Of a DNA stretch of 64,000 bases, positions 1 through 64,000 are shown piece by piece. A model generated the notes under the pieces. It searched no databases. It was not told where the DNA came from and saw nothing but the letters and a program-made list of their open reading frames with translations. The position numbers and the translations under genes were made by a program. This stretch comes from Heptranchias perlo (lineage: Eukaryota). The number at the start of each line of letters is the position of its first letter. Positions within the stretch are counted from its first letter, which is position 1. The DNA lies in contig NC_090351.1 of assembly GCF_035084215.1 (NCBI RefSeq), forward strand, positions 33,852,001 through 33,916,000. The letters run 5' to 3'.

Positions 1-74
1 GGGAAAGCTGGATGAACAATGAATATTTGATCAGGACACAAAATTCCATCAAGGTAGATGCAATCAGGAAATCT

Positions 75-122
75 TCATCTTGCCACGTTGGCCGACCTGT
101 GGTGATCTGATTCGTTGAGTAG
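75..122 (-). CDS. Gene A terminal exon, short cytoplasmic tail LLNESDHHRSANVAR*
   Basis: acceptor ttttcactttcag, phase 0, TGA at 75-77; conserved in genes B and C. Confidence 0.7.
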   Translation of the reverse strand, partial: LLNESDHHRSANVAR

Positions 123-3100
123 CTGAAAGTGAAAATATTTAATGCATCAGATTCATTGATATTGAGAAGTGTGCGTTATTTTACATGTCAGTTCTGAACA
201 GAATTCTATCTGAAACTGTTAACAAGTTGAGGAAAGGCCTGCGATAGACTGGAGCTGTGTTGAGATCACACTCCTCCCTCCCCCATCACCATTGCACGTG
301 TGCTGGGAAAAGGTGTCAGTTGTGCCCCTTTTGCTGGAACACCATTTTCTCACATTCAACATGGGTTTTTCTGCAACCGTGACGGTGGACAGTTGACATC
401 AGAAAACGGTTGACTTTATTAAATATATTTTAGATAGTCCAGTTGAGGTTCCCAGCAACAATAGAATTAGGTCTGTGTCTGAGCACCCTGGTGCTCGACT
501 GGATAAACAAATCAGAATGGAATCTTTTCTTGACTGTATTAGTACAGCTTGGCTCAGTGGTAGCACTCTCATTTCAGATGTCAAAAGGTTGTGGGTTCAA
601 GTCCCAGTCCAGGGACTTCAGCACATAATCTAGGCTGGCACTTCAGCACTGTGCTGAGGGAGTGCTCTATTGTCAGATGAAACGTTAATGGAGGGCCCCA
701 TCTGTTTGTTCAGGTGGACAGAAAAGATTCCATGACACTATTTGAAGAAGAGCAAAGGAGTTCTCCCAATATTCTGGCCAAAACAGATTAACCGGTCATT
801 TATCTCATCTGCTGTGTTTGGGACCTTTCTGTGTGCAAATTGTCTGCCACTTTTGTCTCCATAACAACAGTAACACTTCAAAAGTAACTCATTGGATGTA
901 AAGAGATTGGGACATCTTGAAGATATAAAAGAGTCTATATAAACGCAGGTTCTTTCTTTATTATATCTGTGACAAATATTTTTGAAAGAATTTTTGGAGT
1001 GTTTCATACAAAGTCCTTAATCCTTACCTTAGTTTTTCTCGTACACGTTGTGACCGAAACAGTACAAATCACCAGGAGAGCAAAGAGCACCCAGCGTAGC
1101 ACACTCCACACAATGTAACTGAGCAAAAGGGGAGAAATACAAAATCATTCACAAGAAACGGGATTGCTTTGTGTCTGAAACATTTATCTCCTGTTTACAC
1201 TGTAATCTTAGTATTTTGTATCAATGTAAAGCCGCAGAACCAAGGGACTTTAGCTGGGAAACTAAACTGTTGTTTGACTTATGGAGGAAAGTCAACTTTG
1301 TGATCATTAGATAAAGGCCAAATGAAGCAAAGTTCATTAACATGTCCACAATGTGCAGCTATAAAGGCACGGCACAATTTTATAATTGAGGACTTTATAA
1401 AAGTGACTGACCATCTGCCTGGGGCCATGTAACAGTGGTAATATGTCTCCTCAGGGATGATCACAATAACATCAACCTGCAACTGCTCATCTGCACCTTC
1501 TTTCAGGCAATTGCTGAGCAGCTGGAAACAGGCAGCCTTCCCGTTCTCTCAGTTTGGAAACAGTGTATAACATGGGCAAACTGAGAAGGTGAAAATGACG
1601 GAGAATGCAAATGCCACTCCAGAATAGTGGAAGGCAAACCAGCATTGCTGGGGTTTGGCAAGTACAACTCATCTCACGCCATGAGATTAGGTTAGCGGTA
1701 AAGTAATGAAGGTGAATAATGCAAACAGCACCACCTGAGGGGTGGCAAAATGGAGGTGCTTACTTCTTATTCTGATTCTCCACCAACAAAAATAGCACCT
1801 TTGTTCGGAAGCCAACACAACAGCATGATGTAAATCCAGCCACCATTTCCATTATGGTGAGTTATAGCCTGGATGAGTAAATGTTTGTGAACCCTTGTGC
1901 CAAATTTCTTAAAGAACATTTATTCTCTCAGATGGAAACAGTGCCAATCAAAACACCAGCAATGAGAACATTGTACCTTTTGCTGGCAGATGTGGAACCT
2001 GAAGATGTGGTTCGATTTTCAGTGGAATTGATATTTTTACTTGTGGAACATGGAGTTGTTGGTGACACTTTTGAATAAACTTCACATTCATATACAAGTC
2101 CTATTGAGGCAAGGGAATAAAGTTTAGATTCACCTGATTTTCACTTGTGGTCAACCTAGAGAACACTATTGTTAAAAGGAACCTCAGTACTTGAGTAAAA
2201 TCCTGGTTGGTATATTGGATTTGGATGCTTTCATTTCTGTGTAATTTCCCCTCTCTGATAGCAAGGAGAGATGCTGCTAACACCTGGCAGCGGCCCATTT
2301 TTAGTGATATTTCAGTTATTTCCCCATATCCGAGTGTTTGCATTACAGAATTACTATTGGGACAGTTAAAGATCTCGGGTTGGTGGGTCTACAAACCAGA
2401 TATTCCCTTTTTTGCCCCACGCAAACGTAAAGGAAAGTTAGAGCCAGGGAATGATCTCTGCCACCACCGGAAAGTGTATTCCTGGGCGCCTAGCAACCGC
2501 GATGCTGCCCTGGAGCGATGTCCTCAGTGGAATAGGAACATCAGCAGTGCATTGAGCTCATCGGGAAATATTAGACCAATAATTACTGTTGTCGATATTA
2601 GTAGACAAGCAGTTAAAATTCGTAAGGCATTCCTCGTTTAAAAGAATGTTTCATTCAGAACAGCAGATAAAGGAATGTCACACGCACACATTAAACAGTC
2701 GCCTGCTAATACTGACAACGGTCAATTCTAGCCTTTTGGGGTCAGTTTCCTGAGCTTGCCAAGTGATGGGAAACCTCAGCCACCGGGAGTGGATATCGCA
2801 TATCAGGGACAGGCTCGCAAACAGATGCAATAGACATTAGTTTTAAAAATTCAGTTCCCATATTGTTTGTTTAAAGTAACACTTACCAATGCTGCTGATT
2901 CGAGCCACATAACTGCAGTTTTTCTCTGATCTGTTCCAGACTGACACATCAACCATTTCACTGGATTTTCCTCCATTATTATTTGAGGCTCTGCAGTAAT
3001 ATTGATGATGAACTTGGGTGAAGGAAGAACATTGTAGATCCAGTTTATCAGATTCAGAGATCGTTAAATCTTTAGACGTGGCCTTTTTATACCATGTGTA

Positions 3101-6100
3101 CTGAATGGGAAGGGACCCTTGGACAGACTCACAGGAGACTGACACTGAGCCCCCAAAACATGAGGCACTTGATGGTGATAAAAATCGAAGTACAGGAACA
3201 GACACAGATTCTGTGGGAAAGAAACAAACATTCAGACACTGACTGACTCTGCTTCTTGCACTGGATCCAAACTATCCCTGATCTTTAATGGGATGAGAGA
3301 GATTAAATAGCCTTCAAAAGCACCTGAAAGAAGAGGAACAATTGTGCAAGTTTTTGCTTTTTTTGAAAAACAGCAGCATAATTGATCCAGATGGAAATAA
3401 TCTTCTCATCATTTTTGCTTTGATGAAACCCATCATGAATTTGCCAGGTTGGAGCAGTCTATGGGGTAGAAATTGGGATGTGTTTTGTTCCAATTCCGGG
3501 CGTAAAATGGTGCAACGTATACCAATTGCTGGGCGTGAAGTCCTGTGCCCGATTTGCATTGGGGCATGCCCACTGCCCTATTGGTCGACTCTGTTTTTAG
3601 GCGTCCCTAGTGGTCGCCTGAAAGCAGCGTTGCATTAATTTAAATATGCAAATAAGGGTCCTGGGCATGTTTTAGGAACCTTCTGCAAAATTTTTGAGAA
3701 ACTAGGCAGAGCATACACCGTGAATGTTCTGACGAGCTTACCCAGCTCTACAGTGGCCTAACCAGAGTTCCTTAAAGAGACCCGTGGAGATCACTGAAGA
3801 ATCGCGACTGCGCTCGGTCCCCCAGCGTTTTCCACCGGTGTCCAAGCAGGACTTTCCTGAGGGCCGCTGGTGAATAGACAGCAGGCTCAAATTTGATCCC
3901 CAATGTTGGAAGTAGCCAGCAGCTCGCCTCTATTATCAAAATGAGGCCAATTTCAGATGAGCCTCAGGCCTCTGGCTTCTTGGGGCGCGCTTTCAGCCTG
4001 TCGCTTATTTTGGGTCCAGAAATGAGCCCAAAAGAATTTCCAACCCTATTGTTTTCAGGTGGGGGTTTGGTCGAATGTTGAATGCATTTCCAGGAATGGC
4101 CTGACCCAGGTCCAGTTTGTACCAGAACTCCCTCATATGGGAATTCTGCAACCAACATCGAAAAATCAAATGCTTTCCAATGTTCATTTTACTTCTGAGA
4201 CAAAACCAGAATAAGCTTTCCTGTAACTCAGCCAGGCCCTGCCATTTTGGAACCTCACCAGCACATCTACATCTCCATGTCTCTCCATCCTGCGAGCAGC
4301 CTGAACTACCATGTCTAATATCAGAACATAGCAGGGCTCCAGATCAGGAGAGCAGTAATGATACTGGGGATGTGTCAATTTGAAAATCAGGGCTAACAAT
4401 TTCTCTCAGTGGTAGGTTACCAGCCTCCAATGCTGTTTAATTGTTTGACACTCGAACATGAGCTAGTTGGAGAAAGTCCGAGAAACCACAGCAGAATATG
4501 AGTGCAAAAAACTGGAGATTTCTACACATGTTCTGTGGCTTTAGACAGGGAGAGTAATTATGATTGGTTTCAGCGAACTGCAGCTGAAAAGCAACCCTTT
4601 ATCTCAGTTTTATTGGAGCAGCCAAAGCACAAAGGTGACCAGCTTGACACTTTCAATGAGAATTGTCAGGTCTTCAGTGCTGTTGCGGCCACACCCTGTT
4701 CTCAGAAACTGATTAGGACAAAATTTGCTTTGTGACTGGACAGTCTCTCTTTGAAATGTTACTGCTTGCCGACCTGTCCCTCAGCACTTCCCGACTCACC
4801 CACCCAGATCCATTGAAAAATCAATAGGAGGTGTAGAGGATGTAGAAGATTGTATTTAGTATTTGATCCTTCAGGAGGTTTGCTTAGGAGGAAGATAATG
4901 GGCCATAATTTGCTGTGGCAGAGCATCCAACGGTGTTTGCCGTTGGTTAGACTTGCCCTTGCTCGTTTAGGTTTCAAATTGTTTGCGGGTAAGTTACTGA
5001 AAGTGCGAGTTGATAACATCGCAGCGAGGGAAACAGGGCATCTGGGACCTGAGTGGACAGAGCAAGAAACCATGTATCTCCTTCACCAGTCAGATTCAAG
5101 GATTTTGAAATAATCAATGCAAGGATTGAGAAGGAAGTGTAAATGACAATGGATTGAATGTCCAATCAGGTACAGAAAGAGAAATAAAGAGAGGGAAAGA
5201 AGGATTGGATGAAGAGAGAAAGAAAAAGGAAATGTACATTTTTAAAATCTCCAACTACAATTAAAACCTGAAGGATTGAAACTCCACACTTGTAAGTTTT
5301 CAGTGCCAAAGAGGTTGCTTGGCAGTAAATAACACTTATCACGTTGTTAAAAGGGTACTCAGACTTGAAATGACTTGACTCAACTTACTGTGGAGAGTTT
5401 AATTTGTATCTACCGTGCAAATACAGCAACTTCATGCCGTTCAATGTATTTCAATGGTGCGGCAGACAGCAAGATGCCCTTTTTGTAAAGCTAAGGGCAG
5501 AACGGTGCAACTTGGACAGCAACTTTTGGATTTCTGTGTTAACCAGGCATCTGCCCCTCGCCTGAATTTGCTGCACCATTTGCGTGTAAATAATGGCGAT
5601 CGCCATTAGTCTCACCGCTATTTTGACAGCAAAATCTGGCCCAACGTGACAACATGAATAAAGAGGCTTCTTTTACCATCAAGAGAGTGATCTAGCTTTT
5701 CAATTTTAAGTTTAGCTCGCTTGTAAAGTTGAACTGTATTGTGCTGAACTAAGTATCTGGTTGATTCTGTATGCCTCCCATCATATCACGAAACCTACAA
5801 AAATCTGTTACGCTCATGTGGATTGATTCCATTTTTAGTGTTTTCTAGGTATTTATCCCATTAATGACTACTTGCTTCTTACTGCTTTTGTTATTGTCTT
5901 TCTATCAGTTTAGCCTGAATGTAAACATCTGACAGTGTGAAATTTGATACAGTTCAGAGACAGGAAGATGTGTTGAGCATCCATGTGAGGTCTGGTGTAA
6001 TACACTGCAGTTAAAGTAACTGTTGGTCCCATAATACGTGAAATTTTTGGTTGGATAGTTGGACAGGCCACGAATTGCGTGTGAGCAACACGAGTCGTGT

Positions 6101-8690
6101 TTCCAGACCTCTGCCCACTTCCTGGAAGACTCTGCACTGCTGCGGAGCCTCGGGAAATCAGTGCTGTATTTTTCTTCCCAGATGAAACATTGAACAGACG
6201 TTTTAGTCGTGTATAATAAAGTATATCACTGAGAAAAGTACCGTAAGATATTTGTAGCCATAAGTTAAACCTTGGATTGATGCCAGATCGTTCAATACCA
6301 CAGCTGTACCATCCGCTATCTCCCAAGCGAAGATCCTTCATAGTAACAACGAATATTCCTTCTCTCTTGTTATCTGTGATTGACATTCTTCCTCGCTGTC
6401 CATCTTGCTCACTTGTTTTTACTAAAATTGAACAATCAACAGTCCAGCCATGACACCAATATTTCACATATGACCGGTACGTATGTTTGTCATAGTGACA
6501 GTCTATTGTGATCGCTCTTCCCACAACTCCATTTACATTTTTTTTTGCCCACAATGCACCTGAAACTGAGGAGACAACACTTCAGAAATTGAACAGGAAG
6601 TAACTGCTAAATACAAACAGATACATTTTAATAAGAACTTCCACTGTGTACAGAAGAATCTCTCCACTACGTCCATTAATACAGTTGAATTCCTTGTAGT
6701 TTGTGATGAAAGAAAGAACATTAATTTCGTGCCTTATCACATCCTCACGATGTCCTAAAGCACTTCCCAGCCAGTGAATTACTTTTGAAGTGTAGTCACT
6801 ATCGTTAAACAAGAACAGCAACAACAGCTTGCATTTATATAGCACCTATAACATAGAAACACAAGCGAAGATATAATCAAAAGTAAATGGACATTGAGCT
6901 AAGTCAGGAGATATTAGGAGAGGTGTGTAACAGCTTGGTCAAAGAGGTGGGTTTTAAGGAGGGTCTTAAAGGAGGAGAGGTGGGGGATTTCATACAGGGA
7001 ATTTCACAATGTAGCGCCAATGAAGGCAAACCCATTCCCACTAATGGTGGGGCAAATGTAGGGATCGAAGCACAAAAGATCACAGTCAGCGGAAGGGAGA
7101 TCTCGTGAGGGAGTTGGTGAGTCGGGCTGAAGGAGGTTACTCAAATAGTGAGGGGCCATTTCATGAAGGAATTTAAACACAAGGATGAAAGTTTGAAGTT
7201 TTGAGAGACCGAAAGCCAATGTAGGTCAGCAAGGACAGGGGTGATAGATGAGCGGGACCTGATACGGGCAGCAGAATTTTGGATGCGTTGATGTTTATGG
7301 TGGGTGCAAGAGGGGAGGCAGGCCAGGAGAACATTGGAATAGTTCAATCTGGAGGCAACAAAGACATGGATGTGGGTTTCAGCAGCAGACGGGTGGAAGT
7401 AGGCAGACTTTGTAATGAACTTGATATCTGCAGGAAAAGTGCTCCAGATTGTCTGTAAGATCAATGAGCAAGACCTCGAGGGTATTAATCACAGGATTAT
7501 TCCCAGTGCCACATGGTAATCAGTATAAGAATAGTAAGATAAGAGAAGTAATTTTGTGACTGGAGAGATGGTTCAGAAGAAAAGGGTTCATATTCCTGGC
7601 ACCTTGGGACCAGGTGTGGAAGAGGAGCATCCTGTAGAGGACGGGAGGAGTTTACTTGAACAGCGCCAAGACCAATGGCCTTGCTGGGAGAGGAACTCAT
7701 GCTGTGGGCAAAGAGTTTACTCCCAAATGGCAGGAGGGTGGTTAAAAATAAGCTGAAGAGGCACGAGGAAGAGGACGGAGGGCTGAGGATATAGGATAGA
7801 TAAAAGAGGGAAATGGGGAGGGGAAAGAGAACAGATCAGAAAGAGGAAGGTTTGAAAAGAGGAAGATTGCCATAACAGAGGCGTGCTTCAGTTGAATGTT
7901 CAAAAAGTATTCTGCATAAAATTGGCAAGTTGAGGCACAAATATTTATGGGGAGGTTTGATATAATAGAATTAACAGACTCATGGCTTAGAGTCGGGTGA
8001 GACTGGGAGTTTAACATTGCTGGTTACAAAATAGATTAGTCCAAAATGGTGGCGGGGAGGCAGTATTAATCAGAAATTCCATTACAGCATTAAATCATAA
8101 AGATGATATGGGGCTGAATCTACTTGGTTAGAGTTAAAGAAGAAGAAGAAAACGGTTCCTTATTAGGAGAGTAATATCGACCAAACAGTGGGCGTCCTCT
8201 CCCAGTGAGGAACAGTTTCACTGACAGAGCTTCGTTAAACAATATTTCATCGGCTGTACTTTAAATAACGAAAACAGTTGCAAATTTGTGACATTTTCTA
8301 TTTGAGGGATTATTACCACTGCAGTCTTCAGTGTATATTGGACTTCAGACTACATTATAAAAGTCACTTTTTTACGGATTAAAACTGGTTGCCTTTGCAT
8401 TTTGATTGTTGCTTTTGCAGCTTTTAAAAAAATGAAATGGAACCTTTATTTTCCACTCACAATTAAGAATGCATTTTCGTCTGGCAAATAATACAGTGAA
8501 AAAGAGATACAAGACTATATGCAAATGTACTTCTGCTGAGTATTTTGTGCCTTTACATTTCTCCAAATATTTAAACATCTCTGCTGTTTAAACCATACAC
8601 GAGACTTAAACTAATACTGATTATCTGAATATCCAGCTCTGGCGGTCACTCACCGGGCAGGGAACAAATGAGAAGAATCAGAATCCGCAT
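75..8690 (-). CDS. Gene A: CD300/pIgR-like (MDIR-type) V-C2 activating immune receptor, 315 aa predicted
   Basis: Exons 8654-8690, 6242-6565, 2887-3210, 1977-2100, 1028-1118, 75-122. All introns are GT-AG with matching phases (1,1,1,2,0), giving 948 nt open to TGA. Encodes signal peptide, V, C2, stalk, Arg-containing TM and short tail. Confidence 0.88.
545..960 (+). mobile_element. tRNA-derived SINE (DeuSINE/SacSINE-like) in last intron of gene A
   Basis: A box TGGCTCAGTGG, B box GGTTCAAGTCC, L2-like tail ending aaacgcaggttctttcttt. Confidence 0.8.
1028..1118 (-). CDS. Gene A exon 5, transmembrane segment with Arg
   Basis: SYIVWSVLRWVLFALLVICTVSVTTCTRKTK; acceptor ttttgctcag, donor gtaagg; phase 2-0. 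Confidence 0.9.
1977..2100 (-). CDS. Gene A exon 4, Ser/Thr-rich stalk
   Basis: GLVYECEVYSKVSPTTPCSTSKNINSTENRTTSSGSTSASK; acceptor cctcaatag, donor gtacaa; phase 1-2. Confidence 0.85.
2887..3210 (-). CDS. Gene A exon 3, Ig C2-type domain (FcR/FCRL-like)
   Basis: VSVPVL..VSCESVQGSLPIQYTWY..YYCRASN..SSEMVDVS; acceptor tttcccacag, donor gtaagt; 324 nt. Confidence 0.92.
3463..4046. mobile_element. Harbinger-like MITE (copies ~18359-18942, ~33141-33723, ~39298-39880)
   Basis: imperfect TIRs GGGGTAGAAATT / AATTTCCAACCC with flanking 3-bp TAT repeat. Confidence 0.55.
4900..5642. mobile_element. Harbinger-like MITE (copies ~19795-20538, ~34562-35504, internally deleted ~40724-41047)
   Basis: TIRs GGGCCATAATTT / AAAATCTGGCCC; 3-bp AAT flank (best preserved in the 35.5-kb copy). 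Confidence 0.55.
6242..6565 (-). CDS. Gene A exon 2, Ig V domain of CD300/pIgR type
   Basis: ITIDCHY..KYWCHGWTVDC..DSGWYSCGI: canonical B/F Cys plus the extra C-C' Cys pair; acceptor ctcctcag, donor gtactt; 324 nt, phase 1-1. Confidence 0.93.
6810..7430 (-). mobile_element. L2 LINE 3' fragment in intron 1 (copies ~21615-22245, ~36450-37105, ~42210-42835)
   Basis: L2 C-terminal motifs HVFVASRLNYSNVLLA..IQNSAAR..ITPVLADLHWL; (TGT)n tail. Confidence 0.8.
8654..8690 (-). CDS. Gene A exon 1, signal peptide MRILILLICSLP
   Basis: ATG at 8690, hydrophobic codons, phase-1 donor GTGAGT; conserved at 23442-23478 and 44062-44098. Confidence 0.85.
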
Positions 8691-8719
8691 TGTTTTATTC
8701 ACAAAGAAGAGATCAGCAC

Positions 8720-8840
8720 TTGTCGTCAGTCACCCAGCTCTTCGTTCTCATATCTAAATAAATATCTTCATGATGCGAGGAATTTAAATGAGGAAGAAAG
8801 TAGCAGGAAGCCAGATCGTGAAACCGCAGGAAGCCAGGCG
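8720..8840 (-). promoter_or_regulatory. Putative proximal promoter of gene A (ETS sites, RUNX-ETS composite, TATA-like)
   Basis: GAGGAAG 8790, CAGGAAG 8804 and AACCGCAGGAAG 8822-8833, 100-145 nt upstream of the ATG; homologues at ~23510-23630 and ~44130-44250. Confidence 0.45.
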
Positions 8841-9217
8841 ATGAAATGTTACCCCTGAGAACTTGAAATATTGTCAGTTATATTTAACAAACAAAACTAA
8901 ACTAATTTTCATCAATGAATAGAAAATTGTGAAAACAGGAATGTGAAAATGTTAACAGGAATGGAGAATGGCGACCCAAGCAAAGTATTTATGCTGAATT
9001 GTGAGGTGACATCCAGAACACAAGTGAGAAAAAAACCTCAGACAAGTGTTGAGATTGGCAGGAAGATTCAATCCCCTCTCCTTCCCACAGTTTACTGTGT
9101 ATGGAAACTAGTTTCACAGATAAAACAGTTAATGCTGTGCTTATTAACAGCATGAAGAATGTCTGGCCACATAGTCGGAAATCCCGTAAAGTCACATGTT
9201 AAGTGTCAGAATCATAT

Positions 9218-9680
9218 CAACAACAACAACAACTTGCATTTTTATAGCACCTTCAACACAATAAAATGTTTCACGGTGCTTCACAGGAGCGATTGTCATG
9301 CAAAATTTGGCACCAAGACACATAAGTCGATATTAGGACATGTGACTAAAAGCTTGGTCAAAGAGGTAGGTTTTAAGGAGCATCTTAAAGGAGGAGAGAG
9401 AGATAGAGAGGGGGAGAGGTTTAGGGAGGGAATTCCAGAGCTTAGGGCCAATGCAGCTGAGGGTACGGCCAGCAATGGTGGAGCGATTAAAATGGGGGAT
9501 GCGCTAGAGTCAAGAATTGGAGGAGCGCAGAGATGGTGGTGGTGAGGTAGAGCTGGGTGTGATCAGCGTACATGTGGAATCTGACGATGTGTTTTCAGAT
9601 GATGTCACCGAGGGGCAGCATGTAGATGAGAAATAGGTGGGTCCAAGGATAGATCCTTGTGGGACTCCAGAGGTAACATC
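9218..9680 (-). mobile_element. L2 LINE fragment (copy ~24005-24470)
   Basis: [15 protein letters not shown] motif, L2 3' end with (AAC)n. Confidence 0.75.
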
Positions 9681-9845
9681 GGGCACACTACCCATGATTT
9701 CCTGTTTGTTAACGTTAATGGATGGTGACATGGACTCTGGGACATTTCCAGCCACCATGTTCTTTTACATGGGTGTCGGGTTGTGATACATTGTCCTAGT
9801 GTGCAGCACCACACAGTAATGCATACAGTTCCACATCCACTGTTC

Positions 9846-10723
9846 GGGGTGAATTTTAACCTCAGGAACGGGTGGTTTGGGCGTGGTTGGGAAGGTAACA
9901 ATTGTAAAAATGTAAAGCCTGACCCCAACCTGCCCACTTCCGGTTTTAACGGAGGCGGTTTGAGGGGTGGGCGACCAACCCGTTCTCAGGAGACGGGTCG
10001 GTCAGTGAAAGCTTTTAAGGAGGCTGCAGGCATCCATTTTGAAAGATTTTTTATTTTTAACTCCTGGGGGCCGGGATTACCGGGCCTTCTGCTTCAGGCC
10101 ACGTGAGCAGAGGCGAGAAGGCCTGGAGCAGCAGTGAAGTGCTTTTATTGCATTGCTTGTGGGCCAGGAGGAGCAGGACTGCTTCCCCCAGGCCCAACAA
10201 GCTCACCTGCCGCGATCGCACACATGCGGTCTCCGACACCTCCCACCCCGATCTACGACACCCCTACGATCTCCCACCTCCCCAACTATCTCTGACACCC
10301 CCATGAGTGCCTGTACTCCCCCCATGATTTCCAAACCCCAACATCCGACCACCCATGACTGAGCCCCTGATGAGCCTCCCAGTGATCACAGACTCTGATG
10401 AGTCTCCCCAAGGACCAACACCCCACCGATGACCGACCCTCTGATGACCCCGACCCCGAACCTTCTGATGACCCCCGATGACCGACCCTCCCCCACCATC
10501 TAAGACTTATCTGCTGAGATCTGCTCCCCTACTGTTCCCCTGTCCGACTGATAGCCAGCTTGTCAATCTGGCTGGACTGTCGGGCAGAAAACCGACAGAT
10601 AAAGAATGAAATACTTCCTTACGTCAAAATCATCAGGACATCCGGGAAACCCGGACTTCTGGGTTTCCGGTCAGGATTTCTGACCCCCCTCCCACTACCT
10701 GGCTCCCCGTTAAAATTTATCCC
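9846..10723. mobile_element. Harbinger-like MITE with internal CCGATGACC microrepeats (copy ~24633-25513)
   Basis: TIRs GGGGTGAATTTTAAC / GTTAAAATTTATCCC. Confidence 0.6.
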
Positions 10724-10829
10724 CTCATCTCCAAAAGATAAGATTCTTCCCCATTGGCAGGGAAAGTAAATTAAAAGCGATTGTATCCTTGAACATTTTT
10801 AAGTCGCTCTTTGGATACAAAGTGTCTTC

Positions 10830-12080
10830 GGGAGACTGGGATCAGCTGGGTGGCTGCTGTAGATTCCACTGAAGCTGGCACATGCTCCATTGATGGCTGA
10901 AATGAAGAAAAAGCTTCCCCGATGTTGCTGCAGATGAGAACTGTAAACTCAAGAGTCACAGTTGTCAGTTGATCCACATCCTCGGACCCTGACCATAGAG
11001 CCTGCATGTCGGTGTGATGTTCCTCAAACATCCTGCTATTCAGGAAAGTATCCATGAGTTCGGGCTCTCAGGACTCCAAAGGCAAAGGCAGCCTTCTCAT
11101 CGGCCTCCACATGGACGGTGGCACATTGTTACCTACTTCTCACACCTCCAGCCCGCTTGTGCTCTGTGAATCACCACACCCTCACAAAACACTATCTAAT
11201 TTTCCTCGGGTGAATGTACCTGAGCTGGTGCCTGGGATTTAAGAAGAAGGTGACAATGGTGATGAGTTGAAAGGTGTTGGGACAGAGGAACAAGGGCCAT
11301 AAGGTGTCTGCAGGAAATCATGGGTTGGCTTCATCACCATCCTGGTCTACTGGTGGGCCAAGGAGACAGAGAAAGCAGTGGACGCTTGTTGGCGTGTGAC
11401 ACATCATAGAGATGCCAGGGCAATGGTGTTATGTTGGCAATGTGCCCAGATCTCCACATCTCCCATGGCACGAGGAGAGTGATTCCCCATGAGTTCCATG
11501 GCCTCCTCCTCGTAGGACAAGTGTTCTAAAGTTAAGGATGGCACCCCCGCTGGGCATTGTGCACTGCTTTCTCCTGCAAGAGGATGGAATAAATTAGGGG
11601 AAGGCTAGCAGCTGAGAGATGTGTGCCAAGTGTCTGAACCAGTTTGTGGGAGTTAAGAAGCAAGTGGGAGTTAAGGGAGTTGGGCAGGAGGTCTCTGCAG
11701 GGACTCATGGGTGTGCTTGAGTCTGGCTTCATCTCCTTTCCGCCCCCTGCCATGGCAGAGTTGAAGTAAGAGCTGGAGCCTGTTAGTGTTGACAAAGGGT
11801 TTTTAGGATTGTGCATGCAAGTAATTCCCTTTCGGGGAGATGGGTCGCCATAATGTTAGATCCCAAGCTGGGAGCCCCTTAACCAGAGTGCATTGTGAAG
11901 GGTTAGTTGTGTTGCTGCTACTTTTAGATGGTGAAGAGTGTGCTGATGCCAGGGATGTAAAGGGAGTGTGGCCAGTGTATTACTTGCTGGCCCTGGTCAG
12001 GTCATTAAAGTTCTTTGGCTCTTGGGTGAGAGTTTTTAGTCACTGCGAGTGCCATTTCCCTTCGGCTGGCACAGGTGATA
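10830..12080 (-). mobile_element. Degenerate PIF/Harbinger Myb/SANT-gene remnant (copies ~25620-26870, partial ~45840-47340)
   Basis: minus-strand fragments NFNDLTRASK and cag|EKAVHNAQ..LSYEEEAMELMG, typical of Harbinger Myb/SANT ORFs; disrupted. Confidence 0.5.
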
Positions 12081-12084
12081 TTTC

Positions 12085-12312
12085 TGGCACAACTCCCCTG
12101 CTTTTCTTCAAATAATACCATGGGTCTCATATCCTCGGCAGACTGGACCATGGCTTAAAAACCAATCCGAGAGGCAGCACCTCTGACAGTGCAGCACTCG
12201 CTCAGTACAGCATTAAAGTGTCAGGCTACATTATGTGCTCAAATCTCTGGAGTGGAGCCTGAACTCACAACCTTCTGACTCAGAGGTGAGAGTGCTGCCA
12301 CTGAGCCAAGGC
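12085..12312 (-). mobile_element. tRNA-derived SINE 5' part (copy ~26875-27101)
   Basis: reverse complement of the SINE head (CTTGGCTCAGTGGCAGCACTCTC). Confidence 0.75.
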
Positions 12313-12409
12313 TGAAGCTCGTCTCTGGACCGAGATTGCCCTCAGACCCGGCCGTATTTCCAGCACTTGGTTATTTTACACAGGGGAGGTCGACTCATTG
12401 GTCACCATC

Positions 12410-12633
12410 TGTCAGGAAGCACATCTTCACACAAAGACTGGTGGAAATCTGGAACTCTCTCCCCCAAAACGCTGTTGAGGCTGGGGGTCAGTTGAAAATT
12501 TCAAAACTGAGATTGATGAATTTTTGTTAGGTTCGGGCATTAAGGGATATGGAACCAAGGTGGGTAAATGGAGTTAAGATCAGCCCATGATCTAATTGAA
12601 TGGCAGGGCAGGACGACTCCTGTTCCTATGTTC
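12410..12633 (+). mobile_element. CR1 LINE 3' end (copy ~27200-27423)
   Basis: RKHIFTQRLVEIWNSLP motif, tail tgttcctatgttcc. Confidence 0.8.
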
Positions 12634-14959
12634 CGATGACTGACATTTCCCTCAGATCTAGCCGTATTTTCTGCACTGGGTTCTTATACATATGGGAGGC
12701 CAACTCCTTGGTCTCCACCTGATGGTCTGCGATTGATACCTTGCAGGCGTTTGGATCTTGCTGCGCAGGGAAATAGGTGGCCAGCAAGCTGTCTGATTCA
12801 AAAATATTTTCGTTTTCTTTAAAGCCTTCAAATTTTATTCGGGGCGCCTGTGCATGGCGGCACCCTGAGAGTTTTGTTGGCCCAGGGCCCCCTCCGCCGA
12901 TACCTGAACGTGACACACGTTATTTGTCTGTCAGCTGAAGAGATAAGGAGGGTAAAATTCGTCATGGGCATTAGTGCAAAATGGACACCAGCAAAACAGC
13001 AGCCCATTTTACACTCCGCACGATTTTCGTTTCCATCGTGGCCCAAGACGAATTTCACCTCGAATTTACACTGGAAATCTGTCTTATTTATTTGTGTACC
13101 TGATGGGTAAAAGTTTCACTGTTGACCCTGTAGCCCTCATCCCAGATTACTTTACCATAAGGTCATGTTTCAGTTCATTGGCAGCGTGTGCCTGAATCAT
13201 AACAGGCATGAAATGCATGGAGGAAGTAGTGAATTTTTGAATCTTCTCCTGATCGATAATAAGTTTTTGGAAACTGAAAAATGATGAGAGAATTCTGAAG
13301 AAATGCTGTAAATTTATTTTAAGTGTCTGCATTATTTTTGTCAGTGCCCAGCTCAGTAAATGTCTTGTCATGCACACCTGCATTCAGACCTGTTGTTCTG
13401 TTTCTTCTTCTCTCCCCTTAACCCTTCCTTTTCCAAGTTAAAATGCAATCTTGTCCCATTGATGTAATGAGACAGTTAGAGGAGCGGTAAAGGTGAGTGT
13501 TCTCACTTATAATTTACTCCTCAAATCAATAGTTTTCATAACATTGAATGTCAGATGTCACAGATTTATTAAGTCTACACCTGCATTTAAACATACACTT
13601 AACAGCAGTACTTACGACAAGAACCTTACGAGTTAAGTCGGTGGACTCAAACGCGTTACAATTCCAACCTCAGTATGTTGGTTGCAGATCATAATCGAGT
13701 CCCAAGTATCTGTTCCAACACCTACTTTTTACACCTTTTTCTTACCCCCTCTACGAGACAGTCCACACGTTACAGTATTACCAAATACAAGTCCATATAA
13801 GGTGAATATTAATGATCTGCTTCCTTTGTTCCTTATCAATAATTTTAGCTTTTATCCAGTTATTTTTCCATAGATTGGTACAATTCCCCAACCTTTTTAT
13901 CTTATCAAAGCTTCACTCTTGTTGCTATTCTATCAAGTGAAACTACTAATTTTAAATCTGGACCATGCCATACCAATCTCTTGCTTCTAAAAAGGATGAT
14001 GTGTTCGCAGATATTTCCTTCTGCAGCAACTGATTAAAGTTCTCTGGAGTAAGCACTGGAATGTTTTTAATTAGGTTGATTGTCTAAACTGACCATTGCT
14101 TTAAGGTCAGTCTTAATTCAACAGTTCAGTGGTTACTGCATCTAAGTTGACTTACACTTCCTCACTCAACAGGCTAAAGGTTACTATTACTACAATATAA
14201 AGAGAAATCAGTAGCAGTATAACATTAGCAGATTTCAGGACAATCTGATTAACACAAATTAATGAGGCCCCCTGCCTGTTTAGGTCGGCACTTCATCCAC
14301 ATGCAGAATCTTGCAGGTTCAAATCTGCAATGGCACGAATAGGTCGGGACCTGAACGGGTAGGTTTTTAACAACCGACCCACTTGGTTAAAATCAACCGC
14401 TCCTTTTTTTATAAAACACACTCAATATTAATTTTACCCAATAAAGCTTTTGAAATTTATCCTCTTCTTCCTCAAAATTATTTGAAGAAAAATGACTGAG
14501 CTGAAATGCTCGATGCTTTAGAGAAATATTCTATTTGTACAGCTGACTGAATTGTCCTTTTGCATCCTATGAAATTAGCTACACTATAACTACACTGCAT
14601 CATATGACTACACTTCGGCAAATCCTTTACAAATGCAGACAGAGGAATATATAATCTGAAAAATTGACACAAAAAGTGTGACAAAAATGTATCAACAGGA
14701 AATCAGGTTGTGCAGACAGAAAGTGGCCACAGACATAAATTTTTAACACGATGTAGATAGATAGAAAAATAGCCACCAATTCGAAGCACGCAGCCATCAT
14801 TTTAGTTTTGATTTTTTTCTCCACTAATTTAATAGTCAAGTTCATTTAATGACCAATTCCATTTTTTATGTACATTTGGTGAAAAGGGAAAGCTGGATGA
14901 ACAATGAATATTTGATCAGGACACAAAATTCCATCAAGGTAGATGCAATCAGGAAATCT

Positions 14960-15007
14960 TCATCCTGCCACGTTGGCCGACCTGTGGTGATCTGATTCGT
15001 TGAGGAG
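14960..15007 (-). CDS. Gene B cytoplasmic exon LLNESDHHRSANVAG*
   Basis: paralogous to 75-122. Confidence 0.7.
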   Translation of the reverse strand, partial: LLNESDHHRSANVAG

Positions 15008-18000
15008 CTGAAAGTGAAAATATTTAATGCATCAGATTCATTGATATTGAGAAGTTTGCGTTATTTTACATGTCAGTTCTGAACAGAATTCTATCTGAAA
15101 CTGTTAACAAGTTGAGGAAAGGCCTGCGATAGACTGGAGCTGTGTTGAGATCACACTCCTCCCTCCCCCATCACCATTGCACGTGTGCTGGGAAAAGGTG
15201 TCAGTTGTGCCCCTTTTGCTGTGACACCATTTTCTCACATTCAACATGGGTTTTTCTGCAACCGTGACGGTGGACAGTTGACATCAGAAAACGGTTGACT
15301 TTATTAAATATATTTTAGATAGTCCAGTTGAGGTTCCCAGCAACAATAGAATTAGGTCTGTGTCTGAGCACCCTGGTGCTCGACTGGATAAACAAATCAG
15401 AATGGAATCTTTTCTTGACTGTATTAGTACAGCTTGGCTCAGTGGTAGCACTCTCATTTCAGATGTCAAAAGGTTGTGGGTTCAAGTCCCAGTCCAGGGA
15501 CTTCAGCACATAATCTAGGCTGGCACTTCAGCACTGTGCTGAGGGAGTGCTCTATTGTCAGATGAAACATTAATGGAGGGCCCCATCTGTTTGTTCAGGT
15601 GGACATAAAAGATTCCATGACACTATTTGAAGAAGAGCAAAGGAGTTCACCCAATATTCTGGCCAAAACAGATTATCCAGTCATTTATCTATCTCATCTG
15701 CTGTGTTTGGGACCTTTCTGTGTGCAAATTGTCTGCCACTTTTGTCTTCATAACAACAATAACACTTCAAAAGTAATTCATTGGATGCAAAGAGATTGGG
15801 ACGTCTTGAGGATATAAAAGAGTCTATATAAACGCAGGTTCTTTCTTTATTATATCTGTGACAAATATTTTTGAAAGAATTTTTGGAGTGTTTCATACAG
15901 TCCTTAATCCCTACCTTAGTTTTTCTCGTACACGTTGTGACTGAAACAGTACAAATCACCAGGAGAGCAAAGAGCACCCAGCGTAGCACACTCCACACAA
16001 TGTAACTGAGCAAAAGGGGAGAAATACAAAATCATTCACAAGAAACGGGACTGCTTTGTGTTTTAAACATTTATCTCCTGTTTACACTGTAATCTTAGTA
16101 TTTTGTATCAATGTAAAGCAGCAGAACCAAGGGACTTTAGCTGGGAAACTAAACTAGTGTTTGGCTTATGGAGGAAAGTCAACTTTGTGATCATTAGATA
16201 AAGGCCAAATGAAGCAAAGTTCATGAACATGTCCACAATGTGTAGCTATAAAGGCAAGGCACAATTTTATAATTGAGAACTTTATAAAAGTGACTGACCC
16301 TCTGCCTGGGGCCATGTAGCAGTGGTAATATGTCTCCTCAGGGATGAAAGGTTTATCACAATAACATCAACCTACAACTGCTCATCTGCACCTTCTTTCA
16401 GGCAATTGCTGAGCAGCTGGAAACAGTCAACCTTCCCGTTCTCTCAGTTTGGAAACAGTGTATAACATGGGTAAACTGAGAAGGTGAAAATGACGGAGAA
16501 TGCAAATGCCACTCCAGAATAGTGGAAGGCAAAACCAGCATTGCTGGGGTTTGGCAAGTACAACTCATCTCACGCCATGAGACTAGGTTTGGGGTGAAGT
16601 CATCATGGTGAATAATGCAAACAGCACCACCTGAGGGGTGGCAAAATGGAGGTGCTTATTTCTTATTCTTATTTTCCACCGACAAAAATAGCACCTTTGT
16701 TCGGAAGCTAACACAACAGCATGATGTAAATCCAGCCACCATTTCCATTATGATCAGTTATAGTCTGGAACAGTAAATATTTGTGAACCCTTGTGCCAAA
16801 TTTGTTAAAGAACATTTATTTTCTCAGATGCAAACAGTGCCAATCAAAACACAAGCAATGAGAACATTGTACCTTTTACTGGCAGATGTGGATCCTGAAG
16901 ATGTGGTTCGATTATCAGTGGAATTGATATTTTTACTTGTGGAACATGTGGTTTTTGGTGATACTGTTGAAAAATCTTCACAAGTATATACAGGTCCTAT
17001 TGAGGCAAGGGAATAAAGTTCAGATTCACCTGATTCTGACTTGTAGTCAACCTAGAGAACACTATTGTTAAATGGAACCTCAGTACTTGAGTAAAATCCT
17101 GGTTGGTATATTGGATTTGGATGCTTTCATTTCTGTGTAATTTCCCCTCTCTGGTAGCAAGGAGAGATGCTGCTAACACCTGGCAGCGGCCCATTTTTAG
17201 TGATATTTCAGTTATTTCCCCATATCCGAGTGTTTGCATTACAGAATTACTATTGGGACAGTTAAAGATCTCGGGTTGGTGGGTCTACAAACCAGATATT
17301 CCCTTTTTTGCCCCACGCAAACGTAAAGGAAAGTTAGAGCCAGGGAATGATCTCTGCCACCACCGGAAAGTGTATTCCTGGGCGCCTAGCAACCGCGATG
17401 CTGCCCTGGAGCGATGTCCTCAGTGGAATAGGAACATCAGCAGTGCATTGAGCTCATCGGGAAATATTAGACCAATAATTACTGTTGTCGATATTAGTAG
17501 ACAAGCAGTTAAAATTCGTAAGGCATTCCTCGTTTAAAAGAATGTTTCATTCAGAACAGCAGATAAAGGAATGTCACACGCACACATTAAACAGTCGCCT
17601 GCTAATACTGACAACGGTCAATTCTAGCCTCTTGGGGTCGGTTTCCTGAGCTTGCCAAGTGATGGGAAACCTCAGCCACCGGGAGTGGATATCGCAAATC
17701 AGGGACCGGCTCGCAAACAGATGCAATAGATATTAGTTTTAAAAATTCAGTTCCCATATTGTTTGTTTAAAGTAACACTTACCAATGCTGCTGATTCGAG
17801 CCACATAACTGCAGTTTTTCTCTGATCTGTTCCAGACTGACACATCAACCATTTCACTGGATTTTCCTCCATTATTATTTGAGGCTCTGCAGTAATATTG
17901 ATGATGAACTTGGGTGAAGGAAGAACATTGTAGATCCAGTTTATCAGATTCAGAGATCGTTAAATCTTCAGACGTGGCCTTTTTATACCATGTGTACCGA

Positions 18001-21000
18001 ATGGGAAGGGACCCTTGGACAGACTCACAGGAGACTGACACTGAGCCCCCAAAACATGAGGCACTTGGTGGTGATAAAAATCGAAGCACAGGAACAGACA
18101 CAGATTCTGTGGGAAAGAAACAAACATTCAGACACTGACTGACTCTGCTTCTTGCACTGGATCCAAACTATCCCTGATCTTTAATGGGATGAGAGAGATT
18201 AAATAGCCTTCAAAAGCACCTGAAAGAAGAGGAACAATTGTGCAAGTTTTTGCTTTTTTTGAAAAACAGCAGCATAATTGATCCAGATGGAAATAATCTT
18301 CTCATCATTTTTGCTTTGATGAAACCCATCATGAATTTGCCAGGTTGGAGCAGTCTATGGGGTAGAAATTGGGATGTGTTTTATTCCAATTCCGGGCGTA
18401 AAATGGTGCAACGTATACCAATTGCTGGGCGTGAAGTCCTGTGCCTGATTTGCATTGAGCCATGCCCACTGCCCTATTGGTCGACTCTATTTTTAGGCGT
18501 CCCTAGTGGTCGCCTGAAAGCAGCGTTGCATTAATTTAAATATGCAAAGAAGGGTCCTGGGCTTGTTTTAGCAAGCTTCTGCAAAATTTTTGAGAAACTA
18601 GGCAGAGCGTACACCGTGAATGTTCTGACTGGTTTACCCAGTTCTACAGTGGCCTAACCAGAGTTCCTTAAAGAGACCCATTGAGATCACTGAAGAATCG
18701 CGACTGCGCTCGGTCCCCCAGCGTTTTCCACCGGTGTCCAAGCAGGACGTTCCTGAGGGCCGCTGGTGAATAGACAGCAGGCTCAAATTTGATCCCCAAT
18801 GTTGGAAGTAGCCAGCAGCTCGCCTCTATTATCAAAATGAGGCCAATTTCAGATGAGCCTCAGGCCTCTGGCTTCTTGGGGAGCGCTTTCAGCCTGTCGC
18901 TTATTTTGGGCCCAGAAATGAGCCTAAAAGAATTTCCAACCCTATTGTTTTCAGGTGGGGGTTTGGTCGAATGTTGAATGCATTTCCAGGAATGGCCTGG
19001 CCCAGGTCCAGTTTGTACCAGAACTCCCTCATATGGGAATTCTGCAACCAACATCTAAAATTCAAATGCTTTCCAATTTTTATTTTACTTCTGAGACAAA
19101 ACCAGAATAAGCTTTCCTGTAACTCAGCCAGGCCCTGCCATTTTGGAACCTCACCAGCACATCTACATCTCCATGTCTCTCCATCCTGCGAGCAGCCTGA
19201 ACTACCATGTCTAATATCAGAACATAGCAGCGCTCCAGATCAGGAGAGCAGCAATGATACTGGGGATGTGTCAATTTGAAAATCAGGGCTAACAATTTCT
19301 CTCAGTAGTAGGTTACTAGCCTCCAATGCTGTTTAATTGTTTGACACTCGAACATGAGCTAGTTGGAGAAAGTCCGAGAAACCACAGCAGAATATGAGTG
19401 CAACAAATTGGAGATTTCTGCACATGTTTTGTGGATTTCGACAGGGAGAGTAATTGTGATTGGTTTCAGCGAACTGCAGCTGAAAAGGAACCCTTTATCT
19501 CAGTTTTATTGGAGTAGCCAAAGCACAAAGGTGACCAGCTTGACACTTTCAATGAGAATTGTCAGGTCTTCAGTGCTGTTGCGGCCACACCCTGTTCTCA
19601 GAAACTGATTGGGACAAAATTTGCTTTGTGACTGGACAGTCTCTCTTTGAAATGCTACTGCTTGCCAGCCTGTCCCTCAGCACTTCCCTACTCACCCACC
19701 CAGATCCATTGAAAAATCAATAGGAGGTGTAGAGGATGTAGAAGATTGTATTTAGTATTTGATCCATCAGGAGGTTTGCTTGGGAGGAAGATAATGGGCC
19801 ATAATTTGCTGTGGCAGAGCATCCAACGGTGTTTGCCGTTAGTTAGACTTGCCCTTGCTCGTTTAGTTTTCAAATTGTTTGCGGGTAAGTTACTGAAAGT
19901 GCGAGTTGATAACATCGCAGCGAGGGAAACAGGGCATCTGGGACCTGCGTGGACAGAGCAAGAAACCGTGTATCTCCTTCACCAGTCAGATTCAAGGATT
20001 TTGAAATAATCAATGCAAGGATTGAGAAGGAAGTGTAAATGAGAATGAATTGAATGTCCAATCAGGTACAGAAAGAGAAATAAAGAGAGGGAAAGAAGGA
20101 TTGGATGAAGAAAGAAAGAAAAAGGAAATGAAATTTTTTAAATTTCCAACTACAATTAAAACCTGAAGGATTGAAACTCCACACTTGTAAGTTTTCAGTG
20201 CCAAAGAGGTTGCTTGGCAGTAAATAACACTTATCACGTTGTTAAAAGGGTACTCAGACTTGAAATGACTTGACTCAACTTACTGTGGAGAGTTTAATTT
20301 GTATCTACCGTGCAAATACAGCAACTTCATGCCGTTCAATGTATTTCAATGGTGCGGCAGACAGCAAGATGCCCTTTTTGTGAAGCTAAGGGCAGAACGG
20401 TGCAACTTGGACAGCAACTTTTGGATTTCTGTGTTAACCAGGCATCTGCCCCTCGCCTGAATTTGCTGCACCATTTGCGTGTAAATAATGGCGATCGCCA
20501 TTAGTCTCACCGCTATTTTGACAGCAAAATCCGGCGCAACGTGACAACATGAATAAAGAGGCTTCTTTTACCATCAAGAGAGTGATCTAGCTTTTCAATT
20601 TTAAGTTTAGCTCGCTTGTAAAGTTGAACTGTATTGTGCTGAACTAAGTATCTGGTTGATTCTGTATGCCTCCCATCAGATCAGGAAACCTACAAAAATC
20701 TGTTACGCTCATGTGGATTGATTCCATTTTTAGTGTTTTCTAGGTATTTATCCCATTAAAGACTACTTGCTTCTTACTGCTTTTGTTATTGTCTTTCTAT
20801 TAGCTTTTAGCCTGAATGTAAACATCTGACAGTGTGAAATTTGATACAGTTCAGAGACAGGAAGATGTGTTGAGCATCCATGTGAGGTCTGGTGTAATAC
20901 ACTGTAGTTAAAGTAACTGTTGGTCCCATAATACGTGAAATTTTTGGTTGGATAGTTGGACAGGCCACGAATTGCGTGTGAGCAACACGAGTCGTATTTC

Positions 21001-23478
21001 CAGACCTCTGCCCACTTCCTGGAAGACTCTGCACTGCTGCGGAGCCTCGGAAAATCAGTGCTGTATTTTTCTTCCCAGATGAAACATTGAACAGACATTT
21101 TAGTCGTGTATAATAAAGTATATCACTGAGAAAAGTACCGTAAGATATTTGTAGCCATAAGTTAAACCTTGGATCGATGCCAGATTGTTCAATACCACAG
21201 CTGTACCATCCGCTATCTCCCGAGCGAAGATCGTTCATAGTAACAACGAATATTCCTTCTCTCTTGTTATCTGTGATTGACATTCTTCCTCGCTGTCCAT
21301 CTTGCTCACTTGTTTTTACTAAAACTGAACAATCACTAGTCCAGCCATGACACAAGTGTTTCACATATGACCGGTACGTATGTTTGTCATAGTGACAGTC
21401 TATTGTGATCGCTCTTCCCACAACTCCATTTACATTTTTTTTTGCCCACAATGCACCTGAAACTGAGGAGACAACACTTCAGAAATTGAACAGGAAGTAA
21501 CTGCTAAATACAAACAGATGCATTTTAATAAGAACTTCCACTGTGTACAGAAGAATCTCTCCACTACGTCCATTAATACAGTGAATTACTTTTGAAGTGT
21601 AGTCACTATCGTTGAACAAGAACAGCAACAACAGCTTGCATTTATATAGCACCTATAACATAGAAACACAAGCTAAGATATAATCAAAAGTAAATGGATA
21701 CTGAGCTAAGGCAGGAGATATTTGGAGAGGTGTGTAACAGCTTGGTCAAAGAGGTGGGTTTTATGGAGGGTCTTAAAGGAGGAGAGGTGGAGGATTTCAT
21801 ACAGGGAATTTCACAATGTGGTGCCAAGGTGGTTGAAGGCAAACCATTCCCACTAATGGTGGGGCAAAGGTAGGGATCGATGCACAAAAGATCACAGTCA
21901 GCGGAAGGGAGATTTCGTGAGGGAGTTGGTGCGTAGGGCTGGAGGAGGTTACTCAAATAGTGAGGGGCCATTTCATGAAGGGATTTAAACACAAGGATGA
22001 AAGTTTGAAGTTTTGAGAGACCGAGAGCCAATGTCGGTCAGCAAGGACAGGGGTGATGGATGAGCGGGACCTGAAACAGGCAGCAGAATTTTGGATGAGT
22101 TGATGTTTATGGTGGGTGCAAGAGGGGAGGCAGGCCAGGAGAACATTGGAATAGTTCAATCTGGAGGCAACAAAGACATGGATGTGGGTTTCAGCAGCAG
22201 ACGGGTGGAAGTATGCAGACTTTGTAATGAACTTGATATCTACAGGAAAAGTGCTCCAGATTGTCTGTAAGATCAATGAGCAAGACCTCGAGGATATTAA
22301 TCACAGGATTATTCCCAGTGTCACATGGTAATTACTATAAGAATAGTAAGATAAGAGAAGTAATTTTGTGACTGGAGAGATGGTTCAGAAGAAAAGGGTT
22401 CATATTCCTGGCACCTTGGGACCAGGTGTGGAAGAGGAGCATCCTGTAGAGGACGGGAGGAGTTTACTTGAACAGCGCCAAGACCAATGGCTTTGCTGGG
22501 AGAGGAACTGATGCTGTGGGCAAAGAGTTTACTCCCAAATGGCAGGAGGGTGGTTAAAAATAAGCTGAAGAGGCACGAGGAAGAGGACGGAGGGCTGAGG
22601 ATATAGGATAGATAAAAGAGGGAAATGGGGAGGGGAAAGAGAACAGTTCAGAAAGAGGAAGGTTTGAAAAGAGGAAGATTGCCATAACAGAGGCGTGCTT
22701 CAGTTGAATGTTCAAAAAGTATTCTGCATAAAATTGGCAAGTTGAGGCACAAATATTTATGGGGAGGTTTGATATAATAGAATTAACAGACTCATGGCTT
22801 AGAGTCGGGTGGGACTGGGAGTTTAACATTGCTGGTTACAAAATAGATTAGTCCAAAATGGTGGCGGGGAGGCAGTATTAATCAGAAATTCCATTACAGC
22901 ATTAAATCATAAAGATGATATGGGGCTGAATCTACTTGGTTGGAGTAAAAGAAGAAGAAGAAAACGGTTACTTATTGGGAGAGTAATATCGACCAAACAG
23001 TGGGCGTCCTCTCCCAGTGAGGAACAGTGTCACTGACTGAGCTTCGTTAAACAATATTTCATCGGCTGTACTTTAAATAACGAAAACAGTTGCAAATTTG
23101 TGACATTTTCTATTTGAGGGATTATAACTACTGCAGTCTTCAGTGTATATTGGACATCAGATTATATTATAAAAGTCACTTTTTACAGATTAAATCTGGT
23201 TTCCTTTGCATTTTGATTGTTACTTTTGCAGCTTTATTTTCCACTCACAATTAAGAATGCATTTTCGTCTGGTGAATAATACAGTGAAAAAGAGATACAA
23301 GACTATATGCAAATGTACTTTTGCTGAGTATTTTGTGCCTTTACATTTCTCCAAATATTTAAACATCTCTGCTGTTTAAACCATGCACGAGACTTAAACT
23401 AACACTGATTATCTGAATATCCAGCTCTGGCGGTCACTCACCGGGCAGGGAACAAATGAGAAGAATCAGAATCCGCAT
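14960..23478 (-). CDS. Gene B: V-C2 activating receptor paralogue, 315 aa predicted; V-domain core YW changed to HL
   Basis: Exons 23442-23478, 21139-21462, 17783-18106, 16873-16996, 15915-16005, 14960-15007; intact GT-AG sites and frame. Confidence 0.87.
15430..15850 (+). mobile_element. tRNA-derived SINE (duplicated copy)
   Basis: paralogue of 545-960. Confidence 0.8.
15915..16005 (-). CDS. Gene B TM exon (Arg)
   Basis: YIVWSVLRWVLFALLVICTVSVTTCTRKTK; donor gtaggg. Confidence 0.88.
16873..16996 (-). CDS. Gene B stalk exon
   Basis: GPVYTCEDFSTVSPKTTCSTSKNINSTDNRTTSSGSTSASK. Confidence 0.85.
17783..18106 (-). CDS. Gene B C2-domain exon
   Basis: overlaps ORF 17739..18101; same splice sites as gene A. 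Confidence 0.92.
21139..21462 (-). CDS. Gene B V-domain exon
   Basis: within ORF 20807..21451; KHLCHGWTSDC, DSGWYSCGI. Confidence 0.92.
23442..23478 (-). CDS. Gene B signal-peptide exon
   Basis: identical to gene A leader; donor gtgagt. Confidence 0.85.
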
Positions 23479-26400
23479 TGTTTTATTCACAAAGAAGAGA
23501 TCAGCACTTGTCGTCAGTCACCCAGCTCTTAGTTCTCATATCTAAATAAATATCTTCATGATGCGAGGAATTGAAATGAGGAAGAAAGTAGCAGGAAGCC
23601 AGATCGTGAAACCGCAGGAAACCAGGCGATGAAATGTTACGCCTGAGAACTTGAAATATTGTCAGTTATATTTAACAAACAAAATTAAACTAATTTTCAT
23701 CAATGAATAGAAAATTGTGAAAACAGGAATGTGAAAATGTTAACAGGAATGGAGAATGGCGACCCAAGCAAAGTATTTATGCTGAATTGTGAGGTGAGAT
23801 CTGGAACACAAGTGAAAGAAAAACCTCAGACAAGTGTTGAGATTGGCAGGAAGATTCAATCCCCTCTCCTTCCCACAGTGTACTGTGTATGGAAACTAGT
23901 TTCACTGATAAAACAGTTAATGCTGTGCTTATTAACAGCATGAAGAATGTCTGGCCACATAGTCGGAAATCCCGTAAAGTCACATGTTAAGTGTCAGAAC
24001 TATACCAACAACAACAACAACTTGCATTTATATAGCACCTTTAACACAATAAAATGTCCCAAGGTGTTTCACAGGAGTGATTGTCAAGCACAATATATCA
24101 CCGAGACACAGAAGTAGATGTTAGGACATGTGACTAAAAGCTTGTTCAAAGAGGTAGGTTTTAAGGAGCATCTTAAAGGAGGAGAGAGAGATAGAGAGGG
24201 AGAGAGGTTTAGGGAGGGAATTCCAGAGCTTAGGGCCAATGCAGCTGAGGGTACGGCCAGCAATGGTGGAGCGATCAAAATGGGGGACGCGCTACAGTCA
24301 AGAATTGGAGGAGCGCAGAGATGGTGGTGGTGAGGTAGAGCTGGGTGTGATCAGCGTACATGTGGAATCTGACGATGTGTTTTCAGATGATGTCACCGAG
24401 GGGCAGCATGTAGATGAGAAATAGGTGGGTCCAAGGATAGATCCTTGTGGGACTCCAGAGGTAACACAGGGCACACTACCCATGATTTCCTGTTTGTTAA
24501 CGTTAATGGATGGTGACATGGACTCTGGGACATTTCCACCCACCATGTTCTTTCACATGGGTGTCGGGTTGTGGTACATTGTCCTAGTGTGCAGCACCAC
24601 ACAGTAATGCACACAGTTCCACATCCACTGTTCGGGGTGAATTTTAACCTCAGGAACGGGTGGTTTGGGGGTGGTTGGGAAGGTAACAATTGTAAAAATG
24701 TAAAGCCCGACCCCAACCTGCCCACTTCCGGTTATAACGGAGGCGGTTCGAGGGGTGGGCGACCAACCCGTTCTCAGGAGACGGGTCGGTCAGTGAAAGC
24801 TTTTAAGGAGGCTGCGGGCGTCCATTTTGAAAGGTTTTTTATTTTTTAACCCCTGGGGGCCGGGATTACCGGGCCTTCTGCCTTAGGCCACGTGAGAGGA
24901 GCCAAGAAGGCCTGGATCAGCAGTGAAGTGCTTATATTGCATTGCTTGTAGGCCAGGAGGAGCAGGACTGCTTCCCCCAGCCCAAAAAGCTCACCTGTCG
25001 CGATCGCACTCATGCGGTCTCCGACACTCCCCCCACCGATCCCCGACCCCTCCATTGTCGCCCACCCTAACCCAACTATCTCCGACACCCCCACGAGTGC
25101 CTGCGCCCCCCCCCACCATTTCCAAACCCCAATATCCGACCACCCATGACTGTGCCCCTGATGAGCCTCCCAGTGATCACAGACTCTGATGAGTCTCCCC
25201 GAGGACCAACACCCCACCGATGACCGACCCTCTGATGACCCCGTCCCCGAACCCCCTGATGACCTCCGATGACCGACCCTCCCCCACCATCTAAGACTTA
25301 TCTGCTGGCATCTGCTCCCCTGCTTTTCCCCCGTCCGACTGATAGCCAGCTTGTCAATCTGGCTGGCCTGTCGGGCAGAAAACCTACAGAAAAAAATGAA
25401 ATGCGTTCTTATGTCAAAATCATAAGTGCGTCCGGGAAACACGGTCTTCTGGGTTTCTGGTCAGGATTTCTGACCCCCTCCCACTACCTGTCTCCCCGTT
25501 TAAAATTTACCCCCTCATCTCCAAAAGATAAGATTCTTCCCCATTGGCAGGGAAAGAAAATTAAAAGCGATTGTATCCTTGAACATTTTTAAGTAGCTCT
25601 TTGGATACAAAGTGTCTTTGGGAGACTGGGATCAGCTGGGTGGCTGCTGTAGATTCCACTGAAGCTGGCACATGCTCCATTGGTGGCTGAAATGAAGAAA
25701 AAGCTTCCCTGATGTTGCTGCAGATGAGAACTGTAAACTCAAGAGTCACAGTTGTCAGTTGATCCACATCCTTGAACCCTGACCTTAGAGCCTGCATGTC
25801 GGTGTGATGTTCCTCAAACATCCTGCTTTTCAGGAAAGTATCCATGAGTTCGGGCTCTCAGGACTCCAAAGGCAAAGGCAGCCTTCTCATCGGCCTCCAC
25901 ATGGACGGTGGCACATTGTTACCTACTTCTCACACCTCCAGCCCCCTTGTGCTCTGTGAATCACCACACCATCACAAAACACTATCTAATTTTCCTCGGG
26001 TGAATGTACCTGAGCTGGTGCCTGGGATTTAAGAAGAAGGTGACAATGGTGATGAGTTGAAAGGTGTTGGGACAGAGGAACAAGGGCCATAAGGTGTCTG
26101 CAGGAAATCATGGGTTGGCTTCATCACCATCCTGGTCTACTGGTGGGCCAAGGAGACGGAGAAAGCAGTGGACGCTTGTTGGCGTGTGACACTTCATAGA
26201 GATGCCAGGGCAATGGTGTTATGTTGGCAATATGCCCAGACCTCCCCATCTCCCATGGCACGAGGAGAGTGATTCCCCATGAGTTCCATGGCCTCCTCCT
26301 CGTAGGACAAGTGTTCTAAAGTTAAGGATGGCACCCCCGCTGGGCATTGTGCACTGCTTTCTCCTGCAAGAGGATGGAATAAATTAGGGGAAGGCTAGCA

Positions 26401-29400
26401 GCAGAGAGATGTGTGCCAAGTGTCTGAACCAGTTTGTGGGAGTTAAGAAGCAAGTGGGAGTTAAGGGAGTTGGGCAGGAGGTCTCTGCAGGAACTCATGG
26501 GTGTGCTTGAGTCTGGCTTCATCTCCTTTCCACCCCCTGCCATGGCAGAGTTGAAGGAAGAGCTGGAGCCTGTTAGTGTTGACAAAGGGTTTTTAGGATT
26601 GTGCATGCAAGTAATTCCCTTTCGGGGAGATGAGTCGCCATAACGTTAGATCCCAAGCTGGGAGCCCCTTAACCAGAGTGCATTGTGAAGGGTTAGTTGT
26701 GTTGCTGCTACTTTTAGATGGTGAAGAGTGTGCTGATGCCAGGGATGTAAAGGGAGTGTGGCCAGTGTATTACTTGCTGGCCCTGGTCAGGTCATTAAAG
26801 TTCTTTGGCTCTTGGGTGAGAGTTTTTAGTCACTGCGAGTGCCATTTCCCTTCGGCTGGCACAGGTGATATTTCTGGCACAACTCCCCTGCTTTTCTTCA
26901 AATAATACCATGGGTCTCATATCCTCGGCAGACTGGACCATGGCTTAAAAACCAATCCGAGAGGCAGCACCTCTGACAGTGCAGCACTCGCTCAGTACAG
27001 CATTAAAGTGTCAGGCTACATTATGTGCTCAAATCTCTGGAGTGGGGCCTGAACCACAACCTTCTGACTCAGAGGTGAGAGTGCTGCCACTGAGCCAAGG
27101 CTGAAGCTCGTCTCTGGACCGAGATTGCCCTCAGACCCGGCCGTATTTCCAGCACTTGGTTATTTTACACAGGGGAGGTCGACTCATTGGTCACCATCTG
27201 TCAGGAAGCACATCTTCACACAAAGACTGGTGGAAATCTAGAACTCTCTACCCCAAAACGCTGTTGAGGCTGGGGGTCAGTTGAAAATTTCAAAACTGAG
27301 ATTGATGAATTTTTGTTAGGTTCGGGCATTAAGGGATATGGAACCAAGGTGGGTAAATGGAGTTAAGATCAGCCCATGATCTAATTGAATGGCAGGGCAG
27401 GACGACTCCTGTTCCTATGTTCCGATGACTGACATTTCCCTCAGATCGAGCCGTATTTTCTGCACTGGGTTCTTATACATATGGGAGGCCAACTCCTTGG
27501 TCTCCACCTGATGGTCTGCGATTGATACCTTGCAGGCGTTTGGATCTTGTTGCGCAGGGAAATAGGTGGCCAGCAAGCTGTCTGATTCAAAAATATTTTC
27601 GTTTTCTTTAAAGCCTTCAAATTTTATTCGGGGCGCCTGTGCATGGCAGCACTCTGAGAGTTTTGTTGGCCCAGGGCCCCCTCCGCCGATACCTGAACGT
27701 GACACACGTTATTTGTCTGTCAGCTGAAGAGATAAGGAGGGTGAAATTCGTCATGGGCATTACTGCAAAATGGACACCAGCAAAACAGCAGCCCATTTTA
27801 CACTCCGCACGATTTTCTTTTCCATCGTGGCCCAAGACAAATTTCACCTCGAATTTACACTGGAAATCTGTCTTATTTCTTTGTGTACCTGATGGGTAAA
27901 AGTTTCACTGTTGACCCTGTAGCCCTCATCCCAGATTACTTTACCATAAGGTCATGTTTCAGTTCATTGGCAGCGTGTGCCTGAATCATCACAGGCATGA
28001 AATGCATGGAGGAAGTAGTGAATTTTTGAATCTTCTCCTGATCGATAATAAGTTTTTGGAAACTGAAAAATGATGAGAGAATTCTGAAGAAATGCTGTAA
28101 ATTTATTTTAAGTGTCTGCATTATTTTTGTCAGTGCCCAGCTAAGTAAATGTCTTGTCATGTACACCTCCATTCAGACCTGTTGTTCTGTTTCTTCTTCT
28201 CTCCCCTTAACCCTTCCTTTTCCCAGTTAAAATGCAATCTTGTCCCATTGATGTAATGAGACAGTTAGAGGAGCGGTAAAGGTGAGTGTTCTCACTTATA
28301 ATTTATTCCTCAAATCAATAGTTTTCATAACATTGAATGTCAGATGTCACAGATTTATTAAGTCTACACCTGCATTTAAACATACACTTAACAGCAGTAC
28401 TTACGACAAAAACCTTACGAGTTAAGTCGGTGGACTCAAACGCGTTACAATTCCAACCTCAGTATGTTGGTTGCAGATCATAATCGAGTCCCGAGTATCT
28501 GTTCCAACACCTACTTTTTACACCTTTTTCTTACCCCCTCTACGAGACAGTCCACACGTTACAGTATTACCAAATACAAGTCCATATAAGGTGAATATTA
28601 ATGATCTGCTTCCTTTGTTCCTTATCAATAATTTTAGCTTTTATCCAGTTATTTTTCCATAGATTGGTACAATTCCCCAACCTTTTTATCTTATCAAAGC
28701 TTCACTCTTGTTGCTATTCTATCAAGTGAAACTACTAATTTTAAATCTGGACCATGCCATACCAATCTCTTGCTTCTAAAAACGATGATGTGTTCGCAGA
28801 TGCTTCCTTCCGCAGCAACTGATTAAAGTTCTCTGGAGTAAGCACTGGAATGTTTTTAATTAGGTTGATTGTCTAAACTGACCATTGCTTTAAGGTCAGT
28901 CTTAATTCAACAGTTCAGTGGTTACTGCATCTAAGTTGACTTACACTTCCTCACTCAACAGGCTAAAGGTTACTATTACTACAATATGAAGAGAAATCAG
29001 TAGCAGTATAACATTAGCAGATTTCAGGACAATCTGATTAACACAAATTAATGAGGCCCCCCGCCTGTTTAGTTAGGCAACTCATCCACATGCAGAATCT
29101 TGCAGGTTCAAATCTGCAATGGCACGAATAGGTCGGGACCTGAACGGGTAGGTTTTTAACAACCGACCCACTTGGTTAAAATCAACCGCTCCTTTTTTTA
29201 TAAAACACACTCAATATTAATTTTACCCAATAAAGCTTTTGAAATTTATCCTCTTCTTCCTCAAAATTATTTGAAGAAAAATGACTGAGCCGAAATGCTC
29301 GATGCTTTAGAGAAATATTCCATTTGTACAGCTGACTGAATTGTCCTTTTGCATTCTATGAAATTAGCTACACTATAACTACACTGCATCATATGACTAC

Positions 29401-29748
29401 ACTTCGGCAAATCCTTTACAAATGCAGACAGAGGAATATATAATCTGAAAAATTGACACAAAAAGTGTGACAAAAATGTATCAACAGGAAATCAGGTTGT
29501 GCAGACAGAAAGTGGCCACAGACATAAATTTTTAACACGATGTAGATAGATAGAAAAATAGCCACCAATTCGAAGCACGCAGCCATCATTTTAGTTTTGA
29601 TTTTTTTCTCCACTAATTTAATAGTCAAGTTCATTTAATGACCAATTCCATTTTTTATGTACATTTGGTGAAAAGGGAAAGCTGGATGAACAATGAATAT
29701 TTGATCAGGACACAAAATTCCATCAAGGTAGATGCAATCAGGAAATCT

Positions 29749-29796
29749 TCATCTTGCCACGTTGGCCGACCTGTGGTGATCTGATTCGTTGAGGAG
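29749..29796 (-). CDS. Gene C cytoplasmic exon
   Basis: LLNESDHHRSANVAR*. Confidence 0.7.
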   Translation of the reverse strand, partial: LLNESDHHRSANVAR

Positions 29797-32700
29797 CTGA
29801 AAGTGAAAATATTTAATGCATCAGATTCATTGATATTGAGAAGTTTGCGTTATTTTACATGTCAGTTCTGAACAGAATTCTATCTGAAACTGTTAACAAG
29901 TTGAGGAAAGGCCTGCGATAGACTGGAGCTGTGTTGAGATCACACTCCTCCCTCCCCCATCACCATTGCACGTGTGCTGGGAAAAGGTGTCAGTTGTGCC
30001 CCTTTTGCTGGAACACCATTTTCTCACATTCAACATGGGTTTTTCTGCAACCGTGACGGTGGACAGTTGACATCAGAAAACGGTTGACTTTATTAAATAT
30101 ATTTTAGATAGTCCAGTTGAGGTTCCCAGCAACAATAGAATTAGGTCTGTGTCTGAGCACCCTGGTGCTCGACTGGATAAACAAATCAGAATGGAATCTT
30201 TTCTTGACTGTATTAGTACAGCTTGGCTCAGTGGTAGCACTCTCATTTCAGATGTCAAAAGGTTGTGGGTTCAAGTCCCAGTCCAGGGACTTCAGCACAT
30301 AATCTAGGCTGGCACTTCAGCACTGTGCTGAGGGAGTGCTCTATTGTCAGATGAAACGTTAATGGAGGGCCCCATCTGTTTGTTCAGGTGGACAGAAAAG
30401 ATTCCATGACACTATTTGAAGAAGAGCAAAGGAGTTCACCCAATATTCTGGCCAAAACAGATTATCCAGTCATTTATCTATCTCATCTGCTGTGTTTGGG
30501 ACCTTTCTGTGTGCAAATTGTCTGCCACTTTTGTCTCCATAACAACAATAACACTTCAAAAGTAATTCATTGGATGCAAAGAGATTGGGACGTCTTGAGG
30601 ATATAAAAGAGTCTATATAAACGCAGGTTCTTTCTTTATTATATCTGTGACAAATATTTTTGAAAGAATTTTTGGAGTGTTTCATACAGTCCTTAATCCC
30701 TACCTTAGTTTTTCTCGTACACGTTGTGACTGAAACAGTACAAATCACCAGGAGAGCAAAGAGCACCCAGCGTAGCACACTCCACACAATGTAACTGAGC
30801 AAAAGGGGAGAAATACAAAATCATTCACAAGAAACGGGACTGCTTTGTGTTTTAAACATTTATCTCCTGTTTACACTGTAATCTTAGTATTTTGTATCAA
30901 TGTAAAGCAGCAGAACCAAGGGACTTTAGCTGGGAAACTAAACTAGTGTTTGACTTATGGAGGAAAGTCAACTTTGTGATCATTAGATAAAGGCCAAATG
31001 AAGCAAAGTTCATGAACATGTCCACAATGTGTAGCTATAAAGGCAAGGCACAATTTTATAATTGAGAACTTTATAAAAGTGACTGACCCTCTGCCTGGGG
31101 CCATGTAGCAGTGGTAATATGTCTCCTCAGGGATGATCACAATAACATCAACCTACAACTGCTCATCTGCACCTTCTTTCAGGCAATTGCTGAGCAGCTG
31201 GAAACAGTCAACCTTCCCGTTCTCTCAGTTTGGAAACAGTGTATAACATGGGTAAACTGAAAAGGTGAAAATGACGGAGAATGCAAATGCCACTCCAGAA
31301 TAGTGGAAGGCAAAACCAGCATTGCTGGGGTTTGGCAAGTACAACTCATCTCACGCCATGAGACGAGGTTTGGGGTGAAGTCATCATGGTGAATAATGCA
31401 AACAGCACCACCTGAGGGGTGGCAAAATGGAGGTGCTTATTTCTTATTCTTATTTTCCACCGACAAAAATAGCACCTTTGTTCGGAAGCTAACACAACAG
31501 CATGATGTAAATCCAGCCACCATTTCCATTATGATCAGTTATAGTCTGGAACAGTAAATATTTGTGAACCCTTGTGCCAAATTTCTTAAAGAACATTTAT
31601 TTTCTCAGATGCAAACAGTGCCAATCAAAACACAAGCAATGAGAACATTGTACCTTTTACTGGCAGATGTGGATCCTGAAGATGTGGTTTGATTATCAGT
31701 GGAATTGATATTTTTACTTGTGGAACATGTGGTTTTTGGTGATACTGTTGAAAATTCTTCACAAGTATATACAGGTCCTATTGAGGCAAGGGAATAAAGT
31801 TTAGATTCATCAGATTCTCACTTGTAGTCAACCATGAGAACACTACTCTTAAATGGAACCTCAGTGCTTGGAGTAAAATCCTGGTTGGTATATTGGATTT
31901 GGATGCTTTCATTTCTGTGCAATTTCCCCTCTCTGGTAGCAAGGAGAGATGCTGCTAACACCTGGCAGCGGCCCAATTTTATTGATATATCAGTTATTTC
32001 CCCATATCCAAGTGTTTGCAGTACAGAATTACTATTGGGACAGTTAAAGGTATCGGGTTGGTGGGACTCCAAACCAGATATTCCCTTTTTTGCCCCACGC
32101 AAACGTAAAGGAAAGTTAGAGCCAGGGAATGATCTCTGCCACCACCGGAAAGTGTATTCCTGGGCGCCTAGCAACCACGATGCTGCCCTGGAGCGATGTC
32201 CTCAGTGGAATAGGAACATCAGCAGTGCATTGAGCACATCGGGAAATATTGGACCAATAATTACTGTTGTCGATATTAGTAGACAAGCAGTTAAAATTCG
32301 TAAGGCGTTCCTCGTTTAAAAGAATGTTTCATTCAAAATAGCAGATAAAGGAATGTCAAACGCACACATTAAACAGTCGCCTGCTAATATTGACAACGGT
32401 CAATTCTAGCCTCTTGGGGTCGGTTTCCTGAGCTTGCCAAGTGATGGGAAACCTCAGCCACCAGGAGTGGATATCGCAAATCAGGGACAGGCTCGCAAAC
32501 AGATGCAATAGATATTAGTTTTAAAAATTCAGTTCCCATATTGTTTGTTTAAAGTAACACTTACCAATGCTGCTGATTCGAGCCACATAACTGCAGTTTT
32601 TCTCTGATCTGTTCAAGAGTGACACGTCAACCATTTCACTGGATTTTCCTCCATTATTATTTGAGGCTCTGCAGTAATATTGATGATGATCTTGGGTGAA

Positions 32701-35700
32701 GGAAGAACATTGTAGATCCAGTTTATCAGTGTCAGAGATGGTTAAATCTTCAGACGTGGCCTTTTTATACCATGTGTACCAAATGGGAAGGGACCCTTGG
32801 ACAGACTCACAGGAGACTGACACTGAGCCCCCAAAACATGAGGCATTTGCTGGTGATAAAAATCGAAGTACAGGAACAGACACAGATTCTGTGGGAAAGA
32901 AACAAACATTCAGACACTGACTGACTCTGCTTCTTGCACTGGATCCAAACTATCCCTGATCTTTAATGGGATGAGAGAGATTAAATAACTTTCAAAAGCA
33001 CCTGAAAGAAGAGGAACAATTGAGAAAGTTTTTGCTTTTTTTGAAAAAAAGCAGCATAATTGATCCAGATGGAAATAATCTTCCCATCATTTTTGCTTTG
33101 ATGAAAACCATCATGAATTTGCCAGGTTGGAGCAGTCTATGTGCTAGAAATTGGGATGTGTTTTGTTCCAATTCCGGGCGTAAAATGGTGCAACGTATAC
33201 CAATTGCTGGGCGTGAAGTCCTGTGCCTGATTTGCATTGGGGCATGCCCACTGCCCTATTGGTCGACACTATTTTTAGGCGTCCCTAGTGGTCGCCTGAA
33301 AGCAGCGTTGCTTTAATTTAAATATGCAAAGAACGGTCCTGGGCTTGTTTTAGCAAGCTTCTGCAAAATTTGTCAGAAACTAGGCAGAGCATACACCGAA
33401 TGATCTGACTGGTTTACCCAGTTCTACAGCGGCCTAACCAGAATTCCTTGAAGAGACCCGTGGAGATCACTGAAGAATCGCGACTGCGCTCGGTCCTCCA
33501 GCGTTTTCCTCCGGTGTCCAAGCAGGACGTTCCTGAGGGCCGCTGGTGAATAGACAGCAGCCTCAAATTTGATCCCCAATGTCGGCAGTAGCCAGCAGCT
33601 CGCCTCTATTATCGAAATGAGGCCAATTTCAGATGACCCTTAGGCCTCTGGCTTCTTGGGGCGCGCTTTCAGCCTGTCGCTTATTTTGGGCCCAGAAATG
33701 AGCCTAAAATAATTTCCAACCCTATTGTTTTCAGGTGGTTTGGTTGAATGTTGAATGCATTTCCAGAAATGGCCTGGCCCAGGTCCAGTTCGTACCAGAA
33801 CTCCCTCATATGGGAATTCTGCAACAAACATCAAAAAATCAAATGCTTTCCAATTTTCATTTGACTTCCGTGACAAAACGAGAATAAGCTTTCCTGCAAC
33901 TCAACCAGGCCCTGCCATTTTGGAACCTCACCAGCACATCTACATCTCCATGTCTCTCCATCCTGCGAGCAGCCTGAACTACCATGTCTAATATCAGAAC
34001 ATAGCAGGGCTCCAGATCAGGAGAGCAGCAATGATACTGGGGATGAGTCAATGTGAAAATCAGGGCTAACAATTTCTCTCTGTAGCAGGTTACCAGCCTC
34101 CAATGCTGTTTAATTGTTTGACACTCGAACATGAACTGGTTGGAGAAGGTCCGAGAAACCACAGCAGAATATGAATGCAAAAAATTGGAGATTTCTGTGT
34201 ATGTTTTGTGGCTTTAGACAGGGAGAGTAATTGTGACTGATTTCATCTAACCGCAGCTGAAAAGGAACTCTTTATCTCAATGTCAAGGGAGTAGCCAAAG
34301 CACAGAGGTGACCAGATTGACATTTTCAATGAGAATTGTCAGGCCTTCAGTGCTGTTGCTGCCACACCCTGTTCTCAGAAACTGATGAGGACAAAATTTG
34401 CTTGGTGACTGGACAGTCTCTCTTTGAAATGCTTATTCTTGCCAGCCTGTCCCTGAGCACTTTTCTACTCACCCACCCAAAATCAACAGGACGTGTAAAG
34501 GACGTAGGAGACTGTATTTAATATTCGATCCATCAGGAGGTTTGCTTGGGAAGAAGTAAATGGGCCATAATTTGCTGTGGCAGAGCATCTAACGACGTCT
34601 GGCGTTAGTTAGACTTGTCCTTGCTCGTTTAGGTTTCAAATTGTTTGTGGGGTAAGTTGCTGATAGTGTGAGCTGATAACGTCGCAGCGAGGGAAACAGG
34701 GCACCTGGGACCTGAGTGAACGGAGCAAGCAACCGTGTATCTCCCAGTCAGATTGAAGGATTGTGAAATAAACAGCACAAGGACTGAGAAAGAAGTGTAA
34801 ATGAGAGTGGGTGAATTCAATGTCCAATCAGATACAGAAAGAGAAATAAAGAGAGGGAAGGAAAGATTGGATTAAGAGAGAGAGAGAAAGGAAAAGTACA
34901 TTTTAAAATCTGCTTGCTCCGTTCACTCAGGTACCAGATGCCCTGTTTCCCTCGCTGCCACGTTATCAGCTCGCACTATCAGCAACTTACCCCAGAAACA
35001 ATTTGAAACCTAAACGAGCAAGGACAAGTCTAACCAACGGCAGACACCGTTGGATGCTCTGCCACAGCAAATTATGGCCCATTATCTTCCTCCCAAGCAA
35101 ACCTCCTGATGGATCAAATATTAAATAGTCTCCTACATCCTCTACACTCCTCTTGATTTTGGGTGGGTGAGAGAGGTTGCTTGGCAGTAATTAACACTTA
35201 TCACATTGTTAAAAGGGAACTTAGACTTGAAATGACTTGACTCAACTTTCTCTGTTGTGTTTAATTCGTATCTACCGTGCAAATACAGCAACTTCACACT
35301 GTTCAATGTATTTCAATGGTGAGGCACACAGTGAGATGCCCTTTTCGCAAAGCTAATGACAGAACGGTGCAACTCGGACAGCAACTTTTGGATGTTTGAG
35401 TTTAACCGCGTATCTGCCCCTCGCCTGATGTTGCTGCACCATTTGTGCATAAATAACGGCGAGCGCCATTAGTCTCATCGCTATTTGACAGTAAAATCTG
35501 GCCCAATGTGTCAACATTAATAAAGAGGCTTCTTTTGCCTTCAATGGAGTTTTCTAGGTTTTCAATTTTAGTTTAGCTCGCTTATAAATTTGAACTCCAT
35601 TACGCTGGCATAAGAAGCTCGCTGATTCTGTATGCCTCCCATCATATCAGGAAACATACAAAAATCTGTTACGCTCTTGTGGATTGATTCCATTTTTGGT

Positions 35701-38700
35701 GTTTTCTAGCCATTTATCCCATTAATGAACACTTGCTTCTTACTGCTTTTGTTCTTGTCTGTCCATTAGTTTTAGCCTGAATGTAAACATCTGACAGTGT
35801 GACATTTGATACAGTTCAGAGACAGGAAGATGTGTTGAGCATCCATGTGAGGTCTGGTGTAATACACTGTAGTTAAAGTAACTGTTGGTCCCATAATACG
35901 TGAAATTTTTGGTTGGATAGTTGGACAGGCCACGAATTGCGTGTGAGCAACACAAGTCGTATTTCCAGACCTCTGCCCACTTCCTGGAAGACTCTGCACT
36001 GCTGCGGAACCTCGGAAAATCAGTGCTGTATTTTTCTTCCTCGACAAAACTATGAACAGACATTTTAGTCGTGTATAATAAAGTATATCACTGAGAAAAG
36101 TACCGTAAGATATTTGTAGCCGTAAAGCAAACAATGGATCGTAGCCAGATTGTTCAATACCACAGCTGTACCATCCTCTATCTCCCGAGTGAAGATCCTT
36201 CATAGTAACAACGAATATTCCTTCTGTCTTGTTATCTGTGATTGACATTCTTCCTCGCTGTCCATCTTGCTCATTTGTTTTTACTAAAACTGAACAACTT
36301 CTAGACCAGCCATGACACCAATATTTCACATATGACCAGTACATATGTTTGTCATAGTAACAGTCTATTGTGATCGCTCTTCCCACAACTCCTGTTACAT
36401 TTTTTTTTGCGCACAATGCACCTGAAAGTGAAGAGACAACACTTCAGAAACAAAAACAGCAACAACAGCTTGCATTTCTAGAGCACCTATAACATAGAAA
36501 AACAAGCTAAGACATCATAAAAAATAAATGGACACTGAGCTAAGGCAGGAGATATTAGGAGAGGTGTGTAACAGCTTGGTCAAAGAGGTGGGTTTTTGTG
36601 GAGGGTCTTAAAGGAGGAGAGGTGGAGGATTTCATACAGGGAATTTCACAATGTGGCACCAAGGTGGTTGAAGGCACACCCATTCCCACTAATGGTGGGG
36701 CAAAGGTAGGGGGACAATGCACAAAAGACCACAGTCAGAGAAACAGAGAGTTCGGAAGGGTGAGTAGGGCTGCAGGGGGTTATATATCTAGGGAGGGGCC
36801 ATGTCATGAAGGGATTTAAACATAAGGATGAGAATTTTAAATCGGAAGTGTTCAGAGACCGAGAGCCAATGTAGGTCAGCAAGGACAGGGGTGACAGATG
36901 AGCGGGACCTGAAACGGGCAGCAGAATTTTGGATGAGTTGATGTTTATGGTGAGTGTAAGAGGGGAGGCAGGCCAGGAGAACATTGGAATAGTTCAATCT
37001 GGAGGCAACAAAGACATGGATGTGGGTTTCAGCAGCAGACGGGTGGAGGCGTGCAATGTTACGGAGGTGGAAGTAGGCAGACTTTGTAATGAACTTGATA
37101 TCTGCAGGAAATGAGCTACAGATTGTCTGTAAGATCAATGAGCAAGACCTCGAGGGTATTAATCACAGGATTATTCCCAGTGCCACATGGTAATCAGTAT
37201 AAGAATAGTAAGATAAGGGAAGTAATTTTGTGACTGGAGAGATGGTTTAGAAGCTCATAGGATCGAGGGAAAAGTACGGACTTGGTTAGGAAATTGGCTG
37301 AGCGAAAGGCGACAGAGAGTAGGGATAATGGGTAATTATTCACATTGGCAGGATGTGACTAGTGGAGATCTGTTTGGGGCCTCAATTATTCACAATATTT
37401 ATTAACGACTTAGATGAAGGCATAGAAAGTCTCATATCTAAGTTTGCCGATGACACAAAGATTGGTGGCATTGTAAGCAGTGTAGATGGAAACATAAAAT
37501 TACAAAGCGATATTGATAGATTAGGTGAATGGGCAAAACTGTGGCAAATGGAATTCAATGTAGACAAATGTGAGGTCATCCACTTTGGATTAAAAAAGGA
37601 TAGAACAGGGTACTTTCTAAATGGTAAAAAGTTTAAAACAGTGGATGTCCAAAGGGACTTAAGGGTTCAGGTGCATAGATCATTGAAGTGTCATGAACAG
37701 GTGCAGAAAATAATCAATAAGGCTAATGGAATGCTGGCCTTTATATCTAGAGGACTGGAGTACAAGGGGGCAGAAGTTATGCTGCAGCTATACAAAACCC
37801 TAATTAGACAGCACCTGGAGTACTGTGAGCAGTTCTGGGCACCGCACCTTCGGAAGGACATGTTAGCCTTGGAGGGAGTGCAGCGTAGGTTTACTAGAAT
37901 GATACCCGGACTTCAAGGATTAAGTTACGAGGAGAGATTACACAAATTGGGGTTGTATTCTCTAGAGTTTAGAAGGTTAAGGGGTGATCTGATCGAAGTT
38001 TATAAGATATTAAGGGGAACAGATAGGGTGGATAGAGAGAAACTATTTCCGCTGGTTGGGGATTCTAGGAGTAGGGGCACAGTCTAAAAATTAGAGCCAG
38101 ATCTTTCAGGAGAGAGATTAGAAAACATTTCTACAAACTAAGGGTGGTAGAAGTTTGGAACTCTCTTCCGCAGACGGCAATTGATACTAGCTCAATTGCT
38201 AAATTTAAATCTGCGATAGATAGGTTTTTGGCAACCAAAGGTATTAAGGGATATGGGCCAAAGGCAGGTATATGGAGCTAGATCACAGATCAGCCATGAT
38301 CTTATCAAATGGCGGAGCAGGCACGAGGGGCTGAATGGCCGACTTATGTTCCTATGTTCCTAAGAAAAGGGTTCAGATTCCTGGCAGTTTGGGATCAGGT
38401 CTGGAAGAGGAGCATCCTGTAGAGAACGGGAGGACTTTACTTGAACAGCAGTTAAGATTTGTATGGCATTCCTCGTTTAAAAGAATGTTTCTGTTGAAAT
38501 GTCAGATAAAGGAACGTCATGCACACATTAAACAGTTGACTGCTAATATTGACAACGGTCAATTCCAACCTCTTGGGGACACTTTTCTGAGCTTGCAGAA
38601 GTGATGGGAAACCTCAGACACCAGGAGTGGATATCACATATTAGGGACAGGCTCGCAAACAGATGGAATAGACATTAGTTTTAAAAATTCAGTTACCATA

Positions 38701-41700
38701 TTGTTTGTTTAAAGTAACACTTACCAATGCTGCTGATTTGATTCACATAACTGCAGTTTTTCTCTGATCTGTTGAAGTCTGACAATTTAAACATTTCACT
38801 GGATTTTCCTCCATTATTATTTGAGGCTCGACAGTAATATTGATGATGGTGTTGGGCGAAGGAAGGACAATATAGATCCAGTTGATTGGTGTCAGAGATC
38901 ATTAAATCTTCAGACGTGGCCTTTTTATACCATGTGTACCGAATGGGAAGGGACCCTTGGGCAGACTCACAGGAGACTGACACTGAGCCCCCAAAACATG
39001 AGGCATTTGGTGGTGATAAAAATCGAAGTACAGGAACAGACACAGATTCTGTGGGAAAGAAACAAACATTCAGACACTGACTGACTCTGCTTCTTGCATT
39101 GGATCCAAACTATCCCTGATCTTTAATGGGATCAGAGAGATTAAATAACTTTCAAAAGCACCTGAAAGAAGAGGAACAATTGAGAAAGTTTCTTTTTTTT
39201 TAAAACAGCAGCATAATTGATCCAGATGGAAATAATCGTCTCATCATTTTTGCTTTGATGAAACCCATCATGAATTTGCCAGGTTGGAGCAGTCTATGTG
39301 CTAGAAATTGGTATGTGTTTTGTTCCATTTCTGGGCGTAAAATGGTGCAACGCATACCAATTGCTGGGCGTGAAGTCCTGTGCCCGATTTGCATTGGGGC
39401 ATGCCCGCCGCCATATTGGTCGACTCTGTTTTTAGGCGTCCCTAATGGTCGCCTGAAAGCAGCGTTGCATTAATTAAAAATGCAAACAAGGGTCTTGGGC
39501 TTGTTTTAGGAAACTTCTGCAAAATTTTTGAGAAACTAGGTGGAGCGTACACCGTGAATGATCTGACTGGTTTACCCAGCTCTACAGCGGCCTAACCAGA
39601 GTTCCTTAAAGAGACCCATTGAGATCACTGAAGAATCGCGACTGCGCTCGGTCCTCCAGCGTTTTCCTCCGGTGTCCAAGCAGGACGTTCCTGAGGGCCG
39701 CTGGTGAATAGACAGCAGGCTCAAATTAAATCCCCGATGTCGGCAGTAGCCAGCAGCTCGCCTCTATTATCAAAATGAGGCCAATTTCAGATGAGCCTCA
39801 GGCCTCTGGCTTCTTGGGGCGCGCTTTCAGCCTGTCGCTTATTTTGGGCCCAGAAATGAGCCTAAAATAATTTCCACCCCTATTGTTTTCAGGTGGGGGT
39901 TTGGTCGAATGTTGAATGCATTTCCAGGAATGGCCTGGCCCAGGTCCAGTTTGTAACAGAACTCACTAATATGGGAATTCTGCAACCAACATCGAAAAAT
40001 CAAATGCTTTCCAATTTTCATTTGACTTCCGTGACAAAACCAGAATAAGCTTTCCTGTAACTCAGCCAGGCCCTGCCATTTTGGAACCTCACCAGCACAT
40101 CTACATCTCCATGTCTCTCCATCCTGCGAGCAGCCTGAACTACCATGTCTAATATCAGAACATAGCAGGGCTCCAGATCAGGAGAGCAGCAATGATACTG
40201 GGGATGAGTCAATTTGAAAATCAGGGCTAACAATTTCTCTCAGTAGTAGGTTACCAGCCTCCAATGCTGTTTAATTGTTTGACACTCGAACATGAGCTAG
40301 TTGGAGAAAGTCCGAGAAACACAGCAGAATATGAGTGCAAAAAATTGGAGATTTCTGCAAATGTTTTGTGGATTTAGACAGGGAGAGTAATTGTGATTGG
40401 TTTCAGCTAACTGCAGCTAAAAAGGAACCCTTTATCACTGTGTCAAGAGAATAGCCAAAGCACAAAGGTGACCAGATTGACATTTTCAATGAGAATTGTC
40501 AGGCCTTCAGTGCTGTTGCTGCCACACCCTGTTCTCAGAAACTGATGAGGACAAAATTTGCTTGGTGACTGGACAGTCTCTCTTTGAAATGCTACTGCTT
40601 GCCGACCTGTCCCTGAGCACTTCCCTACTCACCCACCCAGATCCATTGAAAAATCAACAGGTCATGTGGAGGATATAGGAGATTGTATTTAATATCAGGA
40701 GGTTTGATTGGGAGGAAGATAATGGGCCATAATTTGCTTTGCAGGGCATCTAATGGCGTCTGCCGTTAGTTCGACTTGCCCTTGCTCGTTTAGGTTTCAA
40801 ATTGTTTGCGGGTATGTATCTACCGTGCAAATACAGCAACTTCATGCCGTTGAATGTATTTCGATGGTGCGGCAGACAGCAAGATGCCCTTTTTCTGAAG
40901 CTAAGGGCAGAACGGCGTAACTTGGACAGCAACTTTTGGATTTCTGCGTTTAACCAGGCATCTGCCTGAATTTGCTGCACCATTTGCGCATAAATAATGG
41001 TGAGCGTCATTAGTCTCACCGCTATTTTGGCAGTAAAATCTGGCCCAACGTGACAACATGAATAAAGAGGCTTCTTTTACCATCAAGAGAGTGATCTAGC
41101 TTTTCAATTTTAGTTTAGCTCGCTTGTAAAGTTGAACTGTATTGTGCTGACCTAAGTATCTGGTTGATTCTGTATGCCTCCCATCATATCAGGAAACCTA
41201 CAAAAATCTGTTATGCTCTTGTGGATTGATTCCATTTTTGGTGTTTTCTCGGCATTTATCCCATTAATGACTATTTGCTTCTTACTGCTTTTGTTATTGT
41301 CTTTCTATTAGTTTTAGCCTGAATGTAAACATCTGACAGTGTGAAATTTGATACAGTTCAGACATAGGAAGATGTGTTGAGCATCCATGTGAGGTCTGGT
41401 GTAATACACTGTCGTTAAAGTAACTGTTGGTCCCATAATACGTGAATTTTTTGGTTGGATAGTTGGACAGGCCACGAATTGCGTGTGAGCAACGCGAGTC
41501 GTGTTTCCAGACCTCTGCCCACTTCCTGGAAGACTCTGCACTGCTGCGGAGCCTCGGAAAATCAGTGCTGTATTTTTCTTCCCCGATGAAACATTGAACA
41601 GACATTTTAGTCGTGTATAATAAAGTATATCACTGAGAAAAGTACCGTAAGATATTTGTAGTCGTAAGTTAAACCTTGGATCGATGCCAAGTTGTTCAAT

Positions 41701-44098
41701 ACCACAGCTGTACCATCCTGTATCTCCCGAGCGAAGATCCTTCATAGTAACAACGAATATTCCTTCTCTCTTGTTATCTGTGATTGACATTCTTCCTCGC
41801 TGTCCATCTTGCTCACTTGTTTTTACTAAAACTGAACATTCAGTAGTCCAGCCATGACACCAATATTTCACATATGACCGGTACGTATGTTTGTCATAGT
41901 GACAGTCTATTGTGATCGCTCTTCCCACAACACCTCTGACATTTTTTTTTGCCCACAATGCACCTGAAACTGAGGAGACAACACTTCAGAAATTGAACAG
42001 GAAGTAACTGCTAAATACAAACAGATACATTTTAATAAGAACTTCCACTGTGTACAGAAGAATCTCTCCACTACGTCCATTAATACAGTTGAATTCCTTG
42101 TAGTTTGTGATGAAAGAAAGAACATTAATTTCGTGCCTTATCACATCCTCACGATGTCCTAAAGCACTTCCCAGCCAGTGAATTACTTTTGAAGTGTAGT
42201 CACTATCGTTAAACAAGAACAGCAACAACAGCTTGCATTTATATAACACCGATAACATAGAAACACAAGCTAAGATATAATCAAAAGTAAATGGACACTG
42301 AGCTAAGGCAGGAGATATTAGGAGAGGTGTGTAACAGCTTGGTCAAAGAGGTGGGTTTTAAAGAGGACCTTAAAGGAGGAGAGGTGGAGGATTTCATACA
42401 GGGAATTTCACAATGTGGTCAAAGGCACACCCATTCCCACTAATGGTGGGGCAAAGGTAGGGATCGATGCACAAAAGACCACAGTCAGAGGAACGGATAG
42501 TTCGTGAGGGGGGGTGGTGAGTCGGGCTGAAGGAGGTTACTCAAATAGTGACGGGCCATGTCATGAAGGAATTTAAAGGATGAGAGTTTTAGATATGACA
42601 TGTTGAGTGACCGAGAGCCAATGTAGGTCAGCAAGGACAGGGGTGATAGATGAGCGGGACCTGAAACGGGCAGCAGAATTTTGGATGAGTTGATGTTTAT
42701 GGTGGGTGCAAGAGGGGAGGCAGGCCAGGAGAACATTGGAATAGTTCAATCTGGAGGCAACAAAGACATGGATGTGGATTTCAGCAGCAGACGGGTGGAA
42801 GTAGGCAGACTTTGTGATGAACTTGATATCTGCAGGAAAAGTGCTCCAGATTGTCTGTAAGATCAATGAGCAAGACCTCGAGGGTATTAATCACAGGATT
42901 ATTCCCAGTGCCACATGGTAATCAGTATAAGAATAGTAAGATAAGAGAAATAATTTTCTGACTGGAGCGATGGTTCAGAAGAAAAGGGTTCATATTCCTG
43001 GCACCTTGGGACCAGGTGTGGAAGAGGAGCATCCTGTAGAGGACGGGAGGAGTTTACTTGAACAGCACCAAGACCAATGGCCTTGCTGGGAGAGGAACTG
43101 ATGCTGTGGGCAAAGAGTTTACTCCCAAATGGCAGGAGGGTGGTTAAAAATAAGCTGAAGAGGCACGAGGAAGAGGACGGAGGGCTAAGGATATAGGTTA
43201 GATAAAAGAGGGAAAGAGAACAGATCAGAAAGAGGAAGGATTGAAAAGAGGAAGATTGCCATAACAGAGGCATGCTTCAGTTGAATGTTCATAAAGTGTT
43301 CTGCATAAAATTGGGAAGTTGAGGCGCAAATATTTATGGGGAGGTTTGATGTAATAGAATTAAGAGACTCATGGCTTAGAGTCGGGTGGGACTGGGAGTT
43401 TAACATTGCTGGTTACAAAATAGATTAGTCCAAAATGGTGGAGGGGAGGCAGTATTAATGAAAAATGCCATTACAGCACTAAATCATAAAGATGATATGG
43501 GGCTGAATCTACTTGGTTAGAGTTAAAGAAGAAGAAGAAAACGGTTACTTATTGGGAGAGTAATATCGACCAAACAGTGGGCGTCCTCTCCCAGTGAGAA
43601 ACAGTGTCACTGACAGAGCCTCGTTAAACAATATTTCATCGGCTGTACTTTAAATAACAAAAACAGTTGCAAATTTGTGACATTTTCTATTTGAGGGATT
43701 ATTACCACTGCAGTCTTCAGTGTATATTGGACATCAGATTATATTATAAAAGTCACTTTTTACAGATTAAAACTGGTTGCCTTTGCATTTTGTTTGTTAC
43801 TTTTGCAGCTTTTAAAAAAATTAAATGGAACCTTTATTTTCCACTCACAATTAAGAATGCATCTTCGTATATATTGATAAATATTTGTCTGGTAAATAAT
43901 ACTGTCAAAAAGAGATATAAGACTATATGCAAATGTACTTTTGCTGAGTATTTTGTGCCTTTACATTTCTCCAAATATTTAAACATTTCTCCTGTTTAAA
44001 CCATACACGAGACTTAAACTAACACTGATTATCTGAATATCCAGCTCTGGCAGTCACTCACCGGGCAGGCAACAAATGAGAAGAATCAGAATCTGCAT
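29749..44098 (-). CDS. Gene C: four-Ig-domain V-C2-V-C2 activating receptor, 529 aa predicted
   Basis: Exons 44062-44098, 41646-41969, 38725-39048, 36104-36421, 32565-32888, 31654-31777, 30704-30794, 29749-29796. One leader and one stalk/TM/tail serve two V-C2 cassettes; all Ig exons are phase 1-1 and open. Confidence 0.78.
30219..30640 (+). mobile_element. tRNA-derived SINE (duplicated copy)
   Basis: paralogue of 545-960. Confidence 0.8.
30704..30794 (-). CDS. Gene C TM exon (Arg)
   Basis: same sequence as gene B TM exon. Confidence 0.88.
31654..31777 (-). CDS. Gene C stalk exon
   Basis: GPVYTCEEFSTVSPKTTCSTSKNINSTDNQTTSS... Confidence 0.85.
32565..32888 (-). CDS. Gene C C2 domain 2
   Basis: overlaps ORF 32521..32883. 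Confidence 0.92.
34468..35171. repeat. ~262-bp inverted duplication (34468-34731 vs 34911-35171)
   Basis: right arm is the reverse complement of the left arm; absent from the other cassette copies. Confidence 0.9.
36104..36421 (-). CDS. Gene C V domain 2 (internal, leaderless)
   Basis: overlaps ORF 35772..36416; acceptor cactttcag; 318 nt, phase 1-1; begins GALCAKK. Confidence 0.85.
37254..38361 (+). mobile_element. 5'-truncated CR1 LINE, specific to gene C
   Basis: RT ORF 37362..38087 (KFADDTK, HLEYCEQFWAP); (TATGTTCC)n tail; empty site cagaagaaaaggg in the other copies; AAG duplicated. Confidence 0.92.
38725..39048 (-). CDS. Gene C C2 domain 1
   Basis: overlaps ORF 38693..39043; intact acceptor and donor gtaagt. 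Confidence 0.9.
41646..41969 (-). CDS. Gene C V domain 1
   Basis: overlaps ORF 41314..41958; KYWCHGWTTEC, DTGWYSC. Confidence 0.92.
44062..44098 (-). CDS. Gene C signal-peptide exon MQILILLICCLP
   Basis: ATG at 44098, donor gtgagt. Confidence 0.85.
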
Positions 44099-44624
44099 TG
44101 TTTTATTCACAAAGAAGAGATCAGCACTTGTCGTCAGTCACCCAGCTCTTCGTTCTCATATCTAAATAAATATCTTCATGACTCAAGGAATTTAAATGAG
44201 GAAGAAAGTAGCAGGAAGCCAGATTGTGAAAGCGCAGGATGCCAGGCGATGAAATGTTACCCCTGAGAACTTGAAATATTGTCAGTTATATTTAACAAAC
44301 AAAACTAAACTAATTTTCATCGAAGAATAAAACATTTTGAAAACAGGAACGTTGAAATGTTAACAGGAATGGAGAATGGCGACCCAAGCAAAGTATTTAT
44401 GCTGAATTGTGAGGTGAGATCTCGAACACAAGTGAGAAAAAAACCTCAGGCAAGTGTTGAGATTGGCAGGAAGATTCAATCCCCTCTCCTTCCCACAGTG
44501 TACTGTGTATGGAAACTAGTTTCACAGGTAAAACAGTTAATGCTGTGCTTATTAACAGCATGAAGAATGTCTGGCCACATCGTCGGAAATCCCGTAAAGT
44601 GACATGTTAAGTGTCAGCACCATA

Positions 44625-45740
44625 TCAACAACAACAACAACTTGCATTTAGATTGTGCCTATAACATAATAGAAAGCTCAAGGCGCTTCAGAGGAGTGTC
44701 ATCGAACAAAATTTGACACCAAGCCGCAAAAGAAGATATTAGGACAGATGTAGGTTTTAAGGATCGTCTTAAAGGAGAAGCGAGAGATGGAGAGGCGGAG
44801 AGGTTTATGTTGGAAATTCCACAGCTTGGGGCCTAGGCAGCTGAAGGCACGGCCGCCAATGATGGAGTGATTGAAATCAGGGATGCGTAAGAGGCAAGAA
44901 TTGGAGGAGTACGGAGATCTCGGAGTGTTTTGGGGCTGGAGGAGGTTACAGAAAAATGGAGGGGCGAGGCCATGGAAGGATTTGAAAACAAGGATGAGAA
45001 TTTTAAAATCGAGGCGTTCGCGGAAAGGGAGCCAATGTTGATCAGCGGGCAGAGTGGTGATGGGAAAACGCGACTTGGTGCGAGTTAGGAAACGGGCAGC
45101 AGAGTTTTGGATGAGCTCAAGTTTATGGAGTGTGGAAGATGGGAAGCCGGCCAGGAGAGCATTGGAATCGTCAAGTCTAGATGTAACAAAGGCATGGATG
45201 AGGGTTTCAGCAGCAGATGAGCTGAGGCAGGGGTGGAGACGGGCGATGTTACGGAGGTGGAAGTAGGTGGCTTGGTGATGGAGCAGATATGTGGTCGAAA
45301 TTCATCTCAGGGCCAAGGTTACGAATGGTCTGGTTCAGCCCCAGACAGTGACCAGGGAGAGGGATGTATTCGGTGGCTAGGGAACGGAGTTTGCGATGGG
45401 GACCAAAGATAATGGCTTTGGTCTTCCCAATATTTAGTTGGAGAAAATTTTTGATCATCCAGTACTGTCTGTCAGTCAAGCAGTGTGATAAATGAGAGAC
45501 AGTGGAGGGGTCGAGGGACGTGGTGGTGACAGAGCTGGATGTCATCAGTGTATATGTGGAATCTGACGTTGTGTTTTCAGATGATGTCGCCGAGGGGCAG
45601 CATGTAGATGAGAAATAGGACTGGCCAAGGATAGATCCTTGGGGGACTCCAGAGGTAACGGTGTGGGAGTGGGAAGAGAAGCCATTGTACGTGATTCTCT
45701 GGCTACGACTGGATAGATAAGAATGGAACCAAAAGAGCAC
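44625..45740 (-). mobile_element. L2 LINE 3' fragment
   Basis: [31 protein letters not shown]; (AAC)n end. Confidence 0.85.
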
Positions 45741-46281
45741 AGTCCCACCTATATCCTGGTGGAAATGCACCCGGCAGCTTTTTAAATGTCCATTCCTCTG
45801 TGGCGAACAATTGCAGGGCAAGGGCAGCTCACAGCATCTTCAGGAGACTGGGATTGGCTGGGCGGATGCTGTAGATTCCAGTGAAGCTGGCACATGCTCC
45901 ATTGGTGCCTGAAATGAAGACAAAGCTTCCTTGCTGCAGATGAGAACTATAAACTCAAAGGTCACACACGTCAGTTGTTCCACATCCTCGGACCCTGACC
46001 TTACAGCCTGCATGTCGGTGTGATGTTCCTCAAACATCCCGCTTTTCAGGAAAGTATCCATAAGTTCGGGCTCTCAGGACTCCAAAGGCAAAGGCAGCCT
46101 TCTCATCAGCACATTGTCACCTACTTCCCACACCTCCGGCTCCCTTGCGCTCTGTGAATCAGCACATCCTCACAAAACACTATCTAATTTCCCTCAGGTG
46201 AACATACCTGAGCTGGTGCCTGGGATTTAAGAAGAAAGTGACACAGGTGATGTGTTCAATGGGATTGGGACAGAGGAACAT

Positions 46282-47023
46282 TGTAAGAATATTGGAAATT
46301 GGGAAACATTGACATCTTTTTCTTAATGCTACTTACCATCATGCTCTGCAGGGGCTGTGCTGCTTATTTTGCTGAGTGTGCAGCTTATTTTGCTGAACTG
46401 TAAACTGTTAACCTTTGACTGGTAACTGACCCTTGTCACCCTCATTGTGAAACAAGGCAGCTATGTAATAAAAGAACAATGACCCAAAATTCGCAACAAT
46501 AATCCAAAGATAGCGAAAAGACCAGGTCCATGACGAGATAGCTGGACGAGTGCGGTCAACAAACTGGCCACCTTGAAAAGCAACCTTGGAAAGTGTCTTG
46601 AGGTTAAACAAGCTGACCATCTTGATTTCTTTGAAAAACAACTTTGTTAATCTATAAAGGTCTTATGAATATTGTTCCATATATGGTGTGTGGTTCCTGT
46701 CCGAGGGGACATAAAAACCCAACGTCTTTTGGGCTCAGAGCAGAGGAATCAGTGAAGATCACCCAACTGTTGAAAGAACACTTAGCTGTCTGAAGTCAAC
46801 ACCACTGTCAGAAGAATACCTGACTATCAGAGGTCTACCTCACTGTCAGAAATCTTGAAACAACCACATTGCCAACTTAATTATGTCCTCTGCCCAGACA
46901 TCAAACAAGGTAATATTGTTTTGATCTTTGTTGTCTAAATATTTGATATTTTTCCATGTTTGATTTGACTATTAATAAATGAGACATTGATTACCGATTG
47001 GTGTCACGTCTGAATCTGTTACA
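46282..47023 (+). mobile_element. Solo LTR (742 bp)
   Basis: TGTAA...TTACA ends, flanks ACAT/ACGT, CATAAAA ~46710 and AATAAA ~46974; absent at the homologous sites ~11292 and ~26082. Confidence 0.75.
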
Positions 47024-49004
47024 ACGTGTGCCATAAGGTGTCTGCAGGAAGTCATGGGTTAGCTTCCTCATCATCCTGCTCTTTATTCTTATCATCATCA
47101 TCGTCACAGTTCACAAGGAAGTAGTTGTGTTCATCTGATTTTCCTCCTTCTGATCCCCCTGTCGCTGTGGTGGGTTTTCAGAAAAGGAAGGTGGAAGCTT
47201 AGCATGGGTGAGCGTTACGCCATTACGGTTAAGGAGATGGAGAAGGGTGTGGACACTTGTAGGTGTGTGGTACTTCATAGAGATGCCAGGGCAAGAGTGT
47301 TGTGCTGGTAATATGCACCAACCTCACCATCTCCCACGAGATGCAAAGTGCCTAATGCCTATTTTGCCTATATCAATATGGCGGGCGACTCATAATGAGC
47401 GTACGCTTCCTGCTTACCATTTTGAAGGCCATTTAGTGCATGAGAAACAGGCTCTGCGCCATCGTGTTTCTAGGTTTTAATGTACATGCATGAGTCTGCA
47501 GGCAAGTGATGGAGCAGCCCAGTACTCTATTCCATTTGTTAGTGTTGAAGTAAAGCTGGTGCTGCATGAAGTCATCTCAAGGAGGGTGACCCTGTTTACC
47601 ATTCATGACCCATCCCCACAGGGTCAGCACTGAAGCATGCTTGGAATGAGCTGGGACATAATGGAGGTCACAGCTGGCCGTTACTGTCACTGGCTGGGCC
47701 AGCTTTATGTTGCACGTTAGCTACAGATGTCCTTGCAGCAGATGGTTCGGCTCTACATCTGCCTCTTTGATGACCTGTAGACAATTGCTGCCAGTAGAGT
47801 GTTCCAATGCCTGCAAATATGGTTATTGTCACCTTAGGAGGTGCGGCCAAGCAGGCTATGCTGGCTCTTGAATCACCCTGACATGTCTTATTTCCTGCAG
47901 TATTGCTAAAACATAATGGCCCAGAATTTACTGAAAAAATAATGACGTGTGAACGATTCATGCCGTTATTAATGTGCAAATCGGCCGGCAACTTGTGGCA
48001 AGGAAGAGATACCCTTTGAATTGAGAATTGCCACAAGTTGCTCGCTGATTTGCGTTGATGTTCCCATTAATTCACATCTATGTCAAGTTGCTGATAAATC
48101 AGAACATCAAGATCTGTTAGTAAGTTTATTCACCAATGATACAACATTACTAAAAACAGCCCTTTATGAACTCCAAGGCCACGAAATTCAAGCAGGGCAA
48201 ACCAGCAAATAAGAAATACAAGTACAAATAGGACGATTTGCCTGGGCCTCGATTGTCAAGGCTGAGGGTCCACATGTTTCATTAGGGCTCCAGGTTGGAC
48301 ACCTCTGGAAATATTTGAACCCAGACCTCGCAACTTCTGAAGCAGCCAATCAGGGTGCGAGCCTGGTAAAATCAAGACAAGTGGCCAAAGTCAGGGACTC
48401 TTGCTGAAACCCATCAGCATCCCTCACGTCCGCTCCCATTGGCAGAGGATTGTGACCAGTGCCTTCAGTAACAAGGAGACAATGACACAAGTCATTGGTT
48501 CACGGAGAAGTCGGAGATTGAAAAGTTCAGAAAGAACGAGATTGGTGGGGCGCACGGTCTCTGGGGAGAGAAGCACACAGTGCTGATATGGGGTGAAATG
48601 CAAATACAAATAATTGGTGACTGCCTGCTTCCATTGGTTAATGTCTTTCACAGTTTCTTATCTTAGTTTCACTCTTTACTAATTTAAACGTTTCAATTTG
48701 TCAACCCCTTTCCTTCAGCTGCGTTCTTCCTTTCCACCTCTTCCTTTTGGAACAATTTGCATAGATGGTTCTGCTCTTTCTTTTTCCTCCATTGTTTGTA
48801 CTATTATTCGTTTCCTCTTCACTTCTCCCACCTCAGTTTCTTCCTAGGGTTGGGCAGGTCACTGTGAGCTACTATTCAACAGGCACATCCAGCTCCTTGC
48901 CTTTCTGCCTTCAGGTTCCATGTCACTAGCCACCACAGACATGTGCAGCATCCTGTGTTCGAGCACTGCCAAAAAAAAAAAATCAAATCAGTGCATTGAC
49001 ATTT

Positions 49005-49452
49005 AGGCCATGGATCAGTGGTAGCACGCTCACTCTGTGTCAGAAGGTTCTGGGTTCATGTCCCACTCCAGAAACTTGAGCACATAATCTAGGCTGACAC
49101 TCCAGTGCAGTACTGAGGGAGTGCTGCACTGTCAGAGGTGCCATCTTTTGGATGAGATGTTAAACCGATTGCCCTCTCAGGTGGACGTAAAATATTCCAG
49201 GGCACTATTTTGAAGAAGAGTAGGTTAGTTCTCCCCAGTGTCCTGGTCAATATTTATCCTTCAACCAGCGTCACTAACACAGATTATCTGGTCATTATCT
49301 CATTGTTGTTTGTGGAACTTTGCTGTGCACAAATTGGCTGCCACGTTTCCTACATTACAACAGTGATACACTTCAATATTACTTCATTGGTTGTAAAGCG
49401 CTTTGGGACGTCCTGAGGTCATGAAAGGCATTAAATGCAAGTTCTTTCTTTC
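49005..49452 (+). mobile_element. tRNA-derived SINE, full length
   Basis: same family as 545-960. Confidence 0.8.
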
Positions 49453-49577
49453 AAATAATTAACAATGAGCAAGTCCCAAAAAAGTCAGGATTTAAACGGT
49501 ACAGCTCCATAAGTGGAACAACCAAATTTCTCAGTAACAAAAACTGCACATTGTGGACATTCAGGAAACCTCAGTTG

Positions 49578-49885
49578 CCTCTGACTCAGAAGGTCATGGG
49601 TTCAAGCCCCACTCCAGGTCTTGTGCATAAAATTCACACTGATACTTAAGTGCAGTGCTATCTTTCAGATAAGATGTTGAGGTCCCATTAGCCTGTTCAG
49701 GTGGCATAAAAGATCCCATGGCAATATTCAAAGAAAAGCAGGGGAGTTCTCCTGGTGTCCTCACCTATATTTATCCCTGAACCAACACCACCACAACACA
49801 TTAACTACTCATTTATCTCATTCCAGTTTGTGGGACCTTGCTGTGCCTAAGTTGGCTGCCATGGTTACCTACGTAACAACAGTGG
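49578..49885 (+). mobile_element. tRNA-derived SINE, partial
   Basis: B box and core similar to 49005-49452. Confidence 0.7.
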
Positions 49886-50840
49886 CTCGTCGTATCTCCT
49901 CTGCCCCTCACTGTAAGGATTCTGTGTGAAAGCTCGAAGAGTATCAGTTCACTTCGTGCCATGCTGCCCCACATCATTGGATCATCTTACTTCACTTAGA
50001 GAAGATGGTTTCTGGGAATCCTTCAATATTTCAACTTGTTCACCTGAATGAAGTCCTCACAGGTTCCTTTTAAACAAACCTGAGCGCCTTCATAGCATTG
50101 CTGTTTCAAAAAGTCTCTTCTCGGGTGCCTGTCTCTGTGTATTTTATCTCCCACTATCCACAACCAGAAAATAAAAGCCTACCAGACCTTCTACTGAGCA
50201 CCTGGGACCAACAACTCCCCAAACAAATGGGTGTGATGTGTTTATTGATTATCAAGATAACCTAATGAATTGCTTATTATTTATAGTCTATGAGGAAACA
50301 ACACCAAAGTTAATTCATTTGCACTTTAACTACTCATCATTTCAAACCTTCCCCCCTTTTTATTAACATGATGCCTGAAAACACATTTAAAGCAGCTAAT
50401 TTTCAAAACCTTTTCTGCGAAAAATGGCCAAAAAGTCCTGATTAGGGAATTGGATATATTCTTGTAAAGGAAAAATTTGCAGGGCTGTGGGGAAAGAGCA
50501 GAGAAGTGGGATTAATTGGATGGCTCTTTCAAAGAGCCGGCACAGGCACGGTGGGCTGAATGGCCTCCTTCTGTGCTTTTTGATTCTATGACAGTGACAC
50601 CACCCTATTCTCAATCTCTGAGTGCCTGAGCTGACACCAGGAGAAAGTGTTCCAATTCCCCAGCAGTAACATCCCTCAGCAAGAAATTACAATTTAACAT
50701 GAGGGGATTTTTCATTATGACTTGAATTAGAAATAAAATTTGGCAAATTTTTGATTGAGCTGTCTTACTTTCATAATGATATTAAACAGTTTTTAAAAAA
50801 AATATTGTTCAACAATTAACACAAAATCCATAATCCTTAC

Positions 50841-50932
50841 CTTAATTTTTCTTTGTGCAACACGTGACTAAAATAGCACAAATCAGCAGAAGTGCAAAGA
50901 GCGTCCAACGTAGCCAATTCCAGATAATGTAG
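50841..50932 (-). CDS. Gene D TM exon (Arg), stop codon 1 nt before donor
   Basis: [29 protein letters not shown]; acceptor ttttgtccag, donor gtaagg; 92 nt vs 91 in paralogues. Confidence 0.85.
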
Positions 50933-53900
50933 CTGGACAAAATGGAAAAATATTAAATCAATCAATGGGAGGGGAGTAATATTAAGGGATATTGGGATTT
51001 CTGGTGGCAAATAATTTATCACTCAGAAACTGCCATTTTCACTAGCTCCAGGACTTTTCATAGAAAACTGTAGTACTCAGACTGGAACTCATGCTATCAA
51101 TGTGTGGAAATACATGGCATTTACAATAGAATGTCACAGAGTGCCAAAACACTCCTCCCGATAAGGGAGAAGGAGTGTCCGGACCTTAAAGGATAGTGTT
51201 TATTAGTAAATCTGTGGAAAATAATGACAAAGGCAAAATAGAGAGAGAAATGATAAAGCAGAGAGAGAAAAGTTCAGTATTTTATACTAGAATGTGGCTT
51301 TGCGGGATTGGAAAGTTAAGCGCTGAAAGAAAAGTCATGAGAGACCAGGCTAAACCAAGGTTAAAATTAAACCAAGATTAGGAATTAAAAACTATTGGGG
51401 GAGAAATTGGTTAGTGTCCAACTACAGGCACGTAGGAACATCAGGAACAGGAATAGGCCATTCAGCCAATTAGATCATAGCTCATCTGTCCCTCAACTCC
51501 AGCACGAAATGGGTAACACAACTGCAACACAGTGCAAGCTCCGTCTAGTTTTTCACCAATTTCAGATCAGGGTCCTACAACAGGCGTTAGGCCCCTGATT
51601 AGCATATGGAAAGGGGGCAATCTCCTGTTTCAGGTGGAGCCCGGGACCTCTAAATACCGCCCGATCCAATTTCGCATTTGGTGTACTTCAGGGGTGATTC
51701 GGGCACAGGACATAGTGCACCAAAATTGGTAGGTTTTTCGCCCACTCTAAGCCCAAAAAGTGGCAGCTGTCTCCTTGGCTTCAGGACTGGTCCTCTCTTG
51801 ATGCTGCTTGCTTGCCTTGTTGCTCAGCTTTCTCTTGTTGCTCAATTAAAAGGCCTCAATCTATAGCAATGTTCTGCAGTATACCGTAACTATTTTTCCA
51901 ACCTTCCATGGGCAATGTGGCAATTCACCTCCTGAGCAGTCCAACCATATGAAGCGCTAACTCAGAATCTCAATCATTTGCTCAGTGTTGTTGAGACAAG
52001 GGTATCATTATATCCTTGCGTGGCTTAGTATGGGAGTGGTGTTCACTCTATACCCTACGCCTCTCAAGTCTTCCTGTTAAGAGAACGGAGCATTAACTTG
52101 TATGATTCCCATCCGTGCATCACACATCTGTACATTGATTCAATGATGTATGTAATGTCTCTCTGTCTGAACACTATTCAACTCCTTTGATCGCCTTGAT
52201 AACGGGCAGTTGGAAAGATTATCTGTAATCACCAGGCATTGTTCTCTGACTATATATGCGGTACCTTTCATGGAATCCCACACTTACCTGACGAAGGAGG
52301 AAGCCTCCGAAAGCTTGTGATTTTAAATAAAGCTGTTGGACTATAACCTGGTGTTGTAAGACTCCTTACATTGATTCAATGGAATTCCTTTTGATTGATA
52401 TCAGGATTGTGGTTTAGTGACTGAATGTGCATAGCAAATGATGCGCTGCACCTTTGGAAACCTACAAACACAATGAAGAGCAAACAGCCTTGGCTGCTGT
52501 TTCTGTTTGGTATTGCTGAATTTTATGTACCCATGTGCGTGCCTTTGGAAGGTTTCTGTAATGTCCCTTGTGCAACAGTTGACAGCATTTCCCTTGACTC
52601 CTGAGATGTCAGCCACTTCGTTCCTGGAAGGTATATAAAATGTTGAGAGCTGTGGTAACTATGACTTCAAATAACAGTACAGTTTTACTGCTTCTTCAGG
52701 TCTTTTGGGAGCACATCATGTCGATTAATTAAGAAATCTTTGCTCAGCTCTAGCCTCTCCTTCTCTAAGATTCATAAAACTACATCTAGCTTAGTAATGC
52801 TTCCCTCTGGGGTAATTTGTCCACACCATGGTGCGCCTCCCACATCCCCATCACACCTGCCTGCTGTTTCTTCCAACTGTATCACCTGGTGTCCAATGAA
52901 TGATGCTTACCTGCAAAAAGCCCCTGTAATAATGCAGTTCTTCTTCTCCCACTTGCAAATGCAACCCTTCACTTGGTAACGAACACCTACTGTCATTGTA
53001 CATTCACAGGTTTTTTTTTACATATCCACCATGAGAAAATCAACACATTTTTCTTGCAGTTTCAAACCACCATGGACATCACAAGCTGCAACACACATTT
53101 TCTCAGCATCCAACTTTTTATTTTACATTGCTCGACAACCTTGATGTATTTGAGGAGTTAATGGAATTGTAGTAAAACTGAATTTGTGTTCATTTAGGAT
53201 GGAACATTTATTCACAGCATTCTATGCACAACAAAAAATTCTTAACTTTTTAAAGGAGGAGGAAAATACAGGCCTCTGAAGGCAATCTATTGTACATGCA
53301 TAAAGTTTTCACTCTTAACAAAACTAAAGGGATATACCTCTCATTGACAACAGCAGTGGCTTGAGAAGCACTTTCAGTTATTCTTGTTGACTCATTAGTT
53401 GGATTAGGCTTTACACTTGTAATTGTGCTTGTATTTATTGGAAAATCTTCACAAGTGTAGGTCGTATTTCCTACAACGGGGAAAAACATATTCTTATTTT
53501 GACCAGCAGATCGCGCGTGGTGGTATGTCAGAAAATTCCATGTAATGGTGAAACATATTATTAGGGCTACTGATTGCCAGTGAATGAATAAGTCAAATTG
53601 CATATTTATTACAGGTGTGTTAGTGATATTTTCAGGCTTGAATTCTATGATTATGTCCATATTTGTATGGGAACTATAAATTAGTGCCTTGATTACTATA
53701 AAAGTTAATTGAACTATGTACTTAATTTTATCTCTTACTTTTCTAAAGCTCAGAATAAGATGGCAGGAAAGATGTTTCACGTTGCAGTTAGTTAGGTCGT
53801 AGTTTTACGAACTGTGTGTAGTGGTAGTGGGAGTAGTGTTGGGAGGGTGTCCCTGCGGTTTGGGAGCGCGGTGGGGGGGCGGAAGGGAGGTGCTGTGATT

Positions 53901-56900
53901 ACCTGGAAGAACCAGGAGGGATATTATGGGACATGGGAGCATAAGACCATAAGAGATAGGAGCAGGAGTAGGCCCTTCGGCCCCTCGAGCCTGCTCCGCC
54001 ATTCAATGAGATCATGGCTGACCTGATTTTTACCTCAACTCCACTTTCCCGCCTTTTCCCCATATCCTCTGACTCCCTTGCTGATCAAAAATTTGTCTAA
54101 CTCAGCCTTGAATGTATTCAATGACTCAGCCTCCACAGCTTTTTGGGGTAAAGAATTCCAAAGATTCACGACCCTCTGGGAGAAGAAATTCCTCCTCATT
54201 TCCGCCTTAAACGGGCGACCCCTTATTCTGAGACTATGCCCCCTAGTTTTAGATTCCCCCATGAGGGGTAACATCCTCTCAGCATCTACTCTACTGAGTC
54301 CCCTCAGAATCTTATATGTTTCAATAAGATCTCCTCTCATTCTTCTAAACTCCAATGAGTATAGACCCAACCTGTTCAATCTTTCCTCATAAGACAACCC
54401 TTCCATACCCGAAATCAACCTAGTGAACCTTCTCTGAACTGCTTCCAATGCAAGTATGTCCTTCCTTAAATAAGGGCACCAGAACTGTACGCAGTACTCC
54501 AGGTGTGGTCTCACCAGCACCCTGTACAGTTGTAGCATGACTTCCCTGCTTTTATACTCCATCCCCCTAGAAATAAATACCAGTATTCATTTTGTCATTT
54601 GGGTGCTGCTCTCATGGCTTGGGGCTCGATGCTTATGATCAGGTTGGGTCAGGGCACGGCAGAGGATTTAAGGATCGCAGAAGGGGGAAGGCAGCAGTGG
54701 CAAAGGGTCGTGGCGGGGTGGGCAGAATCTGATAGCGGCAAGGAGCAGTATGGCAGCAGTATTATGGCTGTGGCCTGATTTTGGGGGCTCCATTCCCATT
54801 AAGTTGCTAAACATCCAACTTCCCTTCCTGGCCCCCATGCCAGTTGACATTGTAAATGGTTTCCACTGCTCAGGCACTGACCTCCTCCCTTTCAAATCCA
54901 TCATCATCTACTCCCTCCTCAAAAAAAAACATCCTCAAGCCCTCTGTCCTTGCAAACTATCACCCCCATCTTCAATCTCCTTTTCCTTTCCAAATTTCTT
55001 GAACATGTTGTCACCTGCCAGCTCCATGCCCAGCTCTCCCTCAACTTCCTGTTTGAATCCCTCCTACCAGGTTTCTGCCTCTCCCACAGTACTGAAATGG
55101 CTCTAACCAAAAGCATGATTGACATTCACTGTGACCATGGTACATTATCCCTCCGCATCTCCCTGACCTCTCTGCAGCCTTTGACATAGTTGATCAAACC
55201 ATCCTTCTCCAGCGCCTCTACTTAAATGTCAAGCTCGGTACAACGGACCTCATTTGGTTCTATGTTTACATTGTTGATTGTAGCCATCCCTAACTGCTCG
55301 TCCTATCCCATTGTCACCTCAGGAGTCCCCCAAGGATCTATCCTTGGCCCCCTCCTCTTTCTCATCTACATGCTGCCCCTTGGCAACAGCATTCATAAAT
55401 GTGGGGGTCAGCTTCCGTATGTTCACCAGTGATAACCTGCTCGACCTCTTCACCACGTCTCTCGACCCCTTGACTGCCTCTGTGTTGTCAGACTGTTTGT
55501 CCGATATCCGGTCTTGGATGAGCCACAATTTTCACCAGCTAAACATTGTGAAGACAGAAGTCATTGTCTTCGGCCCCTGCCCTACCATTGTCATCAAATC
55601 CATCCCCCTCCCCGGCCACTGTCTCGGGCTGAACCAGTTTGTTCGCAAAGTCAGTGTCCAATTTGATCCCAATCTGAGCTTCTGGACCCATATCTGCTTC
55701 ACTACAAAGATTGCTTAATATCATCTGCCTCCATCCCTACCTCAACCTATCTGCCACTGAAACCCTCACCTCCAGACTTGACTATTTCGATGCTCTCCTG
55801 GCTGACCTCCCATTCTTCACCCTTGGAGAACTTCAGCTCATCGAAAACTTTGGTGCCCGTTTCCTATTCCGCACCAAGTCCTCATTTATCATGGTCCTCG
55901 CAAACCTACATTGGCTCTAAGTCCTCAAATCTAAAATTCTCATCCTTGGGTTTAAATCCTTCCATAGCCTCATACTTTCTTGTCTCTAACTTCCTTCAGC
56001 CCAAGAACCACCCCGCCCCTAATTCTCCGTTCCTCTGTCTCTGGCCTCCTCCTCCCTTCGCCCCTCCCTTCAGAATACCTCCCTAAACCCCTTCTTCTCC
56101 ATCTCCTCTAAGAACCTCCTTCAACCTAACTGTTTGTCCAAGCTTTTGGTCATGCCTCCTAATATCTCCTTCTTTGACTCATTATCCATCTTTCCTGTGA
56201 AACACCTTGGGGCATATTTCTATGTTAAAGGCTCTCTATGAATGCAAGTTGGTGTTGTTGTTAATTAAAAGAATTAATGTGTGACTGTCCTGCTGTTCCT
56301 GAAGTCCACTTTCATGCACTCAATGCCCATTTATTTAATTGATTAATTTGCAGCTAGTCCACTACCTCCAAAGGTCGACTGCACTTATTCAGGGCAGATG
56401 TAATTAATAATTACTCTGTGGCTTGATTGTTTCATCTAAAACCCCATTGCATGTATTCAGGGCAAACTTATTTAACTGATTTATTTGCGGCTCACCCCAC
56501 AACCCGATTGTATTTATTCAGGGCAAATATAATTAATTAATTCATAGCTGGGTGTGTTACCTCCAAAGTTTCATTGGACCTATTGAGGACACCTTCATTA
56601 AATTTATTAATTCTGGCCTGGCGTGGCATGGCGTGGCCTGTTCCAATCCCTCCCCCTCCCCTTCCCCCGAAGTACCTTTGCACTTGTTGGGTTGGAATTT
56701 ATTTGTTTAATTCCCAGCTGTCCTGCATCCCCAGGTAATGAGGGTAATTTTGTTTATTTATTTAATTCCTGGCTGGCACACTTCCCCCGAGGCCCTATTG
56801 AAATCATTTACACAGATCCATTTAATTACTGGTTGGCCTGCCTTCCTCCCTGAAGCCTGATTAAATTTATTTAGCCCACATTTATCATTCATTGTCAGCC

Positions 56901-59800
56901 GGTTCACTGATCGTGGAACACAATTCCATCTCTTGAGGCTATACTTGTCTAAAAATTTAAAGTTGAATTAACTTTTAAAACATTGCAAAATTACAAAATA
57001 CCTCACTCTTAGTGGCAAGAGAACCGGTTGTGGACCTAGCTGAGGGACACAGGCGTCAAATTCCCATGGACGTTCTCCCGATAGTCCATTGTAATTTCCA
57101 TGAAAGATCCACAGAAACCTGGGAGATGCTTTACCGGGGTTTCCCGTGGATCTTCCACAGAAATTACGGAGGATGATTGTGAGAATCCCCGCAAAAGTAC
57201 GCCTCCACAGTTTTAGAGGCGTAACATGGCTACCTATAGTGAGGTGACTGATAGTTAATGATCGTGGTAAGTATAAATTAACAGGCATTACTCAGGTGTG
57301 ACAGAGTGGTGACAAAATCGTGACACAATAAGCAAGCGTGACAACGGGTAGTGCATGTAGCTACAAAATAATATACACAACAAAATAATAGGGTTGTAAC
57401 ATAAAGTTTAAATTGAATGGTGGTTAATACCACACAGAGAACAAAACATTGTTCTTTCTTTATGAATAAGGAACATCAAAAAGTGATAATTGGGTTCTAC
57501 TATAAGTGCTAATATCATTGTTGTGTAATCATATTTAATGAAGTTTATATCAATACACGTCCTTATTTGTGGAGCTAATGTTTCCATTCAAAATTAAACT
57601 TTTACAAAATTAAAACAGTTCACATAAAAAAAGAATATAAGACAACATCTGTGTCCAGCTGACAATTGTAAATTTGGATTTTCCCATGTACATGCAATCA
57701 CTGAAGACTTTGCACACATTTTCCTTTACAGATTTTAGATGCAGTATCAATAATAATCAAATTAGATTGTGTAACTTTTAGCTATTAAAGATGTGAATAC
57801 CAAGTTTGATTTTACTCACATGTTTGCAGTGTTAACAATTAAATCAAATTGACTTTAATGCTGTAAATATGCCAGCAAATAAGTGCAAATGATTTGTTTT
57901 ATTTTAGTGTTCAGTTAATGAGGGAAAAATGATTTTAAGTGAAAAAACACTTACCAGTATTGTGGATTTGCACCAAATACCTACAGTTCTTCTCTGCTGC
58001 CTTTCCGAGTGACACTTTAACCATTTCACTGGATATTGTGCCATTAGTATTTGAGGCGCTGCAGTAATATTGCTGATCCTCAGAGATATGCTTGCACTGT
58101 AGATCCAGGTTATTAGAGCGGGAAATCTCTGCATCTTTACTTTGCATCTTTTTATACCAAGTATAAGTGATAGGGAGGGATCCATGGAGTGACTCGCACG
58201 AGACTGAGACTTCAACGCACGGAGCATTTGGGGGGTACACAAATTTAAGAAGTGGCTGAGAAACGACTTCTGTCAGGAGGGGGGGGTGGTGGAGAAAGAG
58301 TCTGTTAGACAGAGTTGGCAACTAGCAGCGAGTGAGGTTAATATCCTGCATCACATAATATATCTGGCTCTGAGGGAGCTGTTTGTGCTGTTTACTTTTC
58401 TTGAAATAAAAAAGTTACCAAAGCCCATTCCAATTTTTTGTTAAAGTTTCTGCGCATTAAGAATAAAGCACTTAGATATTGTGCCCCAGTCAATCGTCTC
58501 ATGAATCCTAATCCGAGACTGCTTCTTTAGCATAATCTTCCTTCCACAAAGCCTCGCAATGACCTCTTCCCAAGTCATTTAAATACGGACCCAATGGGAT
58601 TTCAGATTTTTTGCTGGTGGTGTGGGGACCACAGGCTGGCCTGACAAAAAACCTTTCCGGATGTTCCCTGGCTGGTGGGCCCATCTTCAAATGGCAACTG
58701 ATTTTTCTTGGAGTGATTACCGTTTGAATATGGCGTTGGACCCACACGTAGCCCTGTATGGCAAGTTCGACCGCTTTGTCAGGAGTACTTACCACTGGCT
58801 GTATAGGAGGCTTAGCTGGCGGAATTTCCTGACACGCCCACAAAAGTGACATTGGAACGTAGGGAGGGAGGGAGGGCAGAAAAACCACCCACCCCGCCCC
58901 TCCCGCTTTGGAAGTTCTTAGGGATCAAGTAAGCAGCAGAAAGCAGTCCGGCCTAATTTCCTGCAGCCCCCCCCCCTCCCCCCCCCTCCCCCAACAACAC
59001 ACAAACACCGCAGCAAGGGAAACCCCAAGGAAATTCACACCCTACGGAGGCCAAAACTGAACACAGTTCTCCAGGCATAGCCTCACCAAGGCCAGATACA
59101 ACTTTAACATCACCTCCTTTGACTTATCTGTCACATCCTTCACTACACATTGCAACATTTTATTTGCTTTCTTGACTGCCTGTGAACACTGAACTGACAT
59201 CCATTAAACCCCCCCCCCACCCCCCCCCCACAACCCAAGATCTTTTTCTGGAAGTATAATTTAACCTCATACTCCACATTATTGCTTCTTTGACGTAATC
59301 ACATGACTTTACATTTATCCAGGTTGAATTCTACCTGCTCCCTCTCAGCACATTGACCTACCTGTCCAGGTCCCTTGGACATCTTGGACAATGTTTTCAC
59401 TTAAAGGACAGAATAATCAAAAACAAAGGTTAATAGTAGAGTATAATAAGAATAAATGGCTCAGATAAAGTACCTTCGGATATTTGTAGATACACAGCAA
59501 ACATTGAATCGAATCCAGTCCTTTCGATACCACAGTTGTACCATCCTGTATCTGCTGAACTAAGATTCTTCATAGTAACAACAAATATCCCTTGTGTCTT
59601 GTCATCTTTAATTGATACTTTTCCTTGCCGCCCAAACTGCATATTTGTATCAACTATCATATTACAACCAGTGCGATACCACTTATGACACCAATATTTC
59701 TTGTATGACTCGTATGTCTGGTTGTTGTAATGGCAGTATATTGTAAGTGTTCTTCCCACAACACCTGTTACATTTTCTTCTGCCCACAAGGTACCTGAAA
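50842..59800 (-). CDS. Gene D: divergent V-C2 receptor paralogue (5'-partial; leader not found in window), nearly tailless
   Basis: Exons 59474-59800 (V), 57955-58269 (C2), 53338-53470 (stalk), probable 52531-52623, and 50841-50932 (TM, TAA at 50842-50844). Confidence 0.78.
52146..52366 (+). mobile_element. Short Penelope-like element insertion with 15-bp TSD
   Basis: TACATTGATTCAATG at 52131-52145 and 52367-52381; contains hammerhead core and AATAAA. Confidence 0.75.
52284..52320 (+). ncRNA. Minimal hammerhead ribozyme motif (Penelope type)
   Basis: TTAC-CTGACGA-A-GGAG-gaagc-CTCC-GAAAGCTT-GTGA: conserved core boxes, stem II GGAG/CTCC, stem I TTAC/GTGA, palindromic AAGCTT. Confidence 0.65.
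52531..52623 (-). CDS. Gene D candidate extra stalk exon (phase 2-2, 93 nt)
   Basis: acceptor tataccttccag, donor gtacat, open frame [32 protein letters not shown]. Confidence 0.5.
53338..53470 (-). CDS. Gene D stalk exon
   Basis: [44 protein letters not shown]; the YTCEDF motif matches gene B; phase 1-2. Confidence 0.82.
53940..54577 (-). mobile_element. CR1 LINE 3' fragment
   Basis: ORF 54035..54562 [30 protein letters not shown]. Confidence 0.92.
54830..56262 (+). mobile_element. Degenerate L2 LINE
   Basis: [44 protein letters not shown]; frameshifted; (GTT)n tail. Confidence 0.85.
56320..56560. repeat. Degenerate ~60-70-bp tandem repeat (TATTCAGGGCA-AT-rich)
   Basis: TATTCAGGGCA at ~56386, ~56454, ~56515, each followed by T(A/T)AATT-rich sequence. 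Confidence 0.55.
57955..58269 (-). CDS. Gene D C2-domain exon
   Basis: [35 protein letters not shown]; acceptor ctcctgacag, donor gtaagt; 315 nt. Confidence 0.9.
59474..59800 (-). CDS. Gene D V-domain exon
   Basis: [37 protein letters not shown]; acceptor cttcttag, donor gtactt; 327 nt. Confidence 0.92.
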
Positions 59801-60074
59801 CTAAGAAGATATTTCAGGAATTAGATATTAATTGATTTCTTAATGTATGCCAATATCTTGTCAATTGATAAGTCGGTCTATAATATTAAATATCTTGCGT
59901 CTACTTGTGCCACTTGTTTGTCACATTTACGTCCTGTTGTTACACTTCTACTGTAACAATTTGTTGATTGGCTTAAAGTAGAACAGCAGCAAATAAGAAT
60001 TGAGAAAGTAGGAAATGATTGAATGAAAGCAAGATGAGTGGCTAGAAAAATGCCAGTGAGTATCCAGTAAGGAG

Positions 60075-62790
60075 TAAAGCAACTATACAGTACAGAAGGA
60101 GGCCATTTGACCCATCACGTCTGTGTTGCCTCTTTGTTAAAGCAATCCAAAGCCAACCCAATTGCCCTGCTCTTTCCCCATAGCCTAGTATCTTCTTCTG
60201 CTTCAAATATTTATCCAATTTCTGGCTCAAGCTCTCCCTGTGGCAAAGCATTCCATGCTCCAACAACCCTCTGTGCAAACGTCGCATCTCACTCCCTTAG
60301 TGATCATTTTAAATTGTGGATTCATCACTGAGTCCCCAACTAGAGGGAAATAATCTTTCCCTATTCATTCTATCAAAATTTTTCATAATTTTAAAAACCT
60401 CTATTAAATCTCCACTTAGCCATCTCTACTCCAGTGGAAATAGTCCCAATATCTCAAGCCTTTCCTCGTAACTGTAGTTTTTAAAAATTCGTTCACGGGA
60501 TGTGGGCGTCGCTGGCAAGGCCGGCATTTATTGCCCATCCCTAATTGCCCTCGAGAAGGTGGTGGTGAGCCGCCTTCTTGAACCGCTGCAGTCCGTGTGG
60601 TGACGGTTCTCCCACAGTGCTGTTAGGAAGGGAGTTCCAGGATTTTGACCCAGCGACAACGAAGGAACGGCGATATATTTCCAAGTCGGGATGGTGTGTG
60701 ACTTGGAGGGGAACGTGCAGGTGGTGTTGTTCCCATGCGCCTGCTGCCCTTGTCCTTCTAGGTGGTAGAGGTCGCGGGTTTGGGAGGTGCTGTCGAAGAA
60801 GCCTTGGCGAGTTGCTGCAGTGCATCCTGTGGATGGTGCACACTGCAGCCACAGTGCGCCGGTGGTGAAGGGAGTGAATGTTTAGGGTGGTGGATGGGGT
60901 GCCAATCAAGCGGGCTGCTTTATCTTGGATGGTGTCGAGCTTCTTGAGTGTTGTTGGAGCTGCACTCATCCAGGCAAGTGGAGAGTATTCCATCACACTC
61001 CTGACTTGTGCCTTGTAGATGGTGGAAAGGCTTTGGGGAGTCAGGAGGTGAGTCACTCGCCGCAGAATACCCAGCCTCTGACCTGCTCTCGTAGCCACAG
61101 TATTTATATGGCTGGTCCAGTTCAGTTTCTGGTCAATGGTGACCCCCAGGATGTTGATGGTGGGGGATTCGGCGATGGTAATGCCGTTGAATGTCAAGGG
61201 GAGGTGGTTAGACTCTCTCTTGTTGGAGATGGTCATTGCCTGGCACTTATCTGGCGCGAATGTTACTTGCCACTTATGAGCCCAAGCCTGGATGTTGTAC
61301 AGGTCTTGCTGCATGCAGGCTCGGACTGCTTCATTATCTGAGGGGTTGCGAATGGAACTGAACACTGTGCAGTCATCAGCGAACATCCCCATTTCTGACC
61401 TTATGATGGAGGGAAGGTCATTGATGAAGCAGCTGAAGATGGTTGGGCCTAGGACACTGCCCTGAGGAACTCCTGCAGAAATGCCCTGGGGCTGAGATGA
61501 TTGGCCTCCAACAACCACTACCATCTTCCTTTGTGCTAGGTATGACTCCAGCCACTGGAGAGTTTTCCCCCTGATTCCCATTGACTTCAATTTTACTAGG
61601 GCTCCTTGGTGCCACACTCGGTCAAATGCTGCCTTGATGTCAAGGGCAGTCACTCTCACCTCACCTCTGGAATTCAGCTCTTTTGTCCATGTTTGGACCA
61701 AGGCTGTAATGAGGTCTGGAGCCGAGTGGTCCTGGCGGAACCCAAACTGAGCATCGGTGAGCAGGTTATTGGTGAGTAAGTGCCGCTTGATAGCACTGTC
61801 GATGACACCTTCCATCACTTTGCTGATGATTGAGAGTAGACTGATGGGGCGGTAATTGGCCGGATTGGATTTGTCCTGCTTTTTGTGGACAGGACATACC
61901 TGGGCAATTTTCCACATTGTCGGGTGGATGCCAGTGTTGTAGCTGTACTGGAACAGCTTGGCTAGAGGCGCAGCTAGTTCTGGAGCACAAGTCTTCAGCA
62001 CTACAGCTGGGATGTTGTCGGGGCCCATAGCCTTTGCTGTATCCAGTGCACTCAGCCGTTTCTTGATATCACGTGGAGTGAATCGAATTGGCCGAAGACT
62101 GGCTTCCGTGATGGTGGGGATATCGGGAGGAGGCTGAGATGGATTATCCACTCGGCACTTCTGGCTGAAGATGGTTGCAAACGCTTCGGCCTTGTCTTTT
62201 GCACTCACGTGCTGGACTCCGCCATCATTGAGAATGGGGATGTTTGCAGAGCCTCCTCCTCCCGTTAGTTGTTTAATTGTCCACCATCCATTCACGACTG
62301 GATGTCCCATCCCTGGCATGATCTTGGTGAATCCATGCAGTATGCCATGGCTTTAATATCCTTTCCATAATGGGATACCCCAAATTGTACGCAGTACTCT
62401 AACTGTGGCCAAACCAATGTTTTGCATAAATTAATCAATATTCCTTTACTCTTGTACTCTATACCCCTATTTATAAATCCTACAATTCTATCAGTCTTTT
62501 TTATGGTTTTATGTTCCTCACACTTTCAGGGAATTGTGTGTTTGATCCCCGAGGTCTTATCAAATTGTCTTAAAGTGCCTTAGCAAACAGTGCAGAAAAC
62601 TATCGAGATTTTTTTCACCAAAATGTACCACCTCGCATTTACTGACATTAAATTCCATCCACCACATTATTTGCCCAATCCCACCATTTTACCAATATCC
62701 GCTTGCACCTTCCTTTGGTCCTCATAATTATTTACTGTGCCTCCTATTTTAGCAACACCGGCAAATTTGGACAGCACTCTCTGTCACCTT
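60075..62790 (-). mobile_element. Old CR1 LINE fragment split by a younger LINE
   Basis: CR1-like sequence at 60075-60480 resumes at ~62306 (..gtaactgtagttt | cccatccctggc..). Confidence 0.65.
60481..62305 (-). mobile_element. Young 5'-truncated non-LTR retrotransposon (CR1/Jockey group) with intact reverse transcriptase frame
   Basis: ORF 60541..62319: KAMGPDNIP, NYRPISLLS, QFGFR, DIKAAFDRV, GVPQGSVLGP, MFADD; AATAAA in the 3' UTR. Confidence 0.93.
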
Positions 62791-64000
62791 GGGCCCGATA
62801 TTACCAGGGCGGCGGGGGGGGCGGGGTAACGCGCCCGGTGAAATCAGTCTGCCCCAAACGCAATCGCAGGCTAATTGGATCCACTTACCTCTTGTTCCGG
62901 GTTCCCCGCTGCTGAGCTGCGCGGCGGGCAGACTGCGCATGCGCAGTAAGGTCTGTCAGCTGGAGGAGCCCTACTTAAAGGGGCAGTCCTCCACTGACTG
63001 TTGCTGCAAGAAATAGGAAAAATTACAGCATGGAGCAGACAGGGGGAAGGCTGCTCCCAGGTTTAATGATGCCTCACTCCAGGTATCATTGGATGGGGTG
63101 AGGAGGAGGGGGAGGACAGAGACCTTCCCCCCGGCGGGCGGGAGGAAGGGGCCTGCCTCTGCCACCAAGAATGCCTGGCTCGAGATGGCAGAGGAGGTCA
63201 CCTGCACCACCAACATATCACGGACCTGCATACAGTGCAGGAGGCGCTGCAATCACCTAAGTAGGTCAGCCAAAGTGAGTACACTTACTCTTTCTCCTAC
63301 ACTCCATCTGCCACATCACCGCCCCCACCCCACATCTCCTTCTGCACTGCCAACACTACTCTGTCACATCACCCCTCACACCCACTCAAACCTCATCCTC
63401 ATCTTACCTGCACTTACTCACCTCGCCAGTACTCATCCCGCCACTACCACTCAACCCAATCCTCATACAATCTCATGGCTCTATCTCATACTCACCCTCT
63501 CGTGCATCTCTTTCACGGCCAGCCTCGCTCAACCTGCCACTACCTGTGCTGCAGCCACCGGGCATGCATCACATATGTGCAGTAGGAAGCGTAAGGCAAA
63601 CATGTCGTGAGCATGAAGGGGATGCACAAGGGTGTTTGAGGGTTTGTCATGGTTTTTACTTATATTTAATTTCTGACCAACTCACATTACATATTATATT
63701 GGCACCACTACTGCCATGTCTTTGCGAATCTTGTCTGGTTTGTGCACTAATGCCCTTTCCTGAGGATCACAATGAAGACCCACAACTGATGCCACCCCTT
63801 GTGTCACTGCAGAGTGGGTGTAGGTGTATTTGCAGGGCTGTTTTGTGCAGGCGACTGAGAGACGTCGGCGATGTCCCCGGTGGCACCCTGGAAGGATGCG
63901 GAGGAGAAGTTGTTGAGGGCAGTGGTGACTTTGACAGGTAAGAAGATGGTGCTCGGGCCAGCCGGGAGCAGCTCCGTGTGAACTGCTGCTCAGAGTGGTC
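62791..64000. mobile_element. PIF/Harbinger DNA transposon derivative (runs off window)
   Basis: Plus strand Myb/SANT exon ~63030-63274 (APRFNDASL..AWLEMAEEV..RTCIQCRRR..LSRSAK|gtgagt, frameshift near the ATG). Minus strand HARBI1-like fragment ~63804-63975 (LPVKVTTALNNFSSASFQGATGDIADVSQS). Starts GGGCCCGATATT. Confidence 0.75.

What the first reader, a model, noticed from the sequence alone, without database searches (positions are those of the whole stretch)
75..59800. Actively expanding cluster of hybrid CD300-V / FcR-like-C2 activating receptors
Seen: four colinear genes combine a V domain with the pIgR/CD300 extra Cys pair (KYWC-x6/7-C), a C2 domain with the FCRL-like CES-x-x-GS-x-PI-x-Y motif, a mucin-like stalk, a TM with Arg and a tyrosine-free short tail. 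Known: mammalian CD300s have a single V domain, and skate MDIRs are modular CD300-related receptors. Inference: this is a lineage-specific innate receptor family, probably uncharacterised, diversifying by duplication, domain-number change, loop mutation and tail loss, with all four modes visible in 60 kb.
Basis: partly seen in the sequence, partly recalled or inferred. Interest (0 to 1): 0.8.

Follow-up and report, generated by a model that had tools for sequence, protein, structure and literature searches.

The report
Shark MDIR activating-receptor gene cluster
This stretch of sevengill-shark DNA holds four tandem genes of the MDIR immune-receptor family, first described in skate in 2006; the genes are real and recently copied, and one shows exactly how a four-domain receptor arose, but the family is already known.

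Summary
The minus strand carries five V exons and five C2 exons, which make four genes. Genes A and B are two-Ig genes. Gene 3 is a four-Ig gene (V-C2-V-C2). Gene E is an older, divergent two-Ig gene. Every exon is open and has GT-AG splice sites.

The V domain is of the CD300/pIgR type and has the extra Cys pair. The C2 domain is closest to FCRL5 domains. A Ser/Thr-rich stalk follows, then a membrane span with Arg and a short tail without tyrosine.

Both domains are 43-60% identical to skate MDIR2, MDIR3 and MDIR5, and the leader, membrane-span motif and tail motif are shared. Relatives occur in sharks, rays, skates and a chimaera. Gene 3 is already a RefSeq model, XP_067863711.1, and matches it exactly exon by exon.

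The scan had already filed a neighbouring cluster, 60 kb away on other DNA of this genome, as MDIR.

New here:
- The DNA junction that made the four-Ig gene (38447-38450) joins intron 3 to intron 1 across a 3-bp microhomology.
- Second V domains of four-Ig family members are not one clade (AU p = 4e-6).
- Identity between the copies is mosaic, 85-100%.
- Gene E lost its tail through a +1 insertion.

RNA support is partial. Signalling through an adaptor is inferred.

The parts
8654..8690 (-). Gene A leader exon (MRILILLICSLP + 1 nt), donor GTGAGT
6242..6565 (-). Gene A V exon (CD300/pIgR-type V, KYWC-x6-C), phase 1-1
2887..3210 (-). Gene A C2 exon (FCRL-like, CESVQGSLPIQY; post-domain Cys in EKNCSYV), phase 1-1
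1977..2100 (-). Gene A Ser/Thr-rich stalk exon
1028..1118 (-). Gene A membrane-span exon with Arg (YIVWSVLRWVLF...)
75..122 (-). Gene A tail exon LLNESDHHRSANVAR + stop
23442..23478 (-). Gene B leader exon
21139..21462 (-). Gene B V exon (KHLC instead of KYWC)
17783..18106 (-). Gene B C2 exon
16873..16996 (-). Gene B stalk exon
15915..16005 (-). Gene B membrane-span exon with Arg
14960..15007 (-). Gene B tail exon (LLNESDHHRSANVAG + stop)
44062..44098 (-). Gene 3 leader exon (MQILILLICCLP); at least 2 kb of upstream homology to A and B is kept
41646..41969 (-). Gene 3 V1 exon (repeat copy D)
38725..39048 (-). Gene 3 first C2 exon (copy D); its donor must reach V2 because copy D has no stalk or membrane-span exons
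38447..38450 (.). Fusion junction: intron 3 of copy D (A-equivalent 2608) joined to intron 1 of copy C (A-equivalent 7664), 3-bp microhomology AGC
37254..38355 (+). 5'-truncated LINE fragment inserted in the fused intron; absent from the same place in A, B and D
36104..36421 (-). Gene 3 V2 exon (copy C). It uses the second AG, because the first acceptor CCTCAG is mutated to CTTCAC. W to C at residue 3. It has no leader exon of its own.
32565..32888 (-). Gene 3 second C2 exon
31654..31777 (-). Gene 3 stalk exon
30704..30794 (-). Gene 3 membrane-span exon with Arg
29749..29796 (-). Gene 3 tail exon
59474..59800 (-). Gene E V exon (KYWC-x7-C), 57-60% identical to the other sevengill V domains
57955..58269 (-). 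Gene E C2 exon
53338..53470 (-). Gene E stalk exon
50841..50932 (-). Gene E membrane-span exon with Arg. It is 1 nt longer than in A-C, which creates TAA just before the donor (…CTKKN stop), so the conserved tail is lost.

Best explanation
The window holds four tandem genes of the MDIR (modular domain immune-type receptor) family of cartilaginous fishes, in the sharpnose sevengill shark. All four are of the activating type. Each protein is a type I membrane glycoprotein. It starts with a CD300/pIgR-type V domain, which is probably the ligand-binding head. An FCRL-like C2 domain follows, then a short Cys-containing linker and an O-glycosylated stalk, then a membrane span whose single Arg lies in the outer third, and last a 21-residue tail without tyrosine. 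By analogy with mammalian CD300, LILRA, OSCAR and Fc-alpha-RI, the Arg should pair with an acidic residue of an ITAM-bearing adaptor chain, so that ligand binding activates the cell. An inhibitory partner with an almost identical ectodomain and four ITIM-like motifs (XP_067863712.1) is encoded outside the window, which makes this a paired-receptor system. The cluster evolves by unequal recombination of a 14.9 kb unit. Because every intron beside a V or a C2 exon is phase 1, a join between intron 3 of one copy and intron 1 of the next added a whole V-C2 module in frame and made the four-Ig gene 3. Shown here: gene structures, family membership, the fusion junction, the mosaic identity and partial transcription. 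Inferred: adaptor coupling, ligand class, cell type and selection.
For: Structure: all 26 exons are open, have GT-AG sites and fit in phase. Family: the V exon hits CD300LF at 2.7e-20, pIgR D1 at 3.5e-10 and NKp44 at 5.6e-8. The C2 exon has FCRL5 as best solved match (best single domain i-E 2e-5). BLASTP to skate MDIR2, MDIR3 and MDIR5 gives V 52-60% and C2 43-58% identity, E 1e-21 to 1e-43. The membrane-span exon matches MDIR5 and shark and ray relatives, and 32 of 127 family proteins carry RW.LF. Gene 3: each of its 8 exon peptides is an exact, contiguous piece of XP_067863711.1. Copy D lacks stalk, membrane-span and tail exons, and copy C lacks a leader. The junction is mapped to the base. 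RNA: run X1 has contigs on V1, the first C2 and V2, none on the 2.6 kb intron between V1 and C2, and a loose end at 39049 that equals the 3' end of a V exon. Paired partner: A's V domain is 98% identical to that of ITIM-bearing P0077. No ITIM exon lies in the window. Expansion: the V tree gives a sevengill-only clade (97), and identity in 600-bp windows between copies ranges from 85 to 100% and changes partner along the unit.
Against: No contig crosses the first-C2-to-V2 junction, and the runs are only guessed to be RNA. I could not show transcription of A, B or E individually, and I found no RefSeq protein for them at 90% clustering. Gene E has no leader in the window and a truncated tail. 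Gene B has lost the Trp of KYWC, although 18 of about 200 family V domains also have Leu there. pN/pS among copies is 0.8-3.1 on very few changes, which fits relaxed constraint as well as diversifying selection. No adaptor chain has been shown for sharks; a 2014 survey found no FcR-gamma in shark data (PMC4016189).
Confidence: 0.8

Rival explanations
1. Some copies are dead or dying duplicates rather than working genes. Gene E (no leader found, tail cut by a frameshift stop) and gene B (KYWC changed to KHLC) are the candidates.
For: No leader for E in 4.2 kb upstream, where a LINE with an intact 592-aa RT ORF sits. A +1 nt in E's membrane-span exon gives TAA. pN/pS is about 1 or above among copies. 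No RefSeq protein was seen for A, B or E.
Against: All four E exons and all six B exons are open with intact splice sites. E keeps every canonical Cys and Trp and the RW.LF motif after long divergence (57-60% identity), which argues for constraint. Leu in place of Trp occurs in 9% of family V domains. E's leader may simply lie beyond base 64000.
Confidence: 0.2
2. Gene 3 is not one gene. Copy D is a 3'-truncated fragment and copy C a 5'-truncated fragment, and the RefSeq four-Ig model is a merging artefact.
For: No contig spans the first-C2-to-V2 junction. Other RefSeq models of this family clearly merge tandem genes, with leader peptides inside proteins such as P0031 and P0043.
Against: V2 is only about 91% identical in DNA to the other copies in the window, yet run X1 holds contigs on it at 97% or more, although copy C has no promoter or leader of its own. 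Donor and acceptor phases fit, and a usable AG is kept. cDNA-derived skate MDIR5 has the same V-C2-V-C2 layout.
Confidence: 0.1
3. The genes are shark counterparts of pIgR or of an Fc receptor, as the RefSeq names 'polymeric immunoglobulin receptor-like' and 'Fc receptor-like protein 5' suggest, and they bind or transport immunoglobulin.
For: The V domain resembles pIgR D1 and D5, Fc-mu receptor and CD300. The C2 domain resembles FCRL5. Functional Fc receptors for shark IgM were reported in 1988 (cited in PMC6795676), while no classical homologue was found in sharks (PMC4016189).
Against: The tail is 21 residues with no sorting or transcytosis signal, and the membrane span has an Arg. The ectodomain alternates V and C2, unlike pIgR, where bony-fish hits are V-V only. 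The best single-domain V match is CD300LF, a lipid receptor, not pIgR. No binding data exist.
Confidence: 0.08
4. The tandem copies are an assembly artefact: haplotypes or collapsed repeats wrongly laid in series.
For: Long near-identical repeats are hard to assemble, and some 600-bp windows are 99.5-100% identical.
Against: Copies differ by 3-15% over most of their length, far above allelic levels. They carry private insertions (the LINE at 37254-38355) and private deletions. There are no N runs in the window. The RefSeq model spans copies D and C.
Confidence: 0.03

Closest known systems
Skate MDIRs (modular domain immune-type receptors; Cannon et al. 2006, Immunogenetics 58:362; MDIR2 ABC86796.1, MDIR3 ABC86797.1, MDIR5 ABC86800.1)
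   Same: Same two domain types in the same order. Same leader (M.I.ILL..SLPVSGALW). Same post-C2 Cys (C-S-Y/F-V) and Y-x-C-E stalk start. Same RW.LF membrane-span motif (MDIR5) and acidic D/N-E-S-D/E tail. ITIM forms exist as partners (MDIR2). Domain number varies in V-C2 steps. Identity is 43-60% per domain.
   Different: Another order of cartilaginous fish (Hexanchiformes). There is no 1:1 orthology, because the sevengill genes form their own clade. Gene 3's second V-C2 module was added inside the sevengill lineage and is not inherited from the batoid four-Ig form.
Mammalian CD300 / CMRF35-like molecules (CD300LF structure 6c74/1zox)
   Same: V domain with the extra Cys pair after KYWC. Best solved single-domain match (E 2.7e-20). 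Paired activating and inhibitory members. Mucin-like stalk.
   Different: CD300 proteins have one V domain and no C2 domain. From my own knowledge, activating CD300s use Lys or Glu in the membrane span, not Arg.
Polymeric immunoglobulin receptor (pIgR)
   Same: V-domain type; each of the five pIgR domains aligns (24-40 bits per domain, except D2 at 8-11 bits).
   Different: pIgR has only V-like domains and a long sorting tail. In this sample the bony-fish pIgR-like hits are V-V with no MDIR-type C2.
Fc receptor-like proteins (FCRL5, structure 9loc)
   Same: The C2 domain shares C-E-x-x-x-G-S-x-P-I-x-Y and the Y-Y-C-x-A-x-N core.
   Different: FCRLs have no V domain and carry ITIM or ITAM-like tails. 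The similarity is modest (best domain 27.8 bits).

Membership tests
MDIR (cartilaginous-fish modular domain immune-type receptors) | Sequence homology to the cloned skate MDIRs in every ectodomain type present | tested here: met
   V 52-60% and C2 43-58% identity to MDIR2, MDIR3 and MDIR5, E 1e-21 to 1e-43
MDIR (cartilaginous-fish modular domain immune-type receptors) | Modular ectodomain: variable number of Ig domains built from the same few domain types | tested here: met
   Two-Ig (A, B, E) and four-Ig (gene 3) forms in the window. Family-wide counts in the first 111 proteins: V-C 53, V-C-V-C 27. V-C-V-C-V-C forms appear among the later hits.
MDIR (cartilaginous-fish modular domain immune-type receptors) | Multigene family with charged-membrane-span (activating) and ITIM (inhibitory) members | tested here: met
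   Arg in all four membrane-span exons. ITIM partner XP_067863712.1 has a 98% identical V domain but is encoded outside the window. Among 127 family proteins, 32 carry RW.LF and 39 have two or more ITIM-like motifs.
MDIR (cartilaginous-fish modular domain immune-type receptors) | Placement inside the clade of cartilaginous-fish sequences that holds the skate MDIRs, apart from bony-fish pIgR-like proteins | tested here: inconclusive
   In the V tree rooted on chimaera the window's V domains sit among shark and ray sequences, with skate MDIRs in the batoid clade. Bony-fish hits are only 34-46% identical. No tree with CD300, TREM or pIgR outgroups was built.
CD300 / CMRF35-like | Ectodomain of a single V-type Ig domain | tested here: not met
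   Every gene has V followed by C2
CD300 / CMRF35-like | V domain with a second disulfide (Cys after KYW, partner 6-7 residues later) | tested here: met
   Cys35 and Cys42 (Cys43 in E); aligned with the pIgR and CD300LF Cys pair
pIgR | Tandem V-like domains only, plus a long cytoplasmic tail with sorting signals | tested here: not met
   V alternates with C2. The tail is 21 residues and the membrane span has an Arg.
pIgR | Binds J-chain-containing polymeric Ig | not testable with these tools
   Needs binding assays
FCRL | Ectodomain of C2-type domains only, with ITIM or ITAM-like tail | tested here: not met
   N-terminal V domain and a tail without Tyr; only the C2 domain resembles FCRL5

The most novel reading that the evidence does not exclude
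MDIR-type receptors could be the long-missing immunoglobulin (Fc or polymeric-Ig) receptors of cartilaginous fishes. They join the V-domain type used by pIgR, Fc-alpha/mu receptor and Fc-mu receptor to the C2 type used by FCRLs. The design already exists in chimaera. Functional Fc receptors for shark IgM were reported decades ago, yet no classical FcR, FcRL or pIgR homologue was found in sharks. The sevengill cluster would then be an Ig-sensing activating/inhibitory pair system whose domain number is tuned by adding V-C2 modules.
Probability: 0.08. Interest if true: 0.75.

Novelty: new member of a known kind. Interest (0 to 1): 0.3.

Why it matters
The finding corrects a likely misreading. These are not a new hybrid family. 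They are sevengill members of MDIR, which public annotation hides under the names 'pIgR-like', 'CMRF35-like' and 'Fc receptor-like 5'.

The useful additions are evolutionary. The window gives a base-level example of how a modular immune receptor gains a domain pair: an intron-3-to-intron-1 join, made in frame by uniform phase-1 introns. The tree shows that such four-Ig forms either arose several times or were homogenised within genes across cartilaginous fishes.

It also shows that CD300/pIgR-type V domains and FCRL-like C2 domains exist in sharks and chimaera. This qualifies the statement that these receptor kinds first appear in bony fish (PMC4016189). The 2006 MDIR paper had already made that point, as far as I remember its abstract.

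Tried and rejected
- **Leader for gene E.** I looked with blastn, tblastx, tblastn using 14 family leader peptides, and a scan for Met + hydrophobic run + phase-1 GT. Nothing convincing turned up in 59801-64000.
- **ITIM-tail exons in the window.** None at E up to 5.
- **Selection.** Nei-Gojobori pN/pS among copies is 0.8-3.1, but on only 1-5 synonymous changes. Intron divergence is as high as pN, so I make no claim of positive selection.
- **The new Cys in V2 as a recurrent compensation for the unpaired post-C2 Cys.** Rejected as a pattern: only gene 3 has Cys there among 83 aligned internal V domains.
- **B's Trp-to-Leu as a sign of a pseudogene.** Weakened: Leu occurs in 18 family V domains.
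- **The MDIR paper (PMC3701310) and the 2010 review (PMC2823954).** Not held. What I say of their content beyond PMC3031540 is from memory.
- **Literature on shark adaptor chains.** Nothing useful.
- **The look-up of encoding contigs.** Closed, so I could not see the RefSeq gene neighbours.
- **The large representative protein search, structure prediction and fold search.** Not used, because family scans and word searches had settled the identity.
- **The joined spliced protein.** Never built or searched. Exons were searched one by one by reference, and the full-length comparisons used database proteins.
- **Other limits.** No N runs occur in the window.
Full report
**What is in the window.** The window comes from the sharpnose sevengill shark, Heptranchias perlo. 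Earlier scan notes named the species, and the exact match of gene 3 to a RefSeq protein of that species confirmed it. A self-comparison shows a tandem repeat of about 14.9 kb:
- copy A: 1-14885
- copy B: 14886-29674
- copy C: 29675-37253, which lacks its 5' part
- copy D: 38447-46280, which lacks its 3' part

Long alignments between these copies are 87-97% identical. The window has no N runs. A much older relative, E, lies at 50841-59800. All genes are on the minus strand.

**Gene structures.** I placed the exons in three steps. I aligned the copies. I looked for exon conservation between the young copies and E. I laid family proteins on the DNA. The resulting table gives, for A and B, six exons: leader, V, C2, stalk, membrane span and tail. 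All have GT-AG sites, and the phases leaving successive exons are 1/1/1/2/0.
- **Leader:** MRILILLICSLP.
- **V exon:** passes Pfam V-set. It has the canonical Cys20-Cys86 pair and a second pair at Cys35-Cys42, after KYW.
- **C2 exon:** has CESVQGSLPIQY and ends in a post-domain stretch, EKNCSYV.
- **Stalk:** 40 residues, 17-19 of them Ser or Thr.
- **Membrane-span exon:** YIVWSVLRWVLFALLVICTVSVTTCTRKTK.
- **Tail exon:** adds LLNESDHHRSANVAR. There is no tyrosine.

No exon resembling the ITIM tails of family members exists in the window.

**Gene 3 and how it arose.** Copy D keeps its leader, V and C2 exons and at least 2 kb of upstream sequence, but it has no stalk, membrane-span or tail exon. 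Copy C has V, C2, stalk, membrane-span and tail exons but no leader. The two copies meet at 38447-38450. There, sequence that matches intron 3 of the unit (A-equivalent 2608) abuts sequence that matches intron 1 (A-equivalent 7664), and the two sides share the three bases AGC.

Both introns are phase 1, so the first C2 exon splices in frame to the second V exon. In that V exon the first of two acceptors six bases apart is mutated (CCTCAG to CTTCAC), and the second is used. A 1.1 kb 5'-truncated LINE fragment (37254-38355) was inserted later into the fused intron. It is absent from the same place in A, B and D.

Each of the eight exon peptides is an exact and contiguous piece of P0042, which is XP_067863711.1, 'polymeric immunoglobulin receptor-like [Heptranchias perlo]'. 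RefSeq has therefore already modelled this four-Ig gene. I compared exon by exon and never built or searched a joined model of my own.

**Gene E.** E has open V, C2, stalk and membrane-span exons with good splice sites. They are 57-60% identical to the other sevengill proteins and 43-54% to the skate MDIRs. Its membrane-span exon is one base longer than in A-C, which puts TAA just before the donor, so the protein would end at ...CTKKN and lack the family's acidic tail. I found no leader in the 4.2 kb upstream, where a LINE with an intact 592-residue reverse-transcriptase ORF sits. Whether E is complete cannot be decided from this window.

**Transcription.** One search found four runs of one sample that hold 10-14% of the words of a 6 kb stretch. 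In run X1 the contigs lie on V2 (36050-36249), the first C2 exon (38850-39049) and V1 (41650-41849). None lie in the 2.6 kb intron between V1 and the first C2 exon. The LINE fragment is covered heavily in all four runs.

A loose end just past 39049 reads GTAAGATATT. This is the reverse complement of the last bases of a V exon, so a V-to-C2 splice is seen. A variant at 39010 matches the second C2 exon of gene 3, so both C2 exons seem to be represented.

V2 is only about 91% identical in DNA to the other copies, so contigs at 97% or more should come from V2 itself. Copy C has no promoter of its own, so this speaks for the fusion transcript. No contig crosses the first-C2-to-V2 junction, and the runs are only guessed to be RNA. 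Support is real but partial.

**What family it is.** Against solved structures, the V exon matches:

| Solved structure | E-value |
|---|---|
| CD300LF | 2.7e-20 |
| CD300A | 2e-11 |
| pIgR D1 | 3.5e-10 |
| NKp44 | 5.6e-8 |
| TLT-1, Fc-mu receptor, TREM2 | about 1e-4 |

The C2 exon has FCRL5 as its best solved match. Six of FCRL5's repeated domains align with it, and the best one scores 27.8 bits. FCRL4 comes next. The 'hybrid' description is therefore accurate.

It is not new, however. Word searches found about 130 relatives in sharks, rays, skates, sawfish and the chimaera Callorhinchus. They carry automatic names such as CMRF35-like, pIgR-like and Fc receptor-like 5. Among them are the cloned skate proteins MDIR2, MDIR3 and MDIR5:
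- MDIR2 is V-C2 with ITIMs.
- MDIR5 is V-C2-V-C2 with the membrane span ...WKVGRWLLFLLLVI... and the tail ...KRDESEPRH...
- MDIR3 is V-V-C2-V-C2.

The window's V and C2 exons are 52-60% and 43-58% identical to these. Leader, post-C2 Cys, Y-x-C-E stalk start, RW.LF membrane-span motif and acidic tail are all shared. Among the first 111 family proteins, V-C is the commonest layout (53) and V-C-V-C the second (27). The bony-fish pIgR-like hits are V-V and lack this C2 type.

[quoted passage not shown] The original paper is not held. From memory, its abstract also names FcR homologues among the relatives.

The scan had already filed a cluster 60 kb before this window as MDIR. I tested the same claim independently on this window.

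**Paired partner.** P0077 (XP_067863712.1, the next accession after gene 3) has a V domain 98% identical and a C2 domain 94% identical to gene A's, but an uncharged membrane span and four ITIM-like motifs. It is not encoded in the window.

Its isoform X3 (P0133) joins an upstream gene's V-C2 to its own V-C2. Splicing between neighbouring genes can thus give the same four-Ig layout that gene 3 has fixed in DNA. Isoform X2 uses the second of the two V-exon acceptors. These are RefSeq models, and I could not see their evidence.

**Evolution.** In a V-domain tree rooted on chimaera, A, B, gene 3 V1, gene 3 V2 and P0077 form a sevengill-only clade (SH-aLRT 97). E branches near the base on a long branch.

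V1 and V2 are sisters within single proteins of Scyliorhinus (two proteins), Chiloscyllium and Leucoraja. Rays and skates share older V2 lineages. Holding all 20 second V domains together costs 540 log-likelihood units (AU p = 3.8e-6). I named the group after seeing the tree, which weakens the test. Either the V-C2 module was added several times, or V1 and V2 are homogenised within genes.

Within the window, identity between units in 600-bp windows runs from 85 to 100%, and the closest pair changes along the unit. B and C are 99.5% identical over A-equivalent 1-1787, while A and B are about 99% identical over 2387-3585. This is what unequal crossing-over and gene conversion produce. Some of that exchange is very recent.

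V2 and its flanking intron are about 9% diverged from all other copies, so the fusion is older than the latest exchanges. I give no dates, because I have no substitution rate for this lineage. 'Actively expanding' is plausible but would need population data.

**Selection.** Twenty-four of 105 V positions vary among the four young V domains. They cluster at 39-41, between the two extra cysteines, and at 90-100, the loop that corresponds to CDR3. pN/pS is 0.8-3.1 but rests on 1-5 synonymous changes, and intron divergence equals pN. Diversifying selection is possible but not shown.

**Mechanism.** The Arg lies in the outer third of the membrane span and is conserved from sevengill to skate within RW.LF, a motif present in 32 of 127 family proteins. 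From established knowledge of mammalian receptors such as Fc-alpha-RI, OSCAR, LILRA and NKp46, this is the arrangement that pairs with the Asp of FcR-gamma or CD3-zeta-type dimers. I infer the same here. No shark adaptor has been shown, and a 2014 survey reported none (PMC4016189).

The ligand is unknown. By analogy with CD300 it could be a lipid; by analogy with pIgR or Fc-mu receptor it could be immunoglobulin.

**Verdict.** This is a real and tidy cluster of MDIR genes. It consists of new members of a known family, with a nicely documented domain-pair gain. It is not a new kind of system.

Noticed in passing
60544-62319 (-): Intact 592-residue reverse-transcriptase ORF (Pfam RVT_1, 2.9e-39) of a LINE. 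It lies between gene E's V exon and wherever E's leader is, and it may be a young, possibly active element.
   Followed up: partly
8691-8705, 23479-23493, 44099-44113 (-): The 5'UTR just before the leader ATG reads GTGAATAAAACA + ATG, which would translate as VNKTM. The same or similar peptide appears at the N-terminus or inside RefSeq models of rays and sharks (P0002, P0005, P0031, P0043). Either the UTR is conserved across elasmobranchs or tandem genes have been merged by automatic annotation.
   Followed up: partly
6560-6571, 21457-21468, 41964-41975, 59795-59806 (-): The V exons have two in-frame acceptor AGs six bases apart (CCTCAG|TTTCAG|). RefSeq isoforms of the neighbouring inhibitory gene use one each (P0077 and P0132). 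Gene 3's internal V2 has lost the first.
   Followed up: yes
outside the window (P0133 = XP_067863714.1): A RefSeq isoform joins the V-C2 of an upstream gene to the V-C2 and ITIM tail of the inhibitory gene. Splicing between tandem genes may thus produce four-Ig receptors without any change in DNA.
   Followed up: partly
21139-21462 (-): Gene B's V domain reads KHLC where the family has KYWC. Leu at the Trp position occurs in 18 of about 200 family V domains; His at the Tyr position occurs in none of them.
   Followed up: yes
36413-36415 (-): Gene 3's internal V2 has Cys for the conserved Trp (GALC), 13 residues after the unpaired post-C2 Cys of the first C2 domain. It is the only one among 83 aligned internal V domains, so a compensating disulfide is only a guess.
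   Followed up: yes
15435-15848, 12177-12312, 49007-49451: SINE-like repeats that share a conserved core lie downstream of the membrane-span exons of B and E and also in the intergenic DNA. They account for the only non-exon similarity between E and the young copies.
   Followed up: no
4786-5779 (A-equivalent) = 34460-35640 in copy C: Intron 2 of copy C is only 85% identical to A, B and D over about 1 kb, much less than its flanks (92-97%). This piece of C has a different history.
   Followed up: no

What the first reader, a model, noticed from the sequence alone, without database searches (positions are those of the whole stretch)
29749..44098. Four-domain V-C2-V-C2 receptor born from an intronic fusion junction
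Seen: at ~38447-38450, leader-V intron sequence (..TTTACTTGAACAGCA, equivalent to ~7665/43067) joins directly to C2-stalk intron sequence (AGCAGTTAA.., equivalent to ~2610) over a 4-bp AGCA microhomology. No stalk, TM, tail, promoter or leader lies between the two V-C2 cassettes. All Ig exons are phase 1-1, so splicing gives a 529-aa in-frame protein. Inference: either a ~9.8-kb deletion fused two tandem genes or a ~5-kb intragenic duplication occurred. This is exon shuffling with its breakpoint preserved.
Basis: partly seen in the sequence, partly recalled or inferred. Interest (0 to 1): 0.85.

Follow-up and report, generated by a model that had tools for sequence, protein, structure and literature searches.

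The report
Shark four-Ig receptor gene with preserved fusion point
A sevengill-shark immune receptor gene really does carry two V-C2 exon pairs joined at a still-readable breakpoint inside an intron, but the gene is already annotated and its four-domain layout has been known in this receptor family (skate MDIR5) since 2006.

Summary
The window holds three copies of a ~14.9-kb tandem unit, each an Ig receptor gene on the minus strand. In the third copy, leader-V intron sequence (unit ~7665) abuts C2-stalk intron sequence (unit ~2608) at 38447-38450, over AGC(A). No leader, stalk or TM exon lies between. A 411-nt short-read DNA contig crosses the junction without a mismatch.

All four Ig exons are intact and phase 1-1. 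They match, residue for residue, a RefSeq protein of 529 aa ("polymeric immunoglobulin receptor-like", Heptranchias perlo). RNA-like contigs cover the inner exons and show the V to C2(B) splice. The key C2(B) to V(A) splice was not seen directly.

The gene belongs to the MDIR family. It aligns end to end (54% identity) with skate MDIR5, which is also V-C2-V-C2 with a TM arginine and a short tail. V-C2-V-C2 models occur across sharks, rays and chimaera.

Deletion versus duplication cannot be settled. The inner exons V(A) and C2(B) branch first among H. perlo copies, while the outer halves resemble neighbouring units, which points to gene conversion.

Verdict: a real and tidy case of exon shuffling, a new member of a known kind, of modest interest.

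The parts
44062..44098 (-). Leader exon of the c3 gene (MQILILLICCLP plus 1 base, phase 1; donor GTGAGT)
   Evidence: Sequence read. The translation is an exact substring of P0166 at residue 1.
41646..41969 (-). V(B) exon, a CD300/pIgR-type V-set domain. There are two acceptors 6 nt apart (41969 as used in RefSeq, or 41963).
   Evidence: Pfam V-set 6.9e-12. PDB pIgR 5e-39 and CD300LF 5e-20. Exact match to P0166 residues 16-120. RNA-like contig at 41708-41768.
38725..39048 (-). C2(B) exon, an FCRL-like C2/Ig_3 domain and one of the two inner exons
   Evidence: Pfam Ig_3/Ig_2. PDB FCRL5 3.6e-33 summed over 6 domains. Exact match to P0166 residues 122-228. RNA-like contigs at 38941-39040, and a loose end at 39049 that reads as the V exon 3' end, i.e. 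the V->C2(B) splice.
38447..38450 (.). Breakpoint microhomology AGCA. To the left is leader-V intron (unit ~7665); to the right is C2-stalk intron (unit ~2608).
   Evidence: DNA contig 38315-38725 with no mismatches.
37253..38363 (.). A 1.1-kb repeat (TE) insertion private to copy A, 84 bp left of the breakpoint
   Evidence: The empty site is seen in c1, c2 and B. Contig depth is 10^5-10^6 in DNA and very high in the RNA-like runs. It matches 53956-54588 in inverted orientation at 68%.
36104..36421 (-). V(A) exon, the other inner exon. Only the downstream acceptor survives (upstream cag has become cac), and it carries a W->C change (ALCAKK).
   Evidence: Pfam V-set 2.6e-9. Exact match to P0166 residues 230-334. 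RNA-like depth falls in bin 36000-36199 only.
32565..32888 (-). C2(A) exon
   Evidence: Exact match to P0166 residues 336-442.
31654..31777 (-). Stalk exon (phase 1 in, phase 2 out)
   Evidence: It agrees with P0166.
30704..30794 (-). Transmembrane exon, YIVWSVLRWVLFALLVICTVSV, with an Arg in the membrane span
   Evidence: The Arg aligns with the Arg in the skate MDIR5 TM.
29749..29796 (-). Last coding exon, LLNESDHHRSANVAR plus a TGA stop (short tail, no tyrosine motif)
   Evidence: It matches the P0166 C-terminus.
32286..38446 (.). Copy A of the doubled segment (unit 2608-7665, plus the TE insertion, minus a 220-bp private deletion)
38447..43067 (.). Copy B of the doubled segment (unit 2608-7665, lacking unit 4994-5405)
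75..8690 (-). Complete two-domain paralogue c1 (leader, V, C2, stalk, TM with Arg, tail all intact)
14960..23478 (-). Complete two-domain paralogue c2

Best explanation
The region 29749-44098 (minus strand) is a real gene of the sevengill shark Heptranchias perlo. It belongs to the MDIR family (modular domain immune-type receptors) and sits at the edge of a tandem array of two-domain paralogues. Its eight coding exons are leader, V, C2, V, C2, stalk, TM and tail. A non-homologous join with 3-4 bp of microhomology linked a leader-V intron to a C2-stalk intron. Because every Ig exon is phase 1-1, the second V-C2 pair splices in frame. The product is a type I membrane protein with four Ig domains, an arginine in the membrane span and a 15-residue tail. 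This is the activating form, and I infer that it signals through an ITAM adaptor. ITIM-tailed paralogues are its inhibitory partners. The join is old: the inner piece, V(A) plus junction plus C2(B), is the most diverged part. The outer halves have been kept similar to neighbouring units by gene conversion or unequal exchange. Shown here: the junction, the exon structure, DNA support, family membership and the V->C2(B) splice. Inferred: use of the C2(B)->V(A) splice (present in the RefSeq model only), adaptor coupling, and the conversion history.
For: A DNA contig crosses the join. Splice sites and phases were read. All five tested exon translations are exact substrings of RefSeq P0166, 529 aa. 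In run X5, coverage outside the repeat stretches lies only in bins that contain the three Ig exons, and a loose end shows V spliced to C2(B) at 39048. The inner exons stay open despite about 9% divergence. A simulation gives P(no stop) of about 0.20 and 0.21. Local intron indel rates give P(no indel) of about 0.13 and 0.38. The joint probability is about 0.002. dN/dS for the inner exons is 1.4-3.3. P0166 aligns colinearly with skate MDIR5 at 54% over 528 aa, including the TM Arg. V(A) and C2(B) are basal in the H. perlo clades. An AU test rejects V(A)+V(B) as sisters (p=0.007). The identity pattern along the unit is mosaic.
Against: No contig showing the 38725->36421 joint was listed. RNA contigs are 60-65 nt and patchy, and the V(A) signal lies in a bin that also holds 104 nt of intron. 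All reads come from the same individual as the assembly, so population frequency and zygosity are unknown. RefSeq models of this array also chain cassettes of separate complete genes (P0154), so a Gnomon model alone is weak proof of a splice. dN/dS above 1 rests on only 2-5 synonymous differences.
Confidence: 0.8

Rival explanations
1. Origin by deletion. A ~9.8-kb deletion removed the leader, promoter and upstream region of one unit, together with the stalk, TM and tail of the next unit. This fused two tandem genes that had already diverged.
For: V(A) and V(B) are not sisters: V(B) nests with c1, c2 and the ITIM gene, and the AU test gives p=0.007. A and B are only 87-92% alike, whereas c1 and c2 are 97% alike. 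B-right and the right flank show the same identity to c1 (95-98%), and A-left and the left flank also match each other in this respect.
Against: Without later exchange, V(A) and C2(A) should share one history, and so should V(B) and C2(B). Instead V(A) and C2(B) are both basal, while C2(A) and V(B) are both nested. Conversion has to be invoked here as well.
Confidence: 0.4
2. Origin by duplication. A ~5-kb segment (unit 2608-7665) was tandemly duplicated inside one gene. The outer halves were later overwritten by exchange with neighbouring units.
For: The junction geometry is identical under this model. Sisterhood of C2(A) and C2(B) is not rejected (AU p=0.13). Recent exchange in the array is directly visible: c2 and c3 are 99.4-99.8% identical over unit 1-2000, where c1 and c2 are only 95-98%. 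The inner piece has no colinear partner in two-domain units, so it would escape homogenisation, as observed.
Against: Sisterhood of V(A) and V(B) is rejected. Near the junction, private substitutions are strongly asymmetric (B 44 versus A 5 in unit 2608-3107; A 26-32 versus B 7-9 in unit 5608-6607). This is unexpected for simple duplicates.
Confidence: 0.4
3. The four-domain form is ancestral. c3 descends from an old V-C2-V-C2 gene like batoid MDIR5, and the two-domain units c1 and c2 arose from it by recombination between A and B, which dropped the inner piece.
For: c1 and c2 resemble A on the C2 side and B on the V side, exactly as an A/B crossover product would. The inner exons are basal to all other H. 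perlo copies. Four-domain members exist in all chondrichthyan lineages sampled.
Against: All H. perlo V and C2 domains form single clades and do not pair with the d1 and d3 classes of batoids or lamniforms. The hybrid intron is still 90-97% identical to the leader-V and C2-stalk introns of the two-domain units. Ordinary concerted evolution explains the same pattern.
Confidence: 0.12
4. The inner exons are dead weight. The gene makes only two-domain proteins by skipping one cassette, or the join is an assembly error.
For: The 38725->36421 joint was not seen in contigs. dN/dS is at or above 1, and the inner exons are as diverged as the introns.
Against: A DNA contig crosses the join without a mismatch. 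Depth from the RNA-like runs falls on C2(B) and at V(A), and V is spliced to C2(B). Open frames without indels are unlikely under neutrality, at about 0.002. All Cys and Trp landmarks are kept.
Confidence: 0.08

Closest known systems
MDIR5 (modular domain immune-type receptor 5) of the clearnose skate, Rostroraja eglanteria (P0208). The family was described by Cannon et al. 2006, Immunogenetics 58:362, as cited in PMC3031540.
   Same: It has the same layout from end to end: leader, V, C2, V, C2, stalk, a TM with Arg, and a short tail. Identity is 54% over 528 aligned residues, and the Pfam content is the same.
   Different: In MDIR5 the two cassettes are old. Its d1 and d3 V domains fall in separate batoid-wide clades. 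In the shark gene both cassettes belong to one species-level clade, and about 5 kb of intron is still 87-92% alike between them, so the doubling is a separate and younger event. I could not read the 2006 paper.
4Ig-B7-H3 (CD276) of humans and some other mammals
   Same: An IgV-IgC exon pair was duplicated in tandem inside a gene, giving V-C-V-C from V-C. The abstract of PMC3172298 reports the 4Ig form in several mammalian species.
   Different: It belongs to a different Ig family (B7) and a different kind of constant-type domain, and it is a ligand rather than an adaptor-coupled receptor. I did not compare the breakpoints.
CD300 / CMRF35-like molecules and pIgR
   Same: The V domain is of this type: CD300LF 5e-20 and pIgR 5e-39 summed. 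It has four Cys and the YWC motif that PMC3031540 describes for CD300. RefSeq names the gene 'pIgR-like'.
   Different: CD300 proteins have a single V domain, and pIgR has only V-type domains plus a long sorting tail. Here V alternates with an FCRL-like C2 domain, and the tail is 15 residues long.
Ly9/SLAMF3 and CD4/LAG-3 (from general knowledge; not tested here)
   Same: These are V-C2-V-C2 ectodomains thought to derive from doubling of a V-C2 pair.
   Different: They are unrelated subfamilies, the events are ancient, and no breakpoint can be recognised.

Membership tests
MDIR (modular domain immune-type receptors, cartilaginous fish) | V-set domain of the CD300/pIgR/TREM type with two disulfides (four Cys, YWC motif) | tested here: met
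   Pfam V-set for both V exons. PDB hits to pIgR, CD300LF and NKp44. Four Cys in every copy.
MDIR (modular domain immune-type receptors, cartilaginous fish) | A second, C2/I-type domain alternating with V in a variable number of modules | tested here: met
   Ig_3/Ig_2 hits. The domain map is V-C-V-C for P0166, MDIR5 and 20+ relatives, V-V-C-V-C for MDIR3 and V-C for MDIR2.
MDIR (modular domain immune-type receptors, cartilaginous fish) | Full-length sequence similarity to a named MDIR | tested here: met
   P0166 against MDIR5: 54% identity, colinear over 528 aa. A search with the paralogue P0152 gave MDIR3 at 7.5e-187, MDIR5 at 2.8e-152 and MDIR2 at 3.8e-94.
MDIR (modular domain immune-type receptors, cartilaginous fish) | Paired activating forms (charged TM residue, short tail) and inhibitory forms (ITIM tail) within a multigene cluster | tested here: met
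   c1, c2 and c3 each have a TM Arg and a 15-aa tail. The ITIM-type paralogue P0021 lies on the same 42.9-Mb record and its V domain is 98% identical to that of c1. The tandem array is shown.
MDIR (modular domain immune-type receptors, cartilaginous fish) | Expression in immune cells and signalling through an adaptor | not testable with these tools
   Only exon-limited coverage in RNA-like contigs from an unnamed tissue is available.
Polymeric immunoglobulin receptor (the RefSeq name is 'pIgR-like') | Ectodomain built only of V-type domains (two in teleosts, five in mammals) | tested here: not met
   Domains 2 and 4 are Ig_3/Ig_2 and FCRL5-like, not V-set.
Polymeric immunoglobulin receptor (the RefSeq name is 'pIgR-like') | Long cytoplasmic tail with sorting and transcytosis signals, and no charged TM residue | tested here: not met
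   The tail is LLNESDHHRSANVAR (15 aa) and the TM contains an Arg.
CD300 / CMRF35-like | A single V domain followed by a stalk | tested here: not met
   There are four Ig domains. Only the V domain is homologous.
FCRL | Ectodomain of C2-type domains only | tested here: not met
   The C2 exons resemble FCRL5 domains, but domains 1 and 3 are V-set.

The most novel reading that the evidence does not exclude
Units of this array may also be combined at the RNA level. RefSeq models chain the V-C2 exons of separate, complete neighbouring genes: P0154 joins c2, c1 and a further unit, and P0152 (isoform X3) joins one unit to the ITIM gene. If read-through transcription with C2-to-V cassette splicing is real, the array would produce (V-C2)n receptors of variable length on either activating or inhibitory tails. 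The c3 junction would then be a version of such a transcript hard-wired into the genome.
Probability: 0.12. Interest if true: 0.6.

Novelty: new member of a known kind. Interest (0 to 1): 0.3.

Why it matters
This is a clear, base-resolved example of how Ig-superfamily receptors gain domains. Two introns were joined by a microhomology repair event, and phase-1-1 exons did the rest. It also shows that in a tandem array under concerted evolution, the part of a fused gene that lacks a colinear partner drifts away while the rest stays homogenised. That makes it useful for teaching and for dating events in MDIR arrays. It does not reveal a new architecture, family or mechanism. The gene is already in RefSeq, and the V-C2-V-C2 activating form is known from skate cDNA.

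Tried and rejected
- **Assembly error:** rejected, because a DNA contig crosses the join.
- **Ortholog of batoid MDIR5 cassettes:** the domain trees place all H. perlo domains in one clade, so I treat the doubling as lineage-specific. Concerted evolution could mask an older origin.
- **Deletion versus duplication:** I tried sliding identities, site patterns, rooted domain trees and AU tests. Both simple models fail and both work once conversion is allowed, so the question stays open.
- **MDIR literature:** the 2006 MDIR paper and a 2010 review are not held.
- **Read-through ORF after the V exon:** it has no Pfam hit.
- **ITIM exon remnants:** a tblastn search found none in the window.
- **Joined exon model:** Searches ran exon by exon, and the only full-length sequence used was the database's own record P0166.
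Full report
**Layout**

Self-comparison of the window shows a tandem unit of 14,885 bp. Copy c1 spans 1-14885, c2 spans 14886-29674, and c3 starts at 29675. c1 and c2 are 97.3% identical. Inside c3, unit positions 2608-7665 occur twice in a row. Copy A is 32286-38446 and copy B is 38447-43067. After B the sequence continues colinear with the unit up to about unit 9534 (window 44918). A and B are 87-92% identical over roughly 4.4 kb of aligned sequence, most of it intron.

**The junction**

Base-level alignments show that '...GGACTTTACTTGAACAGC' left of 38450 is the leader-V intron (c1 ~7665, B ~43067). 'AGCAGTTAAGATTTG...' from 38447 is the C2-stalk intron (c1 ~2608). The overlap is AGCA, or AGC if the parent carried the G seen in c1 and c2.

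Copy A also carries three private changes:
- a 1,111-bp repeat insertion at 37253-38363, 84 bp from the join;
- a private 220-bp deletion;
- B, in turn, lacks unit 4994-5405.

**Is the junction in the DNA?**

One DNA run and three RNA-like runs from the sample that holds the stretch were laid on 36000-41999 at 98% likeness or better. In DNA run X1, a 411-nt contig at depth 25 covers 38315-38725 with no mismatch or gap. Its depth equals that of neighbouring unique contigs (23-27). The join is therefore not an artefact of long-read assembly. It is the same individual, however, so frequency and zygosity remain unknown.

**Gene structure**

All genes lie on the minus strand. The c3 exons, as read from the sequence, are:

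| Exon | Coordinates | Notes |
|---|---|---|
| Leader | 44062-44098 | |
| V(B) | 41646-41969 (or -41963) | two acceptors 6 nt apart |
| C2(B) | 38725-39048 | |
| V(A) | 36104-36421 | |
| C2(A) | 32565-32888 | |
| Stalk | 31654-31777 | |
| TM | 30704-30794 | YIVWSVLRWVLFALLVICTVSV |
| Tail | 29749-29796 | LLNESDHHRSANVAR, then stop |

All four Ig exons are phase 1-1 with AG/GT sites. The C2(B) donor is a consensus G|GTAAGT. By homology the leader, stalk, TM and tail exons lie outside unit 2608-7665, so none sits between the cassettes. c1 and c2 are complete two-domain genes with all exons intact.

**Identity of the gene**

I searched exon by exon and did not build a joined model myself.
- The V exons are Pfam V-set (6.9e-12 and 2.6e-9). 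They match solved pIgR (5e-39 summed) and CD300LF (5e-20).
- The C2 exons are Ig_3/Ig_2 and match FCRL5 domains (3.6e-33 summed over six).
- A library-wide HMMER search with V(B), followed by name look-ups, pointed to Heptranchias perlo.
- A word search with the database protein P0152 returned P0166, 'polymeric immunoglobulin receptor-like [Heptranchias perlo]', 529 aa.

The leader, V(B), C2(B), V(A) and C2(A) translations are exact substrings of P0166, in that order. Its stalk, TM and tail equal my reading of those exons. The gene and its 529-aa product are therefore already annotated.

**Family**

The same search returned MDIR2, MDIR3 and MDIR5 of the clearnose skate. PMC3031540 cites this family as modular domain immune-type receptors related to CD300, TREM, FCAR and pIgR. 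I could not obtain the primary paper.

P0166 aligns end to end with MDIR5 at 54% identity over 528 residues, including the TM arginine and the short tail. Domain mapping of 34 relatives shows V-C2-V-C2 in sharks, skates, rays and the chimaera Callorhinchus. The architecture is therefore a standard form of this family. The RefSeq label 'pIgR-like' fails the pIgR tests, because the protein has C2 domains, a 15-aa tail and a TM Arg.

**Expression**

In run X5, depth outside the repeat-derived stretches (36800-36999 and 37200-38399) falls only in bins that contain exons:
- C2(B): depth 230 and 112;
- V(B): depth 147;
- bin 36000-36199: depth 52. This bin holds the last 96 nt of V(A) plus 104 nt of intron.

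Runs X6 and X7 add only weak depth, at C2(B) and at 40800-40999 respectively.

A loose end at 39049 reads, on the RNA strand, AATATCTTAC followed by the C2(B) exon. This is the V exon 3' end spliced to the predicted acceptor. X5 is therefore RNA, and the V->C2(B) splice is shown. No listed contig shows 38725->36421. The contigs are 60-65 nt and patchy, so that splice rests on the RefSeq model only.

**Are the inner exons under constraint?**

V(A) and C2(B) differ from c1 by 28 and 30 substitutions, yet they keep open frames, all Cys and Trp landmarks, and have no indels. A simulation gives P(no stop) of 0.20 and 0.21. Local intron indel densities (13 per 2065 bp and 7 per 2361 bp) give P(no indel) of about 0.13 and 0.38. 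The joint probability is about 0.002. dN/dS is 2.5-3.3 for V(A) and 1.4-1.9 for C2(B) against c1 and c2, on few synonymous changes. This pattern fits coding exons under diversifying selection better than decaying exons.

**History of the junction**

Identity along the unit is mosaic:
- On the C2 side (unit 2487-3485), A is 96.4-97.4% identical to c1 and c2, whereas B is 89-94%.
- On the V side (unit 5283-7261), B is 93-97% identical to c1 and c2, whereas A is 85-94%.
- Private substitutions mirror this: B 44 versus A 5 in the first 500 bp right of the join, and A 26-32 versus B 7-9 around the V exon.

Rooted domain trees place V(A) basal to all other H. perlo V domains (98/95) and C2(B) basal to all other C2 domains (98/91). 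All H. perlo domains form one clade, apart from the batoid and lamniform d1/d3 classes. AU tests reject V(A)+V(B) as sisters (p=0.007) but do not reject C2(A)+C2(B) (p=0.13).

Recent exchange between units is visible directly: c2 and c3 are 99.4-99.8% identical over unit 1-2000, where c1 and c2 are 95-98%.

Taken together, the join is old relative to the last homogenisation of the array. The inner piece has no colinear partner in two-domain units and has drifted. The outer halves were overwritten. Both the deletion model and the duplication model need this overlay, and once it is allowed neither is favoured. A third reading, in which the two-domain units arose by A/B recombination from a four-domain ancestor, fits the mosaic but is less parsimonious.

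**Comparison with known cases and verdict**

Doubling of a V-C exon pair inside an Ig-superfamily gene is documented for B7-H3 (PMC3172298). From general knowledge it is also inferred for Ly9 and for CD4/LAG-3. Within the MDIR family it has clearly happened more than once.

What is specific here is the legible breakpoint.

**Limits of this analysis**

- The exon-joined model was never assembled or searched by me. Only the database record P0166 was used as a whole protein.

Noticed in passing
window 2888-3208, 6243-6557, 17784-18104, 21140-21454 (c1 and c2 Ig exons): RefSeq model P0154 (760 aa, partial) chains V-C2 of c2, V-C2 of c1 and a third cassette left of the window. Yet c1 and c2 each have intact leader, stalk, TM and tail exons. 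This is either cross-unit read-through splicing or a gene-model chaining artefact. P0152 (isoform X3) and P0156 look similar.
   Followed up: partly
window 41317-41645, 35775-36103, 20810-21138, 5913-6241 (minus strand, just past the V-exon donors): In all four V copies the reading frame stays open for 109 codons beyond the donor. The 329 nt have no indels and diverge by only about 4% between c1 and A, against 8.8% in the exon. pN/pS is 0.13-1.0 (below 0.65 in every pair except c1/c2). There is no Pfam hit and no RNA depth over the B copy. It could be a conserved intronic element or an alternative V-only tail.
   Followed up: partly
window 57944-58270 and 59451-59807 (minus strand); also ~49011-49451: A fifth, more distant family member lies here. 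Its V and C2 exons are 54-56% identical in protein to the ITIM paralogue P0021, and its V-C2 intron is only about 1.2 kb.
   Followed up: no
window 41963-41971 and 36421-36430: V exons have tandem acceptors 6 nt apart (…CAG|TTTCAG|G), which add or omit Val-Ser. RefSeq isoforms of 418 and 416 aa show both in use. In the internal V(A) the upstream AG is lost (cag->cac) and Trp has become Cys (ALCAKK).
   Followed up: partly
window 37253-38363: A 1.1-kb repeat element is inserted only in copy A. It ends in the '...GGCTGAATGGCC...TTCCTAA' tail, and contig depth in both DNA and RNA-like runs is extremely high. A diverged inverted copy lies at 53956-54588.
   Followed up: no
window 1-2000 versus 14886-16885 versus 29675-31674: The 3' parts (tail, TM, stalk) of c2 and c3 are 99.4-99.8% identical, while c1 and c2 are 95-98% there. 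This indicates a very recent conversion or crossover tract between neighbouring units.
   Followed up: partly

Follow-up and report, generated by a model that had tools for sequence, protein, structure and literature searches.

The minus strand of the window analysed here, 64,000 nucleotides of contig NC_090351.1 of the sevengill shark Heptranchias perlo, carries a section of an array of tandem immunoglobulin-superfamily genes, and one of these, gene C, arose by an old in-frame fusion inside the array. On its sequence, gene C is a new, MDIR5-like member of the MDIR (CD300/pIgR-like) family. Its internal V exon (V2) carries two base changes, a lost splice acceptor and a Trp-to-Cys replacement (Cys232), which an earlier note on this DNA had taken for an adaptation that restores a disulfide loop. 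There is about an even chance that gene C is an MDIR5-like receptor, formed by in-frame fusion of tandem V-C2 modules, in which both changes are near-neutral and not a selected repair.

A two-module gene in a tandem array

The genes of the array consist of leader, V, C2, stalk and transmembrane (TM) exons. A survey of the window and 160 kb of neighbouring DNA, in a genome of 3.25 Gb, gave 11 V exons, 11 C2 exons and nine leaders of the array type, with V-C2 and V-C2-V-C2 genes side by side. Gene C has the layout leader-V-C2-V-C2-stalk-TM (Table 1), and all of its Ig exons are symmetric (phase 1-1). Pfam recognised V-set and Ig_2/Ig_3 domains in the array exons. The exact gene C product is the sevengill shark NCBI model XP_067863711.1 (P0014), and our own exon join is the same as this model over the 483 codons checked. 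Contigs from sequencing runs were also compared; the RNA status of the runs called RNA is guessed, as none is recorded as RNA and the tissue is unstated, and the contigs show presence, not absence.

Table 1. Features of gene C and of its fused intron (window positions).
Feature	Position	Strand	Remarks
Leader exon	44062..44098	-	MQILILLICCLP, phase 1; joins into P0014
V1 exon	41646..41969	-	Upstream AG used (VSGALW); join at 41969 in a paralogue contig (run guessed RNA)
C2a exon, FcRL-like C2	38725..39048	-	Exon join and domain search
C2a A' Cys138	38998-38996	-	In C2a exon
C2a E-F Cys181	38869-38867	-	In C2a exon
C2a KNC Cys219	38755-38753	-	In C2a exon
Fusion junction	38447..38450	.	C2-stalk intron joined to leader-V intron, 3-4 nt microhomology
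CR1-like LINE	37254..38361	+	5'-truncated (~1.1 kb); frameshifted RT fragment; insertion into fused intron
End of ~218 bp deletion in leader-V-type intron	36448..36450	.	~29 nt upstream of V2 exon
Lost upstream acceptor, cag to cac	36428..36430	-	Unique among array V exons
V2, internal V-set exon	36104..36421	-	Open frame; four canonical Cys and new Cys232
TGC, new Cys232	36411..36413	-	TGG in 10 other V exons
C2b exon	32565..32888	-	Exon join
Stalk exon	31654..31777	-	YTC Cys448 and second Cys460
Transmembrane exon	30704..30794	-	Arg-bearing (WSVLRWVLF)

MDIRs are described as a multigene family of activating and inhibitory skate receptors similar to CD300, TREM and pIgR (PMC3031540). Two of their features are present here: V2 has a CD300/TREM/pIgR-type V domain with an extra C-C' Cys pair (YWCHGWSRSC), and the number of Ig domains is variable, with one to 10 modules in the relatives. 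The identity to the cloned skate receptors is 54% for MDIR5 (528 columns), 56% for MDIR3 and 59% for MDIR2. The cDNA-derived MDIR5 of the clearnose skate (ABC86800.1, P0058) shares the complete layout, including the Arg of the TM and the short tail. However, the A' Cys that gene C retains has been lost from the internal C2 of MDIR5 (SRLGG), and where gene C reads GALC, the internal V of MDIR5 still reads VSGALW; unlike in MDIR5, the duplication in gene C is local to its own shark array. MDIR2 and MDIR3 (P0126 and P0037) have V and C2 domain types in common with gene C, but longer tyrosine-motif tails and other domain counts, and the internal C2-V join of MDIR3 keeps the KNC-equivalent Cys and has lost the A' Cys.

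More distantly, CD300 (CMRF35), pIgR and TREM have the V domain with the second C-C' Cys pair, the best solved relatives being pIgR and CD300lf, but they have neither the FcRL-like C2 nor a cysteine-clamped hairpin, and pIgR consists of V domains only. The NCBI label 'pIgR-like' does not fit: gene C alternates V and FcRL-like C2 domains instead of having a V-only ectodomain. For the C2 exon, the nearest relative of solved structure is the C2 of FCRL5, whose aligned stretches lack a Cys at both A' and E-F and whose post-G segment did not align. The ESM Atlas returned generic Ig clusters only, and a literature search on gene C or MDIR disulfides, with most subscription papers outside its coverage, found no paper.

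Arg-bearing TM exons were found in nine units and in gene D, and the model of the last unit (P0062) has a long tyrosine-motif tail. With its different TM and this tail, the last unit stands apart from the nine near-identical Arg units, a contrast that resembles a paired activating/inhibitory cluster. The second Cys of the array stalk, Cys460 (TTCS/TPCS), is absent from the Heterodontus relative P0064 and may be usable for homodimer formation.

The array holds several further peculiarities. The NCBI models P0008 and P0009 were rejected as single proteins: each strings together three tandem genes, although leader, stalk and TM exons are present separately in every unit, and the merged region covers 33753000-33875000 of the contig, including window positions 1-23500. 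Gene D (50840-50920 and 59474-59800) is a diverged paralogue, with a V that is ~73% identical at the DNA level. Its TM exon runs into a stop (TKKN*) just ahead of the donor, and a simple pattern found no leader in the 44 kb upstream. The V exon of gene B (21139-21456) has KHLC instead of the conserved KYWC, and a contig of run X1, guessed to be RNA, matches at the compared positions.

Two private base changes at the start of V2

On the minus strand, V2 reads ...tcttcac-tttcag|GT GCA TTG TGC, whereas all 10 other V exons, four in the window and six upstream in the genome, read cag/tag-tttcag|GT...TGG. The claim that both changes are confined to the internal V was borne out across the 11 V exons of the array. 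A sequencing or assembly error was ruled out, since two DNA runs carry both changes: contigs of runs X2 and X5, which cover 36372/36383-36447, show zero differences, and paralogue contigs alongside have TGG. Both runs were made from a single sample, which may be that of the assembly itself, and so they bear on assembly error and say nothing on fixation. C2a ends with ...AGC ATT G|gt, and its join with V2 gives KNCSYVNQISSI-GALC (C-x12-C); the exon join and P0014 both agree with the earlier description of this splice and of a first C2 without its stalk.

The replaced Trp had been taken for the end of the signal peptide. This was probably wrong, as the position aligns with residue 5 of pIgR D1 chains and is placed in strand A of the V domain by the P0014 model (within strands 17-19 and 231-233), and the Trp is probably part of that strand. 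It is found at this site in 232 of 272 V domains of all contexts. In a contig from a run guessed to be RNA, the leader of a paralogue is spliced to the upstream AG (44062 to 41969).

The proposal that the acceptor loss is an adaptation of an internal V was not supported. The upstream AG form was kept at 77 of 84 C2-V junctions, with the short form at six, and the short acceptor form was also used by seven of 71 N-terminal V models. A spacer of 14 residues, the modal one of the stalk (92/101), would result from use of the upstream AG; after the AG loss it is 12. The loss is therefore no help to the new Cys, because the upstream AG would give the exact stalk register, and this shift favours near-neutral change.

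The Cys itself is not enriched in internal V domains: it occurs at the Trp site in one of 112 C2-preceded V domains and in one of 117 N-terminal ones, which again suits near-neutral change. Gene C is the only case of a junction Cys in 100 C2-V junctions, and none of the 99 others converged on it. A TGC in leader-bearing V exons, which would speak against the adaptive claim, was found in part: the skate leader-V model P0100 (LP-DALCAEK), in which no C2 precedes the V, combines the short acceptor form with the Cys, at the level of a gene model only. On the other hand, the prior chance that drift produced a TGG to TGY change on the gene C branch is as low as 1.4-2.5%, and the new Cys landed close to the register of the stalk Cys, behind a C2 in which the A' Cys is retained. 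This weighs against near-neutrality and for a bond of Cys232.

The C2 cysteine that probably loses its partner

Which Cys of C2a could use a new partner was approached with 135 homologous proteins (the Conger protein was left out), which gave 265 C2 domains, of which 238 were distinct and 236 were counted; two rows from the merged models P0008 and P0009 were dropped, and two A' states were corrected by hand. Beyond the core pair, the C2 has three extra Cys, at A' (138), E-F (181) and post-G in KNC (219), and C2a retains all five. Among C2 domains that precede a Cys-bearing stalk (n = 104), the A' Cys was kept in 95, the E-F Cys in 104 and the KNC Cys in 100. For the C2 domains that lead into a further Ig domain (n = 105, not counting gene C), the corresponding counts were 43, 104 and 104. 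The other 26 domains end without a stalk Cys. In 36 of the 55 proteins that contain both kinds of C2, the A' Cys is absent internally and kept in the last C2, and the cDNA-derived MDIR3 and MDIR5 show this pattern inside a single protein, with the KNC and E-F Cys kept. The loss is mostly batoid (57 of 72 Ig-followed C2, versus five of 33 in sharks and chimaera). A Fisher p of 3e-15 for the covariation of A' and stalk Cys ignores kinship and is no measure of significance; phylogenetic contrasts gave about three independent ones on well-supported branches, in the predicted direction and not significant, which limits the weight of the covariation.

Since the A' Cys drops out without a stalk while the KNC Cys stays, Cys138, and not Cys219, is the likely partner of the stalk Cys. 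The KNC Cys likely pairs with the E-F Cys and would need no stalk Cys. This goes against the pairing of KNC with a stalk-type Cys that the earlier note assumed, and with it against a bond between Cys232 and Cys219 that would restore the KNC-stalk loop. Such a bond has in its favour that C-x12-C is like C-x14-C and that both Cys flank a predicted hairpin. However, the stalk-less C2 domains that keep their KNC and E-F Cys include those of the cloned skate receptors, and the model of paralogue P0062 has strands at 218-225 and 231-237 after G (pLDDT 76-80 at 211-230 and 65 at 231-240) and no regular A' strand. As a hairpin, these strand limits would place Cys219 opposite approximately residue 237 and Cys234 opposite 222, so that the two would not face each other. 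We consider the Cys219-Cys232 bond very improbable.

In ordinary members, the post-G segment would form a hairpin with two disulfides, one between the E-F and KNC Cys and the other between the A' and stalk Cys. The loss of the stalk would then orphan Cys138 and not Cys219. Batoids have mostly dropped the A' Cys and most shark internal C2 models have it, and in gene C the new Cys232 may have taken up Cys138 as its partner. A wider scheme seems to us rather doubtful as a whole: in it, the stalk supplies the second disulfide of the MDIR C2 hairpin trans-exon, and each module that became internal met the orphaning of its A' Cys in another way, with batoids dropping this Cys, galeomorph sharks perhaps matching it with an odd-Cys V, and gene C re-bonding it.

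Taken alone, the last step, in which Cys232 replaces the stalk Cys by a selected bond to the orphaned Cys138 and re-clamps the hairpin with a loop two residues shorter, is a possibility that we hold tentatively. It agrees with the covariation of the A' and stalk Cys, with the complete Cys set of C2a, and with spacers of 12-15 before the stalk Cys in other models. Against it are the lack of convergence at the other junctions, the same change in the leader-bearing P0100, and the acceptor loss, which took the Cys off the modal register. The AlphaFold model of P0014 (18-row alignment; mean pLDDT 64) cannot decide, as its pLDDT is below 50 at 121-142 and 212-228, the two segments that flank the junction.

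Near-neutral change is favoured by the 28 of 33 Ig-followed C2 of sharks and chimaera that keep the A' Cys without a junction Cys. However, many of these A'-keeping models may be mergers of tandem genes. The multi-module models of other sharks may share the artefact of P0008 and P0009. In addition, 16 internal V sequences of one type, from seven galeomorph genera, have a single C' Cys and always stand behind an A'-keeping C2. These A'-keeping C2 domains precede an odd-Cys V that is maybe their own fix, and other lineages thus seem to restore Cys parity by different routes, which counts against drift and for the Cys138-Cys232 bond. The constant association of this V with an A'-keeping C2 hints that Cys parity matters, and the odd Cys could form an inter-domain or inter-chain disulfide. 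This conserved galeomorph V type (in P0003, P0004, P0006, P0007, P0026, P0034, P0035, P0042, P0083, P0088, P0092 and P0094) retains three Cys, a short deletion (YW-SRQC) having removed the first of its C-C' pair.

Age, selection and expression of the fused exons

The first 278 bp of the C2a-V2 intron correspond to the C2-stalk intron of one unit, after which the sequence changes to the leader-V intron of a different unit. The LINE was inserted 90 bp past this switch point and is 94.3% identical to a longer copy ~114 kb upstream. No leader or stalk remnant was found between C2a and V2. Compared with the nearest array copy, gene C diverges by 0-1% over most 3'-end windows, by ~2% at C2b and by mostly 1-5% in the 5' part, and the divergence rises to 2-12%, mostly 6-12%, over 34200-39000. 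C2a-V2 is the most diverged part of the gene relative to the array, and the introns flanking the internal exons differ from it by 6-11%. Because the divergence peaks at the centre and is low at the ends, the fusion junction appears to be old and beyond the passage of gene conversion. The 3' end is a very recent exchange, while the centre is up to 12% different; positions 29700-31800, compared with 14900-17000, are 99-100% identical to array copies, mostly of gene B.

Neutral simulations over such divergence left the two internal exons open, with their GT/AG intact, in 2-14% of cases (with an assumed branch length and uncorrected survivor bias), and the neutral chance of intact frames, splice dinucleotides and all canonical Cys and Trp was 0.3-7%, also subject to survivor bias. 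Because neutral simulations rarely keep both exons open, the intact exons give modest support to a functional fusion, and their survival despite the divergence of the introns is also in line with the Cys138-Cys232 bond. At the level of residues, no purifying signal was found: the pN/pS of V2 and C2a against the paralogues is 1.3-3.1, and 13 of 14 V2-private codons and 15 of 17 C2a-private codons alter the amino acid. These ratios favour near-neutral change, with the reservation that several V2-private residues are the same as in outgroups, so part of the pN/pS reflects change in the array. A cluster of replacements lies beside the fused junction in the G strand of C2a (38780-38795; EMFKLSDF versus EMVDVSVW/LL in paralogues). 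The claim that the fusion is expressed and selected thus stands in part: the fusion exists, keeps the reading frame and was probably under selection at one time, but selection on the new Cys is unproven.

Among the contigs from runs guessed to be RNA, those of paralogues are spliced, and the pieces identical to V2 in the window are either unspliced across the donor (X1) or a 92-nt piece of the exon (X6). The 38725-36421 joint of C2a and V2 was not among the 15 joints listed of 539, and no loose contig end was found at 36421; neither result counts either way. A word-based and therefore weak search found no short proteins containing the C2a-V2 junction.

It could also be that most transcripts skip the internal C2a-V2 cassette, or that gene C is little expressed, and that the changes drift without consequence for the protein. 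Symmetric Ig exons can be skipped in frame, the spliced contigs that were compared (runs guessed RNA) are of the paralogue type, the V2-identical pieces are only unspliced or short, and the intron before V2 has taken up the LINE and the 218-bp deletion, with a pN/pS of at least 1 in the exons. However, the frames, splice dinucleotides and canonical Cys and Trp are intact, the acceptor tract of V2 has 14 pyrimidines in 17 positions, compared with 11 in 17 for the upstream AG that V1 uses, the layout is identical to that of a cloned skate cDNA (MDIR5), and contigs drop rare variants. Skipping is therefore regarded as unlikely.

If the near-neutral reading is correct, Cys232 is a single private substitution in a family of fast-evolving shark receptors whose two-module layout is known from a skate cDNA. 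If Cys232 bonds Cys138, gene C would be an example of a protein that repairs its disulfide pattern after exon shuffling, and if the two-disulfide scheme is true, it would provide a dated example, from nature, of an exon-module duplication that was followed by the gain of a compensatory disulfide. The covariation of the A' and stalk Cys predicts a disulfide map for the MDIR C2 domain, for which a PDB sequence search returned distant relatives only.
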